57,310 nt of DNA from a bacterium (GTDB taxonomy: Bacteria; Patescibacteriota; Andersenbacteria; UBA10190): NCBI GenBank assembly GCA_030698495.1, contig JAUYKA010000018.1, positions 1-57,310 on the forward strand, in the 5' to 3' direction. Shown here piece after piece: positions 1 to 57,310 of the stretch. Below the pieces are notes generated by a model, which searched no databases, was not told the origin of the DNA, and was given only the letters and a program-made list of their open reading frames with translations. How positions within the stretch are numbered: position 1 is the stretch's first letter; the number at the start of each line of letters is the position of its first letter. The translations under genes and the position numbers were made by a program.

Positions 1-141
1 TGACGGTTACTTTGAGCCCTTGTAAGGAAAAGATTTCGGCGATATTGTTAGCCATAAAGGCGGTTTGTGTTAAGGATGTTGGTTTGTCCCTACACTAACC
101 GCCTTTTGTTAGTTTTGCACCACCATAAAGTGAGAAGAGCC
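1..141 (-). mobile_element. Probable left end of an ISL3-family IS; transposase starts at 55 and runs off the window
   Basis: Minus strand from 141 reads GGCTCTTCTCACTTT, an ISL3-like terminus. ORF start MANNIAEIFSLQGLKVTV resembles ISL3 transposase N-termini. Only 18 codons are visible. Confidence 0.45.
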
Positions 142-184
142 CTTTTCTGTTGCCCAAGCGCACTACCTCCAGTAATATGAAGCC

Positions 185-1984
185 ATGCCAGAAAAACCGG
201 CCATTACCTCCAATATTTACCGCACCCACACCAACGGCGAACTCACCACCGACAACATCGGCGACCAAGTAAAACTGTCCGGCTGGGTGCATGCCCGCCG
301 CGACCACGGCGGCCTTATTTTTATCGACTTGCGCGATCGTTGGGGAATCACCCAACTAACCTTCGACCCTTCCAAAAACAAAGATGCCTGGCAAACAGCC
401 GAAAATCTTCGCAGCGAATATGTCATCAGCGTAACCGGTCAAGTTACAGCGCGCCCTGCTGAAATGATTAACAATAAATTGACTACCGGCGCCATAGAAG
501 TTGCCATATCTGACATAAAAATACTAAGCCAAGCCGACGCCTTACCCTTCGAAATAGCCGACGATCAAGATGTCAACGAAGAACTGCGCCTGCAATACCG
601 TTTTCTTGATCTGCGCCGCCGGCGCCTGCAAGACATCATGCAAAAGCGCGATGCCTTCATCACGCACATCCGCCGCTACATGCATGAGCGCAATTTCACC
701 GAAGTAACCACCCCCATTTTAGCCAACTCCTCGCCCGAAGGCGCGCGCGATTATCTGGTACCCAGCCGCCTGCATCCCGGCAAATTTTACGCCTTGCCGC
801 AAGCGCCCCAACAATTCAAACAACTCTTAATGGTTGCCGGCGTTGATCGTTATTTTCAAATCGCGCCCTGTTTCCGCGACGAAGATCCCCGCGCCGACCG
901 CCACCCCGGCGAATTTTATCAGCTCGATTTGGAAATGAGTTTTGTTGAACAGGAAGATATTTTCAATCTGGTGGAACCGCTCATGATAGAACTCACCGAT
1001 AAATTCAGTGACAAAAAAATCACTAAACAGACATTCCCGCGCCTGACTTGGCGTGAAGCCATGTCTAGATACGGCTCCGACAAACCGGATTTGCGCTATG
1101 ACCTGCCCCTTACCGATGTTACCGATACTGTCACAGACAGCGGCTTCAAAGTTTTCGCCGATGCCGTCGCCGGCGGGGGAGTGGTCGGCGCTCTACGGAT
1201 ACCCGGAGGCGCCGCTTTCACTCGTCAGCAAATAGACAAACTTACTGAACACGCCAAGCAATTCGGCGCCGCCGGCTTGGCATATATTTTAATTAAAGAT
1301 GAACCAACCTCGCCCATAATCAAACATTTGGGGGAGGGGATAACCAAACAAATTATTGACACCGTCAAAGCCCAACCGGGCGACGCTATCTTTTTCGGCG
1401 CGGACAAATGGCTTAACGCCAGTAAAGTCCTGGGCGCGATCCGCATTATGTGCGCCGACATACTTAAACTAAAAAAATCCGACCAAGCCGCCTGGTGTTG
1501 GATTACCGATTTTCCCATGTACGACTGGAACGAAGACGAAGACAAAATTGATTTCTCGCACAACCCCTTTTCCATGCCGCAGGGCGGAATCGAAGCTTTA
1601 AACACCAAAGAACCGACCGCCATTTTAGCCTATCAGTACGACCTTGTTTTAAACGGATTTGAAATAAGCTCCGGCGCCATTCGTAACCACGAACCGGCCA
1701 CCATGTACAAGGCCTTCGCCATTGCCGGCTACACCCAAGAAGAAGTCGACGCCAAATTCGGAGGGATGATTCGCGCTTTCAAGTTCGGCGCCCCTCCTCA
1801 CGGCGGTATCGCGCCCGGCATCGATCGTCTTATGATGGCTCTGTGGGAGTTACCCAGTATTCGCGATATTTATGCTTTCCCTAAAAACGGCAAAGCGCAA
1901 GACGTGATGATGAACGCTCCTTCTACCGTCAGCCAAAAACAATTGGATGAGCTATCGATTTCCGTAAAAGAAGTGGCGGAATAA
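185..1984 (+). CDS. aspS: Aspartate--tRNA ligase
   Basis: YRTHT, RDHGGLIFIDLRD, PEGARDY, FYALPQAPQQFKQLLM, CFRDED and GAPPHGGIAPGIDR motifs. Confidence 0.98.
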   Translation: MPEKPAITSNIYRTHTNGELTTDNIGDQVKLSGWVHARRDHGGLIFIDLRDRWGITQLTFDPSKNKDAWQTAENLRSEYVISVTGQVTARPAEMINNKLTTGAIEVAISDIKILSQADALPFEIADDQDVNEELRLQYRFLDLRRRRLQDIMQKRDAFITHIRRYMHERNFTEVTTPILANSSPEGARDYLVPSRLHPGKFYALPQAPQQFKQLLMVAGVDRYFQIAPCFRDEDPRADRHPGEFYQLDLEMSFVEQEDIFNLVEPLMIELTDKFSDKKITKQTFPRLTWREAMSRYGSDKPDLRYDLPLTDVTDTVTDSGFKVFADAVAGGGVVGALRIPGGAAFTRQQIDKLTEHAKQFGAAGLAYILIKDEPTSPIIKHLGEGITKQIIDTVKAQPGDAIFFGADKWLNASKVLGAIRIMCADILKLKKSDQAAWCWITDFPMYDWNEDEDKIDFSHNPFSMPQGGIEALNTKEPTAILAYQYDLVLNGFEISSGAIRNHEPATMYKAFAIAGYTQEEVDAKFGGMIRAFKFGAPPHGGIAPGIDRLMMALWELPSIRDIYAFPKNGKAQDVMMNAPSTVSQKQLDELSISVKEVAE

Positions 1985-2008
1985 TCTCCAAGTCATTACA
2001 CTACAACC

Positions 2009-3235
2009 ATGCCTGAACCAGACATTACGCCGCGCGTCGTTCACCGGCCCAACCTTCACTATCGCCAATGGCTCGGCCTTATTCTCATGCTACTGGCCGG
2101 TGTTTATATCGGCCGCTATCTTTTACCCGGTGTGCCGCCGGCTTCTTTGCCCACGGTAACGATCGACCAAAACGGCGAGCGGCAAATAGCTTTTCCTACT
2201 TTTTGGGAGGCATGGGATCGCCTTCATGAGAAATTCATCGGCGATTTATCCGATGATACACTAATGTATGGCGCTGTCTCTGGCATGATCTCGGCCGCGG
2301 GCGACCCCTACACCGTTTTTGCCGACCCTGATGCCACCAAGCAGTTTAACGAAACCCTCGGCGGCAGTTTTTCCGGAATCGGTGTAGAAATGGGCATGCG
2401 CAACGGCGCTGTGACTGTTATCGCTCCGCTCGACGGCTCACCCGCCCAGACCGCCGGCATCCGTGAAGGCGATATTATCGTTGCTGTTGACGACACACCC
2501 TTAACGCAAGACACCACCTTGGATGAAGTAGTGCAAAAAATACGCGGTGCTCGCAGTACAAAAGTAAAACTCACCGTGCTGCACAAAGGCGACCAGGAAA
2601 CAGCGGTCATTACCATAACGCGCGACACTATCCACATCGACAGCGTTAAACTTGATATAACCGACAACATCGCGCGCATAACCGTAACCAGTTTCAACGA
2701 AGACACCGCCTCGCAATTCTTAACCGCGGCGCGGCAAATTACCCGCCAGTCAGTCTCCGGCATTATTCTTGATTTGCGCAATAATCCCGGCGGCTTCCTG
2801 CAATCGGCCGTTGATATTGCCTCCCGCTTTATCCCCGAGGGCCAGCTGATTGTTTCGGAGCGTGGCACCGATACCACGGAATATAAAGCCGAAGGCAACG
2901 ATATCTTAAACGGCATCCCGCTGGTTGTGTTGGTTAATGAAGGCTCCGCTTCCTCCAGTGAAATCTTATCAGGCGCTTTGCGCGATAACCTCCAGGCCTC
3001 AATAATCGGCACCACCACCTTCGGGAAGGGTTCCGTTCAGGAACTTATCAAACTAAAAGATGGCTCCAGCCTGCGCGTCACCGTGGCCAAATGGTTTACT
3101 CCCAGCGATCACAATATCAACGAATCCGGCATTGAACCGGACATTCAGGTTGAACAAAATTACGACACGACCGAAGACGAACCCTTGCTGCGCGCCACCG
3201 AAGAAATAACTAAACTGATTAATAACGCGCAATAA
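2009..3235 (+). CDS. S41 carboxyl-terminal processing protease (CtpA-like) with PDZ domain
   Basis: N-terminal TM; GIG..PA..AGI..GD PDZ; LDLRNNPGG, SASSSEI and TFGKGSVQ. Confidence 0.95.
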   Translation: MPEPDITPRVVHRPNLHYRQWLGLILMLLAGVYIGRYLLPGVPPASLPTVTIDQNGERQIAFPTFWEAWDRLHEKFIGDLSDDTLMYGAVSGMISAAGDPYTVFADPDATKQFNETLGGSFSGIGVEMGMRNGAVTVIAPLDGSPAQTAGIREGDIIVAVDDTPLTQDTTLDEVVQKIRGARSTKVKLTVLHKGDQETAVITITRDTIHIDSVKLDITDNIARITVTSFNEDTASQFLTAARQITRQSVSGIILDLRNNPGGFLQSAVDIASRFIPEGQLIVSERGTDTTEYKAEGNDILNGIPLVVLVNEGSASSSEILSGALRDNLQASIIGTTTFGKGSVQELIKLKDGSSLRVTVAKWFTPSDHNINESGIEPDIQVEQNYDTTEDEPLLRATEEITKLINNAQ

Positions 3236-3239
3236 CCAA

Positions 3240-3548
3240 ATGACCTCGCCAACTGACCAGCCCCGCGACAATCAAATCGGGGAACTGTGCCTATTGGTTT
3301 CCGGCCGTGTTCAGGGCGTATTTTACCGCGCCACCGTGCGTCGATGGGCGCGCGAACTAAAACTAAACGGCTATGCCAAAAATCTACCCGACGGCCGCGT
3401 AGAAATCGTAGCGCAGGGGAGTAAAGGCCACCTAGCCACTATACTGCGTCAGTGCTACAATCAAGTTAGGGCGGCTCGTGTGGAGCACATCGATGTCACC
3501 TGGAGGGACAAGCCGAGCGAACTTTATAAAGATTTTATAATTCTTTAG
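3240..3548 (+). CDS. acyP: Acylphosphatase
   Basis: VSGRVQGVFYR and GYAKNLPDGRVE. Confidence 0.93.
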   Translation: MTSPTDQPRDNQIGELCLLVSGRVQGVFYRATVRRWARELKLNGYAKNLPDGRVEIVAQGSKGHLATILRQCYNQVRAARVEHIDVTWRDKPSELYKDFIIL

Positions 3549-3567
3549 ATAAGGAGTTAAATTTCTT

Positions 3568-4059
3568 ATGTCAAAGAAGGTACAAGTTATTTTGTTGGAG
3601 AATATTGCTTCCTTAGGCCGCGCCGGCGATATAGTCGTCGTATCCGAAGGACACGCTCGCAATTTTTTATTCCCGCAAAGCAAAGCCGCTTTGGCGGATA
3701 GTAAAACTCAAAAACAACAAACCCAAAGGCTTGCCAAAAAACAAGCGGAATCTTCGGCTGAAACTAAAGCCTGGCAAGAACAAGCCGAACTGTTATCCCG
3801 CGCCGAGCTTTCTTTGGTGGCGGCCATAAAAGACGGCGATGACATATTCGGCACTATTACCCCGGCGGTTATCGCCAAGGAGTTAACCAAACAGGCCGGG
3901 ATAAGCGTGAAAGCCTCGCAAATCACGACCGAAGAACCGATTAAAAAAATAGGCGGTTACAATATTTCAGTTAACCTTTCACCGGACGTTGAGGCCAACC
4001 TGCGTCTAAATGTGACGGCAAAACCAGGAACCGGTCCGAGTAAAGACGAAGAAGACTAA
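3568..4059 (+). CDS. rplI: 50S ribosomal protein L9
   Basis: VILLENIASLGRAGDIVVVSEGHARNFLFP; IFGTIT; PIKKIG. Confidence 0.95.
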   Translation: MSKKVQVILLENIASLGRAGDIVVVSEGHARNFLFPQSKAALADSKTQKQQTQRLAKKQAESSAETKAWQEQAELLSRAELSLVAAIKDGDDIFGTITPAVIAKELTKQAGISVKASQITTEEPIKKIGGYNISVNLSPDVEANLRLNVTAKPGTGPSKDEED

Positions 4060-4074
4060 GTAGCTGCCAAACAT

Positions 4075-5832
4075 ATGTCCCCCCAAAAACATCGCCGTCC
4101 CGTTCACCGGCGCCGGCGCGTTAAATACATTTTTGTTACCGGCGGAGTTCTCTCCGGCTTAGGCAAAGGCATAACCGCCGCTTCCATCGGTAATCTCTTA
4201 AAAAGCCGCGGGTTTTCCGTTAATATCCAAAAGTTTGACCAATATATTAATGTCGATGCCGGCACGCTCAACCCGGCCGAACACGGCGAAGTTTTTGTTA
4301 CCGACGACGGCGCCGAATGCGATTTAGATCTGGGTCATTATGAGAGGTTCTTAAACGAAAACCTGAAAAGCACCGCCTCCGTTATGACAGGGGAGATCTA
4401 TCAAGCGGTAATCAGCCGCGAAAGACGCGGCGACTACCTGGGCAAAACCGTGCAGGTTATTCCCCAAGTTACCGACGAAGTAAAAAAACGCGCGCGCCGG
4501 GCCGCGTATTCCAACGGCTATGATTTTCATATCGTCGAAATCGGCGGCACGGTAGGGGATAACGAAGGGTTTCATTTTCTGGAAGCCGCCCGCCAAATGA
4601 GTCTCGATGAAGGCGCGGATAACGTCTTATACGTTCATGTCGTTTTTCTGCCGTATTTGAAAGCTTCCGATGAGGTCAAAACCAAGCCGGCACAAAACAG
4701 TGTCAGAGAACTGCGCAGTATCGGCATTCAGCCGGACGTTCTAATCGCCCGAACCGATTATCCCGTGCGCGACAACATTGTTGATAAACTTTCTCTCTAC
4801 ACCAACGTTGCGCCCGAGGCCATTATGCCGCTTGTCACCGTGCCCAGCGTTTACGAAGTCCCTCTACTAATGGAAGCGAAACAACTCGACCATGTTATTT
4901 TAAACAAACTGGGACTTAAAGCCCGAAAGAAAGACAACAGTCGCTGGCGCAAATTCGTGCAAAACATTAAAAAAGACAAAGCCAACGTTACCATTGCCAT
5001 GGTTGGCAAATACACCACCATGCTGGATACTTATGCCAGCTTAGTTGAAGCGCTCAAAGCCGCCGCCTGGCACAATAATCGCGACCTAACCCTGCGTTGG
5101 GTGGATGCCGAAGAACTGGAAAAAAGCGACCCGGCTAATTCTCTGGATAATATTGCCGGCATTGTCGTCCCTGGCGGTTTCGGTATCCGCGGCACTGAAG
5201 GTAAAATAAAAGCTATCCAATACGCTCGGGAAAATAAAATTCCGTATCTGGGTATTTGCCTGGGCATGCAGTTGGCTACCATAGAATTTGCCCGGAATGT
5301 GCTTGGAGTATCCCAGGCAACCAGTGAAGAATTTATTGATGAAGGAGATGTTTCGGACAAACTGCGCCAAGCTTGCGTCATTCATATAATGGACGATCAA
5401 AAATTTGTGAAAGAAAAAGGCGGCACCATGCGCCTGGGCGGCTGGGATTGTTGGCTGAGGGAAGGCACTAAAACATATACCGCATATAGCTCTATATTCA
5501 AGAAAGATTCACCATATTCCAACCTCCTCAGCCAATCCGCCGTAGCCTCCGCCAAAGGCGGAGCGAAGGAGGATCAATCCAATAAAAAGATAATCCGTGA
5601 ACGCCACCGCCATCGCTATGAATTCAACAATGACTTTCGTCAGCAACTAACCAACGCCGGCTTGCGTGTTGCCGGAACTACTCCCGACAACAAACTGGTC
5701 GAAATAATTGAAGTCGCCGATCACCCCTGGTTTGTCGGTGTTCAATTTCATCCTGAATTTACTTCCCGTCCCAACCTCGGCCATCCACTGTTCAACGCAT
5801 TTTTAGCCGCTGCCATCAAGCAATCAACTTAA
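4075..5832 (+). CDS. pyrG: CTP synthase, with a short in-frame palindromic insertion
   Basis: KYIFVTGGVLSGLGKG, DLDLGHYERF, GICLGMQ, ERHRHRYE and QFHPEF. Confidence 0.98.
   Translation: MSPQKHRRPVHRRRRVKYIFVTGGVLSGLGKGITAASIGNLLKSRGFSVNIQKFDQYINVDAGTLNPAEHGEVFVTDDGAECDLDLGHYERFLNENLKSTASVMTGEIYQAVISRERRGDYLGKTVQVIPQVTDEVKKRARRAAYSNGYDFHIVEIGGTVGDNEGFHFLEAARQMSLDEGADNVLYVHVVFLPYLKASDEVKTKPAQNSVRELRSIGIQPDVLIARTDYPVRDNIVDKLSLYTNVAPEAIMPLVTVPSVYEVPLLMEAKQLDHVILNKLGLKARKKDNSRWRKFVQNIKKDKANVTIAMVGKYTTMLDTYASLVEALKAAAWHNNRDLTLRWVDAEELEKSDPANSLDNIAGIVVPGGFGIRGTEGKIKAIQYARENKIPYLGICLGMQLATIEFARNVLGVSQATSEEFIDEGDVSDKLRQACVIHIMDDQKFVKEKGGTMRLGGWDCWLREGTKTYTAYSSIFKKDSPYSNLLSQSAVASAKGGAKEDQSNKKIIRERHRHRYEFNNDFRQQLTNAGLRVAGTTPDNKLVEIIEVADHPWFVGVQFHPEFTSRPNLGHPLFNAFLAAAIKQST
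5533..5580. repeat. Palindromic element inserted in frame in pyrG, bounded by CAATCC direct repeats
   Basis: CAATCC-gccgtagc-ctccgccaaaggcgga-gcgaaggaggat-CAATCC, 42-nt offset between repeats; similar to 39510-39535 and 52386-52412. Confidence 0.7.
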
Positions 5833-5908
5833 CTCTTGCCAATTAAGCATTTATAGATTAAACCAAAAACAGGGTTAATCAGTTCTTTGGCCAATTCAGG
5901 AGATCAAC

Positions 5909-6184
5909 ATGGTCAGTGCAAACACCTCTTGCCCCGAATCGCTGTGTATGCAAATATTCATCGGCTTAAGACCATACCCCGGCCTGTTCGACCGATTTCG
6001 GATCAGGTTTGGCGAAATTCAGAGATTTTTCGCCAATCCGCCCAATCCTGCAACCGGCCACCAGCTGCGATGTTCCCTAATGCGGCTCATCGGAGAATTC
6101 GATCATTGGCACTTCCATGTCCTGTCCGAACAAACCACAGCGCTCATCAATATGATCAACAATCACCTGAACGCCAAAAAATAA
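5909..6184 (+). CDS. Hypothetical protein (91 aa)
   Basis: AGGAG SD upstream; fills the pyrG-rpmA gap; terminator follows. Confidence 0.6.
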   Translation: MVSANTSCPESLCMQIFIGLRPYPGLFDRFRIRFGEIQRFFANPPNPATGHQLRCSLMRLIGEFDHWHFHVLSEQTTALINMINNHLNAKK

Positions 6185-6215
6185 AAAACCGTGACCTTTC
6201 AAGGTGCACGGTTTT
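6185..6215. terminator. Bidirectional intrinsic terminator
   Basis: aaaaccgtg-acctttcaaggtg-cacggtttt between convergent genes. Confidence 0.7.
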
Positions 6216-6230
6216 CTATCTTCACCAGCC

Positions 6231-6506
6231 TTACTTTTCCACGCTGACAAAGACCGCTTTTTTCAGGACGCCGCTAAAGCGTTTTATTTTCTTGGCTGCG
6301 AACTTGACCACGCCGGTTGAGGCGGCATACAACGTGTCATCACCGGCGCGACGCACGCCGTCACCCGCCCGGTAATGAGATCCGCGCTGGCGTATAATTA
6401 TCTCGCCCGCTCGCGCCTTCTGTCCGCCAAATATCTTCACTCCCAATCTTTGGGCGGCGGAATCTCGTCCTAATTGTGTTGACCCTCCGGCTTTCTTATG
6501 CGCCAT
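6231..6506 (-). CDS. rpmA: 50S ribosomal protein L27
   Basis: [29 protein letters not shown]. Confidence 0.98.
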
Positions 6507-6572
6507 AACTTTTATTAATAACTATTAATAAAAAACTTACCAAATCTCAAAACCTTCCAGACTTTCCCATTA

Positions 6573-7811
6573 TTACACCTTCCGCAATTTGATAATTTCT
6601 CTTCCTACCAACGCATCCGGACGGGCATAAATCATCGTCCCGCGGCTGTTTGCTTGAAACAAACCCGCCAAAGCATCAGGCAGAAGATGTTCTTGACTAT
6701 AACCAAGCTTGCCCGCGAAGTCAAGCAAGGTAGGGGAGAGCACGGTAAACGAATATCCCCGGCGGCTCGACCGCCAGGCGGGCAAACAAAAAACCAGATA
6801 GCCGCCATTTTTTAAAATAGGCAAAATATTTTTTAAAGCGTCTTGGTATAAACCGATAATTGACTCGCTTACTTCGTTCAATTCTCGCTTTGATAGGGGA
6901 GAACTAATCGGATTTCCTAAATAACCCTCCGTTACTACCGCATCAAAAAGTTTCTGCCGAACACTTCTAAACGGCTGCCGCATATCCTGGACAAATAATT
7001 CCGGGAGGAGTAAGTCGTTTACCTCGGGAAAATTAGTCGACAGCCACAACAAATTATTACGGCTGGCTTCTATCATTGTCTCGCTAATGTCACTGCCGAA
7101 CATACGCGCACCCATTAACCAGCCTTCCTGCAAAATAGTGCCCATCCCGCAAAAAGGATCCAGCACAGACTGCTCCGGATTGATCTCCGGCAAAGCCAAG
7201 TTGATTAAAATCTGCGCCAACTTTGGGGGCAGCATTCCTACTCGTGCATCCCGCGCCGGCCGCGACGTGTCGCGCTTGGCGTAAGCGGCAATGTCCTGCA
7301 CAAAAATTGTCTCGGCGAGGACATATTCGTTTGCGGCTGTTTTAATAACCGACAGCTCTTTGTTGGGCGGCTGATGTAATTTATTAAATATAACTTGTGC
7401 CGCATTTAGACGGGTATCTTTACCGCCGGGCAGCACAAATCTCATTTTTACCCCTTTTGAACGCAATATCTTTTTTATATCAACGGCAATCTTCTTTATG
7501 TTTTCAAACACATCGCCGTATTGACTTATCCCGACTACAAACTTGGGAGCACTTGTGCCAGTGGATATTATTTCAGCCAAATCCTGAACAGGCCACACTT
7601 TATTCGTCTTTTTAATTACCCGCGCCACCCTGTCCGTACCGCCCAACCTGTTTAATAATTCTGTGCCTGGCTCTTGATTCAACTCGACTTCCATCCGCTG
7701 CCCGGTCAAGCCGATAACCTTGGGCTCAAGCTCCCCGGCAGTCAACACCCCCCAAACCTCCGCCGCTGACAGTTGCGGATTACTACCCAAAAAGAAAATA
7801 TATGTTTCCAT
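6573..7811 (-). CDS. SAM-dependent RNA methyltransferase, Trm11/UPF0020-like
   Basis: GMLPPKLAQILINLA, VLDPFCGMGTIL, GSDIS and VTEGYLG; start moved to ATG at 7811. Confidence 0.8.
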   Translation of the reverse strand: METYIFFLGSNPQLSAAEVWGVLTAGELEPKVIGLTGQRMEVELNQEPGTELLNRLGGTDRVARVIKKTNKVWPVQDLAEIISTGTSAPKFVVGISQYGDVFENIKKIAVDIKKILRSKGVKMRFVLPGGKDTRLNAAQVIFNKLHQPPNKELSVIKTAANEYVLAETIFVQDIAAYAKRDTSRPARDARVGMLPPKLAQILINLALPEINPEQSVLDPFCGMGTILQEGWLMGARMFGSDISETMIEASRNNLLWLSTNFPEVNDLLLPELFVQDMRQPFRSVRQKLFDAVVTEGYLGNPISSPLSKRELNEVSESIIGLYQDALKNILPILKNGGYLVFCLPAWRSSRRGYSFTVLSPTLLDFAGKLGYSQEHLLPDALAGLFQANSRGTMIYARPDALVGREIIKLRKV

Positions 7812-7897
7812 AATAACAATGTAACAATTTAACAATATAACAATTAATTAAGCAAAAACATCTTGCTCGTATCCTGCTATAGCCACAAACTGAAAAC

Positions 7898-8581
7898 ATG
7901 CCTAAAAACAAAATTCATCTCGCCATCATTCCCGACGGCAACCGCCGCTGGGCTAAGAAAAAATTACTTAAGCCCTGGGAAGGCCATCAACAAGCCCTTG
8001 ATAACAGCCGTGCTCTCATAGAATGGTGCCGGCAAGAGCCGCGTATTGCCACTCTGACATTATGGGGCTTTTCCACGGAAAATTGGGACCGCAGTCCGGA
8101 AGAAATAAGCCAACTAATGAGGATATTTGAGCAATATTTAAAAGATGAACGAAAACAAATCACTGCCAACAAAACCCGCTTTATTCACAGCGGCCGCTTG
8201 GATAGGTTGCCTCCTTCTTTAGCTCATCTTATCAGTGACATTGCAACGGAAACCAAAGATAACAACGATTTTACCTTTAACTTGGCATTAGACTATGGCG
8301 GCCGGGACGAAATTATCCGTACTATCCGAAAAATTCCCGCGGCGCAACATAAAGATATAGACGAAACAACAATACGCGCCTATTTTGACCATCCCGAATT
8401 GCCCGATATCGATCTTGTTATACGCACTTCCGGTGAGTATCGCACCAGCGGTTTTTTCATCTGGCAAACCGCTTATACTGAATGGATATTCGAGACCAAA
8501 CTATATCCCGAAATTACCCCGCATGATCTCGAGGGTTATATAAAGGAATACGATAATCGCCACCGCCGCTTCGGCCGGTAA
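7898..8581 (+). CDS. uppS: Undecaprenyl diphosphate synthase
   Basis: HLAIIPDGNRRWA, FSTENWDRS, YGGRDEI and IRTSGEYRTSGF. Confidence 0.96.
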   Translation: MPKNKIHLAIIPDGNRRWAKKKLLKPWEGHQQALDNSRALIEWCRQEPRIATLTLWGFSTENWDRSPEEISQLMRIFEQYLKDERKQITANKTRFIHSGRLDRLPPSLAHLISDIATETKDNNDFTFNLALDYGGRDEIIRTIRKIPAAQHKDIDETTIRAYFDHPELPDIDLVIRTSGEYRTSGFFIWQTAYTEWIFETKLYPEITPHDLEGYIKEYDNRHRRFGR

Positions 8582-8593
8582 TTACAAGCAAGT

Positions 8594-8641
8594 ACAGTTA
8601 CTGTATTCACTGTATTTACTGTCCTCGCTGTATTTACTAGT
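8594..8641. repeat. Degenerate 9-bp tandem array (CTGTATTTA family)
   Basis: ctgtattca-ctgtattta-ctgtcctcg-ctgtattta. Confidence 0.75.
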
Positions 8642-8655
8642 ATAAACGTGTGGAC

Positions 8656-9114
8656 ATGACTTCCCTCTGGGTATTGGTAAAAACCAAACGCGAATTGCTT
8701 TCCGGCATTCTTCTCGGCTTGGTGCTGTTTGGCGCCGGTTGGCAAACGGGGCGCGTCTCTTCCCCGTACTACGCCGCTAACCCGATAATTTTTTCAGATA
8801 CTTCATCGGCAAATTCACCAGCAGGCGACCAGGAACAATTAGTTGATCTGCAAGAGCAGGGGATAGCGCTGCGTTCTCCTGCCGCTACTGCTGTAAATGC
8901 AAATACGGCAACGCCGGCAGTAGCCGCCGCATCAACAACGGCACCGACCATGCTCTTTGTTGGCAGTGTAAATTCAACTCTTTACCATCACAAAGACTGC
9001 AGTACTGCCAAAAGAATAAAAACCGAGAACCAAATCTGGTTTTCTACCCCCGAAGAAGCCGAGGCTGCCGGCTATTCTCCCTCCCAGTGCACCAAAGAAA
9101 AACTGGGAATATAA
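8656..9114 (+). CDS. Membrane-anchored protein with C-terminal Ada-type metal-binding domain
   Basis: TM helix, Ala/Thr linker, FVGSVNSTLYHHKDC...F...EEAEAAGYSPSQC. Confidence 0.8.
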   Translation: MTSLWVLVKTKRELLSGILLGLVLFGAGWQTGRVSSPYYAANPIIFSDTSSANSPAGDQEQLVDLQEQGIALRSPAATAVNANTATPAVAAASTTAPTMLFVGSVNSTLYHHKDCSTAKRIKTENQIWFSTPEEAEAAGYSPSQCTKEKLGI

Positions 9115-9150
9115 CAACACATAATCATATATAGTCAATAATAGTGGGGG

Positions 9151-10133
9151 GAGCTTGATGAAAAACTAACCTAAAGCACAAAAAGTGCTGTTTTTGGTAT
9201 GATAGATGTGCTAAACAAACTAACACCAAAACCAACACTTTTATGTACTCTCAACATATTCCTACCTACGCTAGGTTTCAATGGATAAACAGTCGCAGAG
9301 TAATTTGTCTTTTAGAACAAGCGCTACCCTATGCCGGCACAGGGCGGCGGGGTCATAGCAAATCTTTGTTGTTCCGCTGGCTGATGTACAAACAAGTGAT
9401 GGGTTGCAGTTACCGCGATCTAGAGAGTATGAGCGGTGTGGATTTCACTACCTTTATCAAGTTTCGTGAGAAAATTAAACAGCAATGTTGGCTGGATAAT
9501 GTTTTTACTATCGTTGCCAAATCAGTGGTTAAAACAAGAAAATCACTCACGCTCATTACCGATTCTTCCTTTGTTGAACAGTATGCCAGACATAAAGAAA
9601 CAGGTGCTGAATATTCTGGCCACAAAGAGAAAACCGGCTTTAAACTGCATCAAATCATTGATTTCCGTACTCGTTTGCCGATGGCACAAGTTACTACAGG
9701 TGGCGCGAGAGCGGATGTGATACTAGCCCAACAGTTGGTGCAGAAATTACCTAAACGTTGGCCAGTGAAATCCTTTCTGGCCGACAAGGGTTACGATAGT
9801 AATGCCTTTGCGCAACAACTGCATCACAAATGGTTCGGCATCAAAGTTGGTATACCGGTCCGACGAACTGGTCAGGCTGCGAGAAAATCTAAGCGACAGG
9901 AGACGCCACTGAACAGACAGGCCAAAGAAGCTAATCGATGCCTTGATCTAAAGCTCTACAACAAACGCACCGAAGTTGAACGCTACTTTAGCCGTAAGAA
10001 ATATGTCTTCAATCTGGGCTGTGAACGTACATGTGGCATCGATAACTTTGATACTAATTGCTTAATGACATCTGTAATGGAACAGCTGGAGTACCTGGCA
10101 CGGCCGGGGTTAGGCTAGTTTTTCATCAAGCTC
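9151..10133 (+). mobile_element. Complete 983-bp insertion sequence (IS5/IS4-like DDE)
   Basis: 24-bp terminal IRs with 1 mismatch (9151-9174 and 10110-10133); TGGGGG target duplication (9145-9150 and 10134-10139). Confidence 0.92.
9243..10118 (+). CDS. DDE transposase
   Basis: ITDSS, GFKLH, FLADKGYDS and LYNKRTEVERYFSRKK motifs; stop lies inside the right IR. Confidence 0.93.
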   Translation: MYSQHIPTYARFQWINSRRVICLLEQALPYAGTGRRGHSKSLLFRWLMYKQVMGCSYRDLESMSGVDFTTFIKFREKIKQQCWLDNVFTIVAKSVVKTRKSLTLITDSSFVEQYARHKETGAEYSGHKEKTGFKLHQIIDFRTRLPMAQVTTGGARADVILAQQLVQKLPKRWPVKSFLADKGYDSNAFAQQLHHKWFGIKVGIPVRRTGQAARKSKRQETPLNRQAKEANRCLDLKLYNKRTEVERYFSRKKYVFNLGCERTCGIDNFDTNCLMTSVMEQLEYLARPGLG

Positions 10134-10915
10134 TGGGGGAGAGAAGTACTCTTTTATCCGACCCAAGCATTACTATTAGAAAAATAGATCTATCGAGATA
10201 TACATATCCCCACAAAACAGGGGAGAGAACTGTGCCTAAACCAGATAGAAGAATAAAAAAATGAGATACAAATAATTGCGTAGGGAAAAGCAAATTGAGA
10301 AGTTGACATGAATATGAAAAATGTTCGTGTCCTGTGGATAACATAAGGGGGAACATGCTAAGTTCGCAAAAGGTACATTGTGCGACGCATATATATTCCT
10401 ATGCGTTATTACTCGCTGCGCTCCTTGATGCCCTCGCTCTTGTCCCGTCCCTGCCTGTCTTATGTCTACCCCCTACTACCGCTCCCCTAAATTTCCCGGA
10501 TTTTTACACTCGCTTCTTTTATAGTGTATATCAGTAAAAAAGTTTACCTTCTCTATCAGAAAAATTTTACGATCATGATTATAATTATGACGCATTTAAA
10601 TCGCTTGTAAGAGATCTTCAGTATTCAGATACCCTTAACTTCATTCAATTAGCACCAGCGTAATTATAGAGCACGCTTATATGCATACCCACCGCTTCTC
10701 TTCCTGGGCATTCATACAAAACAAACTTTAATAATAAGTATTAGCTCTCGCGTTTTTATTTTTTACACTACCTCTTAGCACGTTTGCACGCATTGTTTTT
10801 TGTCTTTTTTGCGTATTTAACTAAAATGTATCCAGATAAAACATCAGGCCAGACCCAAGAAGCGTCGCACAATATAAAGTAGTAAGCAGACAAGAATTAT
10901 ACTAAGCTACAATAT

Positions 10916-11332
10916 ATGGCCAATACTCCCGAAGCGCCTCGTCAGAAATTTCTATTCAACACCGGCGACGGCGACGATAATGAACCAACTCCTATCCCCT
11001 CCTCGGAACCAACTTTAAAGGCTAAGGAACAATTATTATTGGATTTTTTAAATTTATTGCGCCATCAAGCGAAACGGTCGGAATGGGAAAACCTGCCCGA
11101 TCAAAAAAACAGAAACGCCGACTTGGCCAGGGCAGATCTCCAAGATAATAATAGCCGACCGACCAAAAAAAATATCAACGTCAACCACCATCCTTCTTCC
11201 AGTCTTTATGCTTCCCTGCTTAGAGAAGATCCCGCCACTATGTCCGAAGAAAGATATCGTGAACTTCAAGAAGAATTTAACTTCTTTCAGGATTTATTTA
11301 ACCACCAAAGAAAAAAGCCCCGGCCGCGCTAG
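10916..11332 (+). CDS. Hypothetical protein
   Basis: 138-aa hydrophilic ORF filling the gap. Confidence 0.6.
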   Translation: MANTPEAPRQKFLFNTGDGDDNEPTPIPSSEPTLKAKEQLLLDFLNLLRHQAKRSEWENLPDQKNRNADLARADLQDNNSRPTKKNINVNHHPSSSLYASLLREDPATMSEERYRELQEEFNFFQDLFNHQRKKPRPR

Positions 11333-11363
11333 CTCTCCCCTGCTCTGTCCCTTATATCAACAC

Positions 11364-11582
11364 TCAAACTAAATTAGCCGCTCGCCCCAACGCCCACAAC
11401 GCGCCCAAAATTACTACCGCCAGTAAAATCAGCAGAATAAACCACTTCAGGGTTTTAAAAATGAAGCGGGACATTAGCGCCGTTACTACCGTCGCGATAA
11501 TTCCAATCGCATACCATTTATATGGTCCCTCAATATCGGTGACAAAGCTAATCGCTTGTTTCAGTAATTCTTGTTGATCCAT
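11364..11582 (-). CDS. Small two-TM membrane protein
   Basis: Two hydrophobic segments; co-oriented with the upstream operon. Confidence 0.7.
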   Translation of the reverse strand: MDQQELLKQAISFVTDIEGPYKWYAIGIIATVVTALMSRFIFKTLKWFILLILLAVVILGALWALGRAANLV

Positions 11583-11591
11583 AAGCTTAAC

Positions 11592-11720
11592 TTATTCATG
11601 CCTGAATATTTCATGCCACAACAAACGCAGAATATAAAAGATCGCGTAAAAAGGACCCCAAAGCGGTACGAGAGACGTAACCACTCTATCAAATACCTTA
11701 TCCGGATCAAAGCGTGCCAT
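11592..11720 (-). CDS. Small hydrophobic protein (42 aa), absent from the ORF track
   Basis: MARFDPDKVFDRVVTSLVPLWGPFYAIFYILRLLWHEIFRHE; start overlaps the upstream stop (TAATG). Confidence 0.55.
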   Translation of the reverse strand: MARFDPDKVFDRVVTSLVPLWGPFYAIFYILRLLWHEIFRHE

Positions 11721-12922
11721 TACAAATACTTACGCGCATTAACCGGCTGACCGTTTTCTCTCACCTCAAAATGCAAATGAGGTCCTGTGGAAAGTCCGGC
11801 GCCGTTCATTCCCGGTGCCCCGCCGGTATAGCCGATGACAGTACCCCTGGTTACCGTCTGACCTTCGCTAACCGCAAATCCGGATACGTGACCATATACC
11901 GTAGAAACATTACCTCCATGCAGTAACATAATATAGCTATACCCCGGTCCCTTGGCGTCATAAACCTTGGCCACATACCCGTCTGCGGGCGCTTTAATAG
12001 CCGTACCTACATATGCCGGAATATCCATGCCGCTATGGGGGCCGATTAAATAAGCGAATGGATAGTCCGTGCAGTGAAACTCGCAGGCAATGCCGAATTC
12101 CGGACTCACCGGCCAATCCATTATGCCCACGCTGGGTAAATTACCGTAGCCTTGCTTTTCCAGCTCTTCCCGTAGTTGCGCGTCAATCCGGCTCATTTCC
12201 GCTTGCGCCTGTTCATGGGTAGCCTGCGCTTCTTTTAGTAAAGACTGATATTGCTGTTCCTGCTGATTGGTTAAATCAAGAATCCTGGCCTTGGATTGCT
12301 TCTCGTCGCCAAGTTCCTTTTGCTCGCCCTCCTGTCTGGCACGCAGGGCATCCAGCGTTTGTTTAAAGTCATTCAAATCGCGCCGTTTGGCATCCAACTC
12401 ATCGCGCAACTGTTGAATAGCTACCAGCGTCTCCTGTCCCCTATTCTGCAACTCTTCAAAAGTTTGCGCCTCGTTTACCGCTTGGGAAAAAGTTTGATAT
12501 TTCAAAAATACCGTCACGGAAGATTGCTGATCCAGATCATGCATTTGCCTGATGTATCCCGCCAGGCGGTCTTTTTGAATTTTTATCTCCGCTTCCTTCT
12601 CGTCAATTTCCTGATTAACCTCGTCAATTTCCAGCGAAGTCTTTTCTATTTCCAGTAACGTTCGCGATAAACCCAGCTCCAGTTCGTTTATATTATCATC
12701 AAGAATCCCGATCTGATCCTGCAATGTGCGCGCTTCCTGTTTTTTTACCTGTACCTGTTCCTTGAATTGACTGATTTTATCTTCTGCCGCTTTTAACTCG
12801 TTCTTTTTAGCCTCCAGCTGCTGGCGCAGCTCGTCCACGCTATCCGCTGCCGCCAAGCGGGGAACAAGCGTAACTGCCGTTACTGCCGCTAAACAAAATA
12901 ACACGAAAAATACCCGCCTCAT
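11720..12922 (-). CDS. M23 peptidoglycan endopeptidase with long coiled coil (EnvC/PcsB-like architecture)
   Basis: Signal peptide, coiled coil, HSGMD, YGH and STGPHLHFEVR. Confidence 0.92.
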   Translation of the reverse strand: MRRVFFVLFCLAAVTAVTLVPRLAAADSVDELRQQLEAKKNELKAAEDKISQFKEQVQVKKQEARTLQDQIGILDDNINELELGLSRTLLEIEKTSLEIDEVNQEIDEKEAEIKIQKDRLAGYIRQMHDLDQQSSVTVFLKYQTFSQAVNEAQTFEELQNRGQETLVAIQQLRDELDAKRRDLNDFKQTLDALRARQEGEQKELGDEKQSKARILDLTNQQEQQYQSLLKEAQATHEQAQAEMSRIDAQLREELEKQGYGNLPSVGIMDWPVSPEFGIACEFHCTDYPFAYLIGPHSGMDIPAYVGTAIKAPADGYVAKVYDAKGPGYSYIMLLHGGNVSTVYGHVSGFAVSEGQTVTRGTVIGYTGGAPGMNGAGLSTGPHLHFEVRENGQPVNARKYL

Positions 12923-12938
12923 GATATGAATTTATCGG

Positions 12939-13031
12939 TCAGGGTAAAAAAGCGAAAAAAACCATGCCCAAGGCGATTATGGCCGTAAGCACAATATAAG
13001 TGATGCGCTGCCAACGCTTTAAATGACTCAT
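12939..13031 (-). CDS. Small single-TM peptide (30 aa), absent from the ORF track
   Basis: MSHLKRWQRITYIVLTAIIALGMVFFAFLP fills the gltX-M23 gap; basic N-terminus followed by a TM. Confidence 0.5.
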   Translation of the reverse strand: MSHLKRWQRITYIVLTAIIALGMVFFAFLP

Positions 13032-13049
13032 AGCTTTAAGTATAAATAA

Positions 13050-14399
13050 TTATACTCCTCTTGTTATCTTTTTAAACGCCCCATCCAGTCTTTCCAGCGT
13101 CCGAGCTTTCCCTAAAACTGCAGCCGTCTCAAACGGACCCGGCGAATTTTCCCGTCCTGTCAACGCTACCCGCAACGGCCACAACGTGTTGCCGCGCTTT
13201 AACCCCTTCTCTTCAACCCAACTCATTAGCGTGTCTTTTAAAGTTTGTTCCGTCCAGACATTATCACCTAATTCATCCAAAAAATCCTTTAACTGTCCGA
13301 TTATCTCTTTCGTTTCCTTCTCGTTACTGTCCCGCCACACCAGAAGACTTGGTGAATAATCACCCGGCCAGTCCGGACTAAAAAAAGACACTCCCGACGC
13401 CAGCTCTTCTAAGGTAGCCGCCCTGGCTTGCTCTACCGCTAAGGCGTCCCGCCAATACCGTTCGTCATCTATAATGTAACCCGCTTTTTTCAACCACGGA
13501 CGGGCTTTTTCCAGCAATTCCTCCCGCGTCAATTGCCGCAAATAATGTTTATTAAATGCCCCCAATTTTGTTTCATCAAAAATAGCCCCGCCTTTTTGTA
13601 CGCCCGCCAGTTCAAACTTTTCTCGAAGCTGGTCGTGGCTGAAAAACTCCTCGTCACTCTTGGGATTCCAACCCAGCAATGCCAAATAATTAAGCATAGC
13701 TTCCGGTAAAAACCCCCGATCACGATACGCCAGTAAGTTTACTTCACCGGTTCGTTTAGAAAGCTTACGTCTGCTTTTATCCAGCAATAAAGGTAAATGA
13801 GCATATTGCGGCATCGGCAAACCCAATGCCCGCTGCAGCAAAATATGCCGGGCGGTATTAGTCAAGTGATCTTCTCCTCGGATAACATGACTGATTGCTT
13901 GCGCCGCGTCATCTACAACCACCGCCAAATGAAAAACGGGATCGTCCAGAGAACGGGCAATCACAAAATCACCCCCCCATGTTTCTGGATTTACTGTAAC
14001 CTCTCCCCTTATTAAATCATTAAAAACGACATCTTCCGGCGGCACTCTCAGCCTGATCGCTTCACCATCTTCAACCGGATAAGCGCTGTCTTGTGCCAAT
14101 AATTTTTCCAAAGCACCCCGATACATTGCGCCGCGCTCCGATTGTCGGTATGGACCGAAATCGCCGCCGATATCCGGTCCTTCGTCCCAAGTCAAACCCA
14201 ACCAGCGCAGGCCGTCCAAAATTATCTGCTCATATTCTTTTTTGCTCCTTTCCCTATCGGTATCCTCAATTCTGACAATAAACTTGCCGCCCGTCTTACG
14301 GGCAAAAAGCTCGTTAAACAATGCTGTTCTGGCTGTGCCTATATGCATTAAGCCGGTTGGACTGGGAGCGATTCTCGTGCGAATCATTTTATCATCCAT
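13050..14399 (-). CDS. gltX: Glutamate--tRNA ligase
   Basis: RIAPSPTGLMHIG, RIEDTD, IRGEDH and KLSKR. Confidence 0.97.
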   Translation of the reverse strand: MDDKMIRTRIAPSPTGLMHIGTARTALFNELFARKTGGKFIVRIEDTDRERSKKEYEQIILDGLRWLGLTWDEGPDIGGDFGPYRQSERGAMYRGALEKLLAQDSAYPVEDGEAIRLRVPPEDVVFNDLIRGEVTVNPETWGGDFVIARSLDDPVFHLAVVVDDAAQAISHVIRGEDHLTNTARHILLQRALGLPMPQYAHLPLLLDKSRRKLSKRTGEVNLLAYRDRGFLPEAMLNYLALLGWNPKSDEEFFSHDQLREKFELAGVQKGGAIFDETKLGAFNKHYLRQLTREELLEKARPWLKKAGYIIDDERYWRDALAVEQARAATLEELASGVSFFSPDWPGDYSPSLLVWRDSNEKETKEIIGQLKDFLDELGDNVWTEQTLKDTLMSWVEEKGLKRGNTLWPLRVALTGRENSPGPFETAAVLGKARTLERLDGAFKKITRGV

Positions 14400-14982
14400 A
14401 CAAAAGTTTTTTTAAAGCCTGCTTCTTGGTTGCGTCAATCTGCGCTTCCAGTAATTTTATTCGCAGCATCCAGTCGCGCAATTTTATATTTTGTCCAAGT
14501 TGTAAAAACTCATCAAAACTGAATCGTACCGGAGATATTCTTTCCCCTGCTTCTAATTTGGGCTGCGTTACTTGTCTTACATCTCTGCCGACAAAAGCAT
14601 GTGTCAGCATATCCATCTTGGCGGAAGGACGATAAGAATGCCAATGAATTAAACTGCCCGCTTCGTAACCAGTTTCTTCTTTAAACTCTCGTGCCGCCGC
14701 TTGGTTTGGCTCCTCCCCCTCATCCACTCCCCCTCCCGCCGGCGTCAGTACTACCCCCCTATCCGGCTGCTCATCCTCAACTAATAAAACCCTTCCGTCC
14801 GGCTCCACGCCGATTACGTAAGCATAATCCTTGCGGGACATGCGCTCGAAAATATCTCTGCTACCGTCATAACACTCTTGCTCCCACTGCCAAACCGAGA
14901 CGGTTTTGCCGTGAAAAACCCGGTGCGCGTCAGACGGTATCGGTTTTACGCCAAAATCATTAATAGGCTGCAATTTAGTCAT
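14392..14982 (-). CDS. NUDIX hydrolase (ADP-ribose pyrophosphatase-like)
   Basis: Nudix box GGGVDEGEEPNQAAAREFKEETGY; start uncertain. Confidence 0.88.
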   Translation of the reverse strand: MTKLQPINDFGVKPIPSDAHRVFHGKTVSVWQWEQECYDGSRDIFERMSRKDYAYVIGVEPDGRVLLVEDEQPDRGVVLTPAGGGVDEGEEPNQAAAREFKEETGYEAGSLIHWHSYRPSAKMDMLTHAFVGRDVRQVTQPKLEAGERISPVRFSFDEFLQLGQNIKLRDWMLRIKLLEAQIDATKKQALKKLLYG

Positions 14983-15012
14983 ATTGCCATCATAGTGCCA
15001 ATACCCCCTCAA

Positions 15013-15043
15013 CGCAAAAACCCGCTGAATGCGGGTTTTTGCG
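15013..15043 (-). terminator. Intrinsic terminator (symmetric)
   Basis: cgcaaaaacccgc-tgaat-gcgggtttttgcg. Confidence 0.8.
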
Positions 15044-15059
15044 ATTACTCTTGCCGATT

Positions 15060-15662
15060 CTAGATAAACACGTAAGTGTACTGACTCAAATTCTGTAACT
15101 GCGCACTATTCAGATTTCCAGCCTCGTTTACCGCTTGAGCAGTCAAATCATAAGGTATTGTCATCGTTTGCCCCAGCGCCAGCGGCTGTGAACTCAAATT
15201 TTTGCGAATATAATCTTCTATATATATTCGGTGCTCGTTAGTAACATCATAACCGGCGGAATTTTCACTTAACCAGCGAGTCGTTGCCCGACGAGCCAGG
15301 TTTGTTACTCCATCTCCCGCTTGAGCTACTTCCGCGTAACCTTGGTCGTTTCGAGTGGCCTCTGGTAATTGCTGACTTTCCTGCGCCAACTGTTGAGGCG
15401 ATACCGATTCCATTGCTACCACCGCCGGCTCTTCGCCTGTCGTCTCTTCGCCGGTCGTCGCCTCGCTCTGTTCGTTCGTTTGCTCGCTGGCCACCTCCTC
15501 GTCAGTCGCCTGCTGGTCACTGGTATCACTTTGTTTATTTCCGGAGAAAGCGTAAACTGCCGCGGCCACAATCAGAATAATAATCAGCGCTGAAACCGTC
15601 CGCGGTGATTCTTTAATTCTCTCCACTAGACCCTTTGGCTCTACTTCATAATCTTCAGCCAT
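15060..15662 (-). CDS. Membrane-anchored hypothetical protein
   Basis: Perfect SD AAGGAGGTGA 8 nt before ATG 15662; TM, acidic linker and a globular C-domain (AQAGDGVTNLARRA). Confidence 0.8.
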   Translation of the reverse strand: MAEDYEVEPKGLVERIKESPRTVSALIIILIVAAAVYAFSGNKQSDTSDQQATDEEVASEQTNEQSEATTGEETTGEEPAVVAMESVSPQQLAQESQQLPEATRNDQGYAEVAQAGDGVTNLARRATTRWLSENSAGYDVTNEHRIYIEDYIRKNLSSQPLALGQTMTIPYDLTAQAVNEAGNLNSAQLQNLSQYTYVFI

Positions 15663-15808
15663 AGCCCGACTCACCTCCTTCTTGTGATAAAATCCGGTAG
15701 CATAAAAAATCGACCATCATTTCACCCTATGTGGACAAAGCATTACCGTCAATCAAGGCCAGTTGTGCAAAAATCGATTATACCGCTTAACAAAGCAAAT
15801 ACAACAAT

Positions 15809-16612
15809 TTAAATCGCCTCGCTACTTTTCTGTTTTTGTTTATTGATTAACAAAGGAAACAAAACAGTCGCGCGCCAAATCCTTGGTAATCTTGCCGGCT
15901 CAAGCACTAACCGCCACAGCCACTCCGCGTTGAGGCGGCGAAATATATACGGCGCGCGCGGCTTTTCTTCCCCGATAATCGCGAACGCTCCGCCAACGCC
16001 TACGGCCACCCTAACTCCGCTTAAGGCGTTCCTGTTATTCTCCAACCATACGGTTTGCTTAGGCGCGCCGTAAGCTACCAATAACACTGCCGGCCTATTA
16101 TCTCTAATCGTCTGTAGAACATGTTCTGGACCATTTATATCATAACGGTGTGGCTTGGCGGTAACAATTTTCAAAGAGGGAAATTTGCGTCGCAATACCG
16201 TCGCTGTCTTATCGATCTGATGGCCTGTTCCCCCCACTAATCCCAAACCCATATTTTTTTTAGCGCAAAGCTTGGCTAACTTTATTACCAACTCAACCCC
16301 CGTCACTCTTTCCGCACTGACAAACGGAAACGCTAATAGACTGGGCCACAGCGACCAAAATTGCGAACGAATATACCACCGCGCCCAAATTAGACCCGCC
16401 CCGTCGGGAACACGCAAATCCGCTCCGGCAACCGCCGCGGCAAACTTCCGGTCCCGCTCGGCCAGCATAACCATTTCCGGATTTAATGTCACCACATGGT
16501 GTAACTTGTCCTTTTCCAGCCAACTTTCAGCCAAAGCTAAAAAATCAGGCAGGCGCATAAAATCGCATTTAGTCTGACCCAGGAATAAACTTTCAATTCT
16601 CTCCATATTCAA
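15809..16612 (-). CDS. WecB/TagA/CpsF glycosyltransferase
   Basis: VVTLNPEM, VPDGAG, RVTGVEL, GAPKQ, GVGGAF and EWLWRL..P.R. Confidence 0.93.
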   Translation of the reverse strand: MNMERIESLFLGQTKCDFMRLPDFLALAESWLEKDKLHHVVTLNPEMVMLAERDRKFAAAVAGADLRVPDGAGLIWARWYIRSQFWSLWPSLLAFPFVSAERVTGVELVIKLAKLCAKKNMGLGLVGGTGHQIDKTATVLRRKFPSLKIVTAKPHRYDINGPEHVLQTIRDNRPAVLLVAYGAPKQTVWLENNRNALSGVRVAVGVGGAFAIIGEEKPRAPYIFRRLNAEWLWRLVLEPARLPRIWRATVLFPLLINKQKQKSSEAI

Positions 16613-16615
16613 GGG

Positions 16616-17191
16616 CTAATCGGATAATAATATTGTTCCCAACACCTCATATACGGACCCGCCTGGTGTTAAGCAACTGCGGTAAATTTTAGCCTCCTTA
16701 ACCGCAAAGTTAACCATTGCCGGTTCGTCGGCTAAACCTATGCCTCCCGCCATGCCAAAAAGATCCGCCACATGAATATGCGGTACATACTGGCGTTGTC
16801 TGATTTTACCCAGATCCGGAAAACGCATTGTTCCCAACCGGTCGAAAATCTGATCCCGAATACCTGTTAACACCGTTGCCGGATCAACATACGCCCATAA
16901 CTGCGATCGCTGTAACCCCCGCCCCACATGGTTAACTCTAATAGTCGGTACAAAACCTTGCCGCATGTTTCTTGTTAACCGCGACAAATATTGTTTTGGG
17001 TTCTCCACTTCTCCCAACCAAGCCAGCGTCACGTGCCATTTATTGTCAGGCGTAACTTGTTTAATATACTGCGGATACTCACCCAACGACCGTCTGATAA
17101 TCCTTACAGCTGTTTCCGGTACATCTACAGCCACAAAAACTCTCTCATTGGCTACTACAGGGGTTTTAATCCCCATTATAAGATCCTTCAT
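16616..17191 (-). CDS. 2H phosphoesterase (ThpR/LigT-like RNA 2',3'-cyclic phosphodiesterase)
   Basis: RVFVAV, WHVTLAWLG, YVPHIHVA and YRS.LTPGGSVY. Confidence 0.8.
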   Translation of the reverse strand: MKDLIMGIKTPVVANERVFVAVDVPETAVRIIRRSLGEYPQYIKQVTPDNKWHVTLAWLGEVENPKQYLSRLTRNMRQGFVPTIRVNHVGRGLQRSQLWAYVDPATVLTGIRDQIFDRLGTMRFPDLGKIRQRQYVPHIHVADLFGMAGGIGLADEPAMVNFAVKEAKIYRSCLTPGGSVYEVLGTILLSD

Positions 17192-17311
17192 AATATGTTT
17201 CTACTGTAGGCAATGTCTTCTCAATCAGCAAGGCCTCCCTAATTTGTAGTCCTCTGCTGTCCCGTAAGCTTATGCTACAATAACCCTATTATATTCTTAG
17301 GGGGATTTTTC

Positions 17312-17815
17312 ATGTATGGAAAACTAGCTAAACAAGCGGCCGAATATCTGGTTAAAAGCGGTAATATTTTGCCTTTTCCCGGTGTTTTGCTTCCTGACCT
17401 GCGCCGCCAGCGCGCTTGTTACGTATCGATTATAGAAAATCCCGGTCGACGCTTGCGCTCAATGTCCGGCTCCGTTCTACCCCAAACTCCAAACCTGGCC
17501 GCCGAAATCATTCACAATACATCCAATGCCCTCTCTGCTTGCCGCATTACTCGTCCCGATTTGCCTAACCTGCGTTACAGCGTAGCCTTACTTGGGACGC
17601 TGCAGCGCATTAGTGACCCATCCCATTTAAACCCGTCTTTGTATGGCCTCTATGTTACTTCCGACCGCGGTAAGTCCGCCCTCTTACTCCCTAACCGTGC
17701 CGGCATAGAAACCGCGGACGACCAAATTGCCACCGCTCTTCGCGAAGCAGGCATACTAACTCGTTACGAATCATATAGTCTTTACCGTTTCGACGTTTCT
17801 TATGACGATGCATAG
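17312..17815 (+). CDS. AMMECR1-domain protein
   Basis: ACYVSI...LRSMSG..P, YSVALL, YGLYV and ALLLP...GIET. Confidence 0.8.
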   Translation: MYGKLAKQAAEYLVKSGNILPFPGVLLPDLRRQRACYVSIIENPGRRLRSMSGSVLPQTPNLAAEIIHNTSNALSACRITRPDLPNLRYSVALLGTLQRISDPSHLNPSLYGLYVTSDRGKSALLLPNRAGIETADDQIATALREAGILTRYESYSLYRFDVSYDDA

Positions 17816-17866
17816 ATTCTTCTAGAGTCTCGCCAGGACTCTACCTTGCCGATACACTGTGGAGAT

Positions 17867-19768
17867 ATGAACAAAATCACCCACCAGCCTATTTATGCCG
17901 ACGTAGCTCCATCTATACCCCTCTCTCCGTTGGGTAGACAAAGCTATACATACAAATTTTCCGGCAATCTTCCAACCGCCAATATATTACACCGCATTGT
18001 GAACATCCCCTTCGGTCCGCGTGTAATACCCGCCGTTGTACTCAAAACACACACCAGGGCATCAGTTAAGCCCCCCAAAACAGCCGTTTTACCTCATTTC
18101 CCCGTTTTTCTTACCCGCCGGCAAATACAATTCGCGCAAATCATCAGCTTAATTTCCCACGGTGGCTTGGGGTACACCTTGCGCCTCTTTTTTCCGGCCA
18201 ACATTAACAATCCCGCCCCGACAGATCAAGCTCTCTCAACCTATCGACCCTCTCGGCGCTTAACCAAACAGACGGCCGCCCCTCTTAAACCCGGCGGTGT
18301 CCATTCGTTATTGGAATCCAACCGCCTTTCTCGCTGGCGGGAATTTATACGCTTAGCTCAAATTACTTTGGGCCAAAACCAATCTGTCCTTATATTGGTA
18401 CCGGAAATATGGCTGGCCGAAGAATTAACAAAATATTTTCGCCGCTCTCTCCCGGATCAAACCGCTATTCTGCATAGCGGCCTTGGCGCCAGCGCCGGTG
18501 ACAATATCTGGCACTTGCTTTCTCGCAGTGAACGCGGACAAGTTATTATCGGCACGCAAAAAGCTCTTTTTCTACCCTGGCGACGCCTGGGCTTAATTAT
18601 TGTTGAAGAAGAATCATGGCCGGCGCACAAACTGTGGGATGCTTATCCTAAACTGGACAATCGATGGGCCGCCGCGCAGCTGGCTCAAATTCATAAAGCG
18701 CCGCTGATATACAGCGGTAGTTTTCCCTCTTTGGCTCTTTATTATTCCATTAAAAACAAAACAGTATCGGTACTGCGCGACAATCCTCAAAAAATAGCCG
18801 TCAATATTATTTATCCTTCCCCGTCGGACTATCAGAAAAAACTGCTTCTACCTAATCAATTCATTACCCAACTTAAAACCTGGCGCCGCCGCGGCAGTGT
18901 TTTTGTTTTATATAATCGCCGCGGATTTTGGGCGCACCTGTCCTGCACGTCTTGCCACCACGTCTTAAGATGCCCTACGTGCGAAGCTGTTCTGGCCGTA
19001 CCCGGCACTAAAAAAACCAACCAGCTTTTATGTCGGCAATGCGGCTGGCAAGGCGACGTGCCTCTCACCTGCCCCGAATGCGGTCAAAAAAAACTTCGCC
19101 GGGCAATTGCCGGCGCTAACCAAATCGCCGCTATTCTCAACCAAACAATTCCTAACGCCACTGTCAAAGTTTTGGACGCCGGTTCTGTTCGTAAAAAAGA
19201 CCATTTCTTTTCCCTGCTCGTACCGGGCAACATCTATCTTGGTACCACCGCGGCCTTTAAGCATATCGCGGCACGCACCGTTGACCGCGTTGCTTTTCTT
19301 TTGCCGGAAATGTCTCTTAATTATCCCGACTACCGTAGTCACGAACGTGCCGTCCTGCTAATTTCCCGCCTCCAATCTATTACTAAAGCTTCGCGTCCTG
19401 TAACACTCATCACTCGTCACCCTCGCCTGATTCAGGACGCCATTTCCTCCGGCATGCATACCTGGTACAACAAACAGCTTGCCGAAAGACGACGCCTCCA
19501 CTATCCTCCCTATAGCGATATGGTCCGCTTAACCGTTACCGCGCCCACGGACAAACAAGCGCAAAAAAAGGCTGTCGCCGTCCGCCACCGCCTAACCGCT
19601 GATAATCCCGAAATTATTACGCGCGGTCCGTTCGCCGGTTTTCATCCCGTCCGCCGGCGCCGCCGCGCCGCCCACCTAATCCTGCTGGGGGACGTTAAAA
19701 AAATGGCCGAAGCCTACCGCCATTTACCCGTCGATGCGGCCGATCTTTTTCCGCAGGATATTCTTTAG
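17867..19768 (+). CDS. priA: Primosomal protein N' with degenerate helicase motifs
   Basis: LVPEI, ILHSGL, IIGT..ALFLP, NRRG, four CxxC zinc pairs and LHYPPY; GGAG SD before 17867. Confidence 0.88.
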   Translation: MNKITHQPIYADVAPSIPLSPLGRQSYTYKFSGNLPTANILHRIVNIPFGPRVIPAVVLKTHTRASVKPPKTAVLPHFPVFLTRRQIQFAQIISLISHGGLGYTLRLFFPANINNPAPTDQALSTYRPSRRLTKQTAAPLKPGGVHSLLESNRLSRWREFIRLAQITLGQNQSVLILVPEIWLAEELTKYFRRSLPDQTAILHSGLGASAGDNIWHLLSRSERGQVIIGTQKALFLPWRRLGLIIVEEESWPAHKLWDAYPKLDNRWAAAQLAQIHKAPLIYSGSFPSLALYYSIKNKTVSVLRDNPQKIAVNIIYPSPSDYQKKLLLPNQFITQLKTWRRRGSVFVLYNRRGFWAHLSCTSCHHVLRCPTCEAVLAVPGTKKTNQLLCRQCGWQGDVPLTCPECGQKKLRRAIAGANQIAAILNQTIPNATVKVLDAGSVRKKDHFFSLLVPGNIYLGTTAAFKHIAARTVDRVAFLLPEMSLNYPDYRSHERAVLLISRLQSITKASRPVTLITRHPRLIQDAISSGMHTWYNKQLAERRRLHYPPYSDMVRLTVTAPTDKQAQKKAVAVRHRLTADNPEIITRGPFAGFHPVRRRRRAAHLILLGDVKKMAEAYRHLPVDAADLFPQDIL

Positions 19769-19899
19769 AAAACTAATAGTCAACCCCTAGTTGTGATAAA
19801 ACACAAACATTAAAGCTAATATCGCTATTAACACAACCTGCACAAAAAACCTTTGTTTCCCCGTATAAAACGGCGGCGGACTGGCTGGCTCCATAACCG

Positions 19900-20379
19900 C
19901 TAAAAAACTTTTGCCCTGTCCGCCGTGCTTGCTCTGACAGTCAGCGGCAAAGTAGTGATACCGCCGCCCGGCTTGAATAATTGCAGCACATATTCACCCG
20001 ATTCTTCCACTTGCCAACAGCAGAATCTGTTTTCACCGCCGCTAAGTGTTATTTGGTTGGGGCTAAGATTGGTAATCTGCCCCGCACTATTTAATAATCG
20101 TGCCGGCATAACCGCTTTTTGTCCTGAATCAGCCTCGGCCATTATCCGCAAACCAATTTGATCGGTTGTGTAAAAGTCCTTTGTCTCCTTTATTGCTTGT
20201 GCACCGGATTTGCCGTCTGGAAATTGACCCAGAATAACTTCGTTTATGCGTACCGGCCGTGAAACGGACATTGATGATTTTTCTGCGCGCTCGCTCCAGT
20301 AAAAAGCTGTCACCACTCCCAGCCCTATTACCGCCACTGCTACCACAGCGCCGGCCGCCAGCCTTACTCCCGTTCTCAT
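19900..20379 (-). CDS. Membrane-anchored hypothetical protein (beta-rich)
   Basis: N-terminal TM; follows the transketolase genes. Confidence 0.7.
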   Translation of the reverse strand: MRTGVRLAAGAVVAVAVIGLGVVTAFYWSERAEKSSMSVSRPVRINEVILGQFPDGKSGAQAIKETKDFYTTDQIGLRIMAEADSGQKAVMPARLLNSAGQITNLSPNQITLSGGENRFCCWQVEESGEYVLQLFKPGGGITTLPLTVRASTADRAKVF

Positions 20380-20386
20380 AAATTCT

Positions 20387-21373
20387 CTAGTGCTTACGTT
20401 TAATCACCTTTATAACGGCATCAACCATGGCCGCCGCGTTCAGACGATATTTACGCCACAACTCTTCCGGCTGACCCGATTCGCCAAAACTGTCGCGCAT
20501 ACCCACCATCTCTACCGGCACTGGATAACTTCTGGCCAAAGTCTCCGCCACGGCGCCGCCCAATCCGCCCGCCACTTGGTGTTCCTCGGCCGTAACCACC
20601 GCCCGGCATTCACGCGCCGCCCGTTCCACTGTCTCCTCGTCCATTGGCTTAATACTGGCCATGTTAATAACCCGCACCGATATCCCCTTCTCCACCAACC
20701 GATCCGCCGCCACCAACGCCTCATAAACCAATGGGCCGCAAGCAATTATTACTGCGTCTTTCCCGTCATGCAAAACGCGCGCCTTTCCGACAGTAAAAGG
20801 TGTTTGCGCAGTTGTAAACACCGGCGACTTCTCCCGCGAAAATCGCAAATACACGGGTCCTTTTATCGCCGCCGCCGCATGTGTTGCTTTTCTGGCCTCT
20901 TCCGCGTCGCACGGCGCCAGCACTGTTAAACGGGGCAAAACCCGCGTTAACGCTAAGTCTTCCAGTGCCTGATGTGTCGCTCCGTCCGGCCCCACGGACA
21001 AACCGGCATGGTGTCCGGCCAGCTTCACGTTAGCGTTGTTATAACAAACAGAAATCCTGATCTGATCCCACGTCCGCCCCGGCGAAAAAACGGCGTAAGT
21101 GGAAACAAAAGGAATTTTTCCCTGCAAAGCTAGCCCCACCGCCACTGTCACCATGTTCTGCTCCGCCACGCCCATTTGAATAAACCGGTCCGGATACAAA
21201 TCACGAAACTTTGCCGCTCTGGTCGACTCGGTTAAATCGGCTGATAAAGCCACTACATTGACATTCTTCTCCGCAACTTCCACCAAGCCGATACCGTAAC
21301 CGTCCCGCGTCGGCGCCATCTCAATGTCTTTACCGAAAATATTCCTCTTCAGATGTGATTCTTTAGTGAGCAC
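20387..21373 (-). CDS. Transketolase, C-terminal subunit
   Basis: ADLTEST, GVAEQNM, DGATHQ, GPVYLR and AEEHQ..GGLG. Confidence 0.95.
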   Translation of the reverse strand: MLTKESHLKRNIFGKDIEMAPTRDGYGIGLVEVAEKNVNVVALSADLTESTRAAKFRDLYPDRFIQMGVAEQNMVTVAVGLALQGKIPFVSTYAVFSPGRTWDQIRISVCYNNANVKLAGHHAGLSVGPDGATHQALEDLALTRVLPRLTVLAPCDAEEARKATHAAAAIKGPVYLRFSREKSPVFTTAQTPFTVGKARVLHDGKDAVIIACGPLVYEALVAADRLVEKGISVRVINMASIKPMDEETVERAARECRAVVTAEEHQVAGGLGGAVAETLARSYPVPVEMVGMRDSFGESGQPEELWRKYRLNAAAMVDAVIKVIKRKH

Positions 21374-21410
21374 AACTAGATAATTTATTAATTGAAATAT
21401 TTATTAAAAA

Positions 21411-22265
21411 TTAATAGTGAAGCTGCCGCAGCGCTGCCTCTAACTGTTTGTTTTTCGGCGGTGCTTTTTCCGTATCCAGTCCTCCCGGCGCTACCCCGTG
21501 CCAACGGTAATCTCCTTCCATAAAATCCACTCCTTTGCCGGGAATGGTATGAGCGATTAAACAAACCGGTTTTTCTCCGATAGCCCGCGCTTCCTGACAG
21601 GCGTCGATTATCTGCTCAATATTATGACCGTCTATTTCAATCACGTGCCAACCGAACGCTTCGTAGCGCTCGCGCAACGGTTCCTTGCCCATTACTTTCT
21701 CCGTCGGCCCGTCTATTTGAATATTATTACGGTCAACAATCGCCGTCAGGTGCTGCAGCTTATAATAACCGGCAAAATTAACCGCTTCCCAAGTTGACCC
21801 CTCGTCATGCTCGCCGTCGGATACCACACAATACGTCTGATAGTTTTTTCCATCCATGGCTGCCGCGTAAGCGCATCCGGCCGCGATCGATAACCCCTGC
21901 CCTAGACTAGCTGCTGTCGACTCCACTCCCGGTACCGTCAAGCGGTCGATGTGTCCCTGTAGGCGCGAGCCCAGCTTGCGCAAAGTCTTCAACTCTTCCA
22001 CGGGGAAAAACCCCGCCCGCGCCAGTGCGGCATACCAAATTGGTGCCGTGTGCCCGCAGGATACAAATAACCTATCCCTGTCCGGATCATTCTTGCGGCG
22101 TGGATCAATGTTTAAAACATTAAAATACATGGCGGCGGCAATATCGGCCAAACCCAACGGACCGGCCGTATGTCCAGACCCCGCCTCCGCCAGCATGGTC
22201 ACTACATCCCGGCGCAACGTGTTGGCCATCCGGCTTAAGCTGTCTAGTGTGGTAAGTTTCTTCAT
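21411..22265 (-). CDS. Transketolase, N-terminal subunit
   Basis: SGH, DRDR..SCGH, LQGH, SLGQGL, SDGE..EG..WEA and HTIPGKG. Confidence 0.95.
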   Translation of the reverse strand: MKKLTTLDSLSRMANTLRRDVVTMLAEAGSGHTAGPLGLADIAAAMYFNVLNIDPRRKNDPDRDRLFVSCGHTAPIWYAALARAGFFPVEELKTLRKLGSRLQGHIDRLTVPGVESTAASLGQGLSIAAGCAYAAAMDGKNYQTYCVVSDGEHDEGSTWEAVNFAGYYKLQHLTAIVDRNNIQIDGPTEKVMGKEPLRERYEAFGWHVIEIDGHNIEQIIDACQEARAIGEKPVCLIAHTIPGKGVDFMEGDYRWHGVAPGGLDTEKAPPKNKQLEAALRQLHY

Positions 22266-22301
22266 TATCCCTCCATTATATCACGTCTGTTTCCTGCTTC
22301 C

Positions 22302-22739
22302 CTAAATATCTGTCCATTTTATCTCTTTCCAGTCTGGTTCTATTTCTCTTTCATTACTTTCCCACCACAACTGGCAACCGAATTTTATATTGGGGCAATA
22401 TTTATGTGCCTTTAACCTTAACTCCCTTTCCCCCATAAGCTCCTTGCCTAGTTCAGGAAAGTTTTCTTTTGCCCATTCCAGTAAATCCATCGCTATTAGC
22501 AAGTCGTGTTTTCTCATCCGGTGATCTTCTGCTTCGCTGGCCCGGCCGGAAAAACTCATTATCGTGGTTGTAATATCCGCGCTAGACAAGCTTGGCTTTA
22601 TAATACCCGCTTCTTGCAAAACACCTTTATAATCTGGTAACTTTCCTGTCCTTATATCCGCAAAATCCAATCGCCTTTCCTCGTCAACGGGCGGTTCTTC
22701 TTTTGCCTTTTCTAATATCGGTGCTGTTTCTATGGACAT
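22302..22739 (-). CDS. Hypothetical protein
   Basis: 145-aa ORF packed between rpe and transketolase. Confidence 0.65.
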   Translation of the reverse strand: MSIETAPILEKAKEEPPVDEERRLDFADIRTGKLPDYKGVLQEAGIIKPSLSSADITTTIMSFSGRASEAEDHRMRKHDLLIAMDLLEWAKENFPELGKELMGERELRLKAHKYCPNIKFGCQLWWESNEREIEPDWKEIKWTDI

Positions 22740-22744
22740 ACAGT

Positions 22745-23410
22745 CTATAACGCCGCCTCGGCCAGCAACTGCAACTGCTTCAAATTCTCTTGCGGTTCTC
22801 CACTGCCGAAGATAGCCGTGTTTGTGTACAACAGGCTCGCACCGCTTTTAACGTAATATCCGATAGTTTCCTTATCGACATGGCCATCAACCGCGATTCT
22901 TGCCTCCTTATTTTTAGCTCTAAACTCCGCTATTTTATTGAAAATCCTCGGATCTATTTCTTGATTGGCAAAACCGGGCATATAACCCAAAAAAGTCACA
23001 AAATCAATCATGCTCAAATGTTCTTCCAGCCAAATCATGGGACTATCCGGATTAAGCGCCAACGACAATTCCGACTGCGTGGCCGAACGTAATTTTTCAT
23101 AAACCATCTTTGTATCACCGGTCCCTTCAAAGGCTTCGATATGAAAAATACAGCGCGCCGGGTTTAGATCAATAACGTCATCCACATAATTAGCCGGTGT
23201 GTGCACCATTAAATGCAGATCGGTTTTTTGACTTTCCACTAATTGTTTTAAGCGCCGAATATCTCTAAAAGAACCGTCTCCGGCAAACACACCGTCCGTA
23301 ATATCAACTTGAATATGATTGGTGCCGTGGCGCACCTTCTCCCAGTCTTCTTCCAGCTTCTCGTAAGTTTTACGCAAAATCGCCGGCACCACTTCCACAC
23401 TTTGTTGCAT
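22745..23410 (-). CDS. rpe: Ribulose-phosphate 3-epimerase
   Basis: HIQVDITDGVF, DLHLMV, FHIE, LNP, PGF..Q and VDG. Confidence 0.88.
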   Translation of the reverse strand: MQQSVEVVPAILRKTYEKLEEDWEKVRHGTNHIQVDITDGVFAGDGSFRDIRRLKQLVESQKTDLHLMVHTPANYVDDVIDLNPARCIFHIEAFEGTGDTKMVYEKLRSATQSELSLALNPDSPMIWLEEHLSMIDFVTFLGYMPGFANQEIDPRIFNKIAEFRAKNKEARIAVDGHVDKETIGYYVKSGASLLYTNTAIFGSGEPQENLKQLQLLAEAAL

Positions 23411-23450
23411 AAGATAATAATTTTATTTATAAAATACCATTCTAAATAAC

Positions 23451-23906
23451 CTAAAGAACATCGCGACATTCATATGCGCTAATTTCATTCAAACGCCTTT
23501 GGTGACGCTCGTTATTAACAAACGCGGTGTCTAAAAATACCCGCACTACTTCTTTTGCCTGCTCTAAAGAAATAAAATCAGCGCCCAGAGCCAGTACGTT
23601 CATGTTATCATCGCTTCTGCCGATCTTAACAATTTCCACATCATGCACCAGGCCGGTGCGTACACTCCTTACCTTATTAGCCGCTACCGCCATACCGATA
23701 CCGGAGCCGCAAACTCCAACACCGAAACTACCCGGCTCGGCTTCCACCGCCTCGCCCAGCTTTATCCCATACTGCGAGTAGTCGTCATCCTCAACCAAAC
23801 TTTCCGCTCCCAAATCCACTACTTCCCTACCCTCTTCCTCAAGCCAAGACTTAAGTTCCTCCTTTAATGTAAACCCCCGATGATCCGCCGCTAAAAATAC
23901 TTTCAT
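23451..23906 (-). CDS. rpiB: Ribose-5-phosphate isomerase B
   Basis: AADHRG..LK, CGSGIG..AANK, NMNVLALG and RHQRR. Confidence 0.93.
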   Translation of the reverse strand: MKVFLAADHRGFTLKEELKSWLEEEGREVVDLGAESLVEDDDYSQYGIKLGEAVEAEPGSFGVGVCGSGIGMAVAANKVRSVRTGLVHDVEIVKIGRSDDNMNVLALGADFISLEQAKEVVRVFLDTAFVNNERHQRRLNEISAYECRDVL

Positions 23907-23950
23907 ACTCTTAACACTATCAAAACGCTACCAAAAAAACCACAGTGCCT

Positions 23951-23984
23951 AAACGGCTCACCCGTACGGATGAGCCGTTTTTTT
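23951..23984. terminator. Stem-loop (terminator-like)
   Basis: aaacggctca-cccgtacgga-tgagccgttttttt. Confidence 0.55.
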
Positions 23985-24064
23985 GACAATCGCCTTGCCA
24001 CCGCTGATAGTAGAGGAAAACTATTATCAGGCGCATTAACGCCAAAAACCACCAATTAAAGCCT

Positions 24065-24661
24065 ATGCCTCCATTTTCTCCTCTCATTATTATCGTTGCC
24101 GTAACGGCCGCCGTTGCCTTGGCTGTTGTTGCCGGCATTTCCTTAAATAACACAACTACATTAAACCTCACTTCTTCTCGTGTCTCATCAACACCGGCCG
24201 CGCCTTTACCGTCAAATCAACCCGGTACAATCGCGGCCTCCCAACCACCGATTTCATCTGGCAATCATTCAACCACCCCCACCATAACAGCTACCCCCTC
24301 GCTCACCCCGAACCCCCCAGACACATCATCCAACGAAGCAATCAGTATTGTATTCTTCGATACACCCTCAACCGTCGCCTCCGGCCAAACGTTCACCGTT
24401 AACTGGCGGGTTACCGGCCCGTCTGGCATCTTGGGAGACAACGCCACTATAAAAACATCTTATCATGTCAGCTCTTCCTCCGGCGGCTCCAGCTCCAACG
24501 TCAACACCGACAACTCCAACTCTTTCGGCTCGTTCACTATCCCTAAAACTTTTTCCAGTAATTACACCTTCACCGGCCCCGGCGCTGTCGAAGTAACCAT
24601 CTCCGCCGCCATAGACGATAAAACCGTCAGCACCAGTAAAACCATCACACTGACCGACTAA
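24065..24661 (+). CDS. Membrane-anchored Ser/Thr/Pro-rich protein with a beta-sandwich-like C-domain
   Basis: TM, low-complexity stalk and beta-rich tail. Confidence 0.75.
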   Translation: MPPFSPLIIIVAVTAAVALAVVAGISLNNTTTLNLTSSRVSSTPAAPLPSNQPGTIAASQPPISSGNHSTTPTITATPSLTPNPPDTSSNEAISIVFFDTPSTVASGQTFTVNWRVTGPSGILGDNATIKTSYHVSSSSGGSSSNVNTDNSNSFGSFTIPKTFSSNYTFTGPGAVEVTISAAIDDKTVSTSKTITLTD

Positions 24662-24703
24662 AACTTATCTCAAAAATAATTCTCCCCCTTGATTTTAACC
24701 ATC

Positions 24704-25060
24704 TCAACCGGCTTTTTTCTTCTGCCACCAACTTGCTAAATATAAAACCCCAACCAATGCCGCCGGACCGGCAATAAAAGCATACCAACTCCAGGGCCGA
24801 TCAAAACCTACCATCCGCACATAAAAAACGGCTGCGGCCAGAAATACCGCCGCACCCACCAAATCGTGCTTCCAGGCCACTACCATAACCGCCAACAAAA
24901 CAAACGAAGGCAGAAGATGCATAAACAGCGCCAGTAATACTTGCCAGCCGCTATATTCCCCGAACACATCTAAAGCAAAAATCGATAGAAACAAAACGAA
25001 AGCCACACTTAAGATCCGCGGCAACCAATAAGCTATTTTTTTTATATTAACTCCCATCAC
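24704..25060 (-). CDS. Four-TM membrane protein
   Basis: W.PRIL...FLSIFALDVF...MHLLP hydrophobic pattern. Confidence 0.75.
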   Translation of the reverse strand: MMGVNIKKIAYWLPRILSVAFVLFLSIFALDVFGEYSGWQVLLALFMHLLPSFVLLAVMVVAWKHDLVGAAVFLAAAVFYVRMVGFDRPWSWYAFIAGPAALVGVLYLASWWQKKKAG

Positions 25061-25221
25061 TATCTCTTTAATTCACTAATTATATATTAACCTGCCAACA
25101 AATTATAGTTCACTCGCTACACCGCGTTTGACTATCCAATAACTAAGCGGTATAATAATAAAACGGTTTTCGAACAAGCCGGATAATGTACCATCACAAT
25201 TCACGAACAAAAGAGGTAGTC

Positions 25222-26280
25222 ATGAACACTGCATTAAGACTGACACACCTGCTTCACGTTGTTGATCAACTGCCTGAAAATCAACCTATTAGAGCAATCA
25301 TCACCCAAGTCGACCCGGACGCCATGGGTGCCGCCGCCGGGTTCCGCCATCTTCTTAGTGTCACCAGCCAACACCCCGTACGCGCTGAATATTGTGGATC
25401 TATTGGTCATCCCCAAAACAAATTCCTGTTTACCAAATACGATCTCCGTCGATTCATGCAGCCGGTTCTCACGGGGCAAACGGTGCCGCCCTCAAAAGAC
25501 CCTATGGCGCTCATAGACTCGTGCTCGACCAGGGATAGCAGACTGATACAATATTACCCGGGTATCAAACCAATTATTGTCATTGACCATCATCGTGGGT
25601 CGGACATTGCCCCGGAAACGCCGAACCATTTCATCTGGATCGAAAACGTTGGTGCCGCCTGTACGCTTGTCGTTGAGCTATTACAAGAAGCCAAATGCGA
25701 TTTATCGCCGGAAGAACACCAATGGCTCGCCGTTTTATTGGCGTTAGGCATCTATACGGATACCAAAGGACTCGTGTCCGCCTGTTCTCGGGATCGTGCC
25801 GCCTACGCTTGGGCTATGAACTTCACTGACAACCGGGAGTTGATGGCACTTATTAACTACCCCATTTCCGAGTCGTATTACAGCCGTCTCGGACGAGCCA
25901 TCAGCACCAAGGTTACAAGAGGCCCCCACCTTCTCACCGGCATCGGTTATGTTGATCCGGGCAATGGTGACGACGTCTCCAGTGTTGCCGATCTACTTAT
26001 GCGCATGGAAGGCATTACCCTAATAATCGTCTGGGCTATTATTGGCAACACTGTACGCATTAGCGCTCGCAGCGCTGACGCCAGTTTTCCGCTCGACACT
26101 TTCATGAAAGAGAAATTCGGCCCCGGCTCCGGCTCAAAAATCACCCCGGACGGACACGGTGAAGGCGGCGCCCGCCTGGAACTGCCGTTGCCCGGCATCT
26201 GGTTTTCTCCATCGGTCAAAGACGATTATAACATAGTCGTCGCCAGGCGCCTTGAAGAAATCATCTTCAGTGCAGAATGA
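25222..26280 (+). CDS. DHH-family phosphoesterase (NrnA-like)
   Basis: DPDA, IDS, IDHH, GIYTDT and ISARS; GAGGT SD before 25222. Confidence 0.88.
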   Translation: MNTALRLTHLLHVVDQLPENQPIRAIITQVDPDAMGAAAGFRHLLSVTSQHPVRAEYCGSIGHPQNKFLFTKYDLRRFMQPVLTGQTVPPSKDPMALIDSCSTRDSRLIQYYPGIKPIIVIDHHRGSDIAPETPNHFIWIENVGAACTLVVELLQEAKCDLSPEEHQWLAVLLALGIYTDTKGLVSACSRDRAAYAWAMNFTDNRELMALINYPISESYYSRLGRAISTKVTRGPHLLTGIGYVDPGNGDDVSSVADLLMRMEGITLIIVWAIIGNTVRISARSADASFPLDTFMKEKFGPGSGSKITPDGHGEGGARLELPLPGIWFSPSVKDDYNIVVARRLEEIIFSAE

Positions 26281-26297
26281 CCCTAGCACTTTACTCC

Positions 26298-26330
26298 AAG
26301 ACCGCCCGTCTCACCCCGCGCGGTCTTTTT
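26298..26330 (+). terminator. Intrinsic terminator
   Basis: aagaccgc...gcggtcttttt. Confidence 0.7.
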
Positions 26331-26374
26331 CTTTCACAAAAAAAGAAAGCCGAATAACAATTCCAGCTTTCTGT

Positions 26375-27064
26375 TTACTCGCACCTTTCCAGATTGTCAG
26401 ATATGGCGCGTAGTTTTTTCAATGCCGGCAGGCAATCCTCTACCCGATACTTCAGTGGGCTCATGCCGCAAGGCAACGTCAAGAAGTCTCCGGTCTGAAA
26501 ATCCTTAACATCCTCAAGTCTTTCAACGCCCCACACTATCCTTTTATTACCCCGGTATTGCGGATACCCGGTCACGTCGAATTGCGAAGCGTCAAAGCTA
26601 ATTACCCTAACAACATCAGACCGAAACAAAACATCCCAGTCCATGTTGCCGCAACAATGAACGCCGGCGGTTACTGGAAACGATTCGAATATGGGTGCCC
26701 ACAACTCTTCAAATTTCAAGCCGCTTTGTCCCAACGACGGCTCATCCAAAAACAGAATCACCTCGTCCGCCTTAAGCTTGCCCATAATAACCGACACATG
26801 CTCGACTATTCTCGCCACCGCTTCGTCCGGACTATACCCGACCGAAACCAGCGTTGTCGGCCCCACGCATTGTATTTTAACGCAGGAAAAACGGTGCCGG
26901 GAAAACTCATCCAGACAACTCAACCTGCCCGGATGTTTAATATACTCAAGCATCAAGTCTCCAAGCTTGGGCAGCTCCGGCAGAAACGGAATCTCGTGCT
27001 CCAAGCTATAGTGAATAGCCTCTTCTACGTTGTCGTACGGTAATGAGCCGATTTGTGTAATCAT
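26375..27064 (-). CDS. Short single-barrel MetE-like (core methionine synthase-like) protein
   Basis: TQIGSLP, PFLPELP, KIQCVGP.TL, FLDEP, GVHCCGN.DW, ISFDA and TLPCG (HxC...C zinc set). Confidence 0.75.
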   Translation of the reverse strand: MITQIGSLPYDNVEEAIHYSLEHEIPFLPELPKLGDLMLEYIKHPGRLSCLDEFSRHRFSCVKIQCVGPTTLVSVGYSPDEAVARIVEHVSVIMGKLKADEVILFLDEPSLGQSGLKFEELWAPIFESFPVTAGVHCCGNMDWDVLFRSDVVRVISFDASQFDVTGYPQYRGNKRIVWGVERLEDVKDFQTGDFLTLPCGMSPLKYRVEDCLPALKKLRAISDNLERCE

Positions 27065-27185
27065 ATCAACTTCCCTATTCGATTGTTAATGTAGACTGTA
27101 GTTACGCGCAAAGAACAGCTCCAATGTAGAGAACATAATAAGTCCCTTAACAACCTCGCGTCAACAGCAACCGCAAAAACCTTAA

Positions 27186-27554
27186 TTACAGCCGCCCAAT
27201 CTTCTGTTCGTGACGCTGAACTGATTCCTTCACTATTTCCATGTCGACTGTCAGCTGACCGGTTTGTTCAAAAATAACATCCACTTTTTCTGTCATATGA
27301 TCCATCCTTTCTGTCATGTTGTCCATCCTTTCTGTCATACCATCCATCCTCCCCGTCATATCATCCATCCTCCCCGTCATATGATCCATCCTTTCTGTGA
27401 GGTGAGAGATGTTTTCTTTTATGGTAGATATGTCATCAGAAATAATCTCGAGCTTGTAATCTGTGTTTTTAGTAAGCCCTTCAATCTTATCGTCAGTATG
27501 TTTAGCATGTTTTGCTAAAATTTCTTCTAGTCCTTTTCTATCAATTTTATCCAT
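27186..27554 (-). CDS. Coiled-coil protein with internal heptad tandem repeats
   Basis: xMT(E/G)RMD repeated about six times. Confidence 0.75.
   Translation of the reverse strand: MDKIDRKGLEEILAKHAKHTDDKIEGLTKNTDYKLEIISDDISTIKENISHLTERMDHMTGRMDDMTGRMDGMTERMDNMTERMDHMTEKVDVIFEQTGQLTVDMEIVKESVQRHEQKIGRL
27287..27405. repeat. 21-bp coding tandem repeat (about 5.5 units)
   Basis: tttctgtcatatgatccatcc-type units. Confidence 0.9.
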
Positions 27555-27644
27555 GGCCCAATGATACTGTATTTACAAGAACGTCGCAATTTAATAAGCC
27601 ACCCTTGATATATGGATGGCTTATTTAGTAGTTGATTATTACAA

Positions 27645-28481
27645 CTAACTTGTCTTTGCAATGATTTCCTCCGCTAATCCTGGGTACGGGGTCAGCAGGA
27701 CTTCCATTCCAATGTGATTCTCATACGACAGTGGCCGACCATCAGGGAAGAAAGCGACACTATCCTGAATTTCTGGAGACACCATTTCCCTCATGAAAAG
27801 ATGCCCAGCAGCGAAGTCCCAGACACAGGCGCTACGCTCGGGGATGTGGATGTTCAAGTAGGCATCAATTTCGCCTTGCACGAGCTCATAAACGCTGTAG
27901 ACGGCGGAGAGATTGGCATGGCTGCCTCTGGCGGCCGTAATCAGCGCCAGCTGTTTTTGAGCGCGCGTCTCATCAAGGTAGTACCACTCAACCCCAATTA
28001 CAGATTGATTGAGAGGCACGGTACCGCTGGCGGCTTGCCGTTGGCCGTTGACGAAGCACCCGCCTCCTCGGGAGGCGGTAATCATCACATCAATCACCGG
28101 GAGAAAGACTGCTCCGGCAACCGGCTGATTATCTTTTATCAGGCAAGCAGTCGTGCCCCACTTAAAAGACTTATGGCGAGTGAAATTGGTTGTACCATCA
28201 ATAGGATCAACGACAATTTTGTCACCGGCACGAGCTAGCTTCTCAAGCTCTCGGCGAGTTTTACCTTCCTCGCCAATAAGGGTAACTCCGGGAAATTTCG
28301 GACCCAGAGCATCAAAGATGAGCCGCTGCACGGCCGGGTCAACTTCGGTCAGGATATCTCTCGGATCTCCTCCTTTAGTAGTGATGTCAGCAGCGCTGAC
28401 GCCCGGACGCATTTGCAGTGCTAGCTGCCCGCCACGTTTGACGGCATCTCTGATGATTTCTAGCTCGCGTTCATAAGACAT
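27645..28481 (-). CDS. Inositol monophosphatase family protein
   Basis: TEVD, IGEE, VDPIDGTTNF and WDFAAG. Confidence 0.92.
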   Translation of the reverse strand: MSYERELEIIRDAVKRGGQLALQMRPGVSAADITTKGGDPRDILTEVDPAVQRLIFDALGPKFPGVTLIGEEGKTRRELEKLARAGDKIVVDPIDGTTNFTRHKSFKWGTTACLIKDNQPVAGAVFLPVIDVMITASRGGGCFVNGQRQAASGTVPLNQSVIGVEWYYLDETRAQKQLALITAARGSHANLSAVYSVYELVQGEIDAYLNIHIPERSACVWDFAAGHLFMREMVSPEIQDSVAFFPDGRPLSYENHIGMEVLLTPYPGLAEEIIAKTS

Positions 28482-28642
28482 AGAAGTCTCCTTATACTGA
28501 AATTGTAACAGGTGCAGTCAACTTTCCTACACTTGGCTACACTAAATAATGAAAGGTAAACTGTCAACGACATCCACTTGTTCCGAATGGCGCGTGAACT
28601 TAGAACCGTTATTTTGAACGGCTGGCACTCCTACAAAATGGA

Positions 28643-28963
28643 TTAAATATTATGCTCTAATAATTTCTCTGCCGGGGAGATACCGCCAATGGCCTCGTGC
28701 GGGAAATAATTCCAGGCGTCGGTTACCAACTCGAGAATATTACTCAATTCCGAAGCGTCTCCGCCCCGATCAAACATCGCCACGACTTTCATCATGTCGT
28801 CCTGATCTTCTTCGTAAAAAATAACGTCTTTGACGTGACCAAGAGAAAAAGGGCTTTGGGTTTCAACAAGCATGTCCACAATTTCTTGCTCGATTTCTTT
28901 TTGGCGTTCAATAATTTGCCTGCCCCGAGCCGAGTTTAAGGGTTGTTTCGATTCGATTTTCAT
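28643..28963 (-). CDS. Hypothetical protein
   Basis: 106 aa with DAWNYFPH..GG.SP.E motif. Confidence 0.7.
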   Translation of the reverse strand: MKIESKQPLNSARGRQIIERQKEIEQEIVDMLVETQSPFSLGHVKDVIFYEEDQDDMMKVVAMFDRGGDASELSNILELVTDAWNYFPHEAIGGISPAEKLLEHNI

Positions 28964-29011
28964 AAAGTTACTTTAGTCAAAACACCAGCAGAATACAAAG
29001 ACAAATTAATG

Positions 29012-29082
29012 TTCCGGGACAGGGATTCGAACCCCGATTTTCAGGTTCAGAGCCTGACGTCCTGCCTTTAGACGATCCCGGA
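29012..29082 (-). tRNA. tRNA-Gln(CTG)
   Basis: Cloverleaf TCCGGGA/TCCCGGA; TCAGG-CTCTGAA-CCTGA; TTCGAAT loop. Confidence 0.96.
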
Positions 29083-29226
29083 ATATGATTATCTAACCAC
29101 AAAATGACAATACAGAATATTCTTTTATTCTGCAAAAGAAGTTGTTTTTGTAATTTTCCTGTTGATATTCTTATATTTCAAGCAGTACAGTATAAAAGTC
29201 ACCGCCCCGCAATATACGGGAATGAC

Positions 29227-29299
29227 GCGCTTGTAGCTCAGTGGATAGAGCGTTGGCCTCCGAAGCCAAAGGCCGCAGGTTCGAATCCTGCCAAGCGCA
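29227..29299 (+). tRNA. tRNA-Arg(CCG)
   Basis: GCGCTTG/CAAGCGC; TTGGC-CTCCGAA-GCCAA; GGTTCGAATCC. Confidence 0.96.
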
Positions 29300-29444
29300 C
29301 TCTTTGAACGGTCGCCTTGGGCGACCTTTCTCATATTCGTTTCCTTGTTTCAAAGAACTTTGAGCGAATCCCGCAGCAGCGGGATGAGTCGAAAAGCTGC
29401 TTCTCCAAAAACATCAGGCTCTTCTCTGTGATATAATCAAATCC

Positions 29445-30398
29445 ATGGAGGACGCTCCTTCTTTTATTGAAGTCAGCAAAATATACGCCGAATATTCTGC
29501 GGGCAATCGCAGCCTAAAACGGCTGCTTGGCCGTGCGCCGCAAACTCACTCTGTCCTGCGCGACTTAAGCTTTAAATTATCCATCGGTGATCAAGTTACG
29601 CTGTTTGGCCTGCCCGGCTCCGGTAAAACCACTCTGCTGCGCCTTTTGGCCGGCATTATCCAGCCTTCCTCCGGCAAGCTCACCGTTAACGGCCAGCCGC
29701 CATTGTCATACAAAGATTTAGCCGCCGGTTATGTGTCAATCGAAGAATCCGAACCGGCCGGCGAAACCGTCCACGATATTCTCTACACTTTCGGCCGCAC
29801 TCACGACATCACCAGTCTGCCAGCGCGCTTGGGAGAAGTGGCGGAACAACTCGGTTTATCACCGGCCCTCAATCGTCCCGCTCGCACCCTGGCTACTACT
29901 GAACGTCTTCGGCTGAACCTGGCGCGCGCCGCTCTTTCCGATACCCCCCTATTACTCTTGGATGACACTGCCGACCAATTAGGAACAGACTTTATCCGTG
30001 AAATATTAACCGGCGTATTTGACGGCCGTACCGCCATTGTCGCCACCCGCTTCGCTTCAACCGCCGAACGACTCGACCAGCCTATCTTTATTTTACACCA
30101 AGCTACCCTAGCTCAATCCGGCACACGTGATGAAATGGCCGCTACCGTCGGCTGTCAGCGGGTCTTGGAAGTTTGGATAGAAGGCCTGCGCTATGATCTA
30201 CTGCGCCAGCTAAAAAAGCATGCCGGCGTAACTTCCGTCCGCCTCCTACCCACCACCCAATTTTCCGGACAAAAACTGCGTGTTGTCTTACGCTCCTCCC
30301 GCTACCTGCCATCTTTCTACGACCTAATCAGTCAAGCGCCGCTGGTGCGCGTCGAAGAACTCCCGCCGTCGCTAAACGAAATAATCAGTCGTTTGTAA
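29445..30398 (+). CDS. ABC transporter ATP-binding-like protein with degenerate motifs
   Basis: Walker A GLPGSGKT intact; signature LATTE, Walker B LLLLDD and H-loop ATRF are atypical. Confidence 0.82.
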   Translation: MEDAPSFIEVSKIYAEYSAGNRSLKRLLGRAPQTHSVLRDLSFKLSIGDQVTLFGLPGSGKTTLLRLLAGIIQPSSGKLTVNGQPPLSYKDLAAGYVSIEESEPAGETVHDILYTFGRTHDITSLPARLGEVAEQLGLSPALNRPARTLATTERLRLNLARAALSDTPLLLLDDTADQLGTDFIREILTGVFDGRTAIVATRFASTAERLDQPIFILHQATLAQSGTRDEMAATVGCQRVLEVWIEGLRYDLLRQLKKHAGVTSVRLLPTTQFSGQKLRVVLRSSRYLPSFYDLISQAPLVRVEELPPSLNEIISRL

Positions 30399-30401
30399 CG
30401 G

Positions 30402-30443
30402 CTATATTTACTTAATTTACTGTATTTACTGTCCTCGCTGTTT
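30402..30443. repeat. Degenerate 9-bp tandem array (CTGTATTTA family)
   Basis: ctatattta-cttaattta-ctgtattta-ctgtcctcg-ctgttt between convergent genes. Confidence 0.75.
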
Positions 30444-31370
30444 CTAGTCTCTCAGGTATCTCCGAATAGCAATCATACTACTGATAATCGCCAGGCCAAC
30501 CGCCGCTCCTACTTGCAAGCCGATCACTCGCGCCCAATGAGTAACAGCGTAATCATAGATATTAAACGGACTGGACTGCGCGTCAAAGAAAAAACGTTGT
30601 AAGTGCGGCGCGATGGTATTCAACACTGGATACAAAATAGCCGTGGAAATAATTACCGCGAACAGACTCACAATCACCGATTCAATAATAAACGGGCCCT
30701 GAATAAACCAACGCGATGCCCCCACCAGGCGCATAATGTCGATCTCCTCGCGGAAACTGTAAATAGCCAGCCGCACCGTGTTAAACATAATCAACACCGC
30801 CAGCAAAGCGAATACGATAGTAATAACTGTCCCGACATTTTTCACCGAGGCAATCAACGCGATTAATCGGTCGATAACCGTACTGGAACCCTCGTAGTTA
30901 ACACTATCGATAAAAGGCGTGTATTTATCCGACTCCAATTGTTTCGCAATGTTTTCGTAAAATCTGGGCTCCGTCGCCAGAATAAAAATACTGGCCGGTA
31001 ACGGATTGTTCTCCAGCTCTCCCAAAGACTCCTCGATTAACGGATCGTCCGTGTGCCGACTCTTAAAACTTTCCAGTGCCTGATCACTGGTAATAACCGT
31101 TACTTTTTCCACGTCCTGTCGCGTTTCCAGCTCATTGGCCACCGCTTGAATATACTGTTCCTGAACATCCTCCTTAAACGTCACCGATAAATCCACTTTT
31201 TCCTGAATGCTATGTAAAACCTGTCCGCCGAAAATATTAGCAAAATACAAAAAAGATATCATCAGCAAAGTTATCACCATAATCGCCGCCGTCGCTACCG
31301 ACAGCCAAATATTGCGCCAGAAGTTCTGGAGTGCCGCTTTAAATATTCTTGCCAACGAAATCCCTACCAT
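30444..31370 (-). CDS. ftsX: Cell division permease FtsX
   Basis: NFWRN.WLS, NPLPAS, NTVRLAI..REEI.IMRLVGAS.WFI.GPF. Confidence 0.94.
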   Translation of the reverse strand: MVGISLARIFKAALQNFWRNIWLSVATAAIMVITLLMISFLYFANIFGGQVLHSIQEKVDLSVTFKEDVQEQYIQAVANELETRQDVEKVTVITSDQALESFKSRHTDDPLIEESLGELENNPLPASIFILATEPRFYENIAKQLESDKYTPFIDSVNYEGSSTVIDRLIALIASVKNVGTVITIVFALLAVLIMFNTVRLAIYSFREEIDIMRLVGASRWFIQGPFIIESVIVSLFAVIISTAILYPVLNTIAPHLQRFFFDAQSSPFNIYDYAVTHWARVIGLQVGAAVGLAIISSMIAIRRYLRD

Positions 31371-31403
31371 AAAGTTTGGAAATTGGAAATTGAAGATTGA
31401 AAA

Positions 31404-32084
31404 TTACAACTTATATGTTCCCCCCTGCTGATCAGACACAACCTTGCCGCCGTTCAGCGTCACCACTCTTTTCTTGAGGGCATTCACAATATCGTCATTA
31501 TGTGTAGCGAGCAGCACTGTAGTTCCCAGCTTATTAATCTTAATTAAAAGCTGCACAATATCCCAAGAGTGCAATGCGTCCAAATTACCCGTCGGCTCAT
31601 CCGCCAACAAAATCTGCGGTTTATACGCCAGCGCCCGGGCAATCGCCACCCTTTGCTTTTCGCCACCCGATAGTTTAGTGGGATACTCGTCCGCCTTGTT
31701 GACTAAATTCACTAATTTTAAAATGTGCGGCACGGTATTTTTAATCTCCTTTGGTATCGCCCCGCCTACCTCCATGGCGAACGCCACGTTTTCGAACACG
31801 GTGCGCTTAGGTAACAATTTAAAATCCTGAAATACCACCCCGATTTGCCGGCGTAAATGCGGTACCTGCCATTTCTTTATCCGCGTGATATCCCAGCCGT
31901 CAATCACCACGTTGCCGGCCGTCGGTCTCTCCTCCGCCGACAATATCTTAAGCAGAGTAGACTTGCCCGCCCCGCTTTGCCCTACCACCGAGACAAAATC
32001 TCCCGTCGGTATATTAAGCGTCACATCATCCAAAGCGGCGCTGTTCGGGGTGTATGACTTGGAAACTTTCGTGAAGGTAATCAT
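31404..32084 (-). CDS. ftsE: Cell division ATP-binding protein FtsE
   Basis: GQSGAGKST, LRRQIGVVFQDFKLL, LSGGEKQR and ADEPTGNLD; adjacent to ftsX. Confidence 0.95.
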   Translation of the reverse strand: MITFTKVSKSYTPNSAALDDVTLNIPTGDFVSVVGQSGAGKSTLLKILSAEERPTAGNVVIDGWDITRIKKWQVPHLRRQIGVVFQDFKLLPKRTVFENVAFAMEVGGAIPKEIKNTVPHILKLVNLVNKADEYPTKLSGGEKQRVAIARALAYKPQILLADEPTGNLDALHSWDIVQLLIKINKLGTTVLLATHNDDIVNALKKRVVTLNGGKVVSDQQGGTYKL

Positions 32085-32092
32085 CGTACCAT

Positions 32093-33194
32093 TTATTGTG
32101 CACTAAAAGGCGTATCAATAAAAGCGGACAAATTTCCATCCAGAACCGCCTCCACATTTTTGTCTTCAATCTTACTCCGGTGGTCTTTTACCAGCTTGTA
32201 CGGATGCAAGACATACGACCGTATTTGATTGCCCCAAGCCGCTTCTTTCACCTTTCCCTTTAATTGGCTGATTTCCTCGGCACGCTGTTCTTCCATTAAC
32301 ACCTGCAATTTAGCTTTCAATACGCTCATCGCCTGCATCTTATTTTGCGCTTGCGAGCGTTCATTCTGGCACTCCACTACCAGACCGGTCGGCAAATGCC
32401 GCACCCGTACCGCTGAACTGGTTTTATTCACATGTTGTCCCCCGGCGCCGCTGGCGCGAAAGGTATCGATCCCCAAATCCTTTGGATCAATTTCGGGCAA
32501 TTCCTTCTCCGGCAATTTCGGCAGTACTTCCACCCGCGCGAACGAAGTCTGCCGCAAGTTGTCGGCGTTAAACGGAGATAATCTCACTAGTCGATGCACG
32601 CCGTTTTCTTCCTTCAAGATTCCGTAAGCGTATCTTCCTTTTATTTCAAACGTCGTGTGCTTAATACCCGCCTCCTCCCCCGCCGACCGGTTCAACATTT
32701 TTGTCGGCCAGCCTTGTATATCCGCAAAGCGCAGATACATTCGCTCCAACATTTCCGCCCAATCCTGCGCGTCCGTGCCGCCCGCCCCGGACTGAATAGT
32801 CATAATTACCTCCGCCTTATCATGCGGCCCGTCAAAGCGAAGCTCGCGCTCTTTCTTTATAATTTCTTCCTCAATCGCGGCCACTTCCTCCTGCAGCAGC
32901 TGAACCATCTCGTCCCCGTCTTGTTTTTCAAGCAGCTCCTGTGACTGCCACTGCGGATCGGCCAACTCACCCAAACGCTGCTCAATATTTTTAAACCAGG
33001 CAACTTCGGCGGATAAATCGGCATATTCCTTGCGCTTATCCTGTAATTCGGGCGTCCAAGTCGATACCTTGGCAAACTGATCTTCTAGATTCTTGATTCT
33101 TAATTCTAGATTCCCGTAGTCAAAGACGGTCGGCCACTGTTTGCAGCCGCTTCTTAAGTCCCGCTATTTTCTTGGTTAAAGCCTCATCATTCAT
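32093..33194 (-). CDS. prfB: Peptide chain release factor 2 with programmed +1 frameshift
   Basis: ATG at 33194, 24 codons to CTT TGA C (33125-33119), then +1 frame continues into the tracked ORF with SPF and GGQ motifs. Confidence 0.95.
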
Positions 33195-33432
33195 AACTGC
33201 AGTGTATATATACTTCGAAAAAATAAAAACGGCAATTGTCGATTATCAATAATTACCATCAACACAGTTTCTGATTAGCTAATGTTAAGACATAACATTG
33301 CATTGTAAAATTAGCCGAGTCTTTGTTGCCGCCAAATATTCCGCACAATCAATTTGCTCACATTACCACATATCGATATGTGGTAATGTGAGGCCGGTCT
33401 TGATTCTTAATTCTGTATTCTTAATTCTACAA

Positions 33433-33506
33433 TGGAGCCGAAGACGGGAATCGAACCCATATCTCTGCTTTACGAAAGCATTGCTCTGCCATTGAGCTAC
33501 ATCGGC
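33433..33506 (-). tRNA. tRNA-Thr(CGT)
   Basis: GCCGATG/CTTCGGC; anticodon loop TTCGTAA; GGTTCGATTCC; encoded CCA. Confidence 0.93.
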
Positions 33507-33523
33507 GTTTCTCTACATCTAAC

Positions 33524-33811
33524 CTAAGCCAAAACACCTTCTTTTGCCAATAGCTTCCGCTTCATTCCCTTTCCCCGGTTATACCCGCCAATCTTCCCGT
33601 CCGACCCTACCACCCGATGACACGGTACTGCCGGATCGTAATTTTTATGCAAAATATTACCCACCGCCCGCCATGCCCGCGGCCGCCCGGCCGCAGCTGC
33701 TACCTCCCTATAAGTCATCACATGTCCTACAGGAATACCTGACACTACGGACAACACTGAATATGTAAATTCTCCCTTACTACTTACTACTTGCTGCTTA
33801 CTACTCGTCAT
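33524..33811 (-). CDS. O6-methylguanine-DNA methyltransferase (C-terminal domain only)
   Basis: IPVG..TY..VA...GRPRA.RAVG; active-site PCHRV; GGY. Confidence 0.9.
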   Translation of the reverse strand: MTSSKQQVVSSKGEFTYSVLSVVSGIPVGHVMTYREVAAAAGRPRAWRAVGNILHKNYDPAVPCHRVVGSDGKIGGYNRGKGMKRKLLAKEGVLA

Positions 33812-35046
33812 TGTTGCGGCACTTCCGCCAAAGTTACCGTCACTGTTTTCTCCTGTCCTTGATGCAGAACTTTCAAAGTCAGCGTATCACCCACATTTTT
33901 ACTGCTGACCATCGAAGACAAACTGGTATTTTCATCCAGCTTCTGTCCGCCCACTTCCAGGATGATGTCGTTTTCCTGCAGACCCGCTTTATCCGCCGGT
34001 GAACCCGGTACCACTGCTAACTGACTGGAATCACTGCCGCGTGCAATTAGTACGCCGTAATCAACTGACAGCTTATTTTGATCTTTCAAGGCCGGTGTTA
34101 TCTGAACGTATCGAATCCCCAAAAAAGGCCTGATAATACGCCCCGTCTTAGCCACTGTTTCGGCAATGCCTTTTACCAGATTGGAAGGCAGAGCGAATCC
34201 TATATTCTGCCCGCTTTGCGCAATCGCTACGTTAACGCCCACTACTTTACCGGACAGATTCAATAGTGGTCCTCCGGAATTACCGGGATTAATCGCCGCG
34301 TCTGTTTGAATAACATTACTTAAGTGTTCCGCCTGTCCCTGGCCGTCTCCGGCCGTAATTGACCGGGACACTCCGGATAACACTCCTACCGACACCGTAT
34401 TGCGGAACTCTCCCAAAGCGTTGCCGATAGCAATCAAAGTTTGTCCCACCTGTAATTGATCGGAATCATCAAATTGCAAAAAAGGCATATTATTCGCGTC
34501 AATCTTCAATACCGCTATGTCATTGGAAGGGTCGCGAGCTATCACCGTAGCATCGTATGTTTTGCCGTCATTGGTCAATACCGAATATTGCGCGTCGGTC
34601 TGATCCACTACGTGCTTGTTGGTAATAATCATACCGTCAGCTGATACCAAAAAACCCGACCCGCCGCCGACTTCCTGCTTTTGTGTTCCGTTCTGACGCA
34701 GTTGCGGCACGTTAAAATTGAAGAAAGGGTTGCCGAAGAAATTATTAAACGGCTGGCTGGGGTAATACTGCTCTAACACCGGCACGTCCTTCGTAATAAC
34801 CACCGAAACCACTGCCGGCGACGTTTCTTTCACCACATTCACCACCGAATCGGGCTGTCCGGATGATGCGGCACTCCCCGTGCTTTCCGCAGCCGGCACC
34901 GCCGTACTATTCCCCAAGGCGTTAATTGTTGTCTTAAAATTTAATCCCCCCGGTAAAGTTGTGGCCAGTACCAGCATTGCCCCTAAAAGCCCCGCTACAA
35001 AGCCGACTACGATTGTACCGCCGAATTTACCCAAAAATTTTTCCAT
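33808..35046 (-). CDS. HtrA/DegP-like serine protease with PDZ
   Basis: GSGF, TNKHV, DIAVL, QTDAAINPGNSGGP and PDZ; start moved to MEKFL. Confidence 0.95.
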   Translation of the reverse strand: MEKFLGKFGGTIVVGFVAGLLGAMLVLATTLPGGLNFKTTINALGNSTAVPAAESTGSAASSGQPDSVVNVVKETSPAVVSVVITKDVPVLEQYYPSQPFNNFFGNPFFNFNVPQLRQNGTQKQEVGGGSGFLVSADGMIITNKHVVDQTDAQYSVLTNDGKTYDATVIARDPSNDIAVLKIDANNMPFLQFDDSDQLQVGQTLIAIGNALGEFRNTVSVGVLSGVSRSITAGDGQGQAEHLSNVIQTDAAINPGNSGGPLLNLSGKVVGVNVAIAQSGQNIGFALPSNLVKGIAETVAKTGRIIRPFLGIRYVQITPALKDQNKLSVDYGVLIARGSDSSQLAVVPGSPADKAGLQENDIILEVGGQKLDENTSLSSMVSSKNVGDTLTLKVLHQGQEKTVTVTLAEVPQQ

Positions 35047-35304
35047 ATTTTTTGCTTCATAAAAAATACTAAAAACCCGCCATCTAATATATGCCACTTA
35101 TCGGGGTTTTAGCCAAGCCTTCGTTCGAAGCCCGATCACCCATGTCCACACCGGGTGTGGACATGGGTGACATTTTTAAAAATAAATACACCTTACATAT
35201 ACCAAAATAATTATGATTTTCAAGATAAAAATGAGCCCGCCTATTTTGCCGTAGCAAAAATATTGGCGGGCCCAAAAGAACCCAATTCGGTCAGTCCCTC
35301 AAGA

Positions 35305-35499
35305 CTAAGGGGTGATCCCGGGGCCAAAGATTCTTGGCAGAACCCTGGCCACAATCATGCCTCCCAAAACGGAAATTGCCGCCAGGGCAACCCATTTGTG
35401 AACGCACGTGATCACCTCCAGATTCATCCCCAACTGTCCTTGCACCACGGCGACGGCGGCAAGAACGAGAATGATCAGAAGAGCATACTTAGTCATGTA
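35305..35499 (-). CDS. Small two-TM protein (64 aa)
   Basis: AAGGAGG SD before MTKYALL; two hydrophobic segments. Confidence 0.6.
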   Translation of the reverse strand, partial: YMTKYALLIILVLAAVAVVQGQLGMNLEVITCVHKWVALAAISVLGGMIVARVLPRIFGPGITP

Positions 35500-35536
35500 T
35501 GCCTCCTTCGATCTGGGGACTGACACCATGCCCGCT

Positions 35537-35785
35537 TCAATCCCCCGGGCACGCTAGGGGTTCGACGTCTTCTTGGAGCTGACGATCGTACTCGGCCAAC
35601 AACTGACCAAGCGTCATCTCCTCCATCTCTTCCCAGGAAACGCCAACTGCTTCCAGCATACACATTGCTGTCAGCACCTCGGCTGCTTCCTCTGGGAACT
35701 CGTCGCGGTCGTGCAGTGAATCGAGCAAGTCCTCCTGCTCCTGCAAGGCCGCCAGAATGTCGCCTTCCCTGACTACTCGAACCAT
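35537..35785 (-). CDS. Small acidic hypothetical protein
   Basis: GGAGG SD; 82 aa, strongly Asp/Glu-rich. Confidence 0.65.
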   Translation of the reverse strand: MVRVVREGDILAALQEQEDLLDSLHDRDEFPEEAAEVLTAMCMLEAVGVSWEEMEEMTLGQLLAEYDRQLQEDVEPLACPGD

Positions 35786-35959
35786 CTAAATCCCTCCATG
35801 AAAAGAACTTGTTACACCACCCTTCTATACAGCGGGATGAAGGCAGTATAACGTTACCCATCTCTCGCGACCAGATAGATGACTACCTGCATCGCGAGGG
35901 ATGGGTAGCCCTGCGTATTGACTGTCTACTGATATCCGGCCCCATCACCGAACTTATAA

Positions 35960-35988
35960 TCCTAGCATAAACTTATAAAAATGTCAAT
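35960..35988 (-). promoter_or_regulatory. Sigma70-type promoter
   Basis: TTGACA-17 nt-TAGGAT with TG extension. Confidence 0.6.
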
Positions 35989-36166
35989 AGTAACAAAAAA
36001 ATAAAAGTCACCACCCCCGCATATTGCGGGGTGGTATTACGGGCAACGAGTAACAACACAACAATATAGCCATCACTTCGCGATATCTGGCGCAGCCGGA
36101 TAATTTAACAATTCGATATTAACAAACCCTGGTCACTGCTCGCTAAATACATGATACTGATAATCA

Positions 36167-37150
36167 ATGCCAATTATAAAAACCGTGAACTTAACCAAGG
36201 AATACAAAGTCCACGAAAAGGACCCAGGCTTTATTGCTTCCGTGAAAAGCTTGTTTTCCCGCAAGTATAAAATTGTCGAAGCCGTCAAAGCCATCAACAT
36301 TAGCATCGACGAAGGGGAACTGGTCGGTTTCATCGGCCCCAACGGTGCCGGCAAAACCACCACGCTTAAAATGCTATCAGGGCTGCTCTACCCCACGAAC
36401 GGTACTGCCCAAGTCATGGGCTTCACCCCCTGGCAGCGCCGCAAAGATTTTTTGAAACAATTTTCTTTGGTGATGGGTCAAAAAGCGCAACTTTGGTGGG
36501 ACTTACCCTTATATGATTCACTACTGCTCCAGCGTGACATCTACGAGATGACTAAACCCGATTTTCAAAACAGCCTGGAAGAACTGGTGGAAATGCTTGA
36601 GTTACAAAAATTTTTAAAAACACAAGTCAGAAAGCTTTCCCTTGGCCAGCGTATGCGCGGCGAATTGGCCGCCGCCTTCATTTACCGCCCGCGTGTTCTC
36701 TTTCTGGATGAGCCGACCATCGGTTTGGATATTGTCGTCCAGAAAAAAGTCCGCGAGTTTATCAAAGGCTATCAACAACGCTACGGCGCCACCATTATTC
36801 TAACCAGCCATTATTTGGATGACGTCAGTGAATTATGTGATCGCTTGATTATCATTGACCATGGCCAAAAAGCATTTGATGGTTCCACTACTGAACTAAT
36901 CAGTACGCACATCGACCACAAACGCATTGTGTTGTCTTTTAATAAACCGGTCCAAAAAACCGATTTATCCACCTACGGCAAAGTTATCCACTATCAGCCG
37001 TACAAAGCAACTATTCAAGTTGAGCGCAATCAAACTACCGGGCAGGCTGCCGCCATGTTAACCACATTACCCGTCAGCGATGTCTCTATTGAAGAACCGT
37101 CATTGGAAGACGTTGCCCGCGAACTCTTCACCGGCCATGATTATTCGTAA
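36167..37150 (+). CDS. ABC transporter ATP-binding protein
   Basis: GPNGAGKT, LSLGQRMR, FLDEPTIGLD and LTSH. Confidence 0.95.
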   Translation: MPIIKTVNLTKEYKVHEKDPGFIASVKSLFSRKYKIVEAVKAINISIDEGELVGFIGPNGAGKTTTLKMLSGLLYPTNGTAQVMGFTPWQRRKDFLKQFSLVMGQKAQLWWDLPLYDSLLLQRDIYEMTKPDFQNSLEELVEMLELQKFLKTQVRKLSLGQRMRGELAAAFIYRPRVLFLDEPTIGLDIVVQKKVREFIKGYQQRYGATIILTSHYLDDVSELCDRLIIIDHGQKAFDGSTTELISTHIDHKRIVLSFNKPVQKTDLSTYGKVIHYQPYKATIQVERNQTTGQAAAMLTTLPVSDVSIEEPSLEDVARELFTGHDYS

Positions 37151-37934
37151 GCTTTGGCGGGTACTGGCCCTAGACTTCAGTCGTACGTTGCAATATCGTA
37201 CCGACGCTCTGCTTTGGATGCTAGCCGAAGCCGCCATTCCGCTTGTCGCCATGTTTATTTGGCTGGCCGTATCTGCAGGGTCGAATAAAGGACCGACCGG
37301 TCAGGAAATATTGTCATATTACGTGGTGGTTATTTTTGTTAAATTGCTAACCGATGCCTGGAACGGCGCCTTTATGGCGCAGGATATTTTACAAGGCGAA
37401 ATCGTCCAGGATTTGGTTAGACCTATTCCGGTAGTGTTTAAATACATTGCCAACAACCTGACTGAAAAAGTGATAAAACTTATACTGCCCATAGCCGCTA
37501 TTATCTTTATTGCTTTATTAAAACCGGATTTTTTTTCCAACGCGCTTTTACTGCCACATCGTTGGTTGTTGTTTGTGATTAGCCTGGCCTTAGCCATGAC
37601 TCTACAGTTCCTGATAGATATGGTTATCGGCACGCTGGCGTTCTGGTTGGAAGATGTTAATCAGTTACGACAATATAAAGAAATGCTAAGCTCTGCCGCC
37701 TCCGGATTGTTAATCCCCTTGGCTTTTCTCCCCTCGGTGTTTGTTACCGGGCTTAACTGGCTCCCCTTTCGCTATGTCATCTCCGCACCGGCGGAAATTT
37801 TGACTGGAAACTATGTTAGCTTAACCGCACCTAGTCTTATCACCATTCAAGCCGCTTGGGTATTTGCCTTAGTTCTTATTATTCGCTGGCAGTGGCGCGC
37901 CGGCTTACGCCGCTATGCTATCCCCGGTCAGTAA
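37137..37934 (+). CDS. ABC-2 family permease
   Basis: Multi-TM; LQYR, G.I...LVRP and LPFRY; overlaps the ATPase stop. Confidence 0.88.
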   Translation: MIIRKLWRVLALDFSRTLQYRTDALLWMLAEAAIPLVAMFIWLAVSAGSNKGPTGQEILSYYVVVIFVKLLTDAWNGAFMAQDILQGEIVQDLVRPIPVVFKYIANNLTEKVIKLILPIAAIIFIALLKPDFFSNALLLPHRWLLFVISLALAMTLQFLIDMVIGTLAFWLEDVNQLRQYKEMLSSAASGLLIPLAFLPSVFVTGLNWLPFRYVISAPAEILTGNYVSLTAPSLITIQAAWVFALVLIIRWQWRAGLRRYAIPGQ

Positions 37935-38724
37935 TCTCAAACATTGGACACGAGTCTGGCTCTCCGGCACCAGAGCCAGTCTTGTTCGCGAAATGGAATT
38001 TCGTGGTAACTTTATTGCCGGCCTTATTCGTCAATTGATATGGGTATCTATCTTTGTGCTAATGGTAGAAGTTATGTTCAGCAACACCAACCAATTGGCC
38101 GGCTGGGATCACGCGGAAGTACTGCTGTTACTGGCTCTGTCCCGCATTATCGAAGGATTAATGAACGCGCTTTTTATCAACAACCTCATGCACCTGCCGG
38201 AAATAGTGCAGCAGGGAAAATTTGATTTTCATCTCGTCAAACCTCTGCCTGTTCAATTCTATACTTCTTTACGCAGCGCTAATATTAATCAAACGGCCAA
38301 CATTGTCGCCGGAGTTTTCCTGCTATTTTATGCCTCTACCGCGGCGCATATTTCGCTATTCACTGTCAGCTGGTTATGGCTTGGATTCTTGGCAATTGCC
38401 GGCATGATCATTTACTACAGTCTGCTGATAATAGCCGCCTCGCTTGTTTTCGTTCTTGAGCGACTGGAGTTTTTATGGGGATTCAACATGATAATCTCCG
38501 AACCACTGACCGTCCCCTTTGATATTTTTCCTAGCGGTGCTCGCGTATCTCTTACCTATCTTCTGCCCCTGGCTTTTATTGTCTACGTTCCGGCTCAAGC
38601 CGTCACCGGACGCTTAACCGGCCAAACAATTATCCTGGCCTTTTTTATCGCCGCTATCACCTTAACCCTTGCCAACCTGGCGTGGCGCGCCGGCCTGCGC
38701 CGTTACTCCAGCGCCAGCTCGTAA
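37915..38724 (+). CDS. ABC-2 family permease
   Basis: EFRGNF, GW, GKFDFHLVKP and GLRRYSSASS. Confidence 0.88.
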   Translation: MLSPVSNLKHWTRVWLSGTRASLVREMEFRGNFIAGLIRQLIWVSIFVLMVEVMFSNTNQLAGWDHAEVLLLLALSRIIEGLMNALFINNLMHLPEIVQQGKFDFHLVKPLPVQFYTSLRSANINQTANIVAGVFLLFYASTAAHISLFTVSWLWLGFLAIAGMIIYYSLLIIAASLVFVLERLEFLWGFNMIISEPLTVPFDIFPSGARVSLTYLLPLAFIVYVPAQAVTGRLTGQTIILAFFIAAITLTLANLAWRAGLRRYSSASS

Positions 38725-38784
38725 ATACACCGCGTTCTAAACCTTAGGTTTAGAACGACCTTAATACGGCTTGTAGCGGCAAAA

Positions 38785-38815
38785 TAAACGGCTCAAGCGA
38801 CGCTTGAGCCGTTTA
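38785..38815. terminator. Stem-loop between convergent genes
   Basis: aaacggctcaagcg-a-cgcttgagccgttt. Confidence 0.65.
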
Positions 38816-38822
38816 ACCTCTT

Positions 38823-39299
38823 TTAATTCAACGCCCAAATGGCGTAATTTAGATAACTGGCAAAACTAACCCAAAGCAAATAAGGCAACAACAAATACGC
38901 CGCCGGTTTGGAAATCCTATAAAACAACACAATCGTCCATACAATCGCCAACCACATCGCCGCGATTTCCAGCAGTGCCAATCCGGGATTTTGCATGCCA
39001 AAGAAAATAATCGACCAGACAGAATTCAACACCAACTGAACCGCAAACACCCCTACTGCTTTTTTCACATCGCTTCTCTGCCAGCCTCTCTGCCACACCA
39101 ACCAAACTGCGATACCCATCAGCAAATACAACGTCGTCCATACCGGACCAAAAATCCAATTAGGCGGCGCCAGCACCGGCCTGATCAAAGTGGCATACCA
39201 ATTAGGTATCGCCGAGGTGGTAAAAAAAGCCCCCAAAATCCCCGCGCCTTCGCAAATAATTACCGCAACAACCAACCCAATCCATTTATTCACTAACAT
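38823..39299 (-). CDS. tspO: TspO/MBR tryptophan-rich sensory protein
   Basis: WY..L..P...PPNWIFGPVWTTLYLLMG; LN..WS.IFF; PYLLWVSFA. Confidence 0.95.
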   Translation of the reverse strand: MLVNKWIGLVVAVIICEGAGILGAFFTTSAIPNWYATLIRPVLAPPNWIFGPVWTTLYLLMGIAVWLVWQRGWQRSDVKKAVGVFAVQLVLNSVWSIIFFGMQNPGLALLEIAAMWLAIVWTIVLFYRISKPAAYLLLPYLLWVSFASYLNYAIWALN

Positions 39300-39338
39300 A
39301 CAAACATTTTAACACGATATAGACAATACGGATACAAC

Positions 39339-39569
39339 GGAGCGGGTAACGGGAATCGCCCACTAATATAGCGGGCGCCCGCCGTACTGGCGGGCGAACC
39401 CAATACTGTGAGCGGGATACCAGAATCGAACTGGCGCATCCAGCTTGGGAAGCTGGCGTACTGCCACTGTACTAATCCCGCATAGAGCTACTGTCCTTAC
39501 CTTGCCTTGTCCGCCGAAGCTTTAGCGAAGGCGGAGGAAGGTCGTGTTCTACCACTGAACCATACCCGC
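39339..39569 (-). pseudogene. Interrupted tRNA-Gly gene carrying palindromic insertions and a nested intact tRNA
   Basis: 5' part GCGGGTATGGTTCAGTGGTAGAACACGACCTTCC (39569-39536); 3' part GGGTTCG[..]ATTCCCGTTACCCGCTCC; acceptor stem GCGGGTA/TACCCGC is perfect. Confidence 0.8.
39411..39481 (-). tRNA. tRNA-Gly(CCC)
   Basis: GCGGGAT/ATCCCGC; CCAGC-TTCCCAA-GCTGG; GCCAG-TTCGATT-CTGGT. Confidence 0.95.
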
Positions 39570-39636
39570 CTACGCTTTCAGCTACGGCGGGCAATGCCCG
39601 CTTGCTGAACCAACTGTCCGGCTGTATTTACTTAAT

Positions 39637-40206
39637 TTACTGTACTCGCTGTATAACTCGTCCTTCCTGCCTATCCCACTTTAAATGAAACGGCAGTACC
39701 ACGACAAGTCTTTCTTTCGCTAGCTGCTGATATAAATCATCCGGCGTTTCCGCCGAGCGCTGTTGGCGCAAACTCTCTTGCTCCAAATATGGCAACAGGA
39801 CATAGTTGTCATAATCGTCCAGTATTAATCCGGTTGTATCCTTAATCTGATTTTCTTGACTCACATTTAATATTTCCGTGCGGTATCTTTCCGCGTCAGC
39901 TAAGGTGACATTCTGGCGCAGTTGCGCGTAATGCGTCAGATGCTGGCGTGCCAGCGTGTTTAATGCGTCAGCCGCCGTTGGTATCTCTTGTCCGGTTTTT
40001 TCCGCAAACGTCTGCTGAATTTTTTCTTCCTTCAGCCACCGCGTTGAACTGACGCAGCCCCTGGTTGTACACACTACCGGCCAAGGAAAATATTCCGCCA
40101 ACACGTTTCCGGCCGGATCGCTCCCAGCCAAAACCCATGCCCAGCCGCCAAGCAGCAGTAATAAAAAGACTAATATTACCAACCCTGTTATCAATAGCCA
40201 GCGCAT
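39637..40206 (-). CDS. Membrane-anchored protein, possibly SurA/PrsA N-domain-like
   Basis: N-terminal TM, ...FPWPV.. and a helical domain. Confidence 0.65.
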   Translation of the reverse strand: MRWLLITGLVILVFLLLLLGGWAWVLAGSDPAGNVLAEYFPWPVVCTTRGCVSSTRWLKEEKIQQTFAEKTGQEIPTAADALNTLARQHLTHYAQLRQNVTLADAERYRTEILNVSQENQIKDTTGLILDDYDNYVLLPYLEQESLRQQRSAETPDDLYQQLAKERLVVVLPFHLKWDRQEGRVIQRVQ

Positions 40207-40209
40207 ATC

Positions 40210-40605
40210 TTATGTATCCTCGTCGTTAAAATCAAACGCATCGCCTACAAAAAATATGCGCCACCATCTTTCCGGCACCGGTCTGATTGGCACTTCAGCG
40301 TTAGCTTGACCATTCTCACTGCTCTTTTGCTCTTCATTGGGAATAAGCACCACTTTTTCCCCCGGCGCGCGGTAATTCAATTTCTCCCGTGCCAGTCTGT
40401 CCTGATAAGCGTCGGTATTAAAATATTGATTCAAATTTTCCAGCTCCGCCGCACTCTTTTGCATATCCTGCACCTGTTTTTCCAGCTTATTCACCTCTCG
40501 TTGCACACTAAGCCGACGATTCATTTCCTGTGCCAGGGAAATTAAAAGCCCTAAAACCACCACCACAACTACCGCCACCACAATTTTCGGCTGAAGGATA
40601 TTCAT
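40210..40605 (-). CDS. Septum formation initiator (FtsB/DivIC family)
   Basis: TM plus coiled coil plus AREKLNY..PGEKV. Confidence 0.88.
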   Translation of the reverse strand: MNILQPKIVVAVVVVVVLGLLISLAQEMNRRLSVQREVNKLEKQVQDMQKSAAELENLNQYFNTDAYQDRLAREKLNYRAPGEKVVLIPNEEQKSSENGQANAEVPIRPVPERWWRIFFVGDAFDFNDEDT

Positions 40606-40618
40606 GGATCCATTATAA

Positions 40619-40699
40619 AGTAAATTAAGTAAATACAGTAAATTAAGTAAATACAGTAGCTGTATTTACTGTACTCGCTGAGTTCACTGTATTTACTGT
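40619..40699. repeat. Head-to-head 9-bp tandem arrays (CTGTATTTA family)
   Basis: agtaaatta-agtaaatac x2 followed by inverted ctgtattta-ctgtactcg-ctgagttca-ctgtattta. Confidence 0.8.
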
Positions 40700-41754
40700 T
40701 TAACCGTCACCGTTAATGTTTGCTCACCCCTTACTACCGTCAAGTTAAGCGGCAAACTTGTCAGTTGCGCCACAACGCTTTTCTGCCAATCCAACTGCTG
40801 ATCCCCTATTTTTGTTATTACATCGCCTTTCTTCATCCCGGCTGTTGCTGCCAGGCTATCCAACGTTACGGCATTAACGTGCGCTGTAAAAATCACCGCC
40901 TTGTCCTGACCCGGCCGACTAAAGGCGTAACTTATATCTAGTCCCAAATCAGTCAGTGGATTTAATTCCCGCTGGTTACCCACCACCCTGGCAAAACTTT
41001 CCCGTAAAACACTCACCGGTATTGCTGCACTTCCGGGCGTATCCATCATTACTGCCGCCAGTTTTCCCTCATCGTCCAATATCGGACTGCCGGTCCAGGC
41101 TTCTTTTGGCAACTCACTGCCCGCCAACACTTTTTGCAGTCCCGCTGGGCTGCCCCCGTCTGGCAAAACATAATCGCGTGCCTGAAATTGCCACGCTTTC
41201 GCGGCAAAAGTATTACTATTTCGTGTCAAAGACAACAAGTTTTGTCCGACCGACGGATCGTCTTGACTCATATCCAATGGCACTACCACGTAGTCGGTTA
41301 AGCGGTAATAAGTTAATCCGAATAACTCGTCTTGCCCGGCCAGCGCCAAAGGCAAAGCGCGTCCGGTATTGTCATAGGCTTGTACCTGACTTATCGGCGG
41401 TAACGTCGTTGCCACCAAACCATCACTTGTTACCGCCACCGCGGTACCGGCAATATTCACACCATCGCTCGCGGTGGTACCCAATAGAAAAACCGAACGC
41501 TGGGTCTTGTCCACCATATCCGCTGCCGCCCTATTTGGTGAAATAGTCACTTCTTGCACAGTCGTAAACAACTTATCGTTATCAGAAGACGCCAGGGGCG
41601 GCATTTGCGGCTCAACAATTTTTTGCCCCACCAACCCGCCAATAATACCTACGGCAAAAATCGATACCACCGCAGCCGTCATCCATGTCAGTGAAACTCT
41701 CACTACTTGTGGCTGTTTCTCCTCATTGTTTTGCCGGTCCATACTCATATCCAT
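40693..41754 (-). CDS. HtrA-like trypsin+PDZ protein lacking the catalytic motifs
   Basis: AVAVTSDGLVAT, WTGSPILDDEGKL and AGMKKGDVI PDZ. Confidence 0.75.
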   Translation of the reverse strand: MDMSMDRQNNEEKQPQVVRVSLTWMTAAVVSIFAVGIIGGLVGQKIVEPQMPPLASSDNDKLFTTVQEVTISPNRAAADMVDKTQRSVFLLGTTASDGVNIAGTAVAVTSDGLVATTLPPISQVQAYDNTGRALPLALAGQDELFGLTYYRLTDYVVVPLDMSQDDPSVGQNLLSLTRNSNTFAAKAWQFQARDYVLPDGGSPAGLQKVLAGSELPKEAWTGSPILDDEGKLAAVMMDTPGSAAIPVSVLRESFARVVGNQRELNPLTDLGLDISYAFSRPGQDKAVIFTAHVNAVTLDSLAATAGMKKGDVITKIGDQQLDWQKSVVAQLTSLPLNLTVVRGEQTLTVTVKQ

Positions 41755-42518
41755 CTGGCCGTCAATAATAAAAGCAAAAGTGCTGCTGTTCCCAGAATAA
41801 CATACTCGGTAATCTCGTGCCGACCGGATTTTCCTTCATAGCCGATTCTGATTAGATGGAACAAAACGTAATAAAACACTACGATCACTCCCGCTTGCAC
41901 CAAAAAATGAATCGGTAGAAACTGCAGTACCCAGGCCAGTTGCGTCAGCACCATCGCCACACCCAGAGACAATAGGACGCCTTTCAACAAGCCGGGGAGT
42001 ACTCGCCGCAAGGCTTGCAGCAGCAACAGAAACGACGCCAGGAAAATAAAAACTAACGTTAACAGCAGCGGTAGAAACAGATGATAACGCAGACCCAGCA
42101 CCACCGCCGTGTTCAAGAAAAACACCAACACCGTGATAATCCAGTTCCAGGTGGGAAAAGCCTGTTTAGCGCCATGGCGCAGCAGTAGAAAAAACACCAC
42201 CGCCGCCAAGACATAATACATATGAATCAGTGGCGTCAATGGTATGAATAACGAAAACCCGGCCAATCCCATCGCTGTCAGCACCGGCAAAACCGTCTGG
42301 GTTAAATTAAACCTACCCCTTTCCTCCCAGCGCACCAGAAAAATACCGTAAGAAATAAGCAGTAATAGCACTACGGCCACCCCCATTATCCATTGCTGAA
42401 ACGACATCATTAATTCCAGCCCCACAAAAAACAGCAGGGATAGCAGTAGATAGTGAGATGTCGCAAACTTCGCCAGCCGTTGTATAAAACCCAGAAAACT
42501 AGTAAATATTTTCTTCAT
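41745..42518 (-). CDS. Polytopic membrane protein
   Basis: About 8-9 hydrophobic segments; overlaps the next gene. Confidence 0.8.
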   Translation of the reverse strand: MKKIFTSFLGFIQRLAKFATSHYLLLSLLFFVGLELMMSFQQWIMGVAVVLLLLISYGIFLVRWEERGRFNLTQTVLPVLTAMGLAGFSLFIPLTPLIHMYYVLAAVVFFLLLRHGAKQAFPTWNWIITVLVFFLNTAVVLGLRYHLFLPLLLTLVFIFLASFLLLLQALRRVLPGLLKGVLLSLGVAMVLTQLAWVLQFLPIHFLVQAGVIVVFYYVLFHLIRIGYEGKSGRHEITEYVILGTAALLLLLLTARWI

Positions 42519-42571
42519 AATCTACCAGCAAGATAAGCCATAACAGTAAATACAGCAAGGTCAGTAAATAC

Positions 42572-42690
42572 AGTAAATTCAGCCCAGCCTTCGCCCGCCA
42601 ATATTTTGCTTCGCAAAAAATAGGCGGGCTTCGGCCTTCAACTCCGAGGCTCAGGCTCGAAGAGCGGGCAAAGCGAAGCTAGTAAATTCG
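42572..42690. repeat. Composite nested palindromic repeat, copy 1
   Basis: 42572-42630 is identical to the reverse complement of 45602-45660. Confidence 0.88.
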
Positions 42691-42727
42691 GTGATTACAG
42701 AAGCTTTATTTACTGTATTTACTTAAT

Positions 42728-43657
42728 TTACTGTTTTCTAACTAAATAGTCTCCCGCCGACAACGCCGCCGAGCAGCCTTGCCCGGCTGCCACAATAATT
42801 TGTGCGTCTCTGATATTAGTAGCGTCTCCCGCCGCAAAAAACCCGGGAACACTGGTTACGCCGTACCTGTCCGCTTCAATAGCGCCAAAACGGTTTAATT
42901 TTATTAAATCTTTAACCGGCTCTGTATTTGGTATAGCGCCTATAGCCACAAATACCCCCTCAACTTCCAATGATTTCTTCTCGTTTGTTTTTACGTCCTT
43001 GTAATCCAGCTTCTTAACCATAACCTCTCCCCCGAGTTCTTCCACCTGGGCGTTAAAAATAGCCGATATTTTAGGATCGTTAATAAAACTATCAACCAAA
43101 ACCGGATCGGCTGTCAGCTCTTCCAAATTCTGCAATAGATATATCTTTCCGGCTATCTTTTGCAGCATAATAACTGCCTCCGCCGCCGTATTGCCTCCGC
43201 CTACAACCGCCACCGTTTTCCCCTGAAAAAGAGGCGCATCGCAGGTCGCGCAGTAAGTAATGCCTCTGTTTCTGAAACTGTCTTCCCCGGGCACACCCAG
43301 CTGGCGCGGACGGCGTCCCGCCGTATAAATAACTGTTTTCCCTTGATACTCTTTTCCATCTGCTCCCGTGCACACAAAAACATCATCGCGTTTTTCTATC
43401 CGCGCCACCTTCTTTACCTCAACCGCCACCATATCCTCATGCAGTTTCAAATGATCAACCAGTTTCTGTGCCAGCGTGTTGCCATCCGTCACGCCATCTC
43501 CTGGCCAATTTTCAATCTCCCCGGAATTTCTCACCTCTCCGCCCGGCAGCTCGCCGAACAGAAGAACGCTCAACTTCTTGCGCGCCGCGTAGATCGCCGC
43601 CGTCACCCCGGCCGGACCGTATCCGACAATAATAATGTCATAATTTTTTTTAACCAC
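42728..43657 (-). CDS. trxB: Thioredoxin-disulfide reductase
   Basis: GYGPAG..AAIYAAR, CATCD, GGGNTA and FAAGD. Confidence 0.9.
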   Translation of the reverse strand: MVKKNYDIIIVGYGPAGVTAAIYAARKKLSVLLFGELPGGEVRNSGEIENWPGDGVTDGNTLAQKLVDHLKLHEDMVAVEVKKVARIEKRDDVFVCTGADGKEYQGKTVIYTAGRRPRQLGVPGEDSFRNRGITYCATCDAPLFQGKTVAVVGGGNTAAEAVIMLQKIAGKIYLLQNLEELTADPVLVDSFINDPKISAIFNAQVEELGGEVMVKKLDYKDVKTNEKKSLEVEGVFVAIGAIPNTEPVKDLIKLNRFGAIEADRYGVTSVPGFFAAGDATNIRDAQIIVAAGQGCSAALSAGDYLVRKQ

Positions 43658-43678
43658 AACCTTGTTATAAGAAAAATA

Positions 43679-43936
43679 TTACGCCCCGGCGATACCTAAA
43701 GCCTTGGCTAAACGCGCCTGATCAAAACCGATAATCAATTCTTCCTGATCACCATCTTTTATTGCAATCACCGGCACACCCATCTGTCCGGATTTCTCAA
43801 TCATCTCGCGCGCCTTTTCCTGATTAAGACCAACATCTATATCCTCAAACGCTACATTATTAGCCTGAAAAAATTCTTTAGCCGCCTTACAGTAGCCGCA
43901 AGTCTGTGTGCTGTAAATAGTAACTTGTTTTGCCAT
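43679..43936 (-). CDS. Glutaredoxin/NrdH-like redoxin
   Basis: YSTQTCGYC, SGQMGVPV and IGFD; start MAKQ. Confidence 0.92.
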   Translation of the reverse strand: MAKQVTIYSTQTCGYCKAAKEFFQANNVAFEDIDVGLNQEKAREMIEKSGQMGVPVIAIKDGDQEELIIGFDQARLAKALGIAGA

Positions 43937-44049
43937 AGCAATTTTATTACAAATAATAAAACAACCAATAAGTTGTATCAATACACTATACAACACACCT
44001 CCTGTTATCGCCAGCCTATTTAACGGGCACGGTCAATTAGAGATAAACG

Positions 44050-44168
44050 ATAAATTTTAAATTCTTAATTTTTAATCAATTAACTAATGTTTTAATAACC
44101 TAAACAAATTAGAACATTCAATAATTAAAGAATTGATTAAAAATTAAAAATTGGAAATTAAAAATTAT
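44050..44168. repeat. AT-rich degenerate 7-8 bp tandem array (AAAATTG/AAAATTA family)
   Basis: gaattgattaaaaattaaaaattggaaattaaaaatt; related copies at 31378-31405 and 52356-52432. Confidence 0.65.
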
Positions 44169-44217
44169 CTTTTGTCTATTCCTTGCATCAAGCAGGTTAA
44201 AGAGCTATTTTTTATCC

Positions 44218-45552
44218 ATGTCCATGACTAAGCAAAAAACCAAAACCGTAGCTGTTGTCGGCCTGGGCTATGTCGGCCTGCCGGTGGCCATACTGGCCGC
44301 GGCCAAAGGCTGGCGTGTCATCGGTCTCGATAAAGATGCTAACAAAGTAGCCGCCATCAACGCTGGCCGCTCTCCTCTGAATGATGCCCAACTCAACAAA
44401 CAACTGAAAAAAGTAACCATCGAAGCCACTACTGATCCTGTCGCTATCAAACAAGCCAGTCATATAATAGTTGCCGTACCCACTCCGGTCAGCGATGGCA
44501 ACCTGCCCGATCTTACCCCCCTAAAATCAGCCGTTGAGTCTCTATGCCCTCATTTGCAGCCCGGCCAGTCTTTAATTATCGAATCAACCATTAACCCCGG
44601 CGTGACGGACGAAATCATAGTTCCCATACTTAGGAAACAACCCGGCCTAGTTTTGGATGTTGACGGTTACAGTCGCACGGCGGTCTGTTTAGCGCATTGC
44701 CCGGAACGTATTAATCCGGGCGACTCCCAATGGACTGTGCGCAATATCCCGCGCGTTATCGGCGGGTACTCGAACCCCGGCGTGACTAAAGCAAAATCTT
44801 TCTATGATAGCATCGTCGAGGCCCCTATCAAACGCATGAATTCCATCCAAGAAGCTGAAGCCGTCAAAATATTGGAGAATACTTTTCGTGACATTAATAT
44901 CGCTTTCATTAATGAAATGGCCAAATCTTTTGCCAAACTTAACATTGATATCTTAAACGTCATTGCCGGCGCGGCTACCAAGCCGTTTGCTTTTCTCCCT
45001 CACTATCCCGGCAACGGCGTCGGCGGCCACTGCATTAGTGTCGACCCCTACTACATGATTGAACGCGGCCGTAAAGCCGGTTTCGACCATGAATTTCTAA
45101 AGCTGGCACGGCGCATCAATGACAGCATGCCTGCGTACACCGTTGAATTATTATTAACCGGTTGGGAAAAACTGTCCGTTAAATCTTCGGCGCAAAAAGT
45201 AGCCTTACTGGGCCTGGCCTATAAAAAGAACATCGACGATTTGCGGGAAAGCCCAGCGCTGGAAATTAAGCGCCTACTGGAAAACAAAAAAATTTCCATA
45301 AATATCTACGATCCCTATGCCGCCAAACAATCAACTGTGAACAGTCTTGACCAAGCGCTGGTCGGAGCCAGTGCCGTTATGCTGGCCTGCGACCACGACG
45401 AATTTACTAAAAAATTAACGCCCGATTATCTCAAATCTTCCGGTATCCAACTGGTTATCGACGGAAAAAACGCGCTTGATGGCGATGGTATCGCCGCTGC
45501 CGGCATCTATTACTACGGCATCGGTCGTAAACGTTTACCAGCTATACAGTAA
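44218..45552 (+). CDS. Nucleotide-sugar dehydrogenase (UDP-HexNAc dehydrogenase, WecC/WbpA-like)
   Basis: GLGYVGLP, VPTP, EST..PG, CPERINPG, KILENTFRDINIA, GGHCI and KKNIDDLRESP. Confidence 0.93.
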   Translation: MSMTKQKTKTVAVVGLGYVGLPVAILAAAKGWRVIGLDKDANKVAAINAGRSPLNDAQLNKQLKKVTIEATTDPVAIKQASHIIVAVPTPVSDGNLPDLTPLKSAVESLCPHLQPGQSLIIESTINPGVTDEIIVPILRKQPGLVLDVDGYSRTAVCLAHCPERINPGDSQWTVRNIPRVIGGYSNPGVTKAKSFYDSIVEAPIKRMNSIQEAEAVKILENTFRDINIAFINEMAKSFAKLNIDILNVIAGAATKPFAFLPHYPGNGVGGHCISVDPYYMIERGRKAGFDHEFLKLARRINDSMPAYTVELLLTGWEKLSVKSSAQKVALLGLAYKKNIDDLRESPALEIKRLLENKKISINIYDPYAAKQSTVNSLDQALVGASAVMLACDHDEFTKKLTPDYLKSSGIQLVIDGKNALDGDGIAAAGIYYYGIGRKRLPAIQ

Positions 45553-45670
45553 ATTCAGTAACTACAGCTGCTTTATTTACTAATCTCGCTTTGCCCGCCA
45601 TAGCCCGCCTATTTTTTGCGAAGCAAAATATTGGCGGGCGAAGGCTGGGCTGAATTTACTATATTTACTT
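45545..45670. repeat. Composite nested palindromic repeat, copy 2 (inverted), inside 9-bp arrays
   Basis: See 42572-42690. Confidence 0.88.
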
Positions 45671-46093
45671 AATATTCTGGTCTTCCTCAATAATAGAGGC
45701 TGTATTCTCTGGTGATGTGGCTTCAGGTTCTTCTGTTGACGTTTCTTGTGCTTCCTGACTCATTAATTCCCGAGAGGCTGCTGCAATGTCTTGAACAGCG
45801 CTTTTAAACTCATTTACCGGTGATTGCGCCGTCGCCGGTGTACCAGTATTCTGTCGCCACTCACTTCTCTGCTTCTGATAATTACGATACCCCCCCCAAA
45901 TCAAACCGGCCAAAAACACCGGGAACCACACTAACGTCAAAAACTGCGATAATACCGATAATAAAAACAGCAGCAAACCGGCCACTACGCCGTAAGCCAG
46001 CGCCCAATACATCACCGGATAAATATTAGGCTTAAACTCTTGCCCGGTGCTTTGGTTATTCATCCCTCCCCCAACTGATTGTTCTGGTTCCAT
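45665..46093 (-). CDS. Two-TM hypothetical protein
   Basis: Two hydrophobic helices plus an acidic tail. Confidence 0.7.
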   Translation of the reverse strand: MEPEQSVGGGMNNQSTGQEFKPNIYPVMYWALAYGVVAGLLLFLLSVLSQFLTLVWFPVFLAGLIWGGYRNYQKQRSEWRQNTGTPATAQSPVNEFKSAVQDIAAASRELMSQEAQETSTEEPEATSPENTASIIEEDQNIK

Positions 46094-46114
46094 ACGCCAA
46101 TTATACTCCGCTCC

Positions 46115-47014
46115 CTACGGCGCCGGCAAATTAATTAAACTGGCAATATCATTAAAATGTTGCTGCTCGCTGGGGCTGTCTAATACCACGGCTATCCTAT
46201 CGGCCTGTTCTCCGGATCCGCGCACGACCAGACAATAAGCCGCTTCGTACAAATATCCTGTCTTACTGCCCAAAAAAGTATAATTTTGTTCAGAAATAAG
46301 TTTGTTAGTATTTTTTATCATGTGTTCCCTGCCGGATCCACCAAGCACAAAGGTATAGTTTTGCTGGCTGGTTGCCTGGGTGATTTCGGGATAATTTTTA
46401 AAAGCGTAAGCCGCCATCTTCGCCACCTCATAAGCCGTGGAAACATTATCCGGATCCAGCCCTGTTACGTCCGTAAATTTAGTTTGCTCCAAATCCAGCG
46501 CTATCGCCTTGCGATTCATTTCCCTGATAAACTCTTCTTCGTCCACGCCCAACTCTCTCACGAATGCCGCCATAGTATTATTAGCCGACCCCAGAAGAGA
46601 CACATTAAACAAATCTTTCATCGTCGCCGTTTCCCCGGGCTGCATCATCAAAGTTCCCCCCTGCAAATATTCTTCCGGTAGAATAGTGGTTGTTTTATCC
46701 CAATCAATGCCGTGATCAAGCGCCACCATCGCCGTCATTAATTTGGTGATACTGGCAATCGGCCGACGCTCAAAAGCGTTTTGTTCGAATAAAATCTTTT
46801 CTTGATTCATATCCCATAGTACCGCGTTGCGCCCGCTGATTTTAACCGGTTCATCTTTTTGTTCAATACCGCCCACGCCAAAAGCCACGGAAATTCCTTT
46901 CACTTGCGCCGGATTATTTATAATCAATTGCCTCACCGCCAAAACCGTGGCCGCACCCAAGGCCACGGCCAATATTGCCAAAACTATTGTACTGCGGTGA
47001 AATCTTATTGACAT
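46115..47014 (-). CDS. D-Ala-D-Ala carboxypeptidase/endopeptidase (S11)
   Basis: ASITKLMT (SxxK), SAN and KTG. Confidence 0.92.
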   Translation of the reverse strand: MSIRFHRSTIVLAILAVALGAATVLAVRQLIINNPAQVKGISVAFGVGGIEQKDEPVKISGRNAVLWDMNQEKILFEQNAFERRPIASITKLMTAMVALDHGIDWDKTTTILPEEYLQGGTLMMQPGETATMKDLFNVSLLGSANNTMAAFVRELGVDEEEFIREMNRKAIALDLEQTKFTDVTGLDPDNVSTAYEVAKMAAYAFKNYPEITQATSQQNYTFVLGGSGREHMIKNTNKLISEQNYTFLGSKTGYLYEAAYCLVVRGSGEQADRIAVVLDSPSEQQHFNDIASLINLPAP

Positions 47015-47045
47015 TACTCTTTCCTATTCAGGTACACTATAAACA

Positions 47046-47651
47046 ATGTACACGCAAATCACCAAAAATGAAGGCATCGCCGCGACCATAATAGGCGAGG
47101 GACGCATAGCCGCCTTCCCAACCGGCACCTCGTACGGCTTGGCCGCCGACGCACTGCAAGGCTTTGCTCTGCAGCGGCTGCGCCAACTGAAAAACCGCCC
47201 GACCGCCAAGACATTTACCATTATGCTTACTGTCAGTCTCTGGGACAAATATCTGCTGCTTACCAATGACGAGCGCAAACTATTAAATCAATATAAAGAC
47301 CAACCGCTCACGCTGCTGGTGAAACCAAAACCGTCCCTGGAACACCTGGCTAAAAACGGTTTCGTGGGATTGCGCGTTATTGACCATCCGCTCATGAAAG
47401 CGCTTGCTGAAGCTGCCCGAGTACCATTGACCGCCACCAGCGCCAACCAAGCCGACCAAAAACCTTGCCACAGTGTTGACTGCATTGTTAAAACATTTCC
47501 CGGCCGCATCGACGAAACCACTTACGATCTTTCGCTCGGCTGTATTTTAGACGGTGGCACACTGTCGGAAAATCCGTCCACCACAATTGCCAAACTGGAA
47601 AAAGATAAAATAAAAATCGTCCGCCAAGGCGCACTAATATTTCCATTATAA
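47046..47651 (+). CDS. tsaC: Threonylcarbamoyl-AMP synthase (Sua5/YrdC)
   Basis: PTGTSYGL, K.R...K, GLRV..HP, TATSAN, PSTT and VRQGA. Confidence 0.88.
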   Translation: MYTQITKNEGIAATIIGEGRIAAFPTGTSYGLAADALQGFALQRLRQLKNRPTAKTFTIMLTVSLWDKYLLLTNDERKLLNQYKDQPLTLLVKPKPSLEHLAKNGFVGLRVIDHPLMKALAEAARVPLTATSANQADQKPCHSVDCIVKTFPGRIDETTYDLSLGCILDGGTLSENPSTTIAKLEKDKIKIVRQGALIFPL

Positions 47652-47759
47652 AATGTTACGACATAACGTTATATCGTAACATTCCGAACCGATTTTTTTG
47701 TTATAGAAAAGACCATCCGCTCTCGGCTGCGAATGGTCTCATGTTTCCAACTAGGCGGA

Positions 47760-48026
47760 TTATCGCTCTTGAGCCATCCTTTTGACTCTCGCTGCGATTA
47801 AAGGGTAACGATCTTCAAATGTCTGATCACCTTCCGTATCAGGCCAGTTGAAAAAGAGCTCCCGATGGAAATTGGTCGGGTCACTAGTTTGCCACTGCTG
47901 CAACCAGTAATTCTGGTTGTCTTCGTCAAGTTCCCTCCAAATCTCGGCAAACTCTCCTGGCGACAGGTCGGCTCCGGGGCAGCTCTTGTAAACGTTGTAC
48001 GCAAGATTCAGCTCAAGATCGCACAT
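47760..48026 (-). CDS. Hypothetical protein
   Basis: AAGGAG SD; followed by a terminator-like hairpin at 47707-47739. Confidence 0.65.
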   Translation of the reverse strand: MCDLELNLAYNVYKSCPGADLSPGEFAEIWRELDEDNQNYWLQQWQTSDPTNFHRELFFNWPDTEGDQTFEDRYPLIAARVKRMAQER

Positions 48027-48106
48027 TGTTCCGCTCCTTGTTCTAAGAAAAGAACTTCAAGAAAAGGCCCTCACACTGTGAGCACATTATCCTAAAAATT
48101 ATTTTT

Positions 48107-48667
48107 TTACAAACCCAGCTTGCCGCTTATTCCCTGCATTGCTCGCAGCACATTACCAATGTGCTCTTCCAGGCTTAATTCCAGCTCTTCGGCCCCCGTT
48201 TTTATATCTTCCCTGTTTACTCCTGCCGCGAACGCCGACTGTTTCATTTTTTTTACCACCGCCGGGACATCAACATCCGCCAGCTTCTTAGACGGTCGCA
48301 CTAAAGCCACTGCCACAATCAATCCCGTTAACTCGTCCACAGCAAAAATAGTCTTCTCCAACAAAGACTCTCTCGTTGTGCCCGTATGCGGCGCATGTGC
48401 CATGATCGCTCGCTTTAGTTCTTCACTATAACCTTCGCCAGTCAATATCTCCTGCCCTCTATAGGGATGATCTTCCAGCGACGGATATTTCTCGTAATCG
48501 AAATCATGCAACAACCCCACTATCCCCCATTTTTCTTCATCTTCAGCAAACTTACGTGCATAATATTTCATCGCCGCCTCTACGGCCAGTGCGTGCTTTA
48601 TTAAATTTTTATTTTTCGTATAGCTCCCCAGTAGCGACCAGGCGTCGCTTCTTGTTTTATCAGGCAT
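48107..48667 (-). CDS. HD-domain phosphohydrolase
   Basis: KHALAVEAAM, GLLHDFD and DELTGL..A...RP. Confidence 0.9.
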   Translation of the reverse strand: MPDKTRSDAWSLLGSYTKNKNLIKHALAVEAAMKYYARKFAEDEEKWGIVGLLHDFDYEKYPSLEDHPYRGQEILTGEGYSEELKRAIMAHAPHTGTTRESLLEKTIFAVDELTGLIVAVALVRPSKKLADVDVPAVVKKMKQSAFAAGVNREDIKTGAEELELSLEEHIGNVLRAMQGISGKLGL

Positions 48668-48673
48668 ATCTTA

Positions 48674-49771
48674 CTATTTCTTCTTACCGCCAACCGGATG
48701 TTGGACAATCGAGATTAACGCCAGTATCAGCGCCCCTAAGGACAATACCATCATAATCAACACAAACAAGCCGCCGATCAACGGCACAATCCTGACCGTC
48801 GCGAATATTACTGCTCCCATTAGCGCGTGCTGCCACGTGTTATGCCCGATCTCCTGCTTTAATAACTTCACCGCTACCCACTCGCCAACCAGAATAGCTA
48901 TATACCCAATAGCCGTAATTACCAATGCTATCGTTGCCAACACGGCGATTATTGCCAGCGGAATGCCGACCACAGTGACTAACAGCAGGACAGATAATGG
49001 TATAGCCACTAATAGCCATAAAATTCCCACCCCGAAAGATTTCAAGGTTTGTTTTTTGGCTGTTTCAAAAACCGTTCGCGTTAATCCGGGTAGCAAGAAA
49101 AGCAATACCAGCGCGAATACAAACCAGGTCACCACACTGCGTACCCAGTTTAAGATATACAGTCGCTGACTTATTTCTTTTGCTCCCGATACGTGTTGGG
49201 TAACAACATGCTTTACTTCTCCTCTAATTATAGCGCCATCGTCAATTTGCACCTTCGCTTTTTCTTCTCCGTATGTAATAAGATCACCGTTAATAACCGC
49301 GCTGGCAGTAACCAACAACGACGGAGCCGCTACTTTGACCGCGCCGTCTATTGTTCCCGAAATTTCTACTGTTGAACCGGCTAAATAAGCATCACCCGAT
49401 GCGTTTACCTCTTGAGATAAGGTAACGTTATTTCCGGCCGCAAAAATATCATCAGCTTCAGGCGATTCCACCCGCACCGTATTGCCGGCCGCATACACAT
49501 CATCACCCACCGAGCCGCTCACCGTCACCGAACTTCCGGCCGCATACACATCCTGGCCGACCGAACCGCTTATCTCCACCGCATTTCCGGCCGCGAAGAC
49601 GTCGTCTTTTACCGGCTGGTCAATGGTAACTCGTTGCCCGGCTATGTAAGCATCATCTTGTACCGCATTATCGGGAGACACATTTTCTCCCGCCGCAAAA
49701 TAAGCTGCTCCTGCCGCCGTTGGCAAAACCATAACCAGCGCCAGAACAATCGCCAAACTGTAATATTTCAT
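48674..49771 (-). CDS. Secreted beta-helix (bactofilin-like repeat) domain fused to a multi-TM domain
   Basis: Signal peptide; about 15-aa repeats D.YAAG..V.I.G.V; C-terminal TMs. Confidence 0.82.
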   Translation of the reverse strand: MKYYSLAIVLALVMVLPTAAGAAYFAAGENVSPDNAVQDDAYIAGQRVTIDQPVKDDVFAAGNAVEISGSVGQDVYAAGSSVTVSGSVGDDVYAAGNTVRVESPEADDIFAAGNNVTLSQEVNASGDAYLAGSTVEISGTIDGAVKVAAPSLLVTASAVINGDLITYGEEKAKVQIDDGAIIRGEVKHVVTQHVSGAKEISQRLYILNWVRSVVTWFVFALVLLFLLPGLTRTVFETAKKQTLKSFGVGILWLLVAIPLSVLLLVTVVGIPLAIIAVLATIALVITAIGYIAILVGEWVAVKLLKQEIGHNTWQHALMGAVIFATVRIVPLIGGLFVLIMMVLSLGALILALISIVQHPVGGKKK

Positions 49772-49899
49772 AGAAAATTATTTAAGGAAAAGACCTCTTA
49801 TCTCTAAATATAGCCTGTTTTACAAAAAATACGATACCACTTCGCAGTTAGTAATGCACGATTTACAGCAATGTAACGCAAACCAGGTTATTCCAAATA

Positions 49900-50106
49900 T
49901 TACTCCTTGTCTGAATATTTCTGCTCTATCTTCGTTACCTTATTCTCAATTTCCTTTAATCGTTTCTTAAGCGCCGCCGCCAATTCCAAACCCCGTTCAA
50001 ATCGCGGTAAATCTTTTTCCAAATCCAATTCGTGCGATTCAAAATCGGACACGATTTTTTCCAGCTCTTCATAAGCTTTCGCAAAAACAAACTTTTCTTC
50101 AGTCAT
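49900..50106 (-). CDS. xseB: Exodeoxyribonuclease VII small subunit
   Basis: LEKIV..FE...LDLE....FERG..L; adjacent to xseA. Confidence 0.9.
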   Translation of the reverse strand: MTEEKFVFAKAYEELEKIVSDFESHELDLEKDLPRFERGLELAAALKKRLKEIENKVTKIEQKYSDKE

Positions 50107-50129
50107 ATAAAAACTATTGATGGTTTAAT

Positions 50130-51284
50130 CTAATTAACCGTCGACTCTATTTCCCCCCGCGCCAACTGACTGGTTATCACCGCTCCGGCTGGCAATTGCA
50201 ACGCGCTTTTTACTATATCACCCGCTTCGTTTTTTGTAATACTAAAACCTCTCCGTAGAATATTAGCCGGAGACAAAGAAGCCAGCAGACGCGTCGTCTG
50301 TAATAGGGCTTGCTGTTTATCTCCTACGGCAACCCCAAAGATTTCTTGGAGCCTCTCCACCCACGCTTCGGTCTGTTGCCTAAAACCGGCCGTCAGGTTC
50401 TTCAACACCGCCACTTGCCTGTCCACCGATTGACTTTTTTCCCGTAAGTCCATCAATACTTTTCCCCTCATATATTCCGTCATATTAATAATCGCGCTCG
50501 CTACCTCTTCTCGCGATCTCACTGCCAACTCCGCCGCATTACTGGGTGTCGATGCTCTAACATCGGCCGCCAACTCCGCCAGACAGACATCTCTTTCGTG
50601 TCCAATGCCAACCACTGTCGGCGTGCGCGAAGCCGCTACTGCTCGTACTACCGACTCGTCATTAAAAGCATGCAAATCTTCCAGGCTGCCTCCGCCGCGT
50701 ACCAATACCAGAACATCTAAATCTTTCAAATTGGTATTGGCGTATTCCAGCGCCGCAATAATCTGACGCGGCGCGTCCTCACCCTGTACCTGTGTGTGTA
50801 AAAAATAAATATCTAATCCGCCAAACCGTGCTGCCAGCACCTTCAGAAAATCGTTATATGCCGCCGCTTCCTGTGATGTTACCAGGGCAATTCTTTGCGG
50901 GTGCCGAGGCAGAAGGCGCTTTCTCTCCGGCGCAAATAATCCTTCCGTTGCCAATTTTTGCTTTAGTAGCTCAAATGCTCGTTTCAATGCCCCTTCCCCC
51001 GCCGGTTGAACATCGCTTAAAACAAAACTGAAAAACCCTTTATTGCGCAACGCCGGCCGTCCTTTTACCCGCACCAACATCCCGTCTTCGACTTGCGCCT
51101 TAAAATCCCATATTGGCATAAAACATCCTACCGAACTCTCCTCGTCTTTTAACGAAAAAATTACCCACTTATTATGGATAATCTTGAATTGCTCCACTTC
51201 CCCCTCCACTGTCAAACCCGCCAACGACTGCAAAGTGTTGTTCACGGCCTCCACTAATTGGCTTACCGATAAAACTTCAGACAT
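50130..51284 (-). CDS. xseA: Exodeoxyribonuclease VII large subunit
   Basis: VEGE, GEGAL, VQGE.A, RGGGSLEDL.AFN.E, GIGHERD and TPSNAAE. Confidence 0.96.
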   Translation of the reverse strand: MSEVLSVSQLVEAVNNTLQSLAGLTVEGEVEQFKIIHNKWVIFSLKDEESSVGCFMPIWDFKAQVEDGMLVRVKGRPALRNKGFFSFVLSDVQPAGEGALKRAFELLKQKLATEGLFAPERKRLLPRHPQRIALVTSQEAAAYNDFLKVLAARFGGLDIYFLHTQVQGEDAPRQIIAALEYANTNLKDLDVLVLVRGGGSLEDLHAFNDESVVRAVAASRTPTVVGIGHERDVCLAELAADVRASTPSNAAELAVRSREEVASAIINMTEYMRGKVLMDLREKSQSVDRQVAVLKNLTAGFRQQTEAWVERLQEIFGVAVGDKQQALLQTTRLLASLSPANILRRGFSITKNEAGDIVKSALQLPAGAVITSQLARGEIESTVN

Positions 51285-51297
51285 GAATACAATGACT

Positions 51298-52269
51298 TTA
51301 TCCGCGTATAACCAGAAAACCGGTGTAAGCCGCGTATAGCGCCAAAAACGACACCCCTTCCCACCGCTCCAGCACTTTTTTTCTGCCTGTAAACATAGCT
51401 ATAAACAGCAGTAACGCCGCCGCTATCATTACCGTCAGATCAAAGTTCAAACCGCTTGTTAATGGCAGCGGCCTAATTACCGCCGTAGTCGCCAAAATAA
51501 ACAACAAATTAAAAATATTTGAGCCGACAATATTACCCACCGCGATATCTACGTTTTTACGCCAGGCTGCCACCACTGACGTCGCCAGCTCCGGCAAAGA
51601 TGTGCCGATTGCCACAATACTCAAGCCGATTACCGCCTCACTCACTCCTAAAGCCGTGGCGAACTTGGTTGCACTATCGACCATCCAATAACCACCCAGC
51701 ACTAAACCGGCCAACCCTCCACTTATCATTAATGAAGCTTTCTGCCAACTGCGTTTTTTAATATCAGGATTGTCTGTTCCGCCCTTCACCCGACTAATGC
51801 CGTAGGTGTAATACAAGAAGATCGAAAACAGTAAAAGCAGAACCAAACCGTCTATCCGTGTTACCGCCGATTGGCCGGCGCCATCAATGGCGCCGTCATT
51901 CACCAAAAAAAGCACCGCCAGCGATGCCAACAACATTAACGGAATTTCGCTCCAAATCGTACTGCGTTTAACCGCCAACGGCGCGATAATCGCCGTCACA
52001 CCTAAAATAAGCAAAACATTTGCTATATTACTGCCGATAATATTCCCCAACGCCAGCTCCGTACTGCCGCGTATGGCCGACAACAAATTAACCACCAACT
52101 CCGGGCTAGACGTGCCAAACGCCACTACCGTTAAACCGATAACCAACTCACTCACCCCAAATTTTTTCGCCAACGACCCCGCGCCATCAACTAATAAATC
52201 GGCGCCCTTAATCAGCGCCACTAAACCCAATACGAAAAAAATCAAACTTCCTACCATCATATCTACCAT
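51298..52269 (-). CDS. Calcium/sodium antiporter (YrbG/CaCA family)
   Basis: Two alpha repeats GTSSPE/GTSLPE and GNI.GSNI.N; start uncertain. Confidence 0.92.
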   Translation of the reverse strand: MVDMMVGSLIFFVLGLVALIKGADLLVDGAGSLAKKFGVSELVIGLTVVAFGTSSPELVVNLLSAIRGSTELALGNIIGSNIANVLLILGVTAIIAPLAVKRSTIWSEIPLMLLASLAVLFLVNDGAIDGAGQSAVTRIDGLVLLLLFSIFLYYTYGISRVKGGTDNPDIKKRSWQKASLMISGGLAGLVLGGYWMVDSATKFATALGVSEAVIGLSIVAIGTSLPELATSVVAAWRKNVDIAVGNIVGSNIFNLLFILATTAVIRPLPLTSGLNFDLTVMIAAALLLFIAMFTGRKKVLERWEGVSFLALYAAYTGFLVIRG

Positions 52270-52433
52270 TATAGCAGCAATTATCCTCCCGCCACATCCC
52301 CCGTATTTCAAACACCAATGACCAATTAACGACGTCGCTGTCAGTGATCATTAAGTAATTGAAGAATTGATTAAAAATTACTGTGTCGGCCATAGCCTTG
52401 TGCGACGGCTGAAAAATTGATAATTGAAAATTC

Positions 52434-53012
52434 CTACCATAAATCAGATTTTACCGTTCTACCCAATCTCTCATGCTTCCCTAAAGCTAACAGAGATTTA
52501 AGACTATAGGGTGCCCACTCCGCCAACACAAACAACACTCCCGTGTACGCCAAATTTCCCAGCAAGTTATACCGGAAAAAAGGAATCGCGTAATAATAAG
52601 ACAAAATCAAACCGTCACCCGTCAGCGGATAATAACCGCTAAACCGCCACACCGCTAAATTGGTCGCCAGGTAAAAAATTATCGAGCTGGCCAAAGACGC
52701 CCCTATAATCGGCAAAGCCCGACGTCGCTCGCGTAACCATGTGCCCAGCCAAACCGTCAACGCGAAAGACCCGTACACCGCCGCCATTGTCGGCCACTCA
52801 TAAAAACCAAGCAATAAATCAGAAGCAAACATAGCAATAAGCGGTACCAGCAATGCCCACGGGCGCTTAAGCAAAGCACCGGATAACAAAGCCACAGCCG
52901 CTATCGGCGCCACGTTAGGCACGTGCGGCACCAACCTTAAAATCATTGAACCGCCGACTAGAATCAGTATTAACCATGTCTCAACGGATAATAGCTTCTT
53001 GTTTATTGTCAT
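52434..53012 (-). CDS. Putative ECF-type S-component, probably cobalamin-related
   Basis: RLVPHVPNVAPIAAVAL, SDLLLG, FYLATN..VW, Y..AIPF; about 6 TM; last gene of the riboswitch operon. Confidence 0.75.
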   Translation of the reverse strand: MTINKKLLSVETWLILILVGGSMILRLVPHVPNVAPIAAVALLSGALLKRPWALLVPLIAMFASDLLLGFYEWPTMAAVYGSFALTVWLGTWLRERRRALPIIGASLASSIIFYLATNLAVWRFSGYYPLTGDGLILSYYYAIPFFRYNLLGNLAYTGVLFVLAEWAPYSLKSLLALGKHERLGRTVKSDLW

Positions 53013-54967
53013 AATAATTTTGTTAATAATCGAGTAATACTAACACCGATACCTATGTTAGCCAAGCTGAATAGACCCACCGCGAACTGCTTATCTTTGG
53101 CATTTAAAGGCACAAATCCCGCCGGAGTACTTTCATCAATAACTTGCTCCGCCCTTTCTTGTTTTTGCGTTGCCTTGACTGGTAACTCCTTATCTTGACC
53201 TGATATTACGGCCGATTGAACAGATTCGTCGTTACTGACAACTCCCATTACCATTCCCGTCGGTGACGGACTGATACTTGACTGACCAATACTGGTAATA
53301 TTAATAGACTGCCCCGGCACGTACGTTAGCGCCTCGCTTCCTATCACCGCCGTCGCTATCTTCATTATCGGCCATGGACTTTGCTCAAGCGCCGTTGCCG
53401 CGTAAGCCGTCATTAGTGCCGAGCTATCATTCTGGCCGCGCCAGCCGAACGCTCCCGATTCATTTTGATAGCCGAGTAAAGCCGTCCAAGGATCACCCGC
53501 GGCCACACGCCAGGCGGCCGGATCTTCGCCCAACGATATAATCGCCTGAATAGCCCACGAGGTTGTCGCGCTGTTTCCCCCAAAGCCGCCCGAGTCATCT
53601 TGATGATTTTTTAGCCAACCGCGCGCCTTGTCTCTTGCGTTATGTATATCTATCCCCCCGCCATCCTTTTGGTAAGCCCCTAAAGCCTGCACCGCCGCCG
53701 CAGTCAAATCAATGTTATTAGTCCAGTCTCCACTCGCGCCTTGCGTTGCGATAAGATGCTCTATCGTTCGGTTCAAATTGGAGGAACTAGCGTTTTCTCC
53801 CGCCGCCAGCCAAGCCAGTACGCCAAAAATATCATCGTTGATCAATCCTTCTTCTCCGACTTGTCCGTCATGATAATACCCGTTAAGACGCTCAATCAAA
53901 TCATCGCCGTTAAAATTTCGCGGGTTGGCTCCGGAGGCTCTTACTGCCAAAATCAACCTCTCCACATCCGTGGCGCTATTTAAAGGAGTTTGGCCTAACG
54001 CCGCCAGCAGTGAATTACCCCCCTTGGTTATTTGCGCGCTTGATTGTTCATTCGCGCCCAATGCTACTGCCGCCCAGGCGCTTGTTATATAACCATCAAT
54101 CAACCCGTCAATATTTTGCTGTTGTTCCAAGTAGCGCAAGGCTTTGTCGGCCGCGTCTTGTCTGCTGTCTTCCGTCATCGACAGCACCGCCGCCGTCGGT
54201 GTTACTGTTGGCGTTGCCGTGGGTGTCATCGTCGGTGTCGACGCAATCAACGGCGTCGGAGTTACTATTGCAGCCACCAGCTGCAAAGGAGCGCTTCTGA
54301 TCAAACCGTCCCCTTCGGCTTGAACCAACAACGAATTATCTACCGCCAAACTTACCGTCACTCTGCCGTCATCCGGTACCGTTAGAATTTTCTCTCCCGC
54401 TCGCAATGTCTCTCCGCTAGCCGGCTCCCAATGCCCGTGCCATACCCAATTATCGTCCGTTTCCCCAATTCTTTTTTCAACCACAACAACAGTTTGCTCA
54501 TCTCCCGCTTCTGCCTCTGATGCCGTTATTCTTAGCGGCGCGTCGCCAAAAGCCGCCAACGCCAACAATAAATCGTCCCCATCTTTAATCTGATAATCAG
54601 CCACACCAACGTCCGCCGCGTCGTAATTGACCCAAAAACTCCAATATTTGGAATAATCATCCGGCGCCTTCTCACCGTCAATATCGGTGATAAACAAACC
54701 AAATCCGAAATCGGATACATTAAAACCAAACTGCTTTTCGTCATTAGCCACCGCCAAGGCGCAAGCCGCCACTTTTTCTAATTGATGTTCGTTGCCGGTG
54801 TTATCAACAATCACGCAATCATTGACGGCGACATCATGGTTGTAAATAGTATTCTTCTCTCCCTCAACACGAAGATGAACCGTTATTGTATTATCCGCGT
54901 TACTGACGCCAACCAACCCGCCTAAAGCCAGCCCCAGTACAAGCAACCAATAAAAAATATTTTTCAT
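53009..54967 (-). CDS. Secreted, C-terminally anchored protein: DUF4430-like beta domain plus prenyltransferase-like alpha/alpha barrel
   Basis: VRVEG, GLFITDIDG..YWSFWVN...VG QW-like repeats (LEQQQNIDG, LIATQ..SG.W, LKNHQDDSGGF, YQNESGAF); Thr/Pro linker. Confidence 0.75.
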   Translation of the reverse strand: MKNIFYWLLVLGLALGGLVGVSNADNTITVHLRVEGEKNTIYNHDVAVNDCVIVDNTGNEHQLEKVAACALAVANDEKQFGFNVSDFGFGLFITDIDGEKAPDDYSKYWSFWVNYDAADVGVADYQIKDGDDLLLALAAFGDAPLRITASEAEAGDEQTVVVVEKRIGETDDNWVWHGHWEPASGETLRAGEKILTVPDDGRVTVSLAVDNSLLVQAEGDGLIRSAPLQLVAAIVTPTPLIASTPTMTPTATPTVTPTAAVLSMTEDSRQDAADKALRYLEQQQNIDGLIDGYITSAWAAVALGANEQSSAQITKGGNSLLAALGQTPLNSATDVERLILAVRASGANPRNFNGDDLIERLNGYYHDGQVGEEGLINDDIFGVLAWLAAGENASSSNLNRTIEHLIATQGASGDWTNNIDLTAAAVQALGAYQKDGGGIDIHNARDKARGWLKNHQDDSGGFGGNSATTSWAIQAIISLGEDPAAWRVAAGDPWTALLGYQNESGAFGWRGQNDSSALMTAYAATALEQSPWPIMKIATAVIGSEALTYVPGQSINITSIGQSSISPSPTGMVMGVVSNDESVQSAVISGQDKELPVKATQKQERAEQVIDESTPAGFVPLNAKDKQFAVGLFSLANIGIGVSITRLLTKLL

Positions 54968-54968
54968 A

Positions 54969-55535
54969 TTACTTAAGCTCCTTCTCGGCTTCGTATTTCC
55001 ACGTTACTCTGTCGCCCGGCGCCGCCATCGTTGTGGAAGCACCCGTCGGAGTCAAGCGGTCATTAACATACAACTGCCAATAAAGATTTTTCGCCGCGTC
55101 ATTGTCCGTGCCGTTTATGCTTTCCACAAACACACCCAGCGTACCCCCGTAATCTTTCGTTCTTAACTGTAAACCTTGGCTTTTCGCCTTTTCCAGTATT
55201 TGCGCCACATTTTCATTTTGACCAGCCGCAACTTCATAGACATCCGTGCTGCTAGGACCCGTAATTTCTAGGCTTACCGTTTGAGTATTCGCACTAACAT
55301 CTTGCTGACTGTTTTGCTCGCCCCTTACCGGCGTTAACGCCTTGTTAGCACTGTTTTCTACCGCTATCTCTCCCGACTCATCAGTGATTGTCTTTACCGC
55401 ATCTTCTTTTATATTAGGCAACCGGAATAAAACCGCCGCCAGCACCAACGCTAACGGTAATAACAACCCCAACGCGATCAACTCCGGCTTAATATTTTTT
55501 CTCCCCACCGCTTTCTCTGTTTTATCATCCTGCAT
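54969..55535 (-). CDS. Membrane-anchored DUF4430 (transcobalamin C-domain-like) protein
   Basis: TM plus GVFVESING....YWQLYVN....GAS....GDRVTW.Y. Confidence 0.8.
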   Translation of the reverse strand: MQDDKTEKAVGRKNIKPELIALGLLLPLALVLAAVLFRLPNIKEDAVKTITDESGEIAVENSANKALTPVRGEQNSQQDVSANTQTVSLEITGPSSTDVYEVAAGQNENVAQILEKAKSQGLQLRTKDYGGTLGVFVESINGTDNDAAKNLYWQLYVNDRLTPTGASTTMAAPGDRVTWKYEAEKELK

Positions 55536-55654
55536 ATTTTTTATCTTTAAGGGTAATTCCCTCCCCCGCCGCCATAAAAAAACTCTGCCTAAGCAGAGAA
55601 AAAATTGGACTAACCAATAAATTACCTTCCTCCTGCTCGGGATCTAACATCACA

Positions 55655-55750
55655 AAGACGAAGGGTCGGACTTTCTTAAATCTCTGATAAAGAAATTTAA
55701 GATTACCGTTGCGGCACAGTGCGGGATTTACACCCGCTTCACTTGTCTTG
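55655..55750 (-). promoter_or_regulatory. Cobalamin riboswitch (short form)
   Basis: GAAGCGGGTGTAAATCCCGC-ACTGTGCCGCAACGGTAA-[hairpin]-AAGTCCGA; outer AGACAAG/CTTCGTCT pairing; upstream of DUF4430/ECF genes. Confidence 0.82.
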
Positions 55751-55906
55751 CTTGCCGCGAAGCACTCGCGGCTTTTTTGATAAATGACAACCTGTATCAA
55801 CACTATACGGTCGGCCATCAAGTCCAGTCAACGACAAACCCCGACACTTTTCCCCAGAATCTATCTTTTTTTAAACTTTGTTTCTTCTTATGATATACAT
55901 ATAGCA

Positions 55907-56043
55907 TACCTCCGACCGGGAACTCTCCGGAAACGCCAATCATCCCGAGGCCAGGAGGTAGCCGCCAGGTAATATTGAATGGTTTCTTTGTGCCCCTGAC
56001 CACTCAATATGCAGCCCACTCGTCGTGGAATCTGCACTGGCGG
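55907..56043. ncRNA. Unidentified structured RNA candidate (two multi-stem domains)
   Basis: TACCTCC/GGAGGTA and CCGCCAG/CTGGCGG closing stems with inner 11-bp and 9-bp helices. Confidence 0.4.
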
Positions 56044-56075
56044 TTTTTTCTTTTCGCCAAAATAATAGGTATGTA

Positions 56076-56834
56076 TCACTTTATCTCGTAAGTTACCGTA
56101 ACTGTGGCCGTAACATCCTGACTGCCGGCCGGTACCTCCACGCCTCCGCCCACGGCATCGTTTTCTAAAGCGGCCCTGGCATAAATAGGCGGCTGATCAG
56201 GTACTTGAGTACTGGCGGAAAAAGTTTTTACCTGACCCAAATGTACCCCTAGAGCTTTAGCCAACTCGTCCGCTTTGCTCTTAGCATTTTTTATCGCTTC
56301 TTCTTGTGCCTGTAAACGCAAGTCTTCAGGATCATCGATAGTAAAACTTATACCGCCAACCTGATTAGCGCCCTCGCCAGTGGCTTTGGTTACTATGTCT
56401 CCTATTCTATCCAAATCTCTGATTTTCACCTGCACCGATTCACTGGCTTCATACCCGCGCAACTGCTGCCGACCATCGCTATAATCGTAAACCGGATTAA
56501 TAGACAAATTAGTCGCTTTTATATCTTCTTCCTTTACGCCGTCTTTCTTCACCGAGGCCACTACCGCGTTAAACTTTGTTTCCAATATTGATATTGCCGC
56601 CGAGGCTGTTGTTTGCGCACCCGTTTGCACTCCTAAATTGATTTGCGCTATGTCCGGTACCGTTGTTACTTCCCCCGTGCCCTCAACTGTGATTTCCCTA
56701 TTAGCCGCAGCTTCTTGCTGAATGCGCTGCGGCTGGGAACCTACATACTGACCCCCCAAATAAAACAAACCGCCGATAATAACCGCCGCAAAAATTACAT
56801 TTTTTCTATTATTCAAATTATTTTCTTCTAACAT
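56076..56834 (-). CDS. SIMPL (DUF541/BP26) domain protein
   Basis: ITVEGTGEV..VPDIA.INLGV, I.P.YDY, GAN and A..NAK.KA..LA..LGV.LG. Confidence 0.92.
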   Translation of the reverse strand: MLEENNLNNRKNVIFAAVIIGGLFYLGGQYVGSQPQRIQQEAAANREITVEGTGEVTTVPDIAQINLGVQTGAQTTASAAISILETKFNAVVASVKKDGVKEEDIKATNLSINPVYDYSDGRQQLRGYEASESVQVKIRDLDRIGDIVTKATGEGANQVGGISFTIDDPEDLRLQAQEEAIKNAKSKADELAKALGVHLGQVKTFSASTQVPDQPPIYARAALENDAVGGGVEVPAGSQDVTATVTVTYEIK

Positions 56835-56892
56835 AGTAATAATAAATTATCTTACCTTAAGCATACTATTAAAAGATAAAATATAGGAATGT

Positions 56893-57131
56893 AAAAGCTC
56901 ACTCGACGTGCGTCTGAATTCGGGCTATCCAGACCCCCCATCACCCGCCGAGTGAGCTAAGTCCAGTCTGCCTGCATGAAAGGACTTAGACTGGCCGCTT
57001 AAAATATCAACAAGAACGTACAAATAGGCATCCATGCCTCTTGGGGAACACGTTCCCGCCGCAGGACATAAGTCGGATCACCTCCCTCCTACATAGGGGA
57101 AGGGAACGCGTCCGGGGAACATCCAGTGTTC
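56893..57131 (-). ncRNA. Candidate stand-alone structured transcript of about 240 nt (may encode a 20-aa peptide at 57069-57007)
   Basis: Promoter upstream, several long helices, final AGCTCACTCG/CGAGTGAGCT stem followed by TTTT. Confidence 0.4.
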
Positions 57132-57136
57132 ATATC

Positions 57137-57165
57137 TTTATATAGCACGACGTTATGTAATGCAA
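57137..57165 (-). promoter_or_regulatory. Sigma70-type promoter
   Basis: TTGCAT-17 nt-TATAAA. Confidence 0.55.
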
Positions 57166-57310
57166 CCCGCAGTCTTGTCTAATACAAGACTGGCCTGAAC
57201 AACCCCTCGGTTTCTAACACAAAAGTGGCCTGAAGCCGAAACTAAAAAGCGTGTGCCGTAGCATAGGGATATATGACCATCACTATGAACAACACACGCG
57301 TTCTTACCAT

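Follow-up and report, generated by a model that had tools for sequence, protein, structure and literature searches.

The window analyzed here is a whole contig of 57,310 nt from Candidatus Andersenbacteria (CPR/Patescibacteria), an uncultivated bacterium, in which short GC-rich hairpins of two types lie within pyrG, in tRNA-like fragments, and in arrays of AT-rich repeats. Type 1 is an imperfect hairpin of 24 to 52 nt with a GC stem of 5 to 6 bp, inside which are found a conserved 3x3 purine internal loop, a GC/GC clamp, and a variable apex. Type 2 is a hairpin of 37 nt. The hairpins and the features around them are as follows.

5491..5583, plus strand: in-frame insert of 93 nt (31 amino acids) in pyrG (4075-5832), holding a type-1 copy
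5536..5573, plus strand: type-1 copy in pyrG, read in frame, its apex a perfect inner hairpin (7-bp stem, 3-nt loop) at 5547-5563
6423..6461, plus strand: hairpin of the form TCCGCC...GGCGGA in the spacer of two convergent genes, possibly a degenerate relative; a weak match (14.9 bits, E = 0.15)
9151..10133, plus strand: the only transposase-bearing element (DDE_Tnp_1), with 24-nt terminal inverted repeats; outside the hairpin family
35235..35271, no strand assigned: solitary type-2 hairpin with a GC stem, an AT-rich inner stem, and a GC-N4-GC apex
39356..39397, no strand assigned: 42-nt GC palindrome, which has only the stem in common with type 2
39410..39481, minus strand: intact tRNA-Gly(CCC), found by ARAGORN and Rfam, between two tRNA fragments
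39505..39601, minus strand: tRNA-Gly-like 5' fragment with the acceptor 5' strand, the D arm, and the anticodon stem and loop to about position 40
39510..39535, plus strand: simple type-1 copy with a 4-nt apex, in the anticodon loop of the tRNA-Gly(CCC)-like 5' fragment (positions 35/36)
39565..39591, minus strand: simple type-1 copy with a 5-nt apex, at positions 8/9 of the tRNA-Gly-like 5' fragment
42581..42680, minus strand: composite of a type-1 copy (42585-42636), whose apex is a type-2 copy (42593-42629), and a 30-nt palindrome (42636-42665)
45584..45652, plus strand: composite without the 30-nt piece, with type 1 at 45596-45647 and type 2 at 45603-45639 (folding z of -4.77)
52381..52412, plus strand: 32-nt insert, 5 nt plus a type-1 copy (52386-52412), inside an AT-rich 7/8-mer array

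Using the pattern SGCC-RWA-GC-(3-40 nt)-GC-GWM-GGMKG, type 1 was found at 5538-5572 (+), 39512-39534 (+), 39566-39589 (-), 42585-42636 (-), 45596-45647 (+), and 52388-52411 (+), in agreement with every coordinate at which an earlier note on this DNA had placed the type-1 core. The six matches in the 57-kb contig compare with a mean of 0.0033 and a maximum of 1 in 300 first-order Markov simulations, a test that is generous because the pattern was composed after the copies had been seen. Both half-sites were also in excess, with GCCRWAGC seen 18 times (8.7 +/- 3.0 expected) and GCGWMGGCKG 12 times (1.1 +/- 1.2 expected), counts that were reached in 0 of 100 shuffles. A covariance model built from five type-1 copies placed the held-out pyrG copy as its top new match, at only 15.7 bits (E = 0.09), and beyond this copy no other convincing match was present in the 57-kb contig, which therefore holds six type-1 copies. 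As the copies at 42.6 and 45.6 kb are one composite found twice, these represent five independent sites rather than six.

The dispersed type-1 copies are alike in their unpaired parts and not in their stems alone: the RWA and GWM triplets, on one and the same strand in the two arms, are common to them, and the GC/GC clamp is conserved. In an alignment of five sequences only, pairing was kept in 92.5% of cells and changes on both sides were seen in two of eight pairs. The pyrG copy has an imperfect 3' arm (GGAGGA), for which MAFFT offers another register. Nested copies folded better than shuffled sequences (z of -4.1 to -4.8); the simple type-1 copies folded no better than shuffles (z of -0.6 to -2.3). 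No copy matched an Rfam family at the gathering threshold or at an E value of up to 5.

Three matches to type 2 were present in the contig (0.00 expected), giving nine copies of the two types in this one contig, and in two of the three occurrences type 2 forms the apex of type 1. A second hairpin type had been proposed at 35235-35271, at 39359-39394, and inside type 1; the first and last of these are type 2, and the sequence at 39359-39394 shares only the CCCGCC/GGCGGG stem. The latter is part of the separate 42-nt palindrome (39356-39397) and a different element. In line with the earlier note, these very short imperfect palindromes form a true repeat family of nested architecture, found both in tRNA-like sequence and in AT-rich arrays of 9-mer and 7/8-mer units.

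Each composite interrupts a 9-mer array, the one at 42.6 kb downstream of a trxB-like gene (42728-43657, minus strand) and the other downstream of a ugd-like gene (44218-45552, plus strand). They are reverse complements of one another, with identity over 59 to 68 nt, and the arrays that flank them are only about 65 to 80% alike. The 30-nt piece at 42636-42665 constitutes an indel between these otherwise identical composites. It had been read as an insert with a GC duplication, and its presence at 42.6 kb and absence at 45.6 kb are as reported; the indel may equally be a gain or a loss, and the GC duplication may simply belong to the palindrome. The 52.4-kb site offers a clean 32-nt filled/empty pair, with paralogous arrays lacking the insert at 44096-44180 and 21363-21425. 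Across the composites, the tRNA fragment sites, and the paralogous arrays, neither a target duplication nor a target motif recurred consistently. A preference for hairpin DNA as the target is one reading of the nesting, which may equally reflect a variable apex or deletion derivatives.

The tRNA-Gly-like 5' fragment is split by two type-1 copies, inverted relative to each other and 29 nt apart. Similarly, 38 nt (39359-39396) of the GC palindrome split the T loop (TT/CG) of a tRNA 3' fragment at 39339-39404 on the minus strand. In this region only the intact tRNA-Gly(CCC) was detected by ARAGORN and Rfam, and neither called the 5' fragment. The suggestion that tRNA arms are targets holds insofar as tRNA-like pieces are interrupted, but these are incomplete fragments even with the inserts removed and not working tRNA genes. 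No tRNA-Gly gene for comparison was present among the retrieved 9-mer-array loci.

The 31-amino-acid insert in pyrG is missing from the 10 closest homologs (10/10) and from the solved structure PDB 9kao_A, the alignment with which breaks at 472/504. The first 14 codons of the insert are AT richer and may be an older, decayed insert; no second copy of the remainder of the 93 nt was found in the contig or the retrieved loci. Among 120 homologs, 14 carry inserts of 7 to 31 amino acids in the same loop, and these carriers are scattered on the tree, as Fitch parsimony required 13 changes for 14 carriers (mean of 13.5 with shuffled labels). Their nearest noncarriers share 99.6, 97.6, and 96.1% identity outside the loop. 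Orthologous empty sites, on which the earlier note's reading depended, are therefore at hand, with the loop filled or empty in homologs 96 to 99.6% identical. As the same loop occurs with and without inserts in relatives, the repeats behave like miniature mobile DNA, although the loop could be merely indel prone.

A tie between type 1 and the inserts of these relatives is possible, as judged from peptides. The minus strand of 39510-39535 translates as SAFAKASA, and a similar core is found in several of the pyrG insert carriers. Exact back-translation to the type-1 pattern was possible at one site in 65,697 pyrG residues, which lies in the insert of homolog P0042. When up to two mismatches were allowed the signal was weak, with 10 of 1,133 windows within the loop compared with 245 of 63,604 outside, and within the loop only P0042, besides the contig's own protein, did better than two mismatches. 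In a second CPR genome, efp carries two neighboring in-frame TCCGCC-N3-GGCGGA hairpins, which coincide with a 10-residue gap relative to PDB 1yby_A. Inserts were present in 11 of 120 EF-P homologs, at three sites, and exact back-translation to the type-1 pattern was possible at one site in the 120 proteins, within an insert of P0123.

The 69 ORFs of the contig were compared with Pfam, the 18 unassigned ones among them at an E value of up to 1. No HUH/RAYT protein, GIY-YIG protein, or matching IS was found among them, in keeping with the earlier note's statement that no cognate transposase is visible in the contig. The one DDE IS (9151..10133) was ruled out as the driver, since the terminal repeats that it carries at 9151-9174 and 10110-10133 bear no relation to the hairpins. 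Further copies were sought among 112 listed loci that match the 9-mer array pattern (303,999 nt, mostly from unrelated AT-rich taxa), and neither the type-1 nor the type-2 pattern matched there. In the 26 loci of that listing from other CPR classes (63,856 nt), the best match to the covariance model had an E value of 0.21.

Enterobacterial REPs carry a conserved 5' GTAG; here G-W-A-G lies inside the hairpin. The type-1 elements resemble REPs and REPINs as these are portrayed in PMC3116915, being short (about 20 to 40 nt), imperfect, GC-rich palindromes that fold as single strands, are noncoding, and occur clustered or nested. REPs are described there as extragenic, with hundreds of copies, mostly in inverted doublets of fixed spacing, and with a flanking RAYT gene (PMC3116915). 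Of the six type-1 copies, 39510+ and 39565- form an inverted pair, but the other four are singlets and one is intragenic and in frame in pyrG (5536-5573), both of which speak against strict REP membership. No RAYT was found among the 69 ORFs of the contig, and the REP/RAYT-like mobilization that had been proposed is putative. Nearest in size and in the idea of nesting are the small dispersed repeats (SDR; Elhai et al. 2008, Genome Res 18:1484) of cyanobacteria, eight families of 21 to 27 nt that reportedly form hairpins, appear mobile, and are found inside one another, with no known enzyme. These belong to a different phylum. IS-derived MITEs have terminal inverted repeats matching those of a resident IS and generate target duplications. 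The hairpins are likewise small, noncoding, dispersed, and partly palindromic; however, the ends of the sole IS are unrelated to them, no duplication was consistent from site to site, and they are much smaller than MITEs.

Rickettsia palindromic elements enter housekeeping genes of unrelated kinds in frame, and the proteins tolerate the peptide that is added (PMC10969869); the in-frame insertion in pyrG is comparable. Those elements are about 150 bp with a conserved peptide ORF, whereas the units here are 15 to 60 nt and their added peptides are mere translations of the hairpin, with no conserved element ORF. The GC clusters of yeast mitochondria (e.g., GC42) are GC-rich hairpins of about 30 to 50 nt in AT-rich spacers, with conserved stems and variable loops. 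They merge and shuffle units, are patchy among strains, and spread by homologous recombination, with no known transposase (PMC4478555). Within the 9-mer unit, the composite may be bounded by an AG on each side (AG...AG), comparable to the AG target duplication of those clusters, a reading that is ambiguous with two copies of one composite; moreover, the yeast clusters reside in organelle genomes and are unrelated in sequence. The attC sites, CRISPR, and TIGR arrays were considered improbable and set aside, as no recombinase or array context is present. No description of REP-like or palindromic repeats in Patescibacteria, CPR, or Parcubacteria was found in the literature searched, which covered few subscription journals.

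On balance, we consider it somewhat probable that the hairpins are nonautonomous, very short GC-rich repeats of a REP-, SDR-, or GC cluster-like kind that are mobilized in trans by a putative mechanism. Copying, presumably from a folded single strand and by an enzyme whose gene lies in another part of the genome, would have placed them at eight or more sites of the Andersenbacteria contig. The leading candidate would be an HUH/Y1 enzyme of the RAYT or IS200/IS605 type, which is favored because the hairpin is imperfect and strand asymmetric and lacks a clear target duplication. Landing sites may be unpaired or hairpin-prone DNA, such as the apices of other copies, tRNA loops, and inverted AT-rich arrays. 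Later spread between strains could proceed via homologous recombination, in-frame copies would persist solely in tolerant surface loops, and intergenic copies followed by T-rich arrays might serve as terminator hairpins.

Alternatively, the hairpins may have arisen locally with no dedicated enzyme, through template switching or snap-back at GC-rich quasi-palindromes that grows palindromes from the inside out, followed by gene conversion or recombination that homogenizes and relocates them. This appears unlikely, even though the layers have a CCGCC/GGCGG stem and a GC-N3-5-GC apex in common and neither a target duplication nor a suitable transposase is seen in the contig. A conserved GC-rich stretch also follows the pyrG loop at a distance of a few codons, and the residues beside the inserts differ between carriers and their nearest noncarriers, as they would after recombination. 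Local origin leaves unexplained, however, why near-identical units of 37 to 59 nt occur at unlinked sites with unrelated flanks and why noncomplementary triplets are conserved in all copies.

Less likely still is that the hairpins are selected host structures duplicated with their surroundings, whether intrinsic terminators, RNA stability hairpins, or protein sites at the GA-rich internal loop. Five of the eight intergenic sites come after the 3' ends of genes, both composites have a T-rich array downstream when read in the sense of the gene upstream, a T-rich run comes after the solitary type 2 on the minus strand, and compensatory changes maintain the stems. By eye, T-rich sequence does not follow the pyrG or tRNA copies. 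Host structures are harder to reconcile with one copy in frame in a coding region and three in dead tRNA pieces, with copies in both orientations relative to transcription, with the absence of an Rfam match, and with the patchy presence of inserts among near-identical pyrG proteins; a terminator scan also flagged none of the copies and found ordinary terminators elsewhere in the contig. Chance likeness between ordinary hairpins rich in GC, in a genome whose spacers are AT rich, is barely credible. Such hairpins are common, and the candidate at 28060 turned out to be plain coding sequence, but chance accounts neither for 6 type-1 matches against 0.003 expected and 3 type-2 matches against 0 nor for conserved loops and mismatches and 59 nt identical at two loci.

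Perfect 6-bp GC-rich hairpins number 113 in the contig and are mostly within genes. The one at 28060-28078 was examined as another possible copy within a gene, but it shows no insertion relative to PDB 5i3s_A and is therefore ordinary coding sequence.

Beyond the reading of trans-mobilized repeats in this contig, a wider extension can be offered only tentatively, and we regard it as doubtful: that there is a CPR-wide class of ultra-short (15 to 60 nt) GC-rich hairpins without a protein of their own, which home into unpaired loops of folded DNA such as one another's apices and the loops of tRNAs, repeatedly enter surface loops of essential genes (pyrG and efp) in frame, and turn over between strains 96 to 99.6% identical. 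CPR/Patescibacteria have small genomes, in which mobile DNA is considered scarce. If the class exists, it would be an undescribed source of variation in protein loops and intergenic regions of minimal genomes, and gene calling, tRNA detection, and strain typing in CPR lineages would be affected. Should the nesting, the breakage of tRNA genes, and the strain-level peptides in essential enzymes hold, hairpins of 26 to 60 nt would rank among the smallest mobile units, and the pyrG and efp loops would provide orthologous filled and empty sites from which the insertion mechanism could be read in DNA.

The type 1 element is an imperfect GC hairpin in which an outer stem of 5 to 6 bp (TCCGCC/GGCGGA or a variant) is followed inward by a 3-by-3 internal loop and then by a 2-bp GC/GC clamp that closes a variable apex. 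Each arm of the internal loop carries a purine-rich triplet, R-W-A in one and G-W-M in the other, both read on the same strand, and these conserved, noncomplementary triplets argue for common descent over convergence on stable stems. The apex is 4 to 5 nt in three copies, a perfect 17-nt hairpin in the pyrG copy, and an entire 37-nt type 2 hairpin in the two composites. Rereading the sequence located every copy where the earlier note had placed it, with type 1 at the following positions.

5536-5573, within pyrG
39510-39535, within a tRNA-Gly-like fragment
39565-39591, within the same fragment
42585-42636, composite
45596-45647, composite
52386-52412, within an AT-rich array

The family had been described as having no cognate transposase, and this is borne out for the window, where the sole transposase belongs to a DDE IS with ends unrelated to the hairpins and no HUH, GIY-YIG, or similar domain was found among the ORFs even at an E value of ≤1. 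This compact IS (9151-10133; 983 bp) encodes a DDE_Tnp_1 transposase (9243-10118), has 24-nt terminal inverted repeats that are 96% complementary, and adjoins G runs. As for the proposed insertion at dinucleotides or short direct repeats, the composite can be read as AG...AG within a 9-mer unit and the T-loop insert as CG...CG, and the 52.4-kb insert has no such repeat; no consistent target duplication was found across the window inserts. Because the window holds neither a driver nor a consistent target duplication, we lean toward a family of single-strand hairpin repeats mobilized in trans. An HUH-type enzyme would be the leading, unproven candidate agent, and recombination could be the route of the repeats between strains.

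The composites share 59 to 68 identical nt, whereas their flanking arrays are only approximately 65 to 80% alike, which points to recent copying or conversion. The extra 30-nt piece reported earlier was found as a palindrome in one composite and not in the other. Growth of the hairpins by template switching is an unlikely explanation for the family. Each composite lies within 9-mer arrays downstream of a trxB-like (minus strand) or ugd-like (plus strand) gene, and both present the hairpin and then a T-rich array when read in the orientation of that gene; that the hairpins are putative functional terminators or binding sites is somewhat less probable still. The simple type 1 copies fold no more stably than shuffled sequences. 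Chance resemblance is very improbable, with six occurrences of the combined type 1 pattern (defined post hoc) in the window against 0.003 expected, each half-site enriched separately, and three type 2 hairpins against 0 expected. A covariance model of five copies returned the held-out pyrG copy as its top new match, though weakly (15.7 bits; E = 0.09), and found no seventh copy in the window. Pairing was maintained in 92.5% of cells, with both-sided changes in two of eight pairs, which, from five sequences only, is only suggestive as covariation support.

Returning to the proposed trans-mobilized family, the pyrG copy is translated in frame inside a 31-amino-acid insert that is missing from all 10 of the closest homologs and that, aligned with the solved CTP synthase structure 9kao_A, falls after residue 458 and before residue 459. 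The window enzyme (4075-5832) retains every invariant residue, and its best homologs (74 to 79% identical) come from MAGs named Candidatus Andersenbacteria or Patescibacteria. The loop usually comprises four residues, lying between a conserved AY and IRERHRH; inserts of 7 to 31 amino acids occur in 14 of 120 homologs. On a tree computed without the loop residues, carriers were scattered, with the 14 of them requiring 13 parsimony changes, much as with shuffled labels, and carrier/noncarrier pairs of homologs reached 99.6% (P0095/P0117), 97.6% (P0101/P0117), and 96.1% (P0042/P0052) identity outside the loop. The minus-strand translation of the 39510 copy reads SAFAKASA, and a similar ten-residue core is present in five or six insert carriers. 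Strict back-translation into the type 1 pattern was possible at one place in 65,697 pyrG residues, the insert of homolog P0042. When up to two mismatches were allowed, 10 of 1,133 windows inside the loop and 245 of 63,604 outside it were compatible; as the enrichment fades with mismatches, the DNA-level tie rests mainly on that one protein. A second loop (between ATSEEF and CVIH, after window residue 422-428) has variable inserts in approximately 20 of 120 homologs and holds 3 of the 11 one-mismatch type 1-compatible sites outside the main loop (P0008, P0020, and P0052).

In L018, a Nomurabacteria-like contig among the loci fetched with the array pattern, two adjoining TCCGCC-N3-GGCGGA hairpins lie in frame in efp and coincide with a gap of 10 residues in the alignment to PDB 1yby_A; the gene also has a longer GC hairpin farther upstream. 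EF-P inserts occur at three sites in 11 of 120 homologs, with carriers scattered on a tree that is weak for so short a protein, and the sole type 1-compatible back-translation lies within one insert.

On the minus strand, the 39339-39601 region holds an intact tRNA-Gly(CCC) between two pieces resembling tRNA-Gly, one a 5' fragment and the other a 3' fragment, suggesting an older disrupted gene that may have been replaced or partly duplicated. The 5' fragment, whose anticodon also reads CCC, contains two type 1 copies in opposite orientations, one at position 8/9 and the other in the anticodon loop, and the 3' fragment has its T loop divided by a 38-nt GC palindrome distinct from type 1. All three interruptions fall in cloverleaf loops, but the fragments are incomplete as tRNAs even without the inserts. 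At 52.4 kb, type 1 breaks an AT-rich 7/8-mer array, and exactly 32 nt are missing there in two paralogous arrays.

The hairpins work like REP/REPIN, SDR, RPE, and mitochondrial GC clusters but are too small for a MITE or an RPE, and Rfam gave zero family matches to the copies. As members of the REP class they fail for extragenic restriction and doublet organization, and no RAYT was found in the window.

The window is gene dense, with 48% GC, AT-rich spacers, and negative GC skew throughout. Its spacers carry 9-mer arrays (AGTAAAT core, two variable bases).

8598-8643, 9-mer array
30402-30436, 9-mer array
39619-39650, 9-mer array
40613-40703, 9-mer array
42543-42582, 9-mer array
42681-42734, 9-mer array
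45539-45581, 9-mer array
45650-45675, 9-mer array

Frequently, one block follows the stop codon, and another in inverted orientation (ATTTACT core) directly precedes the next start codon. Among the matches listed, arrays occur at loci L013, L018, L025, L026, L053, L075, L077, L081, L094, L095, L001, L076, L002, L064, L110, L006, L047, L084, L088, L033, L036, L049, L100, and L022; the same core and layout are found in spacers of several further CPR lineages (Buchananbacteria, Nomurabacteria, Portnoybacteria, and Parcubacteria-group MAGs), and the listed non-CPR matches are mostly plain tandem arrays. The arrays look like a conserved intergenic punctuation signal (candidate terminator, promoter, or protein-binding array). 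In L036, from another Patescibacteria MAG, two inverted copies of a repeat of approximately 45 nt (2060-2185) form a REPIN-like doublet beside the array, one with a nested hairpin centered on GCGAAGC.

A subthreshold AdoCbl riboswitch match (55655-55749, minus strand; 36.2 bits, where the gathering score is 50; E = 0.005) lies upstream of DUF4430 and DUF6580 genes (54969-55535, 53009-54967, and 52434-53012) and may be a divergent cobalamin riboswitch with putative control of an uptake operon. The RF2-like ORF (32093-33297, minus strand) is missing its N-terminal part; CTTTGAC occurs as its reverse complement near 33120 in the spacer upstream, so prfB probably has its usual programmed +1 frameshift. 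Coding tandem repeats have 51-nt units (17 amino acids; 49475-49594) in a bactofilin-like ORF (48674-49771) and 21-nt units (7 amino acids; 27287-27398) in ORF 27186-27554. A T run follows a perfect 17-bp hairpin (35136-35170) that has no obvious plus-strand gene upstream, and a 32-nt AT-rich palindrome (47652-47683) directly follows a Sua5-like gene.

Follow-up and report, generated by a model that had tools for sequence, protein, structure and literature searches.

An intact tRNA-Gly(CCC) gene within a hairpin-interrupted second tRNA-Gly(CCC) gene of a Candidatus Andersenbacteria genome: a probable scar of tRNA-targeting selfish DNA

Results

Layout of the nested tRNA-Gly(CCC) genes

The window (the whole stretch of 57,310 nucleotides that was analysed) carries on its minus strand an intact tRNA-Gly(CCC) gene, at 39411–39481, which sits between two parts of a second, outer tRNA-Gly(CCC) gene. 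The outer gene begins GCGGGTA and is referred to as type O; the inner gene begins GCGGGAT and is referred to as type I. A sequence-only reading had described this arrangement as a tRNA inside a tRNA, comprising the inner gene, an insert in the outer anticodon loop, hairpins in the outer T loop and a further element at the outer 5' end; upon re-reading the sequence all four features were found where it had placed them, and the nested arrangement is confirmed as real.

Read in the direction of the minus strand, the outer 5' part (39536–39569; matched to the gene of relative L018) supplies the acceptor 5' strand, the D arm, the 5' strand of the anticodon stem and the loop bases TTCC. The 31-nt insert reported for the outer anticodon loop follows this TTCC directly (39505–39535); it is a mini-palindrome of a family designated hairpin-a, is the best nhmmer match to that family in the genome, and has its consensus orientation on the plus strand. 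The next 23 nt (39482–39504, minus strand) were read from the sequence and compared by eye with intact type O alleles; their CAAGGT probably represents what remains of the outer anticodon loop and its stem, after which the stretch appears degenerate and ends in ACAGTA plus 7 bases. Beyond the inner gene, a minus-strand spacer (39397–39410) holds a second ACAGTA and then TTGGGTT, which furnishes the outer T stem with its 5' strand and the T loop with its first bases. A 38-nt double-hairpin module (39359–39396, minus strand) occupies the T loop, and the outer 3' part (39340–39358, minus strand) completes the gene with the rest of the T loop, the T stem 3' strand, the acceptor 3' strand and the discriminator. 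The order TTCG-hairpin-CG-hairpin-CG-ATT given earlier for the T-loop module was seen, with the qualification that the CG pairs, taken before as duplications, can alternatively be read as extensions of both stems.

The two ACAGTA repeats that were said to bracket the inner gene are present at 39404–39409 and 39489–39494. AGTA followed by GGGTTCG is the natural variable-region/T-stem sequence in one intact allele of a relative (L055), which fits the view first taken of the ACAGTA pair, a possible target duplication; the near-identical left flank at a second nest, on contig C1 (see below), suggests that the pair may have another origin. In the window and in one relative alike, TATTGGGTT stands 10 nt downstream of the type I gene; this coincidence is a hint only, because about 2 chance occurrences of any 9-mer are expected in the sequence searched.

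An element abutting the outer 5' end had also been noted. It is present, and was resolved as a small GC hairpin plus a second hairpin-a copy (39564–39601, minus strand; nhmmer 39594–39564, E 4e-4), the 3' arm of which extends over the opening bases of the outer tRNA. The same layout of GC hairpin and hairpin-a abuts intact tRNA-Gly genes of two relatives (L012/L087 and L015) and this genome's own tRNA-Gly(GCC). The locus is flanked upstream by a 189-aa ORF (39637–40206, minus strand) without a Pfam match, which has homologues in relatives and is the conserved neighbour that marks the orthologous locus, and downstream by a TspO/MBR family gene (38823–39299, minus strand; Pfam PF03073, E 6e-53), a neighbour that is not conserved.

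Contiguity of the locus

The possibility of misassembly, raised with the first description, was assessed with contigs from two runs of one study (X1 and X2, either of which may be the source sample of the window's assembly), and these bridged all junctions. An X2 contig spans 39100–39535 with zero differences, and X1 contigs span 39100–39491, 39443–39651 and 39625–39800. The intact type O sequence, in which 39358 is joined to 39536, was present in the same runs at depths of 4.4 and 3.5 compared to about 20. This low-depth intact allele, together with the repeat-rich nature of the region, is what would be expected if a chimeric contig had fused reads of two strains with different tRNA-Gly(CCC) alleles. 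We regard such an artefact as hardly credible, since single contigs cross every junction without differences (X2, 39100–39535; X1, 39443–39651) and the same architecture was found in independent genomes as well as on three further contigs.

Predicted tRNA character of the inner and outer genes

The inner gene was called Gly(ccc) by ARAGORN and scored 66.1 bits with Rfam RF00005, compared to a family cut-off of 29 bits, in full agreement with its earlier identification; it is 84–87% identical to the tRNA-Gly(CCC) of other relatives. The native outer gene yielded no ARAGORN call (the inner gene alone was called) and no Rfam match at E≤10 in 39200–39750, and was absent from the 46 Infernal tRNA matches at E≤1 in the whole genome. 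Its 5' 34 nt nevertheless match the intact tRNA-Gly(CCC) of relative L018 at 33 positions (E 6e-11), and its 3' 20 nt (39339–39358) match intact type O genes of relatives at 20/20 (E 6e-5). Judged by these alignments, the outer frame is no chance match. Sub-threshold Rfam matches in 39200–39750 to P26 (21.1 bits), anti-hemB (19.7 bits) and CRISPR-DR9 (13.5 bits) were treated as chance resemblance between GC hairpins.

When the interruptions were excised exactly as in the sequence-only reading, ARAGORN called a tRNA-Gly(ccc) of 77 nt with a long variable region, with anticodon and T stems that were imperfect. The acceptor (7/7 pairs) and D (4/4 pairs) stems of the excised form are indeed perfect and the anticodon stem is indeed imperfect, with 3 Watson-Crick pairs left; the T stem has 3 G-C pairs, 1 G-U pair and 1 mismatch. 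Among 19,008 excision variants run, 8,179 were called as tRNA, and 153 of these as Gly(ccc). It had been asked if a Gly tRNA with anticodon GCC is missing from this genome; no Gly anticodon is missing, because tRNAs with GCC, TCC and CCC are all encoded.

Two alleles at one orthologous locus

A profile search with an alignment of 189-aa ORF homologues defined 17 orthologous loci among relatives (a single-protein search gave none), and by synteny these homologues lie directly upstream of tRNA-Gly(CCC). The tRNA gene is found no more than 700 nt downstream of the homologue in 14 of the 17 named records, with type O at 10 of these loci, type I at 3 and another type at 1; an intact type O gene, the presumed uninterrupted target (empty site), stands at the same locus in 10 of 17 cases. 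By these comparisons most relatives have the allele of the outer gene in intact form at this locus, and the inner gene belongs to a different, minority allele.

The reciprocal arrangement was seen at locus L060/L134, where a type I 5' half, cut after the same TTCC, is followed by two hairpins, an 88-aa ORF of the GIY-YIG nuclease family, and an intact type O gene. GIY-YIG ORFs or remnants are present at 3 of the 17 orthologous loci (ORFs in L132 and L134, a remnant in L129); at 2 of the 3 type I loci they come after the tRNA, and the third is the reciprocal locus L060/L134. Comparison of the TspO locus, which had been proposed as a test, found no tRNA within 1.5 kb of TspO in 3 relatives, and synteny there was uninformative. 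Matches to the 5' half in two relatives, considered as further type O remnants (G023:C23 and G007:C50), proved to be tRNA-Gly(GCC) genes.

Recurrence in this genome and in relatives

The nested locus is not a one-off, either in this genome or in the group to which it belongs, the small-genome groundwater bacteria whose related records are Candidatus Andersenbacteria. A second nest on contig C1 (29935–30175) has an outer tRNA-Val(TAC), whose allele exists as a live gene in L093 and L098, and an inner gene that is another Val(TAC) allele. On contig C32 (13482–13715) a tRNA-Glu(CTC) copy carries a 31-nt hairpin-a after position 34 as well as a T-loop double hairpin, and 34 nt further on lies an identical live Glu(CTC) copy; dead and live copies are identical over 54 nt. 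On contig C12 the T-loop module is joined to the 3' end of a tRNA-His allele that is alive in a relative, and this relative, which has the live C12-type allele, carries a dead piece resembling the live His allele of the present genome. Contig C1 also carries a 29-nt 3' duplicate of tRNA-Pro(CGG), located 73 nt downstream of the intact gene.

A repeat search placed the T-loop double-hairpin module at 3 sites in this genome, and in relatives double hairpins occupy the T loops of tRNA remnants at 10 loci in 7 genomes. An intact tRNA with the same anticodon adjoins 11 of 14 T-loop remnants (the 10 loci of relatives plus 4 here). Comparable interrupted copies in relatives and on C32 are without the 3' acceptor strand. 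The insertions are not random: it is redundant tRNA copies that carry them, in loops of the cloverleaf, and those of relatives lie beside GIY-YIG ORFs. The sequence-only reading had preferred a dead tRNA that became an insertion hotspot and received a replacement isoacceptor, and both the allele data from the same locus and the three additional loci in this genome support this reading and make it more precise.

The hairpin-a family

The hairpin-a profile consists of a conserved 15-nt core and complementary GC arms, with CTTG at one end. It produced 46 matches in the genome at E≤0.05 (nhmmer), with the insert in the outer anticodon loop as the top match (39504–39537, E 3e-10). Relatives hold copies at 90–100% identity, and the hairpin was found in all 20 of their places that were inspected; it occurs in either orientation and in tandem arrays, and a nested copy is present in one relative. 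Fifteen of the 46 matches lie within open frames of at least 150 codons, in frame in YchF-like, PrmC-like and TruB-like genes; the same hairpins lengthen housekeeping proteins by 10–11 residues. Y1-type transposases (RAYT/IS200-like) were considered as hairpin mobilisers and rejected; the three Y1_Tnp genes are flanked by unrelated palindromes, and neither hairpin-a nor the T-loop module was found in their flanks.

GIY-YIG ORFs beside tRNA genes

Directly after the T-loop module, at loci L016, L042 and L064 of relatives, are ORFs of 83, 91 and 85 aa that match the GIY-YIG family (Pfam E 4e-13, 1.5e-9 and 1.5e-12) and comprise the catalytic domain and little else. Homologues of these approximately 85-aa ORFs were found in 35 of 41 genomes of the order. 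Twenty-six of 30 GIY-YIG loci were examined for tRNA neighbours (L125–L128 being left out): a same-strand tRNA starts within 75 nt downstream at 10 and ends within 160 nt upstream at 5, and 11 have no same-strand tRNA within either distance. An interrupted 5' tRNA copy lies upstream of the ORF at 9 of the 10 loci with a downstream tRNA; 6 of these copies were recognised by alignment, 2 by eye and 1 at L114, which is the locus read as L060. The interruption ahead of the ORF is in the D, anticodon or T loop, the ORF of about 85 aa comes next, and the live tRNA follows; at three loci the T-loop module ends about 13–22 nt ahead of the GIY-YIG start codon.

The intact tRNA beside each GIY-YIG ORF has a normal T loop, and simple self-immunity through target disruption is therefore not evident. 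No GIY-YIG ORF was found in 39300–39640, nor at any of this genome's three further interrupted loci, so that for the window the link to a nuclease rests on relatives. A literature search (supplementary files being outside its reach) retrieved no account, for these bacteria, of tRNA copies that are interrupted by hairpins and accompanied by GIY-YIG ORFs.

Discussion

A probable scar of tRNA-targeting selfish DNA

We start from what is established: the anatomy of the locus, its recurrence, the relationships among the alleles, the hairpin families and the physical association of GIY-YIG ORFs with tRNA genes. The locus is probably the scar of a tRNA-targeting selfish DNA that would be active across this group of small-genome groundwater bacteria, and at which a dead resident type O allele has been replaced by a functional type I allele. 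The full element, as it would be assembled from relatives, begins with a tRNA copy broken in its D, anticodon or T loop by GC-rich mini-hairpins, continues with an ORF of about 85 aa that is hardly more than a GIY-YIG nuclease domain, and ends with an intact tRNA of the same anticodon, which would keep the cell viable. By analogy with the SegB nuclease of phage T4, we infer that the putative nuclease cuts tRNA genes, and that repair would then insert a copy of the cassette, including the tRNA allele linked to it, into the gene that was cut. Once broken, the resident copy would pick up mini-hairpins from the very active dispersed family, or might receive them in the same event. In the window the nuclease ORF is absent, and the incoming allele would have been placed between the ends of the resident gene to give the nest. 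Several observations count against this explanation: the window and the other interrupted loci of this genome show no GIY-YIG ORF; the live tRNA beside each ORF has a normal T loop; the live tRNA usually follows the dead copy and does not lie within it; the 54-nt identity between dead and live copies on C32 also fits duplication with rapid hairpin insertion and no nuclease; and 11 of 26 GIY-YIG loci are without a nearby same-strand tRNA.

A bolder version supposes that the approximately 85-aa GIY-YIG proteins are structure-guided nucleases, which cut tRNA-gene DNA folded as a cloverleaf in its loops, mobilise the mini-hairpins and drive the turnover of tRNA alleles between lineages. It would explain the breaks in the D, anticodon and T loops, the CG after each T-loop hairpin (which could be the duplication of a 2-nt overhang), and the mini-hairpins nested in each other's loops. 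We consider this version doubtful. If it were true, every nuclease would be accompanied by a tRNA allele that takes the place of the one destroyed, and the nested tRNA would be the direct product of an undescribed mobile system in candidate-phyla bacteria.

Alternative explanations

The most serious competitor to a tRNA-targeting selfish element, unlikely in our estimate, is that a tRNA made redundant by duplication or foreign recombination was riddled by dispersed mini-palindromes with a very high rate of insertion and a preference for DNA that forms loops, with the GIY-YIG ORFs as bystanders that also come to rest next to tRNA genes. Hairpin-a is abundant and plainly mobile by itself, as its 46 matches, tandem arrays and nested copy attest, and 15 of those matches are in long open frames; moreover, a nuclease ORF is present at none of the four interrupted loci in this genome, and nothing but the insertions distinguishes the dead Glu(CTC) copy from the live one. 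Mobile palindromes acting alone do not, however, readily account for the fixed order in which an interrupted copy lies directly upstream of the ORF at 9 of 10 loci with a downstream tRNA, nor for the close spacing, about 13–22 nt at three loci, between the end of the module and the start codon. The alleles also alternate reciprocally between genomes, and plain duplication would not yield that.

Integrases that act at tRNA genes use the anticodon loop and the T loop as described sublocations and usual crossover sites. The break points coincide with these two loops, and the tRNA-Pro(CGG) duplicate on C1 resembles a displaced att piece, as if an element had entered at one of the loops and had later been mostly deleted, leaving tRNA pieces as att remains. 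Such an origin is improbable, given that the duplicated piece commonly derives from the 5' part of the tRNA and is found on the upstream side, the opposite of integrase products, and that the inner gene is a whole allele whose own acceptor strands match each other, not a chimera joining a 5' part from the host to a 3' part from the element. No recombinase gene lies in the insert (85 nt plus hairpins), and the sole integrase-family gene in the genome, a Phage_integrase match at C12:7685–8248, is on another contig and far from all these loci, which upholds the statement that these are not classical integrative elements; the companion statement, that they are not group I or II introns, agrees with the finding of no intron family in Rfam at E≤10. 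Still less probable, to the point of being very hard to sustain, is a functional outer gene, with a transcript that would fold through the outer acceptor, D and T stems and from which RNase P and RNase Z would free the inner tRNA while the outer halves act as a split or processed tRNA, or from which some unknown activity would remove the hairpins. The intact acceptor (7/7) and D (4/4) stems could be taken as signs of function, as could ends that are nearly unchanged relative to live alleles (33/34 and 20/20) around a degenerate middle. Against this are the anticodon stem with its 3 Watson-Crick pairs and the mismatch in the T stem, the comparable copies in relatives and on C32 that are without a 3' acceptor strand, the intact tRNA of the same anticodon beside 11 of 14 T-loop cases, the occurrence of this hairpin family in both orientations and within protein-coding genes too, and the fact that all three Gly anticodons are already served. 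The second possibility raised in the sequence-only reading, a precursor processed in an unknown way, finds no support, in view of the same missing acceptor strands and same-anticodon neighbours; the locus is most probably not a new RNA-processing pathway.

Relation to known systems

The selfish DNA proposed here appears, by analogy, to be of a kind already known, namely SegB-like elements that target tRNA genes, in a new form. SegB of phage T4 is described as a free-standing GIY-YIG homing endonuclease within a tRNA gene cluster, with a recognition site that contains a conserved 11-bp T-loop motif and a cut at the 3' end of the tRNA gene; through its action its own gene and the tRNA genes next to it spread, and the recipient's markers are lost in their favour (PMC2330249). 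The loci of relatives similarly place a GIY-YIG gene, here a candidate nuclease, among tRNA genes. SegB, being encoded by a 687-bp fragment, is far larger than the 83–91-aa ORFs (PMC2330249). Unlike SegB, which acts between co-infecting phages, the latter hold the catalytic domain only, reside in cellular genomes and have a tRNA copy interrupted by hairpins ahead of them, and the swapping has apparently involved entire tRNA alleles. With the integrative elements that target tRNA genes, the present loci share the same two sublocations and a displaced partial tRNA beside an intact gene; they differ in that no integrase is nearby, the duplicated part is usually the 5' part, and the inserts measure from tens to a few hundred bases.

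Mobile elements in the form of mini-palindromes are known to insert into genes; they include the Rickettsia palindromic elements and the small dispersed repeats of cyanobacteria, and further examples are the double-hairpin elements and GC clusters of fungal mitochondria. The hairpins described here resemble them as GC-rich, multicopy hairpins of tens of bases, nested or in tandem, which are found in frame in protein genes and also in RNA genes, and differ from them in their lengths of about 31 nt and 38 nt, their placement in tRNA cloverleaf loops and their link to GIY-YIG ORFs. In fungal mitochondria, mobile endonuclease ORFs bring along a piece that substitutes for part of the host gene, and the resident piece is left as a pseudogene. 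Here too an endonuclease gene would travel with a functional replacement and the resident copy is a fragment; the fungal cases, in contrast, concern protein-coding genes and their 3' ends, whereas whole tRNA genes are involved here, with fragments upstream or on both sides. Group I introns are known in the anticodon loops of bacterial tRNAs, and archaea have split or intron-containing tRNAs, so that interruption of a tRNA gene in a loop is itself familiar; unlike tRNA introns, the inserts here are too short for ribozymes, they match no intron family in Rfam, and an intact copy is nearly always alongside.

Implications

Transfer RNA genes are among the most conserved sequences of any genome. 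The bacteria considered here have genomes of about 1 Mb with a single copy of most tRNAs, and in them tRNA genes are destroyed, duplicated and allele-swapped fast enough to leave many fresh scars. In metagenome-assembled genomes, both the counting of tRNAs and the calling of genes can be led astray by such remnants and by hairpin insertions. If the GIY-YIG ORFs are the agents, they would represent a minimal cellular counterpart of phage SegB and a source of compact nucleases with specificity for tRNA genes, and would provide an explanation for the patchy distributions of tRNA alleles in candidate-phyla bacteria.

Structure of the nested tRNA-Gly locus

The locus lies on the minus strand at 39601-39340 and was resolved by reading the sequence into a series of elements. 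Two small hairpins form its 5' end; these are followed by the first 34 nt of the outer tRNA, which run from the acceptor strand through the complete D arm and the anticodon stem strand to TTCC. After this TTCC come, in turn, a 31-nt palindrome, 23 nt that start with the remainder of the outer anticodon loop, a complete tRNA-Gly(CCC) (the inner gene, 39411-39481), 14 nt ending at the 3' side in TTGGGTT, 38 nt that form two hairpins (the module), and lastly the remainder of the outer T loop with its T-stem strand and a second acceptor strand, the complement of the outer 5' one. The inner gene was the sole tRNA detected at the locus by ARAGORN and Rfam (66.1 bits); the outer gene went undetected in a permissive Rfam scan and in an Infernal search of the whole genome at E ≤ 1. 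When the inserts were excised from the outer gene exactly as the sequence-only reading had proposed, ARAGORN called a 77-nt tRNA-Gly(ccc), with perfect acceptor and D stems, a weak anticodon stem and one mismatch in the T stem. Among 19,008 excision variants a tRNA was called in 8,179, and 153 of these were Gly(ccc). The outer ends are identical to the intact tRNA-Gly(CCC) of relatives at 33 of 34 (5') and 20 of 20 (3') positions, and judged by these identities the resemblance is not one of chance.

All junctions were bridged without differences by contigs from two public runs, both from one study and one possibly the source sample of the window. The runs containing the window sequence are labelled as groundwater metagenomes; they also contain, at low depth, an intact sequence of the outer type that joins 39358 to 39536 through 19 other letters. 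Units of 9 nt with ACAG in them build a separate dispersed repeat, seen at 39622-39654 and 40634-40656; the genome contains at least 12 copies, one of which overlaps the stop codon of an upstream 189-aa ORF; contig depth spikes at this repeat.

Reciprocal alleles at the orthologous locus

The locus is syntenic with that of many relatives, sharing the upstream 189-aa ORF (39637-40206), a DivIC-like gene and a PDZ protein gene. Named records that share the locus carry the title Candidatus Andersenbacteria or, in some automated submissions, uncultured Candidatus Saccharibacteria. We surveyed up to 700 nt downstream of the 189-aa ORF homologue in 17 named records and found tRNA-Gly(CCC) in 14: the outer type of allele (type O, beginning GCGGGTA) in ten, one of these assignments resting on the 5' motif, the inner type (type I, beginning GCGGGAT) in three, and another allele in one. 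In one relative the locus (L060/L134) is the mirror image of the window's nest: the ORF stop is followed by a type I 5' half cut after the same TTCC, then by a pair of hairpins and a GIY-YIG ORF of 88 aa, and the series closes with an intact type O gene. A GIY-YIG ORF (80 aa) or a 22-aa remnant lies downstream of the type I gene in two of the three type I loci. The tRNA-Gly(CCC) at L010 (genome G024) and L118 (genome G045) is apparently chimeric, with type I acceptor and D arm and type O anticodon and T arms; at L118 a GIY-YIG ORF lies 74 nt past it.

Interrupted tRNAs and GIY-YIG ORFs

The source genome holds three copies of the module. At C1:29935-30175 (contigs of the source genome are numbered C1 and so on) an intact tRNA-Val(TAC) lies between both ends of another tRNA-Val(TAC) allele, which carries a 31-nt copy of the hairpin family of the window's 31-nt palindrome (hairpin-a) in the D-arm region and the module in the T loop; the outer allele is intact in relatives (loci L093 and L098). 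This is a second nest, with the same anticodon inside and outside. At C12:20440-20550, and at locus L017, the module is joined to a tRNA-His 3' end whose allele is still alive in the relative G009; G009 itself holds dead 3' pieces resembling the live His allele of the source genome. At C32:13482-13715 a tRNA-Glu(CTC) copy is interrupted by a 31-nt hairpin after position 34 and by a variant double hairpin in its T loop, and its 3' end is truncated; the intact gene begins 34 nt further on and matches the retained 54 nt without a difference. The 3' end of tRNA-Pro(CGG) is also duplicated over 29 nt at C1:13913-13941, 73 nt downstream of the intact gene, and a hairpin of the same family immediately precedes this duplicate.

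Among relatives, 7 genomes have tRNA remnants with double hairpins in the T loop, at 10 loci altogether; at one of these loci (L106) the layout is the same and the stem sequences are quite different. With the four loci of the source genome added, 11 of 14 such remnants adjoin an intact tRNA that shares their anticodon. ORFs of 83, 91 and 85 aa, assigned to GIY-YIG by Pfam, start about 13-22 nt after the module at three loci, and at two of them the ORF extends into the 5' part of the next intact tRNA gene. Of 41 genomes of the order, 35 have ORFs homologous to these; the source genome has seven GIY-YIG matches. Our survey took in 26 of 30 ORF loci. A same-strand tRNA started within 75 nt downstream of the ORF at 10 of the 26 and ended within 160 nt upstream at five, neither being found at these distances at 11. 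Nine of the 10 loci with a downstream tRNA have an interrupted 5' copy upstream of the ORF (six by alignment, two by eye, the ninth being L114, the same locus as L060). Interruptions fall in the D loop (L100, L105, C1), in the anticodon loop (the window, C32, L060, L108, L123) or in the T loop.

Dispersed hairpins

The hairpin-a family has a conserved 15-nt core, CTTG at one end and complementary GC arms that differ between copies by compensating changes. A profile made from 24 copies from relatives gave 46 matches in the source genome at E ≤ 0.05, the top one being the copy in the outer anticodon loop. Thirteen of 70 matches at E ≤ 10 lie less than 250 nt from a tRNA gene, by our own count, which takes no account of intergenic bias. 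Intact tRNA-Gly genes of two relatives are preceded by a copy that overlaps their first bases with its 3' arm, as are the tRNA-Gly(GCC) of the source genome and the outer gene. Fifteen of the 46 matches lie within open frames of at least 150 codons, which gain 10-11 residues each; these frames include a YchF-like GTPase, a PrmC-like methyltransferase (as in a relative's PrmC-like gene) and a TruB-like protein. Such in-frame sites, at C6:20258-20286, C8:21236-21309, C33:3177-3271 and C13:92742-92842, comprise the YchF-like, PrmC-like and TruB-like genes and a tandem array in a 524-codon frame; the peptides contributed are of the type P-A/V-x-A-K-A-x-x-G-K.

Another repeat of about 90 nt, with a 17-nt GC hairpin at its centre and conserved flanks, has no relation to tRNA loci (C9:3671, C10:3146, C10:52714, C13:1998, C23:1956, C23:3332, C23:12519). 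Three Y1-transposase-like ORFs of about 220 aa (C30:215-487, C9:9061-9297, C36:26052-26288) are each flanked by their own, differing palindromes.

tRNA inventory

ARAGORN counts 43 tRNA genes in the source genome (1.16 Mb, 37 contigs, rated 100% complete; relatives about 0.6-1.4 Mb), and the identical 43 scored above the Infernal cut-off. Among them are tRNA-Gly with the anticodons GCC, TCC and CCC. Both programs covered the 37 contigs without finding tRNA-Ser(GCT), a tmRNA or a second tRNA-Met(CAT); these may lie in gaps, or may be interrupted past recognition. A tRNA-Ile with anticodon TAT, an uncommon AUA-reading solution in bacteria, is at C1:40426-40498.

Interpretation

A literature search returned no description of this arrangement in these bacteria. 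Systems for comparison are the Rickettsia palindromic elements, cyanobacterial small dispersed repeats, integrase sublocations in tRNA genes and the Allomyces mitochondrial elements.

With high confidence we take the outer gene to be a resident allele that has died and the inner gene its functional replacement, which keeps the first of the two alternatives in the sequence-only reading. Four other explanations rank below the full reading, which includes the cassettes proposed further on, because of the evidence against each. That hairpin elements alone struck spare tRNA copies is unlikely, as it leaves unexplained both the fixed, ORF-linked order and the reciprocal alleles. Leftovers of integrase-type integration are a good deal less probable, given a single distant integrase and duplicated pieces of the wrong polarity. 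We give very little credence to a functional outer RNA that is processed, the 3' strand being absent from relatives' copies and a live copy standing beside most remnants; and least of all to misassembly, for contigs bridge the junctions and the same arrangement recurs elsewhere.

The ACAGTA pair at the nest may be a target duplication, though the observations on it diverge. AGTA followed by GGGTTCG is natural sequence in one intact type O allele, which favours simple insertion; the left flank of the C1 nest is very similar to that of the window nest, which suggests co-conversion from some other copy that bears the module. Each T-loop hairpin is followed by a CG that may be either a duplicated overhang or part of the stems.

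For the replacement itself we infer that GIY-YIG cassettes were responsible in the window, which has no such ORF, because the interrupted copy, the ORF and the live tRNA of relatives come in a fixed order, and because of the reciprocal alleles and the SegB precedent (PMC2330249). tRNA alleles in these bacteria would then be replaced through GIY-YIG cassettes that target tRNA genes.

Follow-up and report, generated by a model that had tools for sequence, protein, structure and literature searches.

A probable corrinoid capture and uptake operon behind a cobalamin riboswitch-like leader in a CPR-type bacterium

We analyzed a 57,310-nucleotide stretch of DNA (hereafter the window) from a CPR/Patescibacteria-type, ultra-small bacterium. 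Three of its genes, g1 to g3, probably constitute an operon for corrinoid capture and uptake whose transcription a riboswitch would terminate in response to B12. The initial annotation had read this locus as a B12-riboswitch operon encoding transcobalamin-like surface proteins and an S-component-like transporter, and that reading is supported by the leader RNA, the protein folds, the RTPR and PduO neighbours of related operons, and gene fusions. The operon most likely serves the scavenging of B12 from the surroundings. The novel aspects are the DUF6580 membrane partner, the lack of an ECF module in the neighbourhood, and the occurrence in CPR bacteria.

Operon organization and genomic context

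The three genes lie on the minus strand and are as tightly coupled as had been noted, with a 1-nt gap between g1 and g2 and a 4-nt overlap between g2 and g3. They encode proteins of 188, 652, and 192 amino acids, respectively. According to Pfam, the neighbouring genes encode a SIMPL protein on the upstream side and a Na/Ca exchanger on the downstream side; the operon itself has three genes. Its coding features are as follows.

54969..55535, minus strand: g1, membrane-anchored extracytoplasmic DUF4430/SLBB protein (Pfam, hydrophobicity, family alignment)
55425-55481, minus strand: g1 anchor (hydrophobic 19-mer)
about 54981-55289, minus strand: g1 beta domain (DUF4430)
53009..54967, minus strand: g2, surface protein (Pfam, AlphaFold2 model, Foldseek)
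54554-54886, minus strand: g2 DUF4430 beta domain (residues 28-138 in the model)
54275-54541, minus strand: g2 beta-sandwich (AlphaFold2 model)
53387-54172, minus strand: g2 alpha/alpha toroid (model residues 266-527, pLDDT mostly >90)
53015-53101, minus strand: g2 C-terminal helix (residues 623-651, conserved)
52434..53012, minus strand: g3, DUF6580 membrane protein, predicted ECF S-component fold (Pfam, model, Foldseek)

Many CPR genomes carry these three genes downstream of such riboswitches. DUF6580 genes adjoin g2 relatives in 19 of 79 related loci, and the g1-g2-g3 order is retained in 8 loci. A class II ribonucleotide reductase (RNR) gene continues the operon in L002, L003, L004, and L006, and a PduO-type adenosyltransferase is found further along in L002-L004 (165.6 bits against a cut-off of 108). 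One of these RNR proteins was tested in NCBIfam, scoring 313.6 bits for RTPR against a cut-off of 340. Judged by sequence, the operons of close relatives appear to extend with an adenosylcobalamin-dependent RTPR and a PduO adenosyltransferase. Natural fusions tie DUF6580 both to DUF4430 (in P0221) and to the toroid (in an ORF of L013). Atlas clusters joining DUF6580 with the toroid, an S-component with the toroid, and DUF6580 with a TonB receptor provided leads.

Neither CbiQ/EcfT nor any gene for corrin-ring or lower-ligand assembly was found among 161 neighbouring proteins from 52 related loci (135 from 44 loci and 26 from 8 further loci). Within the window, no CbiQ/EcfT was detected in the 58 proteins scanned, and none of its three ABC ATPases (one FtsE-like, one ABC-2/DrrA-like, and a third) reached the ECF-ATPase cut-off, bearing out the earlier remark that no ECF ATPase or T gene is adjacent. 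The same 58 proteins included no B12-dependent enzyme, adenosyltransferase, or energising module, which we count against our explanation.

A divergent cobalamin riboswitch-like leader

The region upstream of g1 contains the following elements.

55802..55831, minus strand: promoter-like site, TTGACT-18 nt-TATAGT (consensus match only)
55626..55752, minus strand: cobalamin-riboswitch-like leader, aptamer core plus P13-like hairpin (R1 covariance model and sub-threshold AdoCbl match)
55631..55642, minus strand: P13-like hairpin, 3-bp stem with invariant loop CGAGCA (stem covariation)
55588..55641, minus strand: predicted antiterminator, P13 strand plus terminator 5' arm (thermodynamic prediction only)
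55576..55598, minus strand: intrinsic terminator, CTCTGC-TTAG-GCAGAG then T7 (terminator-like site)

At the curated Rfam thresholds, the whole window gave four matches, all of them tRNAs, and none to a cobalamin family. With reporting by E-value, the best cobalamin match was to AdoCbl RF01482 at 55655-55749 on the minus strand (36.2 bits, E 7e-5), below the gathering score of 50 for this family and covering model positions 20-101 of 149. That the RNA of the window lies under every Rfam gathering score also counts against the overall explanation.

A covariance model, R1, spans the window RNA together with the Rfam-threshold-passing RNAs of L015, L021, L022, L024, L030, and L035. Its single match in the 57-kb window was the leader (86.9 bits). 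At E≤0.01, R1 matched in 53 of the 79 related loci, every time on the gene strand and at a median of 78 nt ahead of the next family gene. Rfam cobalamin thresholds were passed at R1 sites in 10 of 23 loci scanned (1 of 11 and 9 of 12), and relatives aligned with the window RNA pass those of AdoCbl RF01482, Cobalamin RF00174, and AdoCbl-II RF01689. Seven close relatives found by R1 escape the Rfam thresholds, as the window copy does.

Covariation was assessed in a structure-blind MAFFT alignment of 20 leaders, using the outer helix, P4, P5, and the P6 base. Proposed partners paired in 80.0% of cells, compared to 41-47.5% when the partners were slid, and 107 cells carried double changes, compared to 28-48. 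Double changes occurred in 20 of 26 pairs, and none of 500 shuffles attained the observed score. Because of this covariation, the conservation of the leader, and its threshold-passing relatives, we regard the riboswitch match as real. The leader is a divergent representative of Rfam CL00101, the cobalamin riboswitch clan, with which it shares core helices around a four-way junction, the GGUG..AAUCC hairpin, a B12-box-like AGUCCG, and a 3' hairpin; it differs from the clan in its low score and partial model coverage. The cobalamin riboswitch of the initial annotation stands on its conservation, covariation, and relatives, although the window copy itself falls short of Rfam thresholds.

Predicted OFF switch

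The promoter-like site is the best consensus match in 52300-56200 (10 of 12 positions) and lies ~50 nt upstream of the aptamer. The stem of the P13-like hairpin alternates between C-G and U-A pairs, with 92.5% of cells paired in the MAFFT alignment and 89.6% across 58 sequences. Its loop can pair with loop L5: the three pairs proposed for this contact are complementary in 97.3% of 150 cells, with double changes in two of the three pairs, solely in L010 and L012 and probably from one event. A regulatory L5-L13 loop-loop contact is a feature of solved cobalamin riboswitch structures. The terminator follows the aptamer and precedes the start codon of g1, and it is also present when the complete leader is folded. 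The minimum free energy fold of 55571-55650 has a predicted energy of -17.0 kcal/mol, compared to -8.6 kcal/mol for the terminator hairpin alone, and an antiterminator-type fold is the minimum in 10 of 13 homologous leaders.

We predict that hairpin, antiterminator, and terminator form a transcription-terminating B12 OFF switch. When cellular B12 is high, it would bind the aptamer, and the L5 loop would lock the P13 hairpin. The locked P13 strand would then no longer be available for pairing to the terminator 5' arm, allowing the terminator to form and turning the operon off. In L004, where g3 and the RNR gene share 4 nt, such a switch would also lower a B12-using enzyme. OFF control over a B12-using RNR is unexpected and counts against the best explanation.

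Transcobalamin-like surface proteins

The description of g1 as a TM-anchored, DUF4430-like protein was corroborated by a Pfam DUF4430 match (E 3e-13, residues 126-182) and a single hydrophobic 19-mer (residues 19-37). An alignment of its family shows the anchor, then a variable linker, then the conserved domain. A comparison of g1 with the g2 beta domain identifies the two as paralogues (25% identity, E 9e-4).

From its N-terminus, g2 comprises a signal peptide (a signal-like hydrophobic stretch), the DUF4430 domain (Pfam, E 1e-8, residues 75-136), a beta-sandwich, a Pro/Thr linker, the toroid, a disordered stretch, and the C-terminal helix. This helix is conserved and followed by basic residues; therefore, by its sequence, g2 is more likely surface-anchored than freely secreted. 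Of the original picture of a 652-residue secreted protein with a DUF4430 domain ahead of a barrel, both domains and their order remain, but not free secretion. The AlphaFold2 model has a pLDDT of 83.1 and a pTM of 0.52, and because of the latter the relative placement of the domains is left unpredicted and provides no clamp geometry.

Foldseek matches of g2 included terpene cyclases, alpha2-macroglobulin-type domains, and transcobalamin. The best were terpene cyclases (squalene-hopene cyclase and drimenyl diphosphate synthase, E 2.7e-7), which rank above the matches of the toroid to transcobalamin (2v3n, 2bb6, and 4zrp; TM 0.46-0.50 by target). The beta domain matched the transcobalamin beta domain 5no0 with a TM of 0.76 by target over 116 columns. 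In Pfam, the toroid scored below cut-off for SQHop_cyclase_C (19.7 bits) and Prenyltrans (18.6 bits), and g2 of the window had no match to PF01122 (Cobalamin_bind) at E≤0.01. The cyclases as best fold, the modest TM to transcobalamin, and the missing PF01122 match are likewise counted against the explanation. Across 30 members of the g2 family, DUF4430 was matched in 24, SQHop_cyclase_C in 23, and Cobalamin_bind in 6; the relative in L001 scored 25.5 bits for Cobalamin_bind against a cut-off of 25. A stretch N-D-D-(I/V)-F-G is invariant or nearly so in the family. Overall, g1 and g2 have the transcobalamin beta-domain fold, and g2 has an alpha/alpha toroid.

Both domains of g2 are also those of animal transcobalamin, intrinsic factor, and haptocorrin (PF01122). 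In contrast to transcobalamin, g2 places the beta domain first, separates the two domains by the beta-sandwich and Pro/Thr linker, is membrane-anchored, and lacks a PF01122 match. The arrangement of transcobalamin, alpha before beta, is found in sister CPR families.

A DUF6580 membrane protein with a predicted S-component fold

g3 belongs to DUF6580 (Pfam, E 5e-44), a family for which no published function was found in the literature searched. Its model shows six to seven helices packed as a bundle (pLDDT 91.5). The top Foldseek match was BtuM (8c7p; TM 0.57 by query, 0.61 by target), followed by ThiT, FolT, and BioY, and S-components or ECF complexes (BtuM, ThiT, FolT, BioY, PanT) filled 12 of the 15 best-ranked rows (ranks 1-17). 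Those rows had probabilities of 0.93-1.00 and TM of 0.45-0.59 by query, with weak E-values of 0.04-0.6; the best was 0.04 and none was ≤0.001. Against the PDB, the family profile gave a sole match, the 182-residue chain 6fnp_A of the ECF-CbrT entry (E 4.3e-4, 23 bits), aligned nearly end to end with common PNxxP and S(D/N)xxLGF stretches, compared to E 0.18 for the single sequence. We count the weak Foldseek E-values and this single-sequence result against our explanation. Neither sequence nor profile matched BtuM at E≤10. g3 contains no cysteine, and none is conserved in the 39-sequence family alignment. The helical-bundle model, the BtuM match, and the remote CbrT profile match agree with the S-component-like protein of roughly six TM helices first described, and g3 is predicted to have the ECF S-component fold.

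Comparison with known systems

Burroughs, Balaji, Iyer, and Aravind (2007, PMC1796856) described bacterial transcobalamin-like SLBB surface proteins with a predicted role in B12 scavenging, in which the toroid lies on either side of the beta domain and a second paralogous SLBB protein is encoded in the operon. The beta-then-alpha order of g2, which the initial annotation considered reversed, is real in Pfam and in the model but not new: such proteins have been predicted in both orders since 2007 (PMC1796856). g1 and g2 resemble them in the signal peptide, the SLBB-toroid fusion, and the paralogous second SLBB protein, and the organisms surveyed lack B12 synthesis (PMC1796856), which we count as a further resemblance. 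Their operons, mainly from Gram-positives and some archaea, generally contain CbiO/CbiQ genes, whereas the present operon pairs its surface proteins with DUF6580, occurs in CPR bacteria, and has no CbiO/CbiQ gene in its vicinity; the g2 anchor is a C-terminal helix instead of their LPXTG motif (PMC1796856).

ECF-CbrT of Lactobacillus delbrueckii likewise has a small S-component-type B12 membrane protein, encoded in an nrdJ-cbrS-cbrT-pduO cluster (Santos et al. 2018, PMC5997447). We infer that cbrS is a DUF4430 gene. A DUF4430 protein adjoins rtpR in L. rhamnosus. The cluster is mirrored by the RTPR/NrdJ and PduO companions in close CPR relatives of our operon. The sequence relation of g3 to CbrT is remote (profile E 4e-4, single sequence 0.18), and the operon of the window differs in having a DUF6580 protein, no ECF module near, a riboswitch, and a large toroid protein. 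ECF-CbrT also carries cobinamide, and solitary CbrT, deprived of its ECF module, failed to sustain B12-dependent growth in E. coli (PMC5997447).

BtuM, a B12 S-component of Thiobacillus denitrificans that is solitary (Rempel et al. 2018, PMC6072759), is the best fold match of g3. Both proteins are ~20 kDa, and g3 is likewise a candidate for transport free of an ECF module. The two differ in sequence, with the search for a match described above negative, and in chemistry: Cys80 of BtuM binds cobalt and is essential for binding (PMC6072759), whereas g3 has no cysteine. As described, btuM genes sit with btuB in Gram-negatives, not with surface transcobalamin-like proteins. The Lactobacillus sakei lsa1836-1840 operon (bioRxiv 10.1101/864751) also combines transcobalamin-like alpha and beta proteins with an S-component-type transporter. 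It differs in that heme is the proposed ligand, alpha and beta are separate proteins, and ECF ATPases are in the operon; the accessible part of that report does not mention a riboswitch.

Mechanism and alternatives

In the mechanism we propose, g2 would grip a corrinoid outside the cell with its toroid on one side and a beta domain, supplied by g2 itself or by g1, on the other. Membrane-tethered g1 may help hand the corrinoid to g3, which would move it across the membrane via the toppling motion of S-components. By analogy with BtuM, g3 may work without a dedicated ECF module, a view we favour over a module encoded elsewhere with slightly better than even confidence. Counted in its favour are the absence of CbiQ/EcfT from the neighbours and window proteins and the Pseudomonadota and Bacteroidota relatives of DUF6580. 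Should the module instead lie elsewhere, the capture system would be the same, but g3 would be a group-II S-component that docks on EcfA/A'/T, like CbrT, and transports nothing alone. By definition, the gene of a group-II S-component lies apart from those of its module, which fits this alternative. Also in its favour, the only solved sequence relative of g3 is the ECF-CbrT entry, solitary CbrT failed to complement E. coli, and operons of this kind carry CbiO/CbiQ genes in the 2007 survey (PMC1796856); the inactivity of CbrT without a module, the survey operons, and the L. sakei heme proposal all count against our best explanation. We nevertheless consider a distant module less likely than not, as no CbiQ/EcfT occurs in 58 window proteins or 161 neighbours and the ABC ATPases of the window lie under all ECF-ATPase cut-offs. 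Named relatives of DUF6580 include members of Pseudomonadota and Bacteroidota, phyla in which ECF modules are generally rare, and an Atlas cluster links the family with a TonB-dependent receptor; this is the setting where BtuM works module-free.

Other ligands and functions are less probable still. The system could take up another tetrapyrrole, a B12 precursor (heme, cobinamide), or cobalt, with the riboswitch merely tying expression to B12 status. Heme import proposed for the separate alpha and beta proteins and ECF-like parts of L. sakei (bioRxiv 10.1101/864751), cobinamide transport by ECF-CbrT (PMC5997447), and the caution of a reviewer of the 2007 paper that the clade may bind other ligands (PMC1796856) are consistent with this. 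We consider it unlikely, given that 53 of 79 loci have a cobalamin riboswitch ahead of the family, that the genes joined in L002-L006 use or adenosylate cobalamin itself, and that the 135 and 26 neighbours include no corrin-ring or lower-ligand assembly gene. It is very improbable that g2 instead works outside the cytoplasm as a terpene-cyclase/prenyltransferase-fold enzyme, with a lipid or glycan of the envelope as substrate, the DUF4430 domains as mere adaptors, and a toroid that holds no B12. The cyclases leading its Foldseek list, the Pfam matches of its family to cyclase and prenyltransferase families, and the conserved N-D-D-(I/V)-F-G would fit such an enzyme, but every cyclase match is under Pfam and NCBIfam cut-offs, and the conserved stretch opens with Asn, not the Asp of DXDD, the motif of class II cyclases. 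Moreover, the toroid is always joined to or beside transcobalamin-type beta domains behind a B12 riboswitch, and Cobalamin_bind is matched in 6 of 30 relatives.

Within the favoured reading of corrinoid uptake, we tentatively suggest, at somewhat less than even confidence, that DUF6580 is a third, unrecognised B12-specific S-component-like family. It would import corrinoids without an ECF module or the cysteine of BtuM, receiving them directly from transcobalamin-like proteins on the surface, with which it sometimes forms fusions; in cells bounded by an outer membrane, a TonB-dependent receptor would hand over to it. If true, this would be a vitamin B12 route free of ATP-binding cassettes for CPR bacteria and many others. 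DUF6580 comprises 6,912 representative clusters at E≤0.001, and its named relatives also include Pseudomonadota and Bacteroidota.

Operon layout

Three minus-strand genes make up the operon, encoding a DUF4430 protein (g1), a DUF4430 plus toroid protein (g2), and a DUF6580 membrane protein (g3). Their ORF coordinates bear out the tight coupling proposed in the initial annotation, with a spacing of 1 base between g1 and g2 and an overlap of 4 bases between g2 and g3. From the sequence evidence presented below, the operon would most likely capture corrinoids at the cell surface, import them, and be turned down when B12 is plentiful.

Genes of the operon and its upstream neighbor
56076-56834, SIMPL-family gene, upstream of the operon
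54969-55535, minus strand, g1, ORF of 188 aa
53009-54967, minus strand, g2, ORF of 652 aa
52434-53012, minus strand, g3, ORF of 192 aa

A Na/Ca-exchanger gene and xseA lie on the downstream side. The remainder of the window is CPR/Patescibacteria-like (split transketolase, small genes, few pathways), and the nearest relatives of g2 belong to Candidatus Andersenbacteria and Parcubacteria MAGs (43-46% identity).

Leader RNA

When the whole window was scanned at the curated Rfam thresholds, only four tRNAs were returned and no cobalamin family. Reporting by E-value revealed an AdoCbl (RF01482) match at 55655-55749 on the minus strand, spanning model positions 20-101 of 149 (E 7e-5) and scoring 36.2 bits against a cut-off of 50. 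By itself, this sub-threshold match would be weak evidence. However, the window shares its sequence blocks with the 450-nt regions preceding homologous operons. In order, these are GAAG-N-GGUG-NNAAUCC, CUGUGCCGCAACGGU, a variable hairpin, and AAGUCCGA, with a last block, YCCGAGCAGGR, about 25-60 nt 3' of AAGUCCGA.

Covariation was tested on a MAFFT alignment of 20 leaders prepared with no structural input, using a structure drawn up partly by eye and partly from the Rfam alignment. Of 520 cells, 80.0% were paired, compared with 41.0-47.5% when partners were slid. Changes on both sides occurred in 20 of the 26 pairs, double-change cells numbered 107 versus 28-48, and none of 500 shuffles matched the covariation score. 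A covariance model built from aligned leaders of homologous operons (R1) was then used to scan both strands of the window and of 79 related loci carrying g2 homologues (991 kb). R1 matched the window once, at 55626-55752 with 86.9 bits, and matched 53 of the 79 loci at E<=0.01, every one in the same orientation as the g2 homologue. The next family ORF lay at a median distance of 78 nt (<=700 nt in 48 of 53). In the model-fitted alignment of 58 matches, which is biased towards structure, 84.3% of cells were paired versus 39-50% when slid.

Rfam thresholds were reached at R1 places in one of 11 loci in a first set (L010, Cobalamin) and in 9 of 12 in a second. The latter comprised AdoCbl (L015, L024, L031, L047), Cobalamin (L012, L030, L035), and AdoCbl-II (L021, L022) matches. 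L017, L019, and L041 stayed below the cobalamin thresholds, as did seven close relatives (L001-L004, L006, L007, L009). Covariation, the recurrence of R1, and the relatives that pass Rfam together place the window RNA in the cobalamin riboswitch clan; judged by homology and covariation, it is a divergent yet genuine member. The riboswitch initially annotated before the operon is thereby retained, although it falls short of the Rfam threshold in the window itself. A riboswitch set mostly missed by Rfam thresholds in the closest relatives is novel. That these thresholds overlook a well-conserved set here is relevant to B12 regulon annotation in metagenomes.

Expression platform

Elements flanking and following the aptamer
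55831-55802, minus strand, promoter-like site (10/12 consensus positions)
55631-55642, minus strand, conserved 3' hairpin with loop CGAGCA, stem covarying between C-G and U-A forms
55598-55583, minus strand, intrinsic terminator, then T7, upstream of the g1 start

The promoter-like site and the terminator flank the aptamer, 5' of the g1 start. The 5' arm of the terminator can alternatively pair with a strand of the 3' hairpin, forming a predicted antiterminator. This was the minimum in a fold of 55571-55650 (-17.0 kcal/mol, with the terminator hairpin alone at -8.6) and in 10 of 13 homologous leaders, while the terminator was the minimum in L003, L006, and L022. Loop L5 (UGC) is able to pair with GCA of the CGAGCA hairpin loop, the three pairs being present in 97.3% of 150 cells. 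Two of them are altered on both sides in L010 and L012 (U-A to G-C and G-C to U-A); as these loci are related, the double changes are probably one event.

Such a loop-loop contact is the mechanism in known cobalamin riboswitches. In the folding model, ligand would fix the contact between L5 and the hairpin loop, and with it the hairpin. The terminator could then form and transcription would stop, following the usual OFF logic, such that plentiful B12 would turn the operon down.

Directly ahead of the aptamer on its 5' side is a 7-bp GC-rich hairpin (GCCGCGA..TCGCGGC, window 55754-55772). Read on the plus strand, it resembles a terminator with a T-run, yet it does not coincide with the end of any plus-strand gene. 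It may serve as a stem in the 5' leader or terminate transcription in both directions for the upstream region.

Surface proteins g1 and g2

g1 contains a single hydrophobic segment (residues 19-37), a variable linker, and a C-terminal DUF4430 domain with 25% identity to the N-terminal beta domain of g2 (E 9e-4). g2 was modeled with 30 sequences (pLDDT 83.1, pTM 0.52).

Regions of the g2 model
N-terminal, signal-like helix
Residues 28-138, beta domain
Residues 143-231, beta-sandwich, followed by a Pro/Thr-rich linker
Residues 266-527, alpha/alpha toroid
Residues 543-611, disordered stretch
Residues 623-651 (window 53015-53101), conserved C-terminal helix, then Arg and Lys

Foldseek against the PDB ranked terpene cyclases first (8pak, E 2.7e-7), followed by alpha2-macroglobulin and complement proteins, and then transcobalamin (2v3n, 2bb6, 4zrp; TM 0.46-0.50 by target). 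The isolated transcobalamin beta domain 5no0 matched with a TM of 0.76 by target. The folds of both domains thus agree with the transcobalamin likeness first suggested for g2, but cyclases rank above transcobalamin. Among 30 family members, DUF4430 was detected in 24, SQHop_cyclase_C in 23, and Cobalamin_bind in 6. The L001 protein scored 25.5 bits to Cobalamin_bind (cut-off 25). NCBIfam contained no family for g1 and only far-below-cut-off matches for g2 (SCO2321 family, 40 bits vs 300, plus cyclases). The cyclase matches would suit a cyclase-type enzyme, which we consider unlikely for a protein that also carries the transcobalamin-type beta domain. We instead favor a transcobalamin-like clamp that would capture corrinoid at the cell surface; the corrinoid would then be handed over and transported across the membrane.

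Burroughs et al. 2007 (PMC1796856) describe surface proteins of bacteria in which a beta-grasp domain of the transcobalamin type is fused, on one side or the other, to a toroid, report second paralogues in the same operon, and already propose a B12-scavenging role. As both domain orders have been known since then, the beta-then-alpha order highlighted in the initial annotation is present in the g2 model but is not new. Many CPR families show the transcobalamin order, with the toroid preceding DUF4430, while L010 and L012 encode a toroid protein without DUF4430 and a separate DUF4430 protein upstream. Natural fusions and split forms suit testing of the 2007 proposal of bacterial transcobalamin-like clamps. 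The novel aspects here are DUF6580 as a partner, a neighborhood free of ECF genes, the distribution across CPR genomes, and the fusions.

The toroids of all 30 relatives carry an invariant or nearly invariant N-D-D-(I/V)-F-G (g2 residues 377-382, window 53822-53839), which may line the ligand cavity. The SQHop_cyclase_C alignment on g2 (residues 390-466) begins just past it. The cyclase motif DXDD starts with Asp, and this first Asp is absent from N-D-D-(I/V)-F-G. The C-terminal stretch of the family, roughly P-x-G-F..P...D..FA..LFSLAN.GIGV...RL..KL, forms a moderately hydrophobic helix with basic residues. Its mean hydropathy in g2 (~1.4, hand sum) is under the 1.6 cut of the hydrophobic-segment scan, and its role may be that of a simple membrane anchor or of a sorting signal. 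At L006:2668-4417 the g2 homologue is split into three ORFs (2668-3300, 3213-3635, 3701-4417), reflecting either a decaying gene or MAG assembly errors.

Membrane protein g3

g3 matched DUF6580 (E 5e-44), a domain present in 82 of 82 relatives found, some of which are named 'DUF6580 family putative transport protein' in their sources; NCBIfam contained no family for it. The S-component likeness proposed for g3 was supported by the fold of its model (pLDDT 91.5). The best structural match was BtuM with cyanocobalamin (8c7p, TM 0.57/0.61), and others included ThiT, FolT, BioY, and PanT, with E-values no better than 0.04. A profile of 39 relatives matched a single PDB sequence (E 4.3e-4), chain A of 6FNP, which has 182 residues, and the alignment is almost full-length. 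This entry is ECF-CbrT (PMC5997447), and the chain length suggests that chain A is CbrT. BtuM is defined by cysteine ligation (PMC6072759). In contrast, g3 contains no cysteine and therefore lacks this ligation, and its assignment as a BtuM member was rejected.

An exhaustive search, together with the loci, revealed DUF6580 fusions. An ORF open at a contig end (L013:6287-9560) joins DUF6580 to a toroid, PG_binding, and an Ig-like domain. Two individual relatives join it to DUF4430 (P0221, 337 aa) and to a Diphthami_syn_2 ATP-pyrophosphatase-type domain (P0255, 685 aa). Among Atlas clusters, taken as leads only, some joined a toroid to DUF6580 or to a riboflavin-type S-component, and a TonB-dependent receptor was found as another DUF6580 partner. 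A word-indexed collection gave no longer, fused relatives, which is weak evidence. At L033:8146-10339, a Diphthami_syn_2 gene comes after DUF6580 and a BtuF-like binding protein. At E<=0.001, the DUF6580 family comprises 6,912 representatives, and we found no paper on it in the literature searched. Through this operon, a family with thousands of clusters across phyla gains a likely function.

Gene context and the ECF module

CPR bacteria are unable to make most of their cofactors themselves, and we found no description of their route of B12 acquisition in the literature searched. The operon provides a concrete, testable route. Searches on Patescibacteria cobalamin riboswitches, or on CbrT with a riboswitch, returned nothing on this system, and papers on CPR, cobalamin, and ribonucleotide reductase were off topic by listing and abstracts.

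As the 79 loci were picked via g2 alignment, the link between DUF6580 and the riboswitch is counted within g2-bearing loci. DUF6580 adjoins the g2 homologue in 19 of the 79, with a riboswitch in 15 of these; two of the other four are cut by contig ends. Gene order was g1-g2-g3 in eight loci (L001-L004, L006, L008-L010), g2, one or two more genes, g1, and g3 in six, and g2-g3 in four, while the 19th (L013) encodes g3 and the toroid protein as one fusion.

Across 44 loci, a Pfam scan of the 135 proteins encoded 3' of the riboswitch established linkage to B12-using genes. In L002, L003, L004, and L006, the gene after g3 encodes a class II ribonucleotide reductase (one scoring 313.6 bits to NCBIfam RTPR, below the cut-off of 340), and a PduO-type adenosyltransferase follows the reductase in L002-L004 (165.6 bits vs cut-off 108). 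DNA synthesis in these relatives would rely on the B12-dependent reductase to which the operon is wired. Genes of the L004 string (L004:8860-12271) overlap by 4 nt, whereas gaps of 67-120 nt in L002, L003, and L006 could hold a second promoter. Elsewhere, a ribonucleotide reductase large chain (L026) and a BtuF-type periplasmic binding protein (L033) were found downstream. Thirteen Solirubrobacterales proteins (L059-L079) gave only toroid matches and fumarase neighbors in Pfam and were uninformative.

A B12 riboswitch usually represses the B12-independent isozyme. A B12 OFF switch in the L004 string would also lower the B12-using reductase, the opposite of this logic.

In L. delbrueckii, cbrT is part of an nrdJ-cbrS-cbrT-pduO cluster (PMC5997447), cbrS and cbrT having first been named by Rodionov et al. 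2009, as cited in Santos et al. 2018 (PMC5997447). A DUF4430 protein adjoins rtpR in L. rhamnosus. Where nrdJ and pduO accompany cbrT in L. delbrueckii, the reductase and PduO accompany DUF6580 in L002-L004. The failure of CbrT alone in E. coli (PMC5997447) and the CbiO/CbiQ genes present in such operons of the 2007 survey (PMC1796856) both argue that g3 needs an ECF module encoded elsewhere. Unlike in those operons, no ECF module gene was seen near g3 in any locus examined, and CbiQ was absent from the 135 downstream proteins. The same held in the window, where an adjacent ECF ATPase or T gene had been reported missing. Its 58 scanned proteins include no EcfT/CbiQ, ribonucleotide reductase, or cobalamin adenosyltransferase, and its three ABC ATPases (one FtsE-like, one ABC-2/DrrA-like, one without class) do not reach ECF-ATPase cut-offs. 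We lean towards ECF-independent function of g3, at slightly better than even confidence, and regard dependence on a distant module as a serious but less probable alternative.

Two CPR loci show a different gene directly after that of the riboswitch-controlled toroid protein, one for an ABC-2/DrrA-type ATPase (L047:9028-9963, L048:8234-9157; 201-212 bits to TIGR01188, below the cut-off of 312). No DUF6580 gene was seen in either, and the ATPase is possibly a different membrane partner of the same capture protein.

Other features of the window

The TspO/MBR family is annotated as tetrapyrrole-binding. One member is encoded at 38823-39299 on the minus strand (E 6e-53), notable given the apparent import of a tetrapyrrole-type cofactor. 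A DDE_Tnp_1 transposase gene (9243-10118, plus strand, E 2e-19) shows that this small genome carries a mobile element, and the region right after it (10119-11719) has little coding signal. GC skew was below zero in all 2-kb windows examined across 1-56000 (-0.05 to -0.28); with C thus in excess of G along the plus strand, the window as a whole belongs to a single replichore arm. Genes in its second half are mostly on the minus strand.
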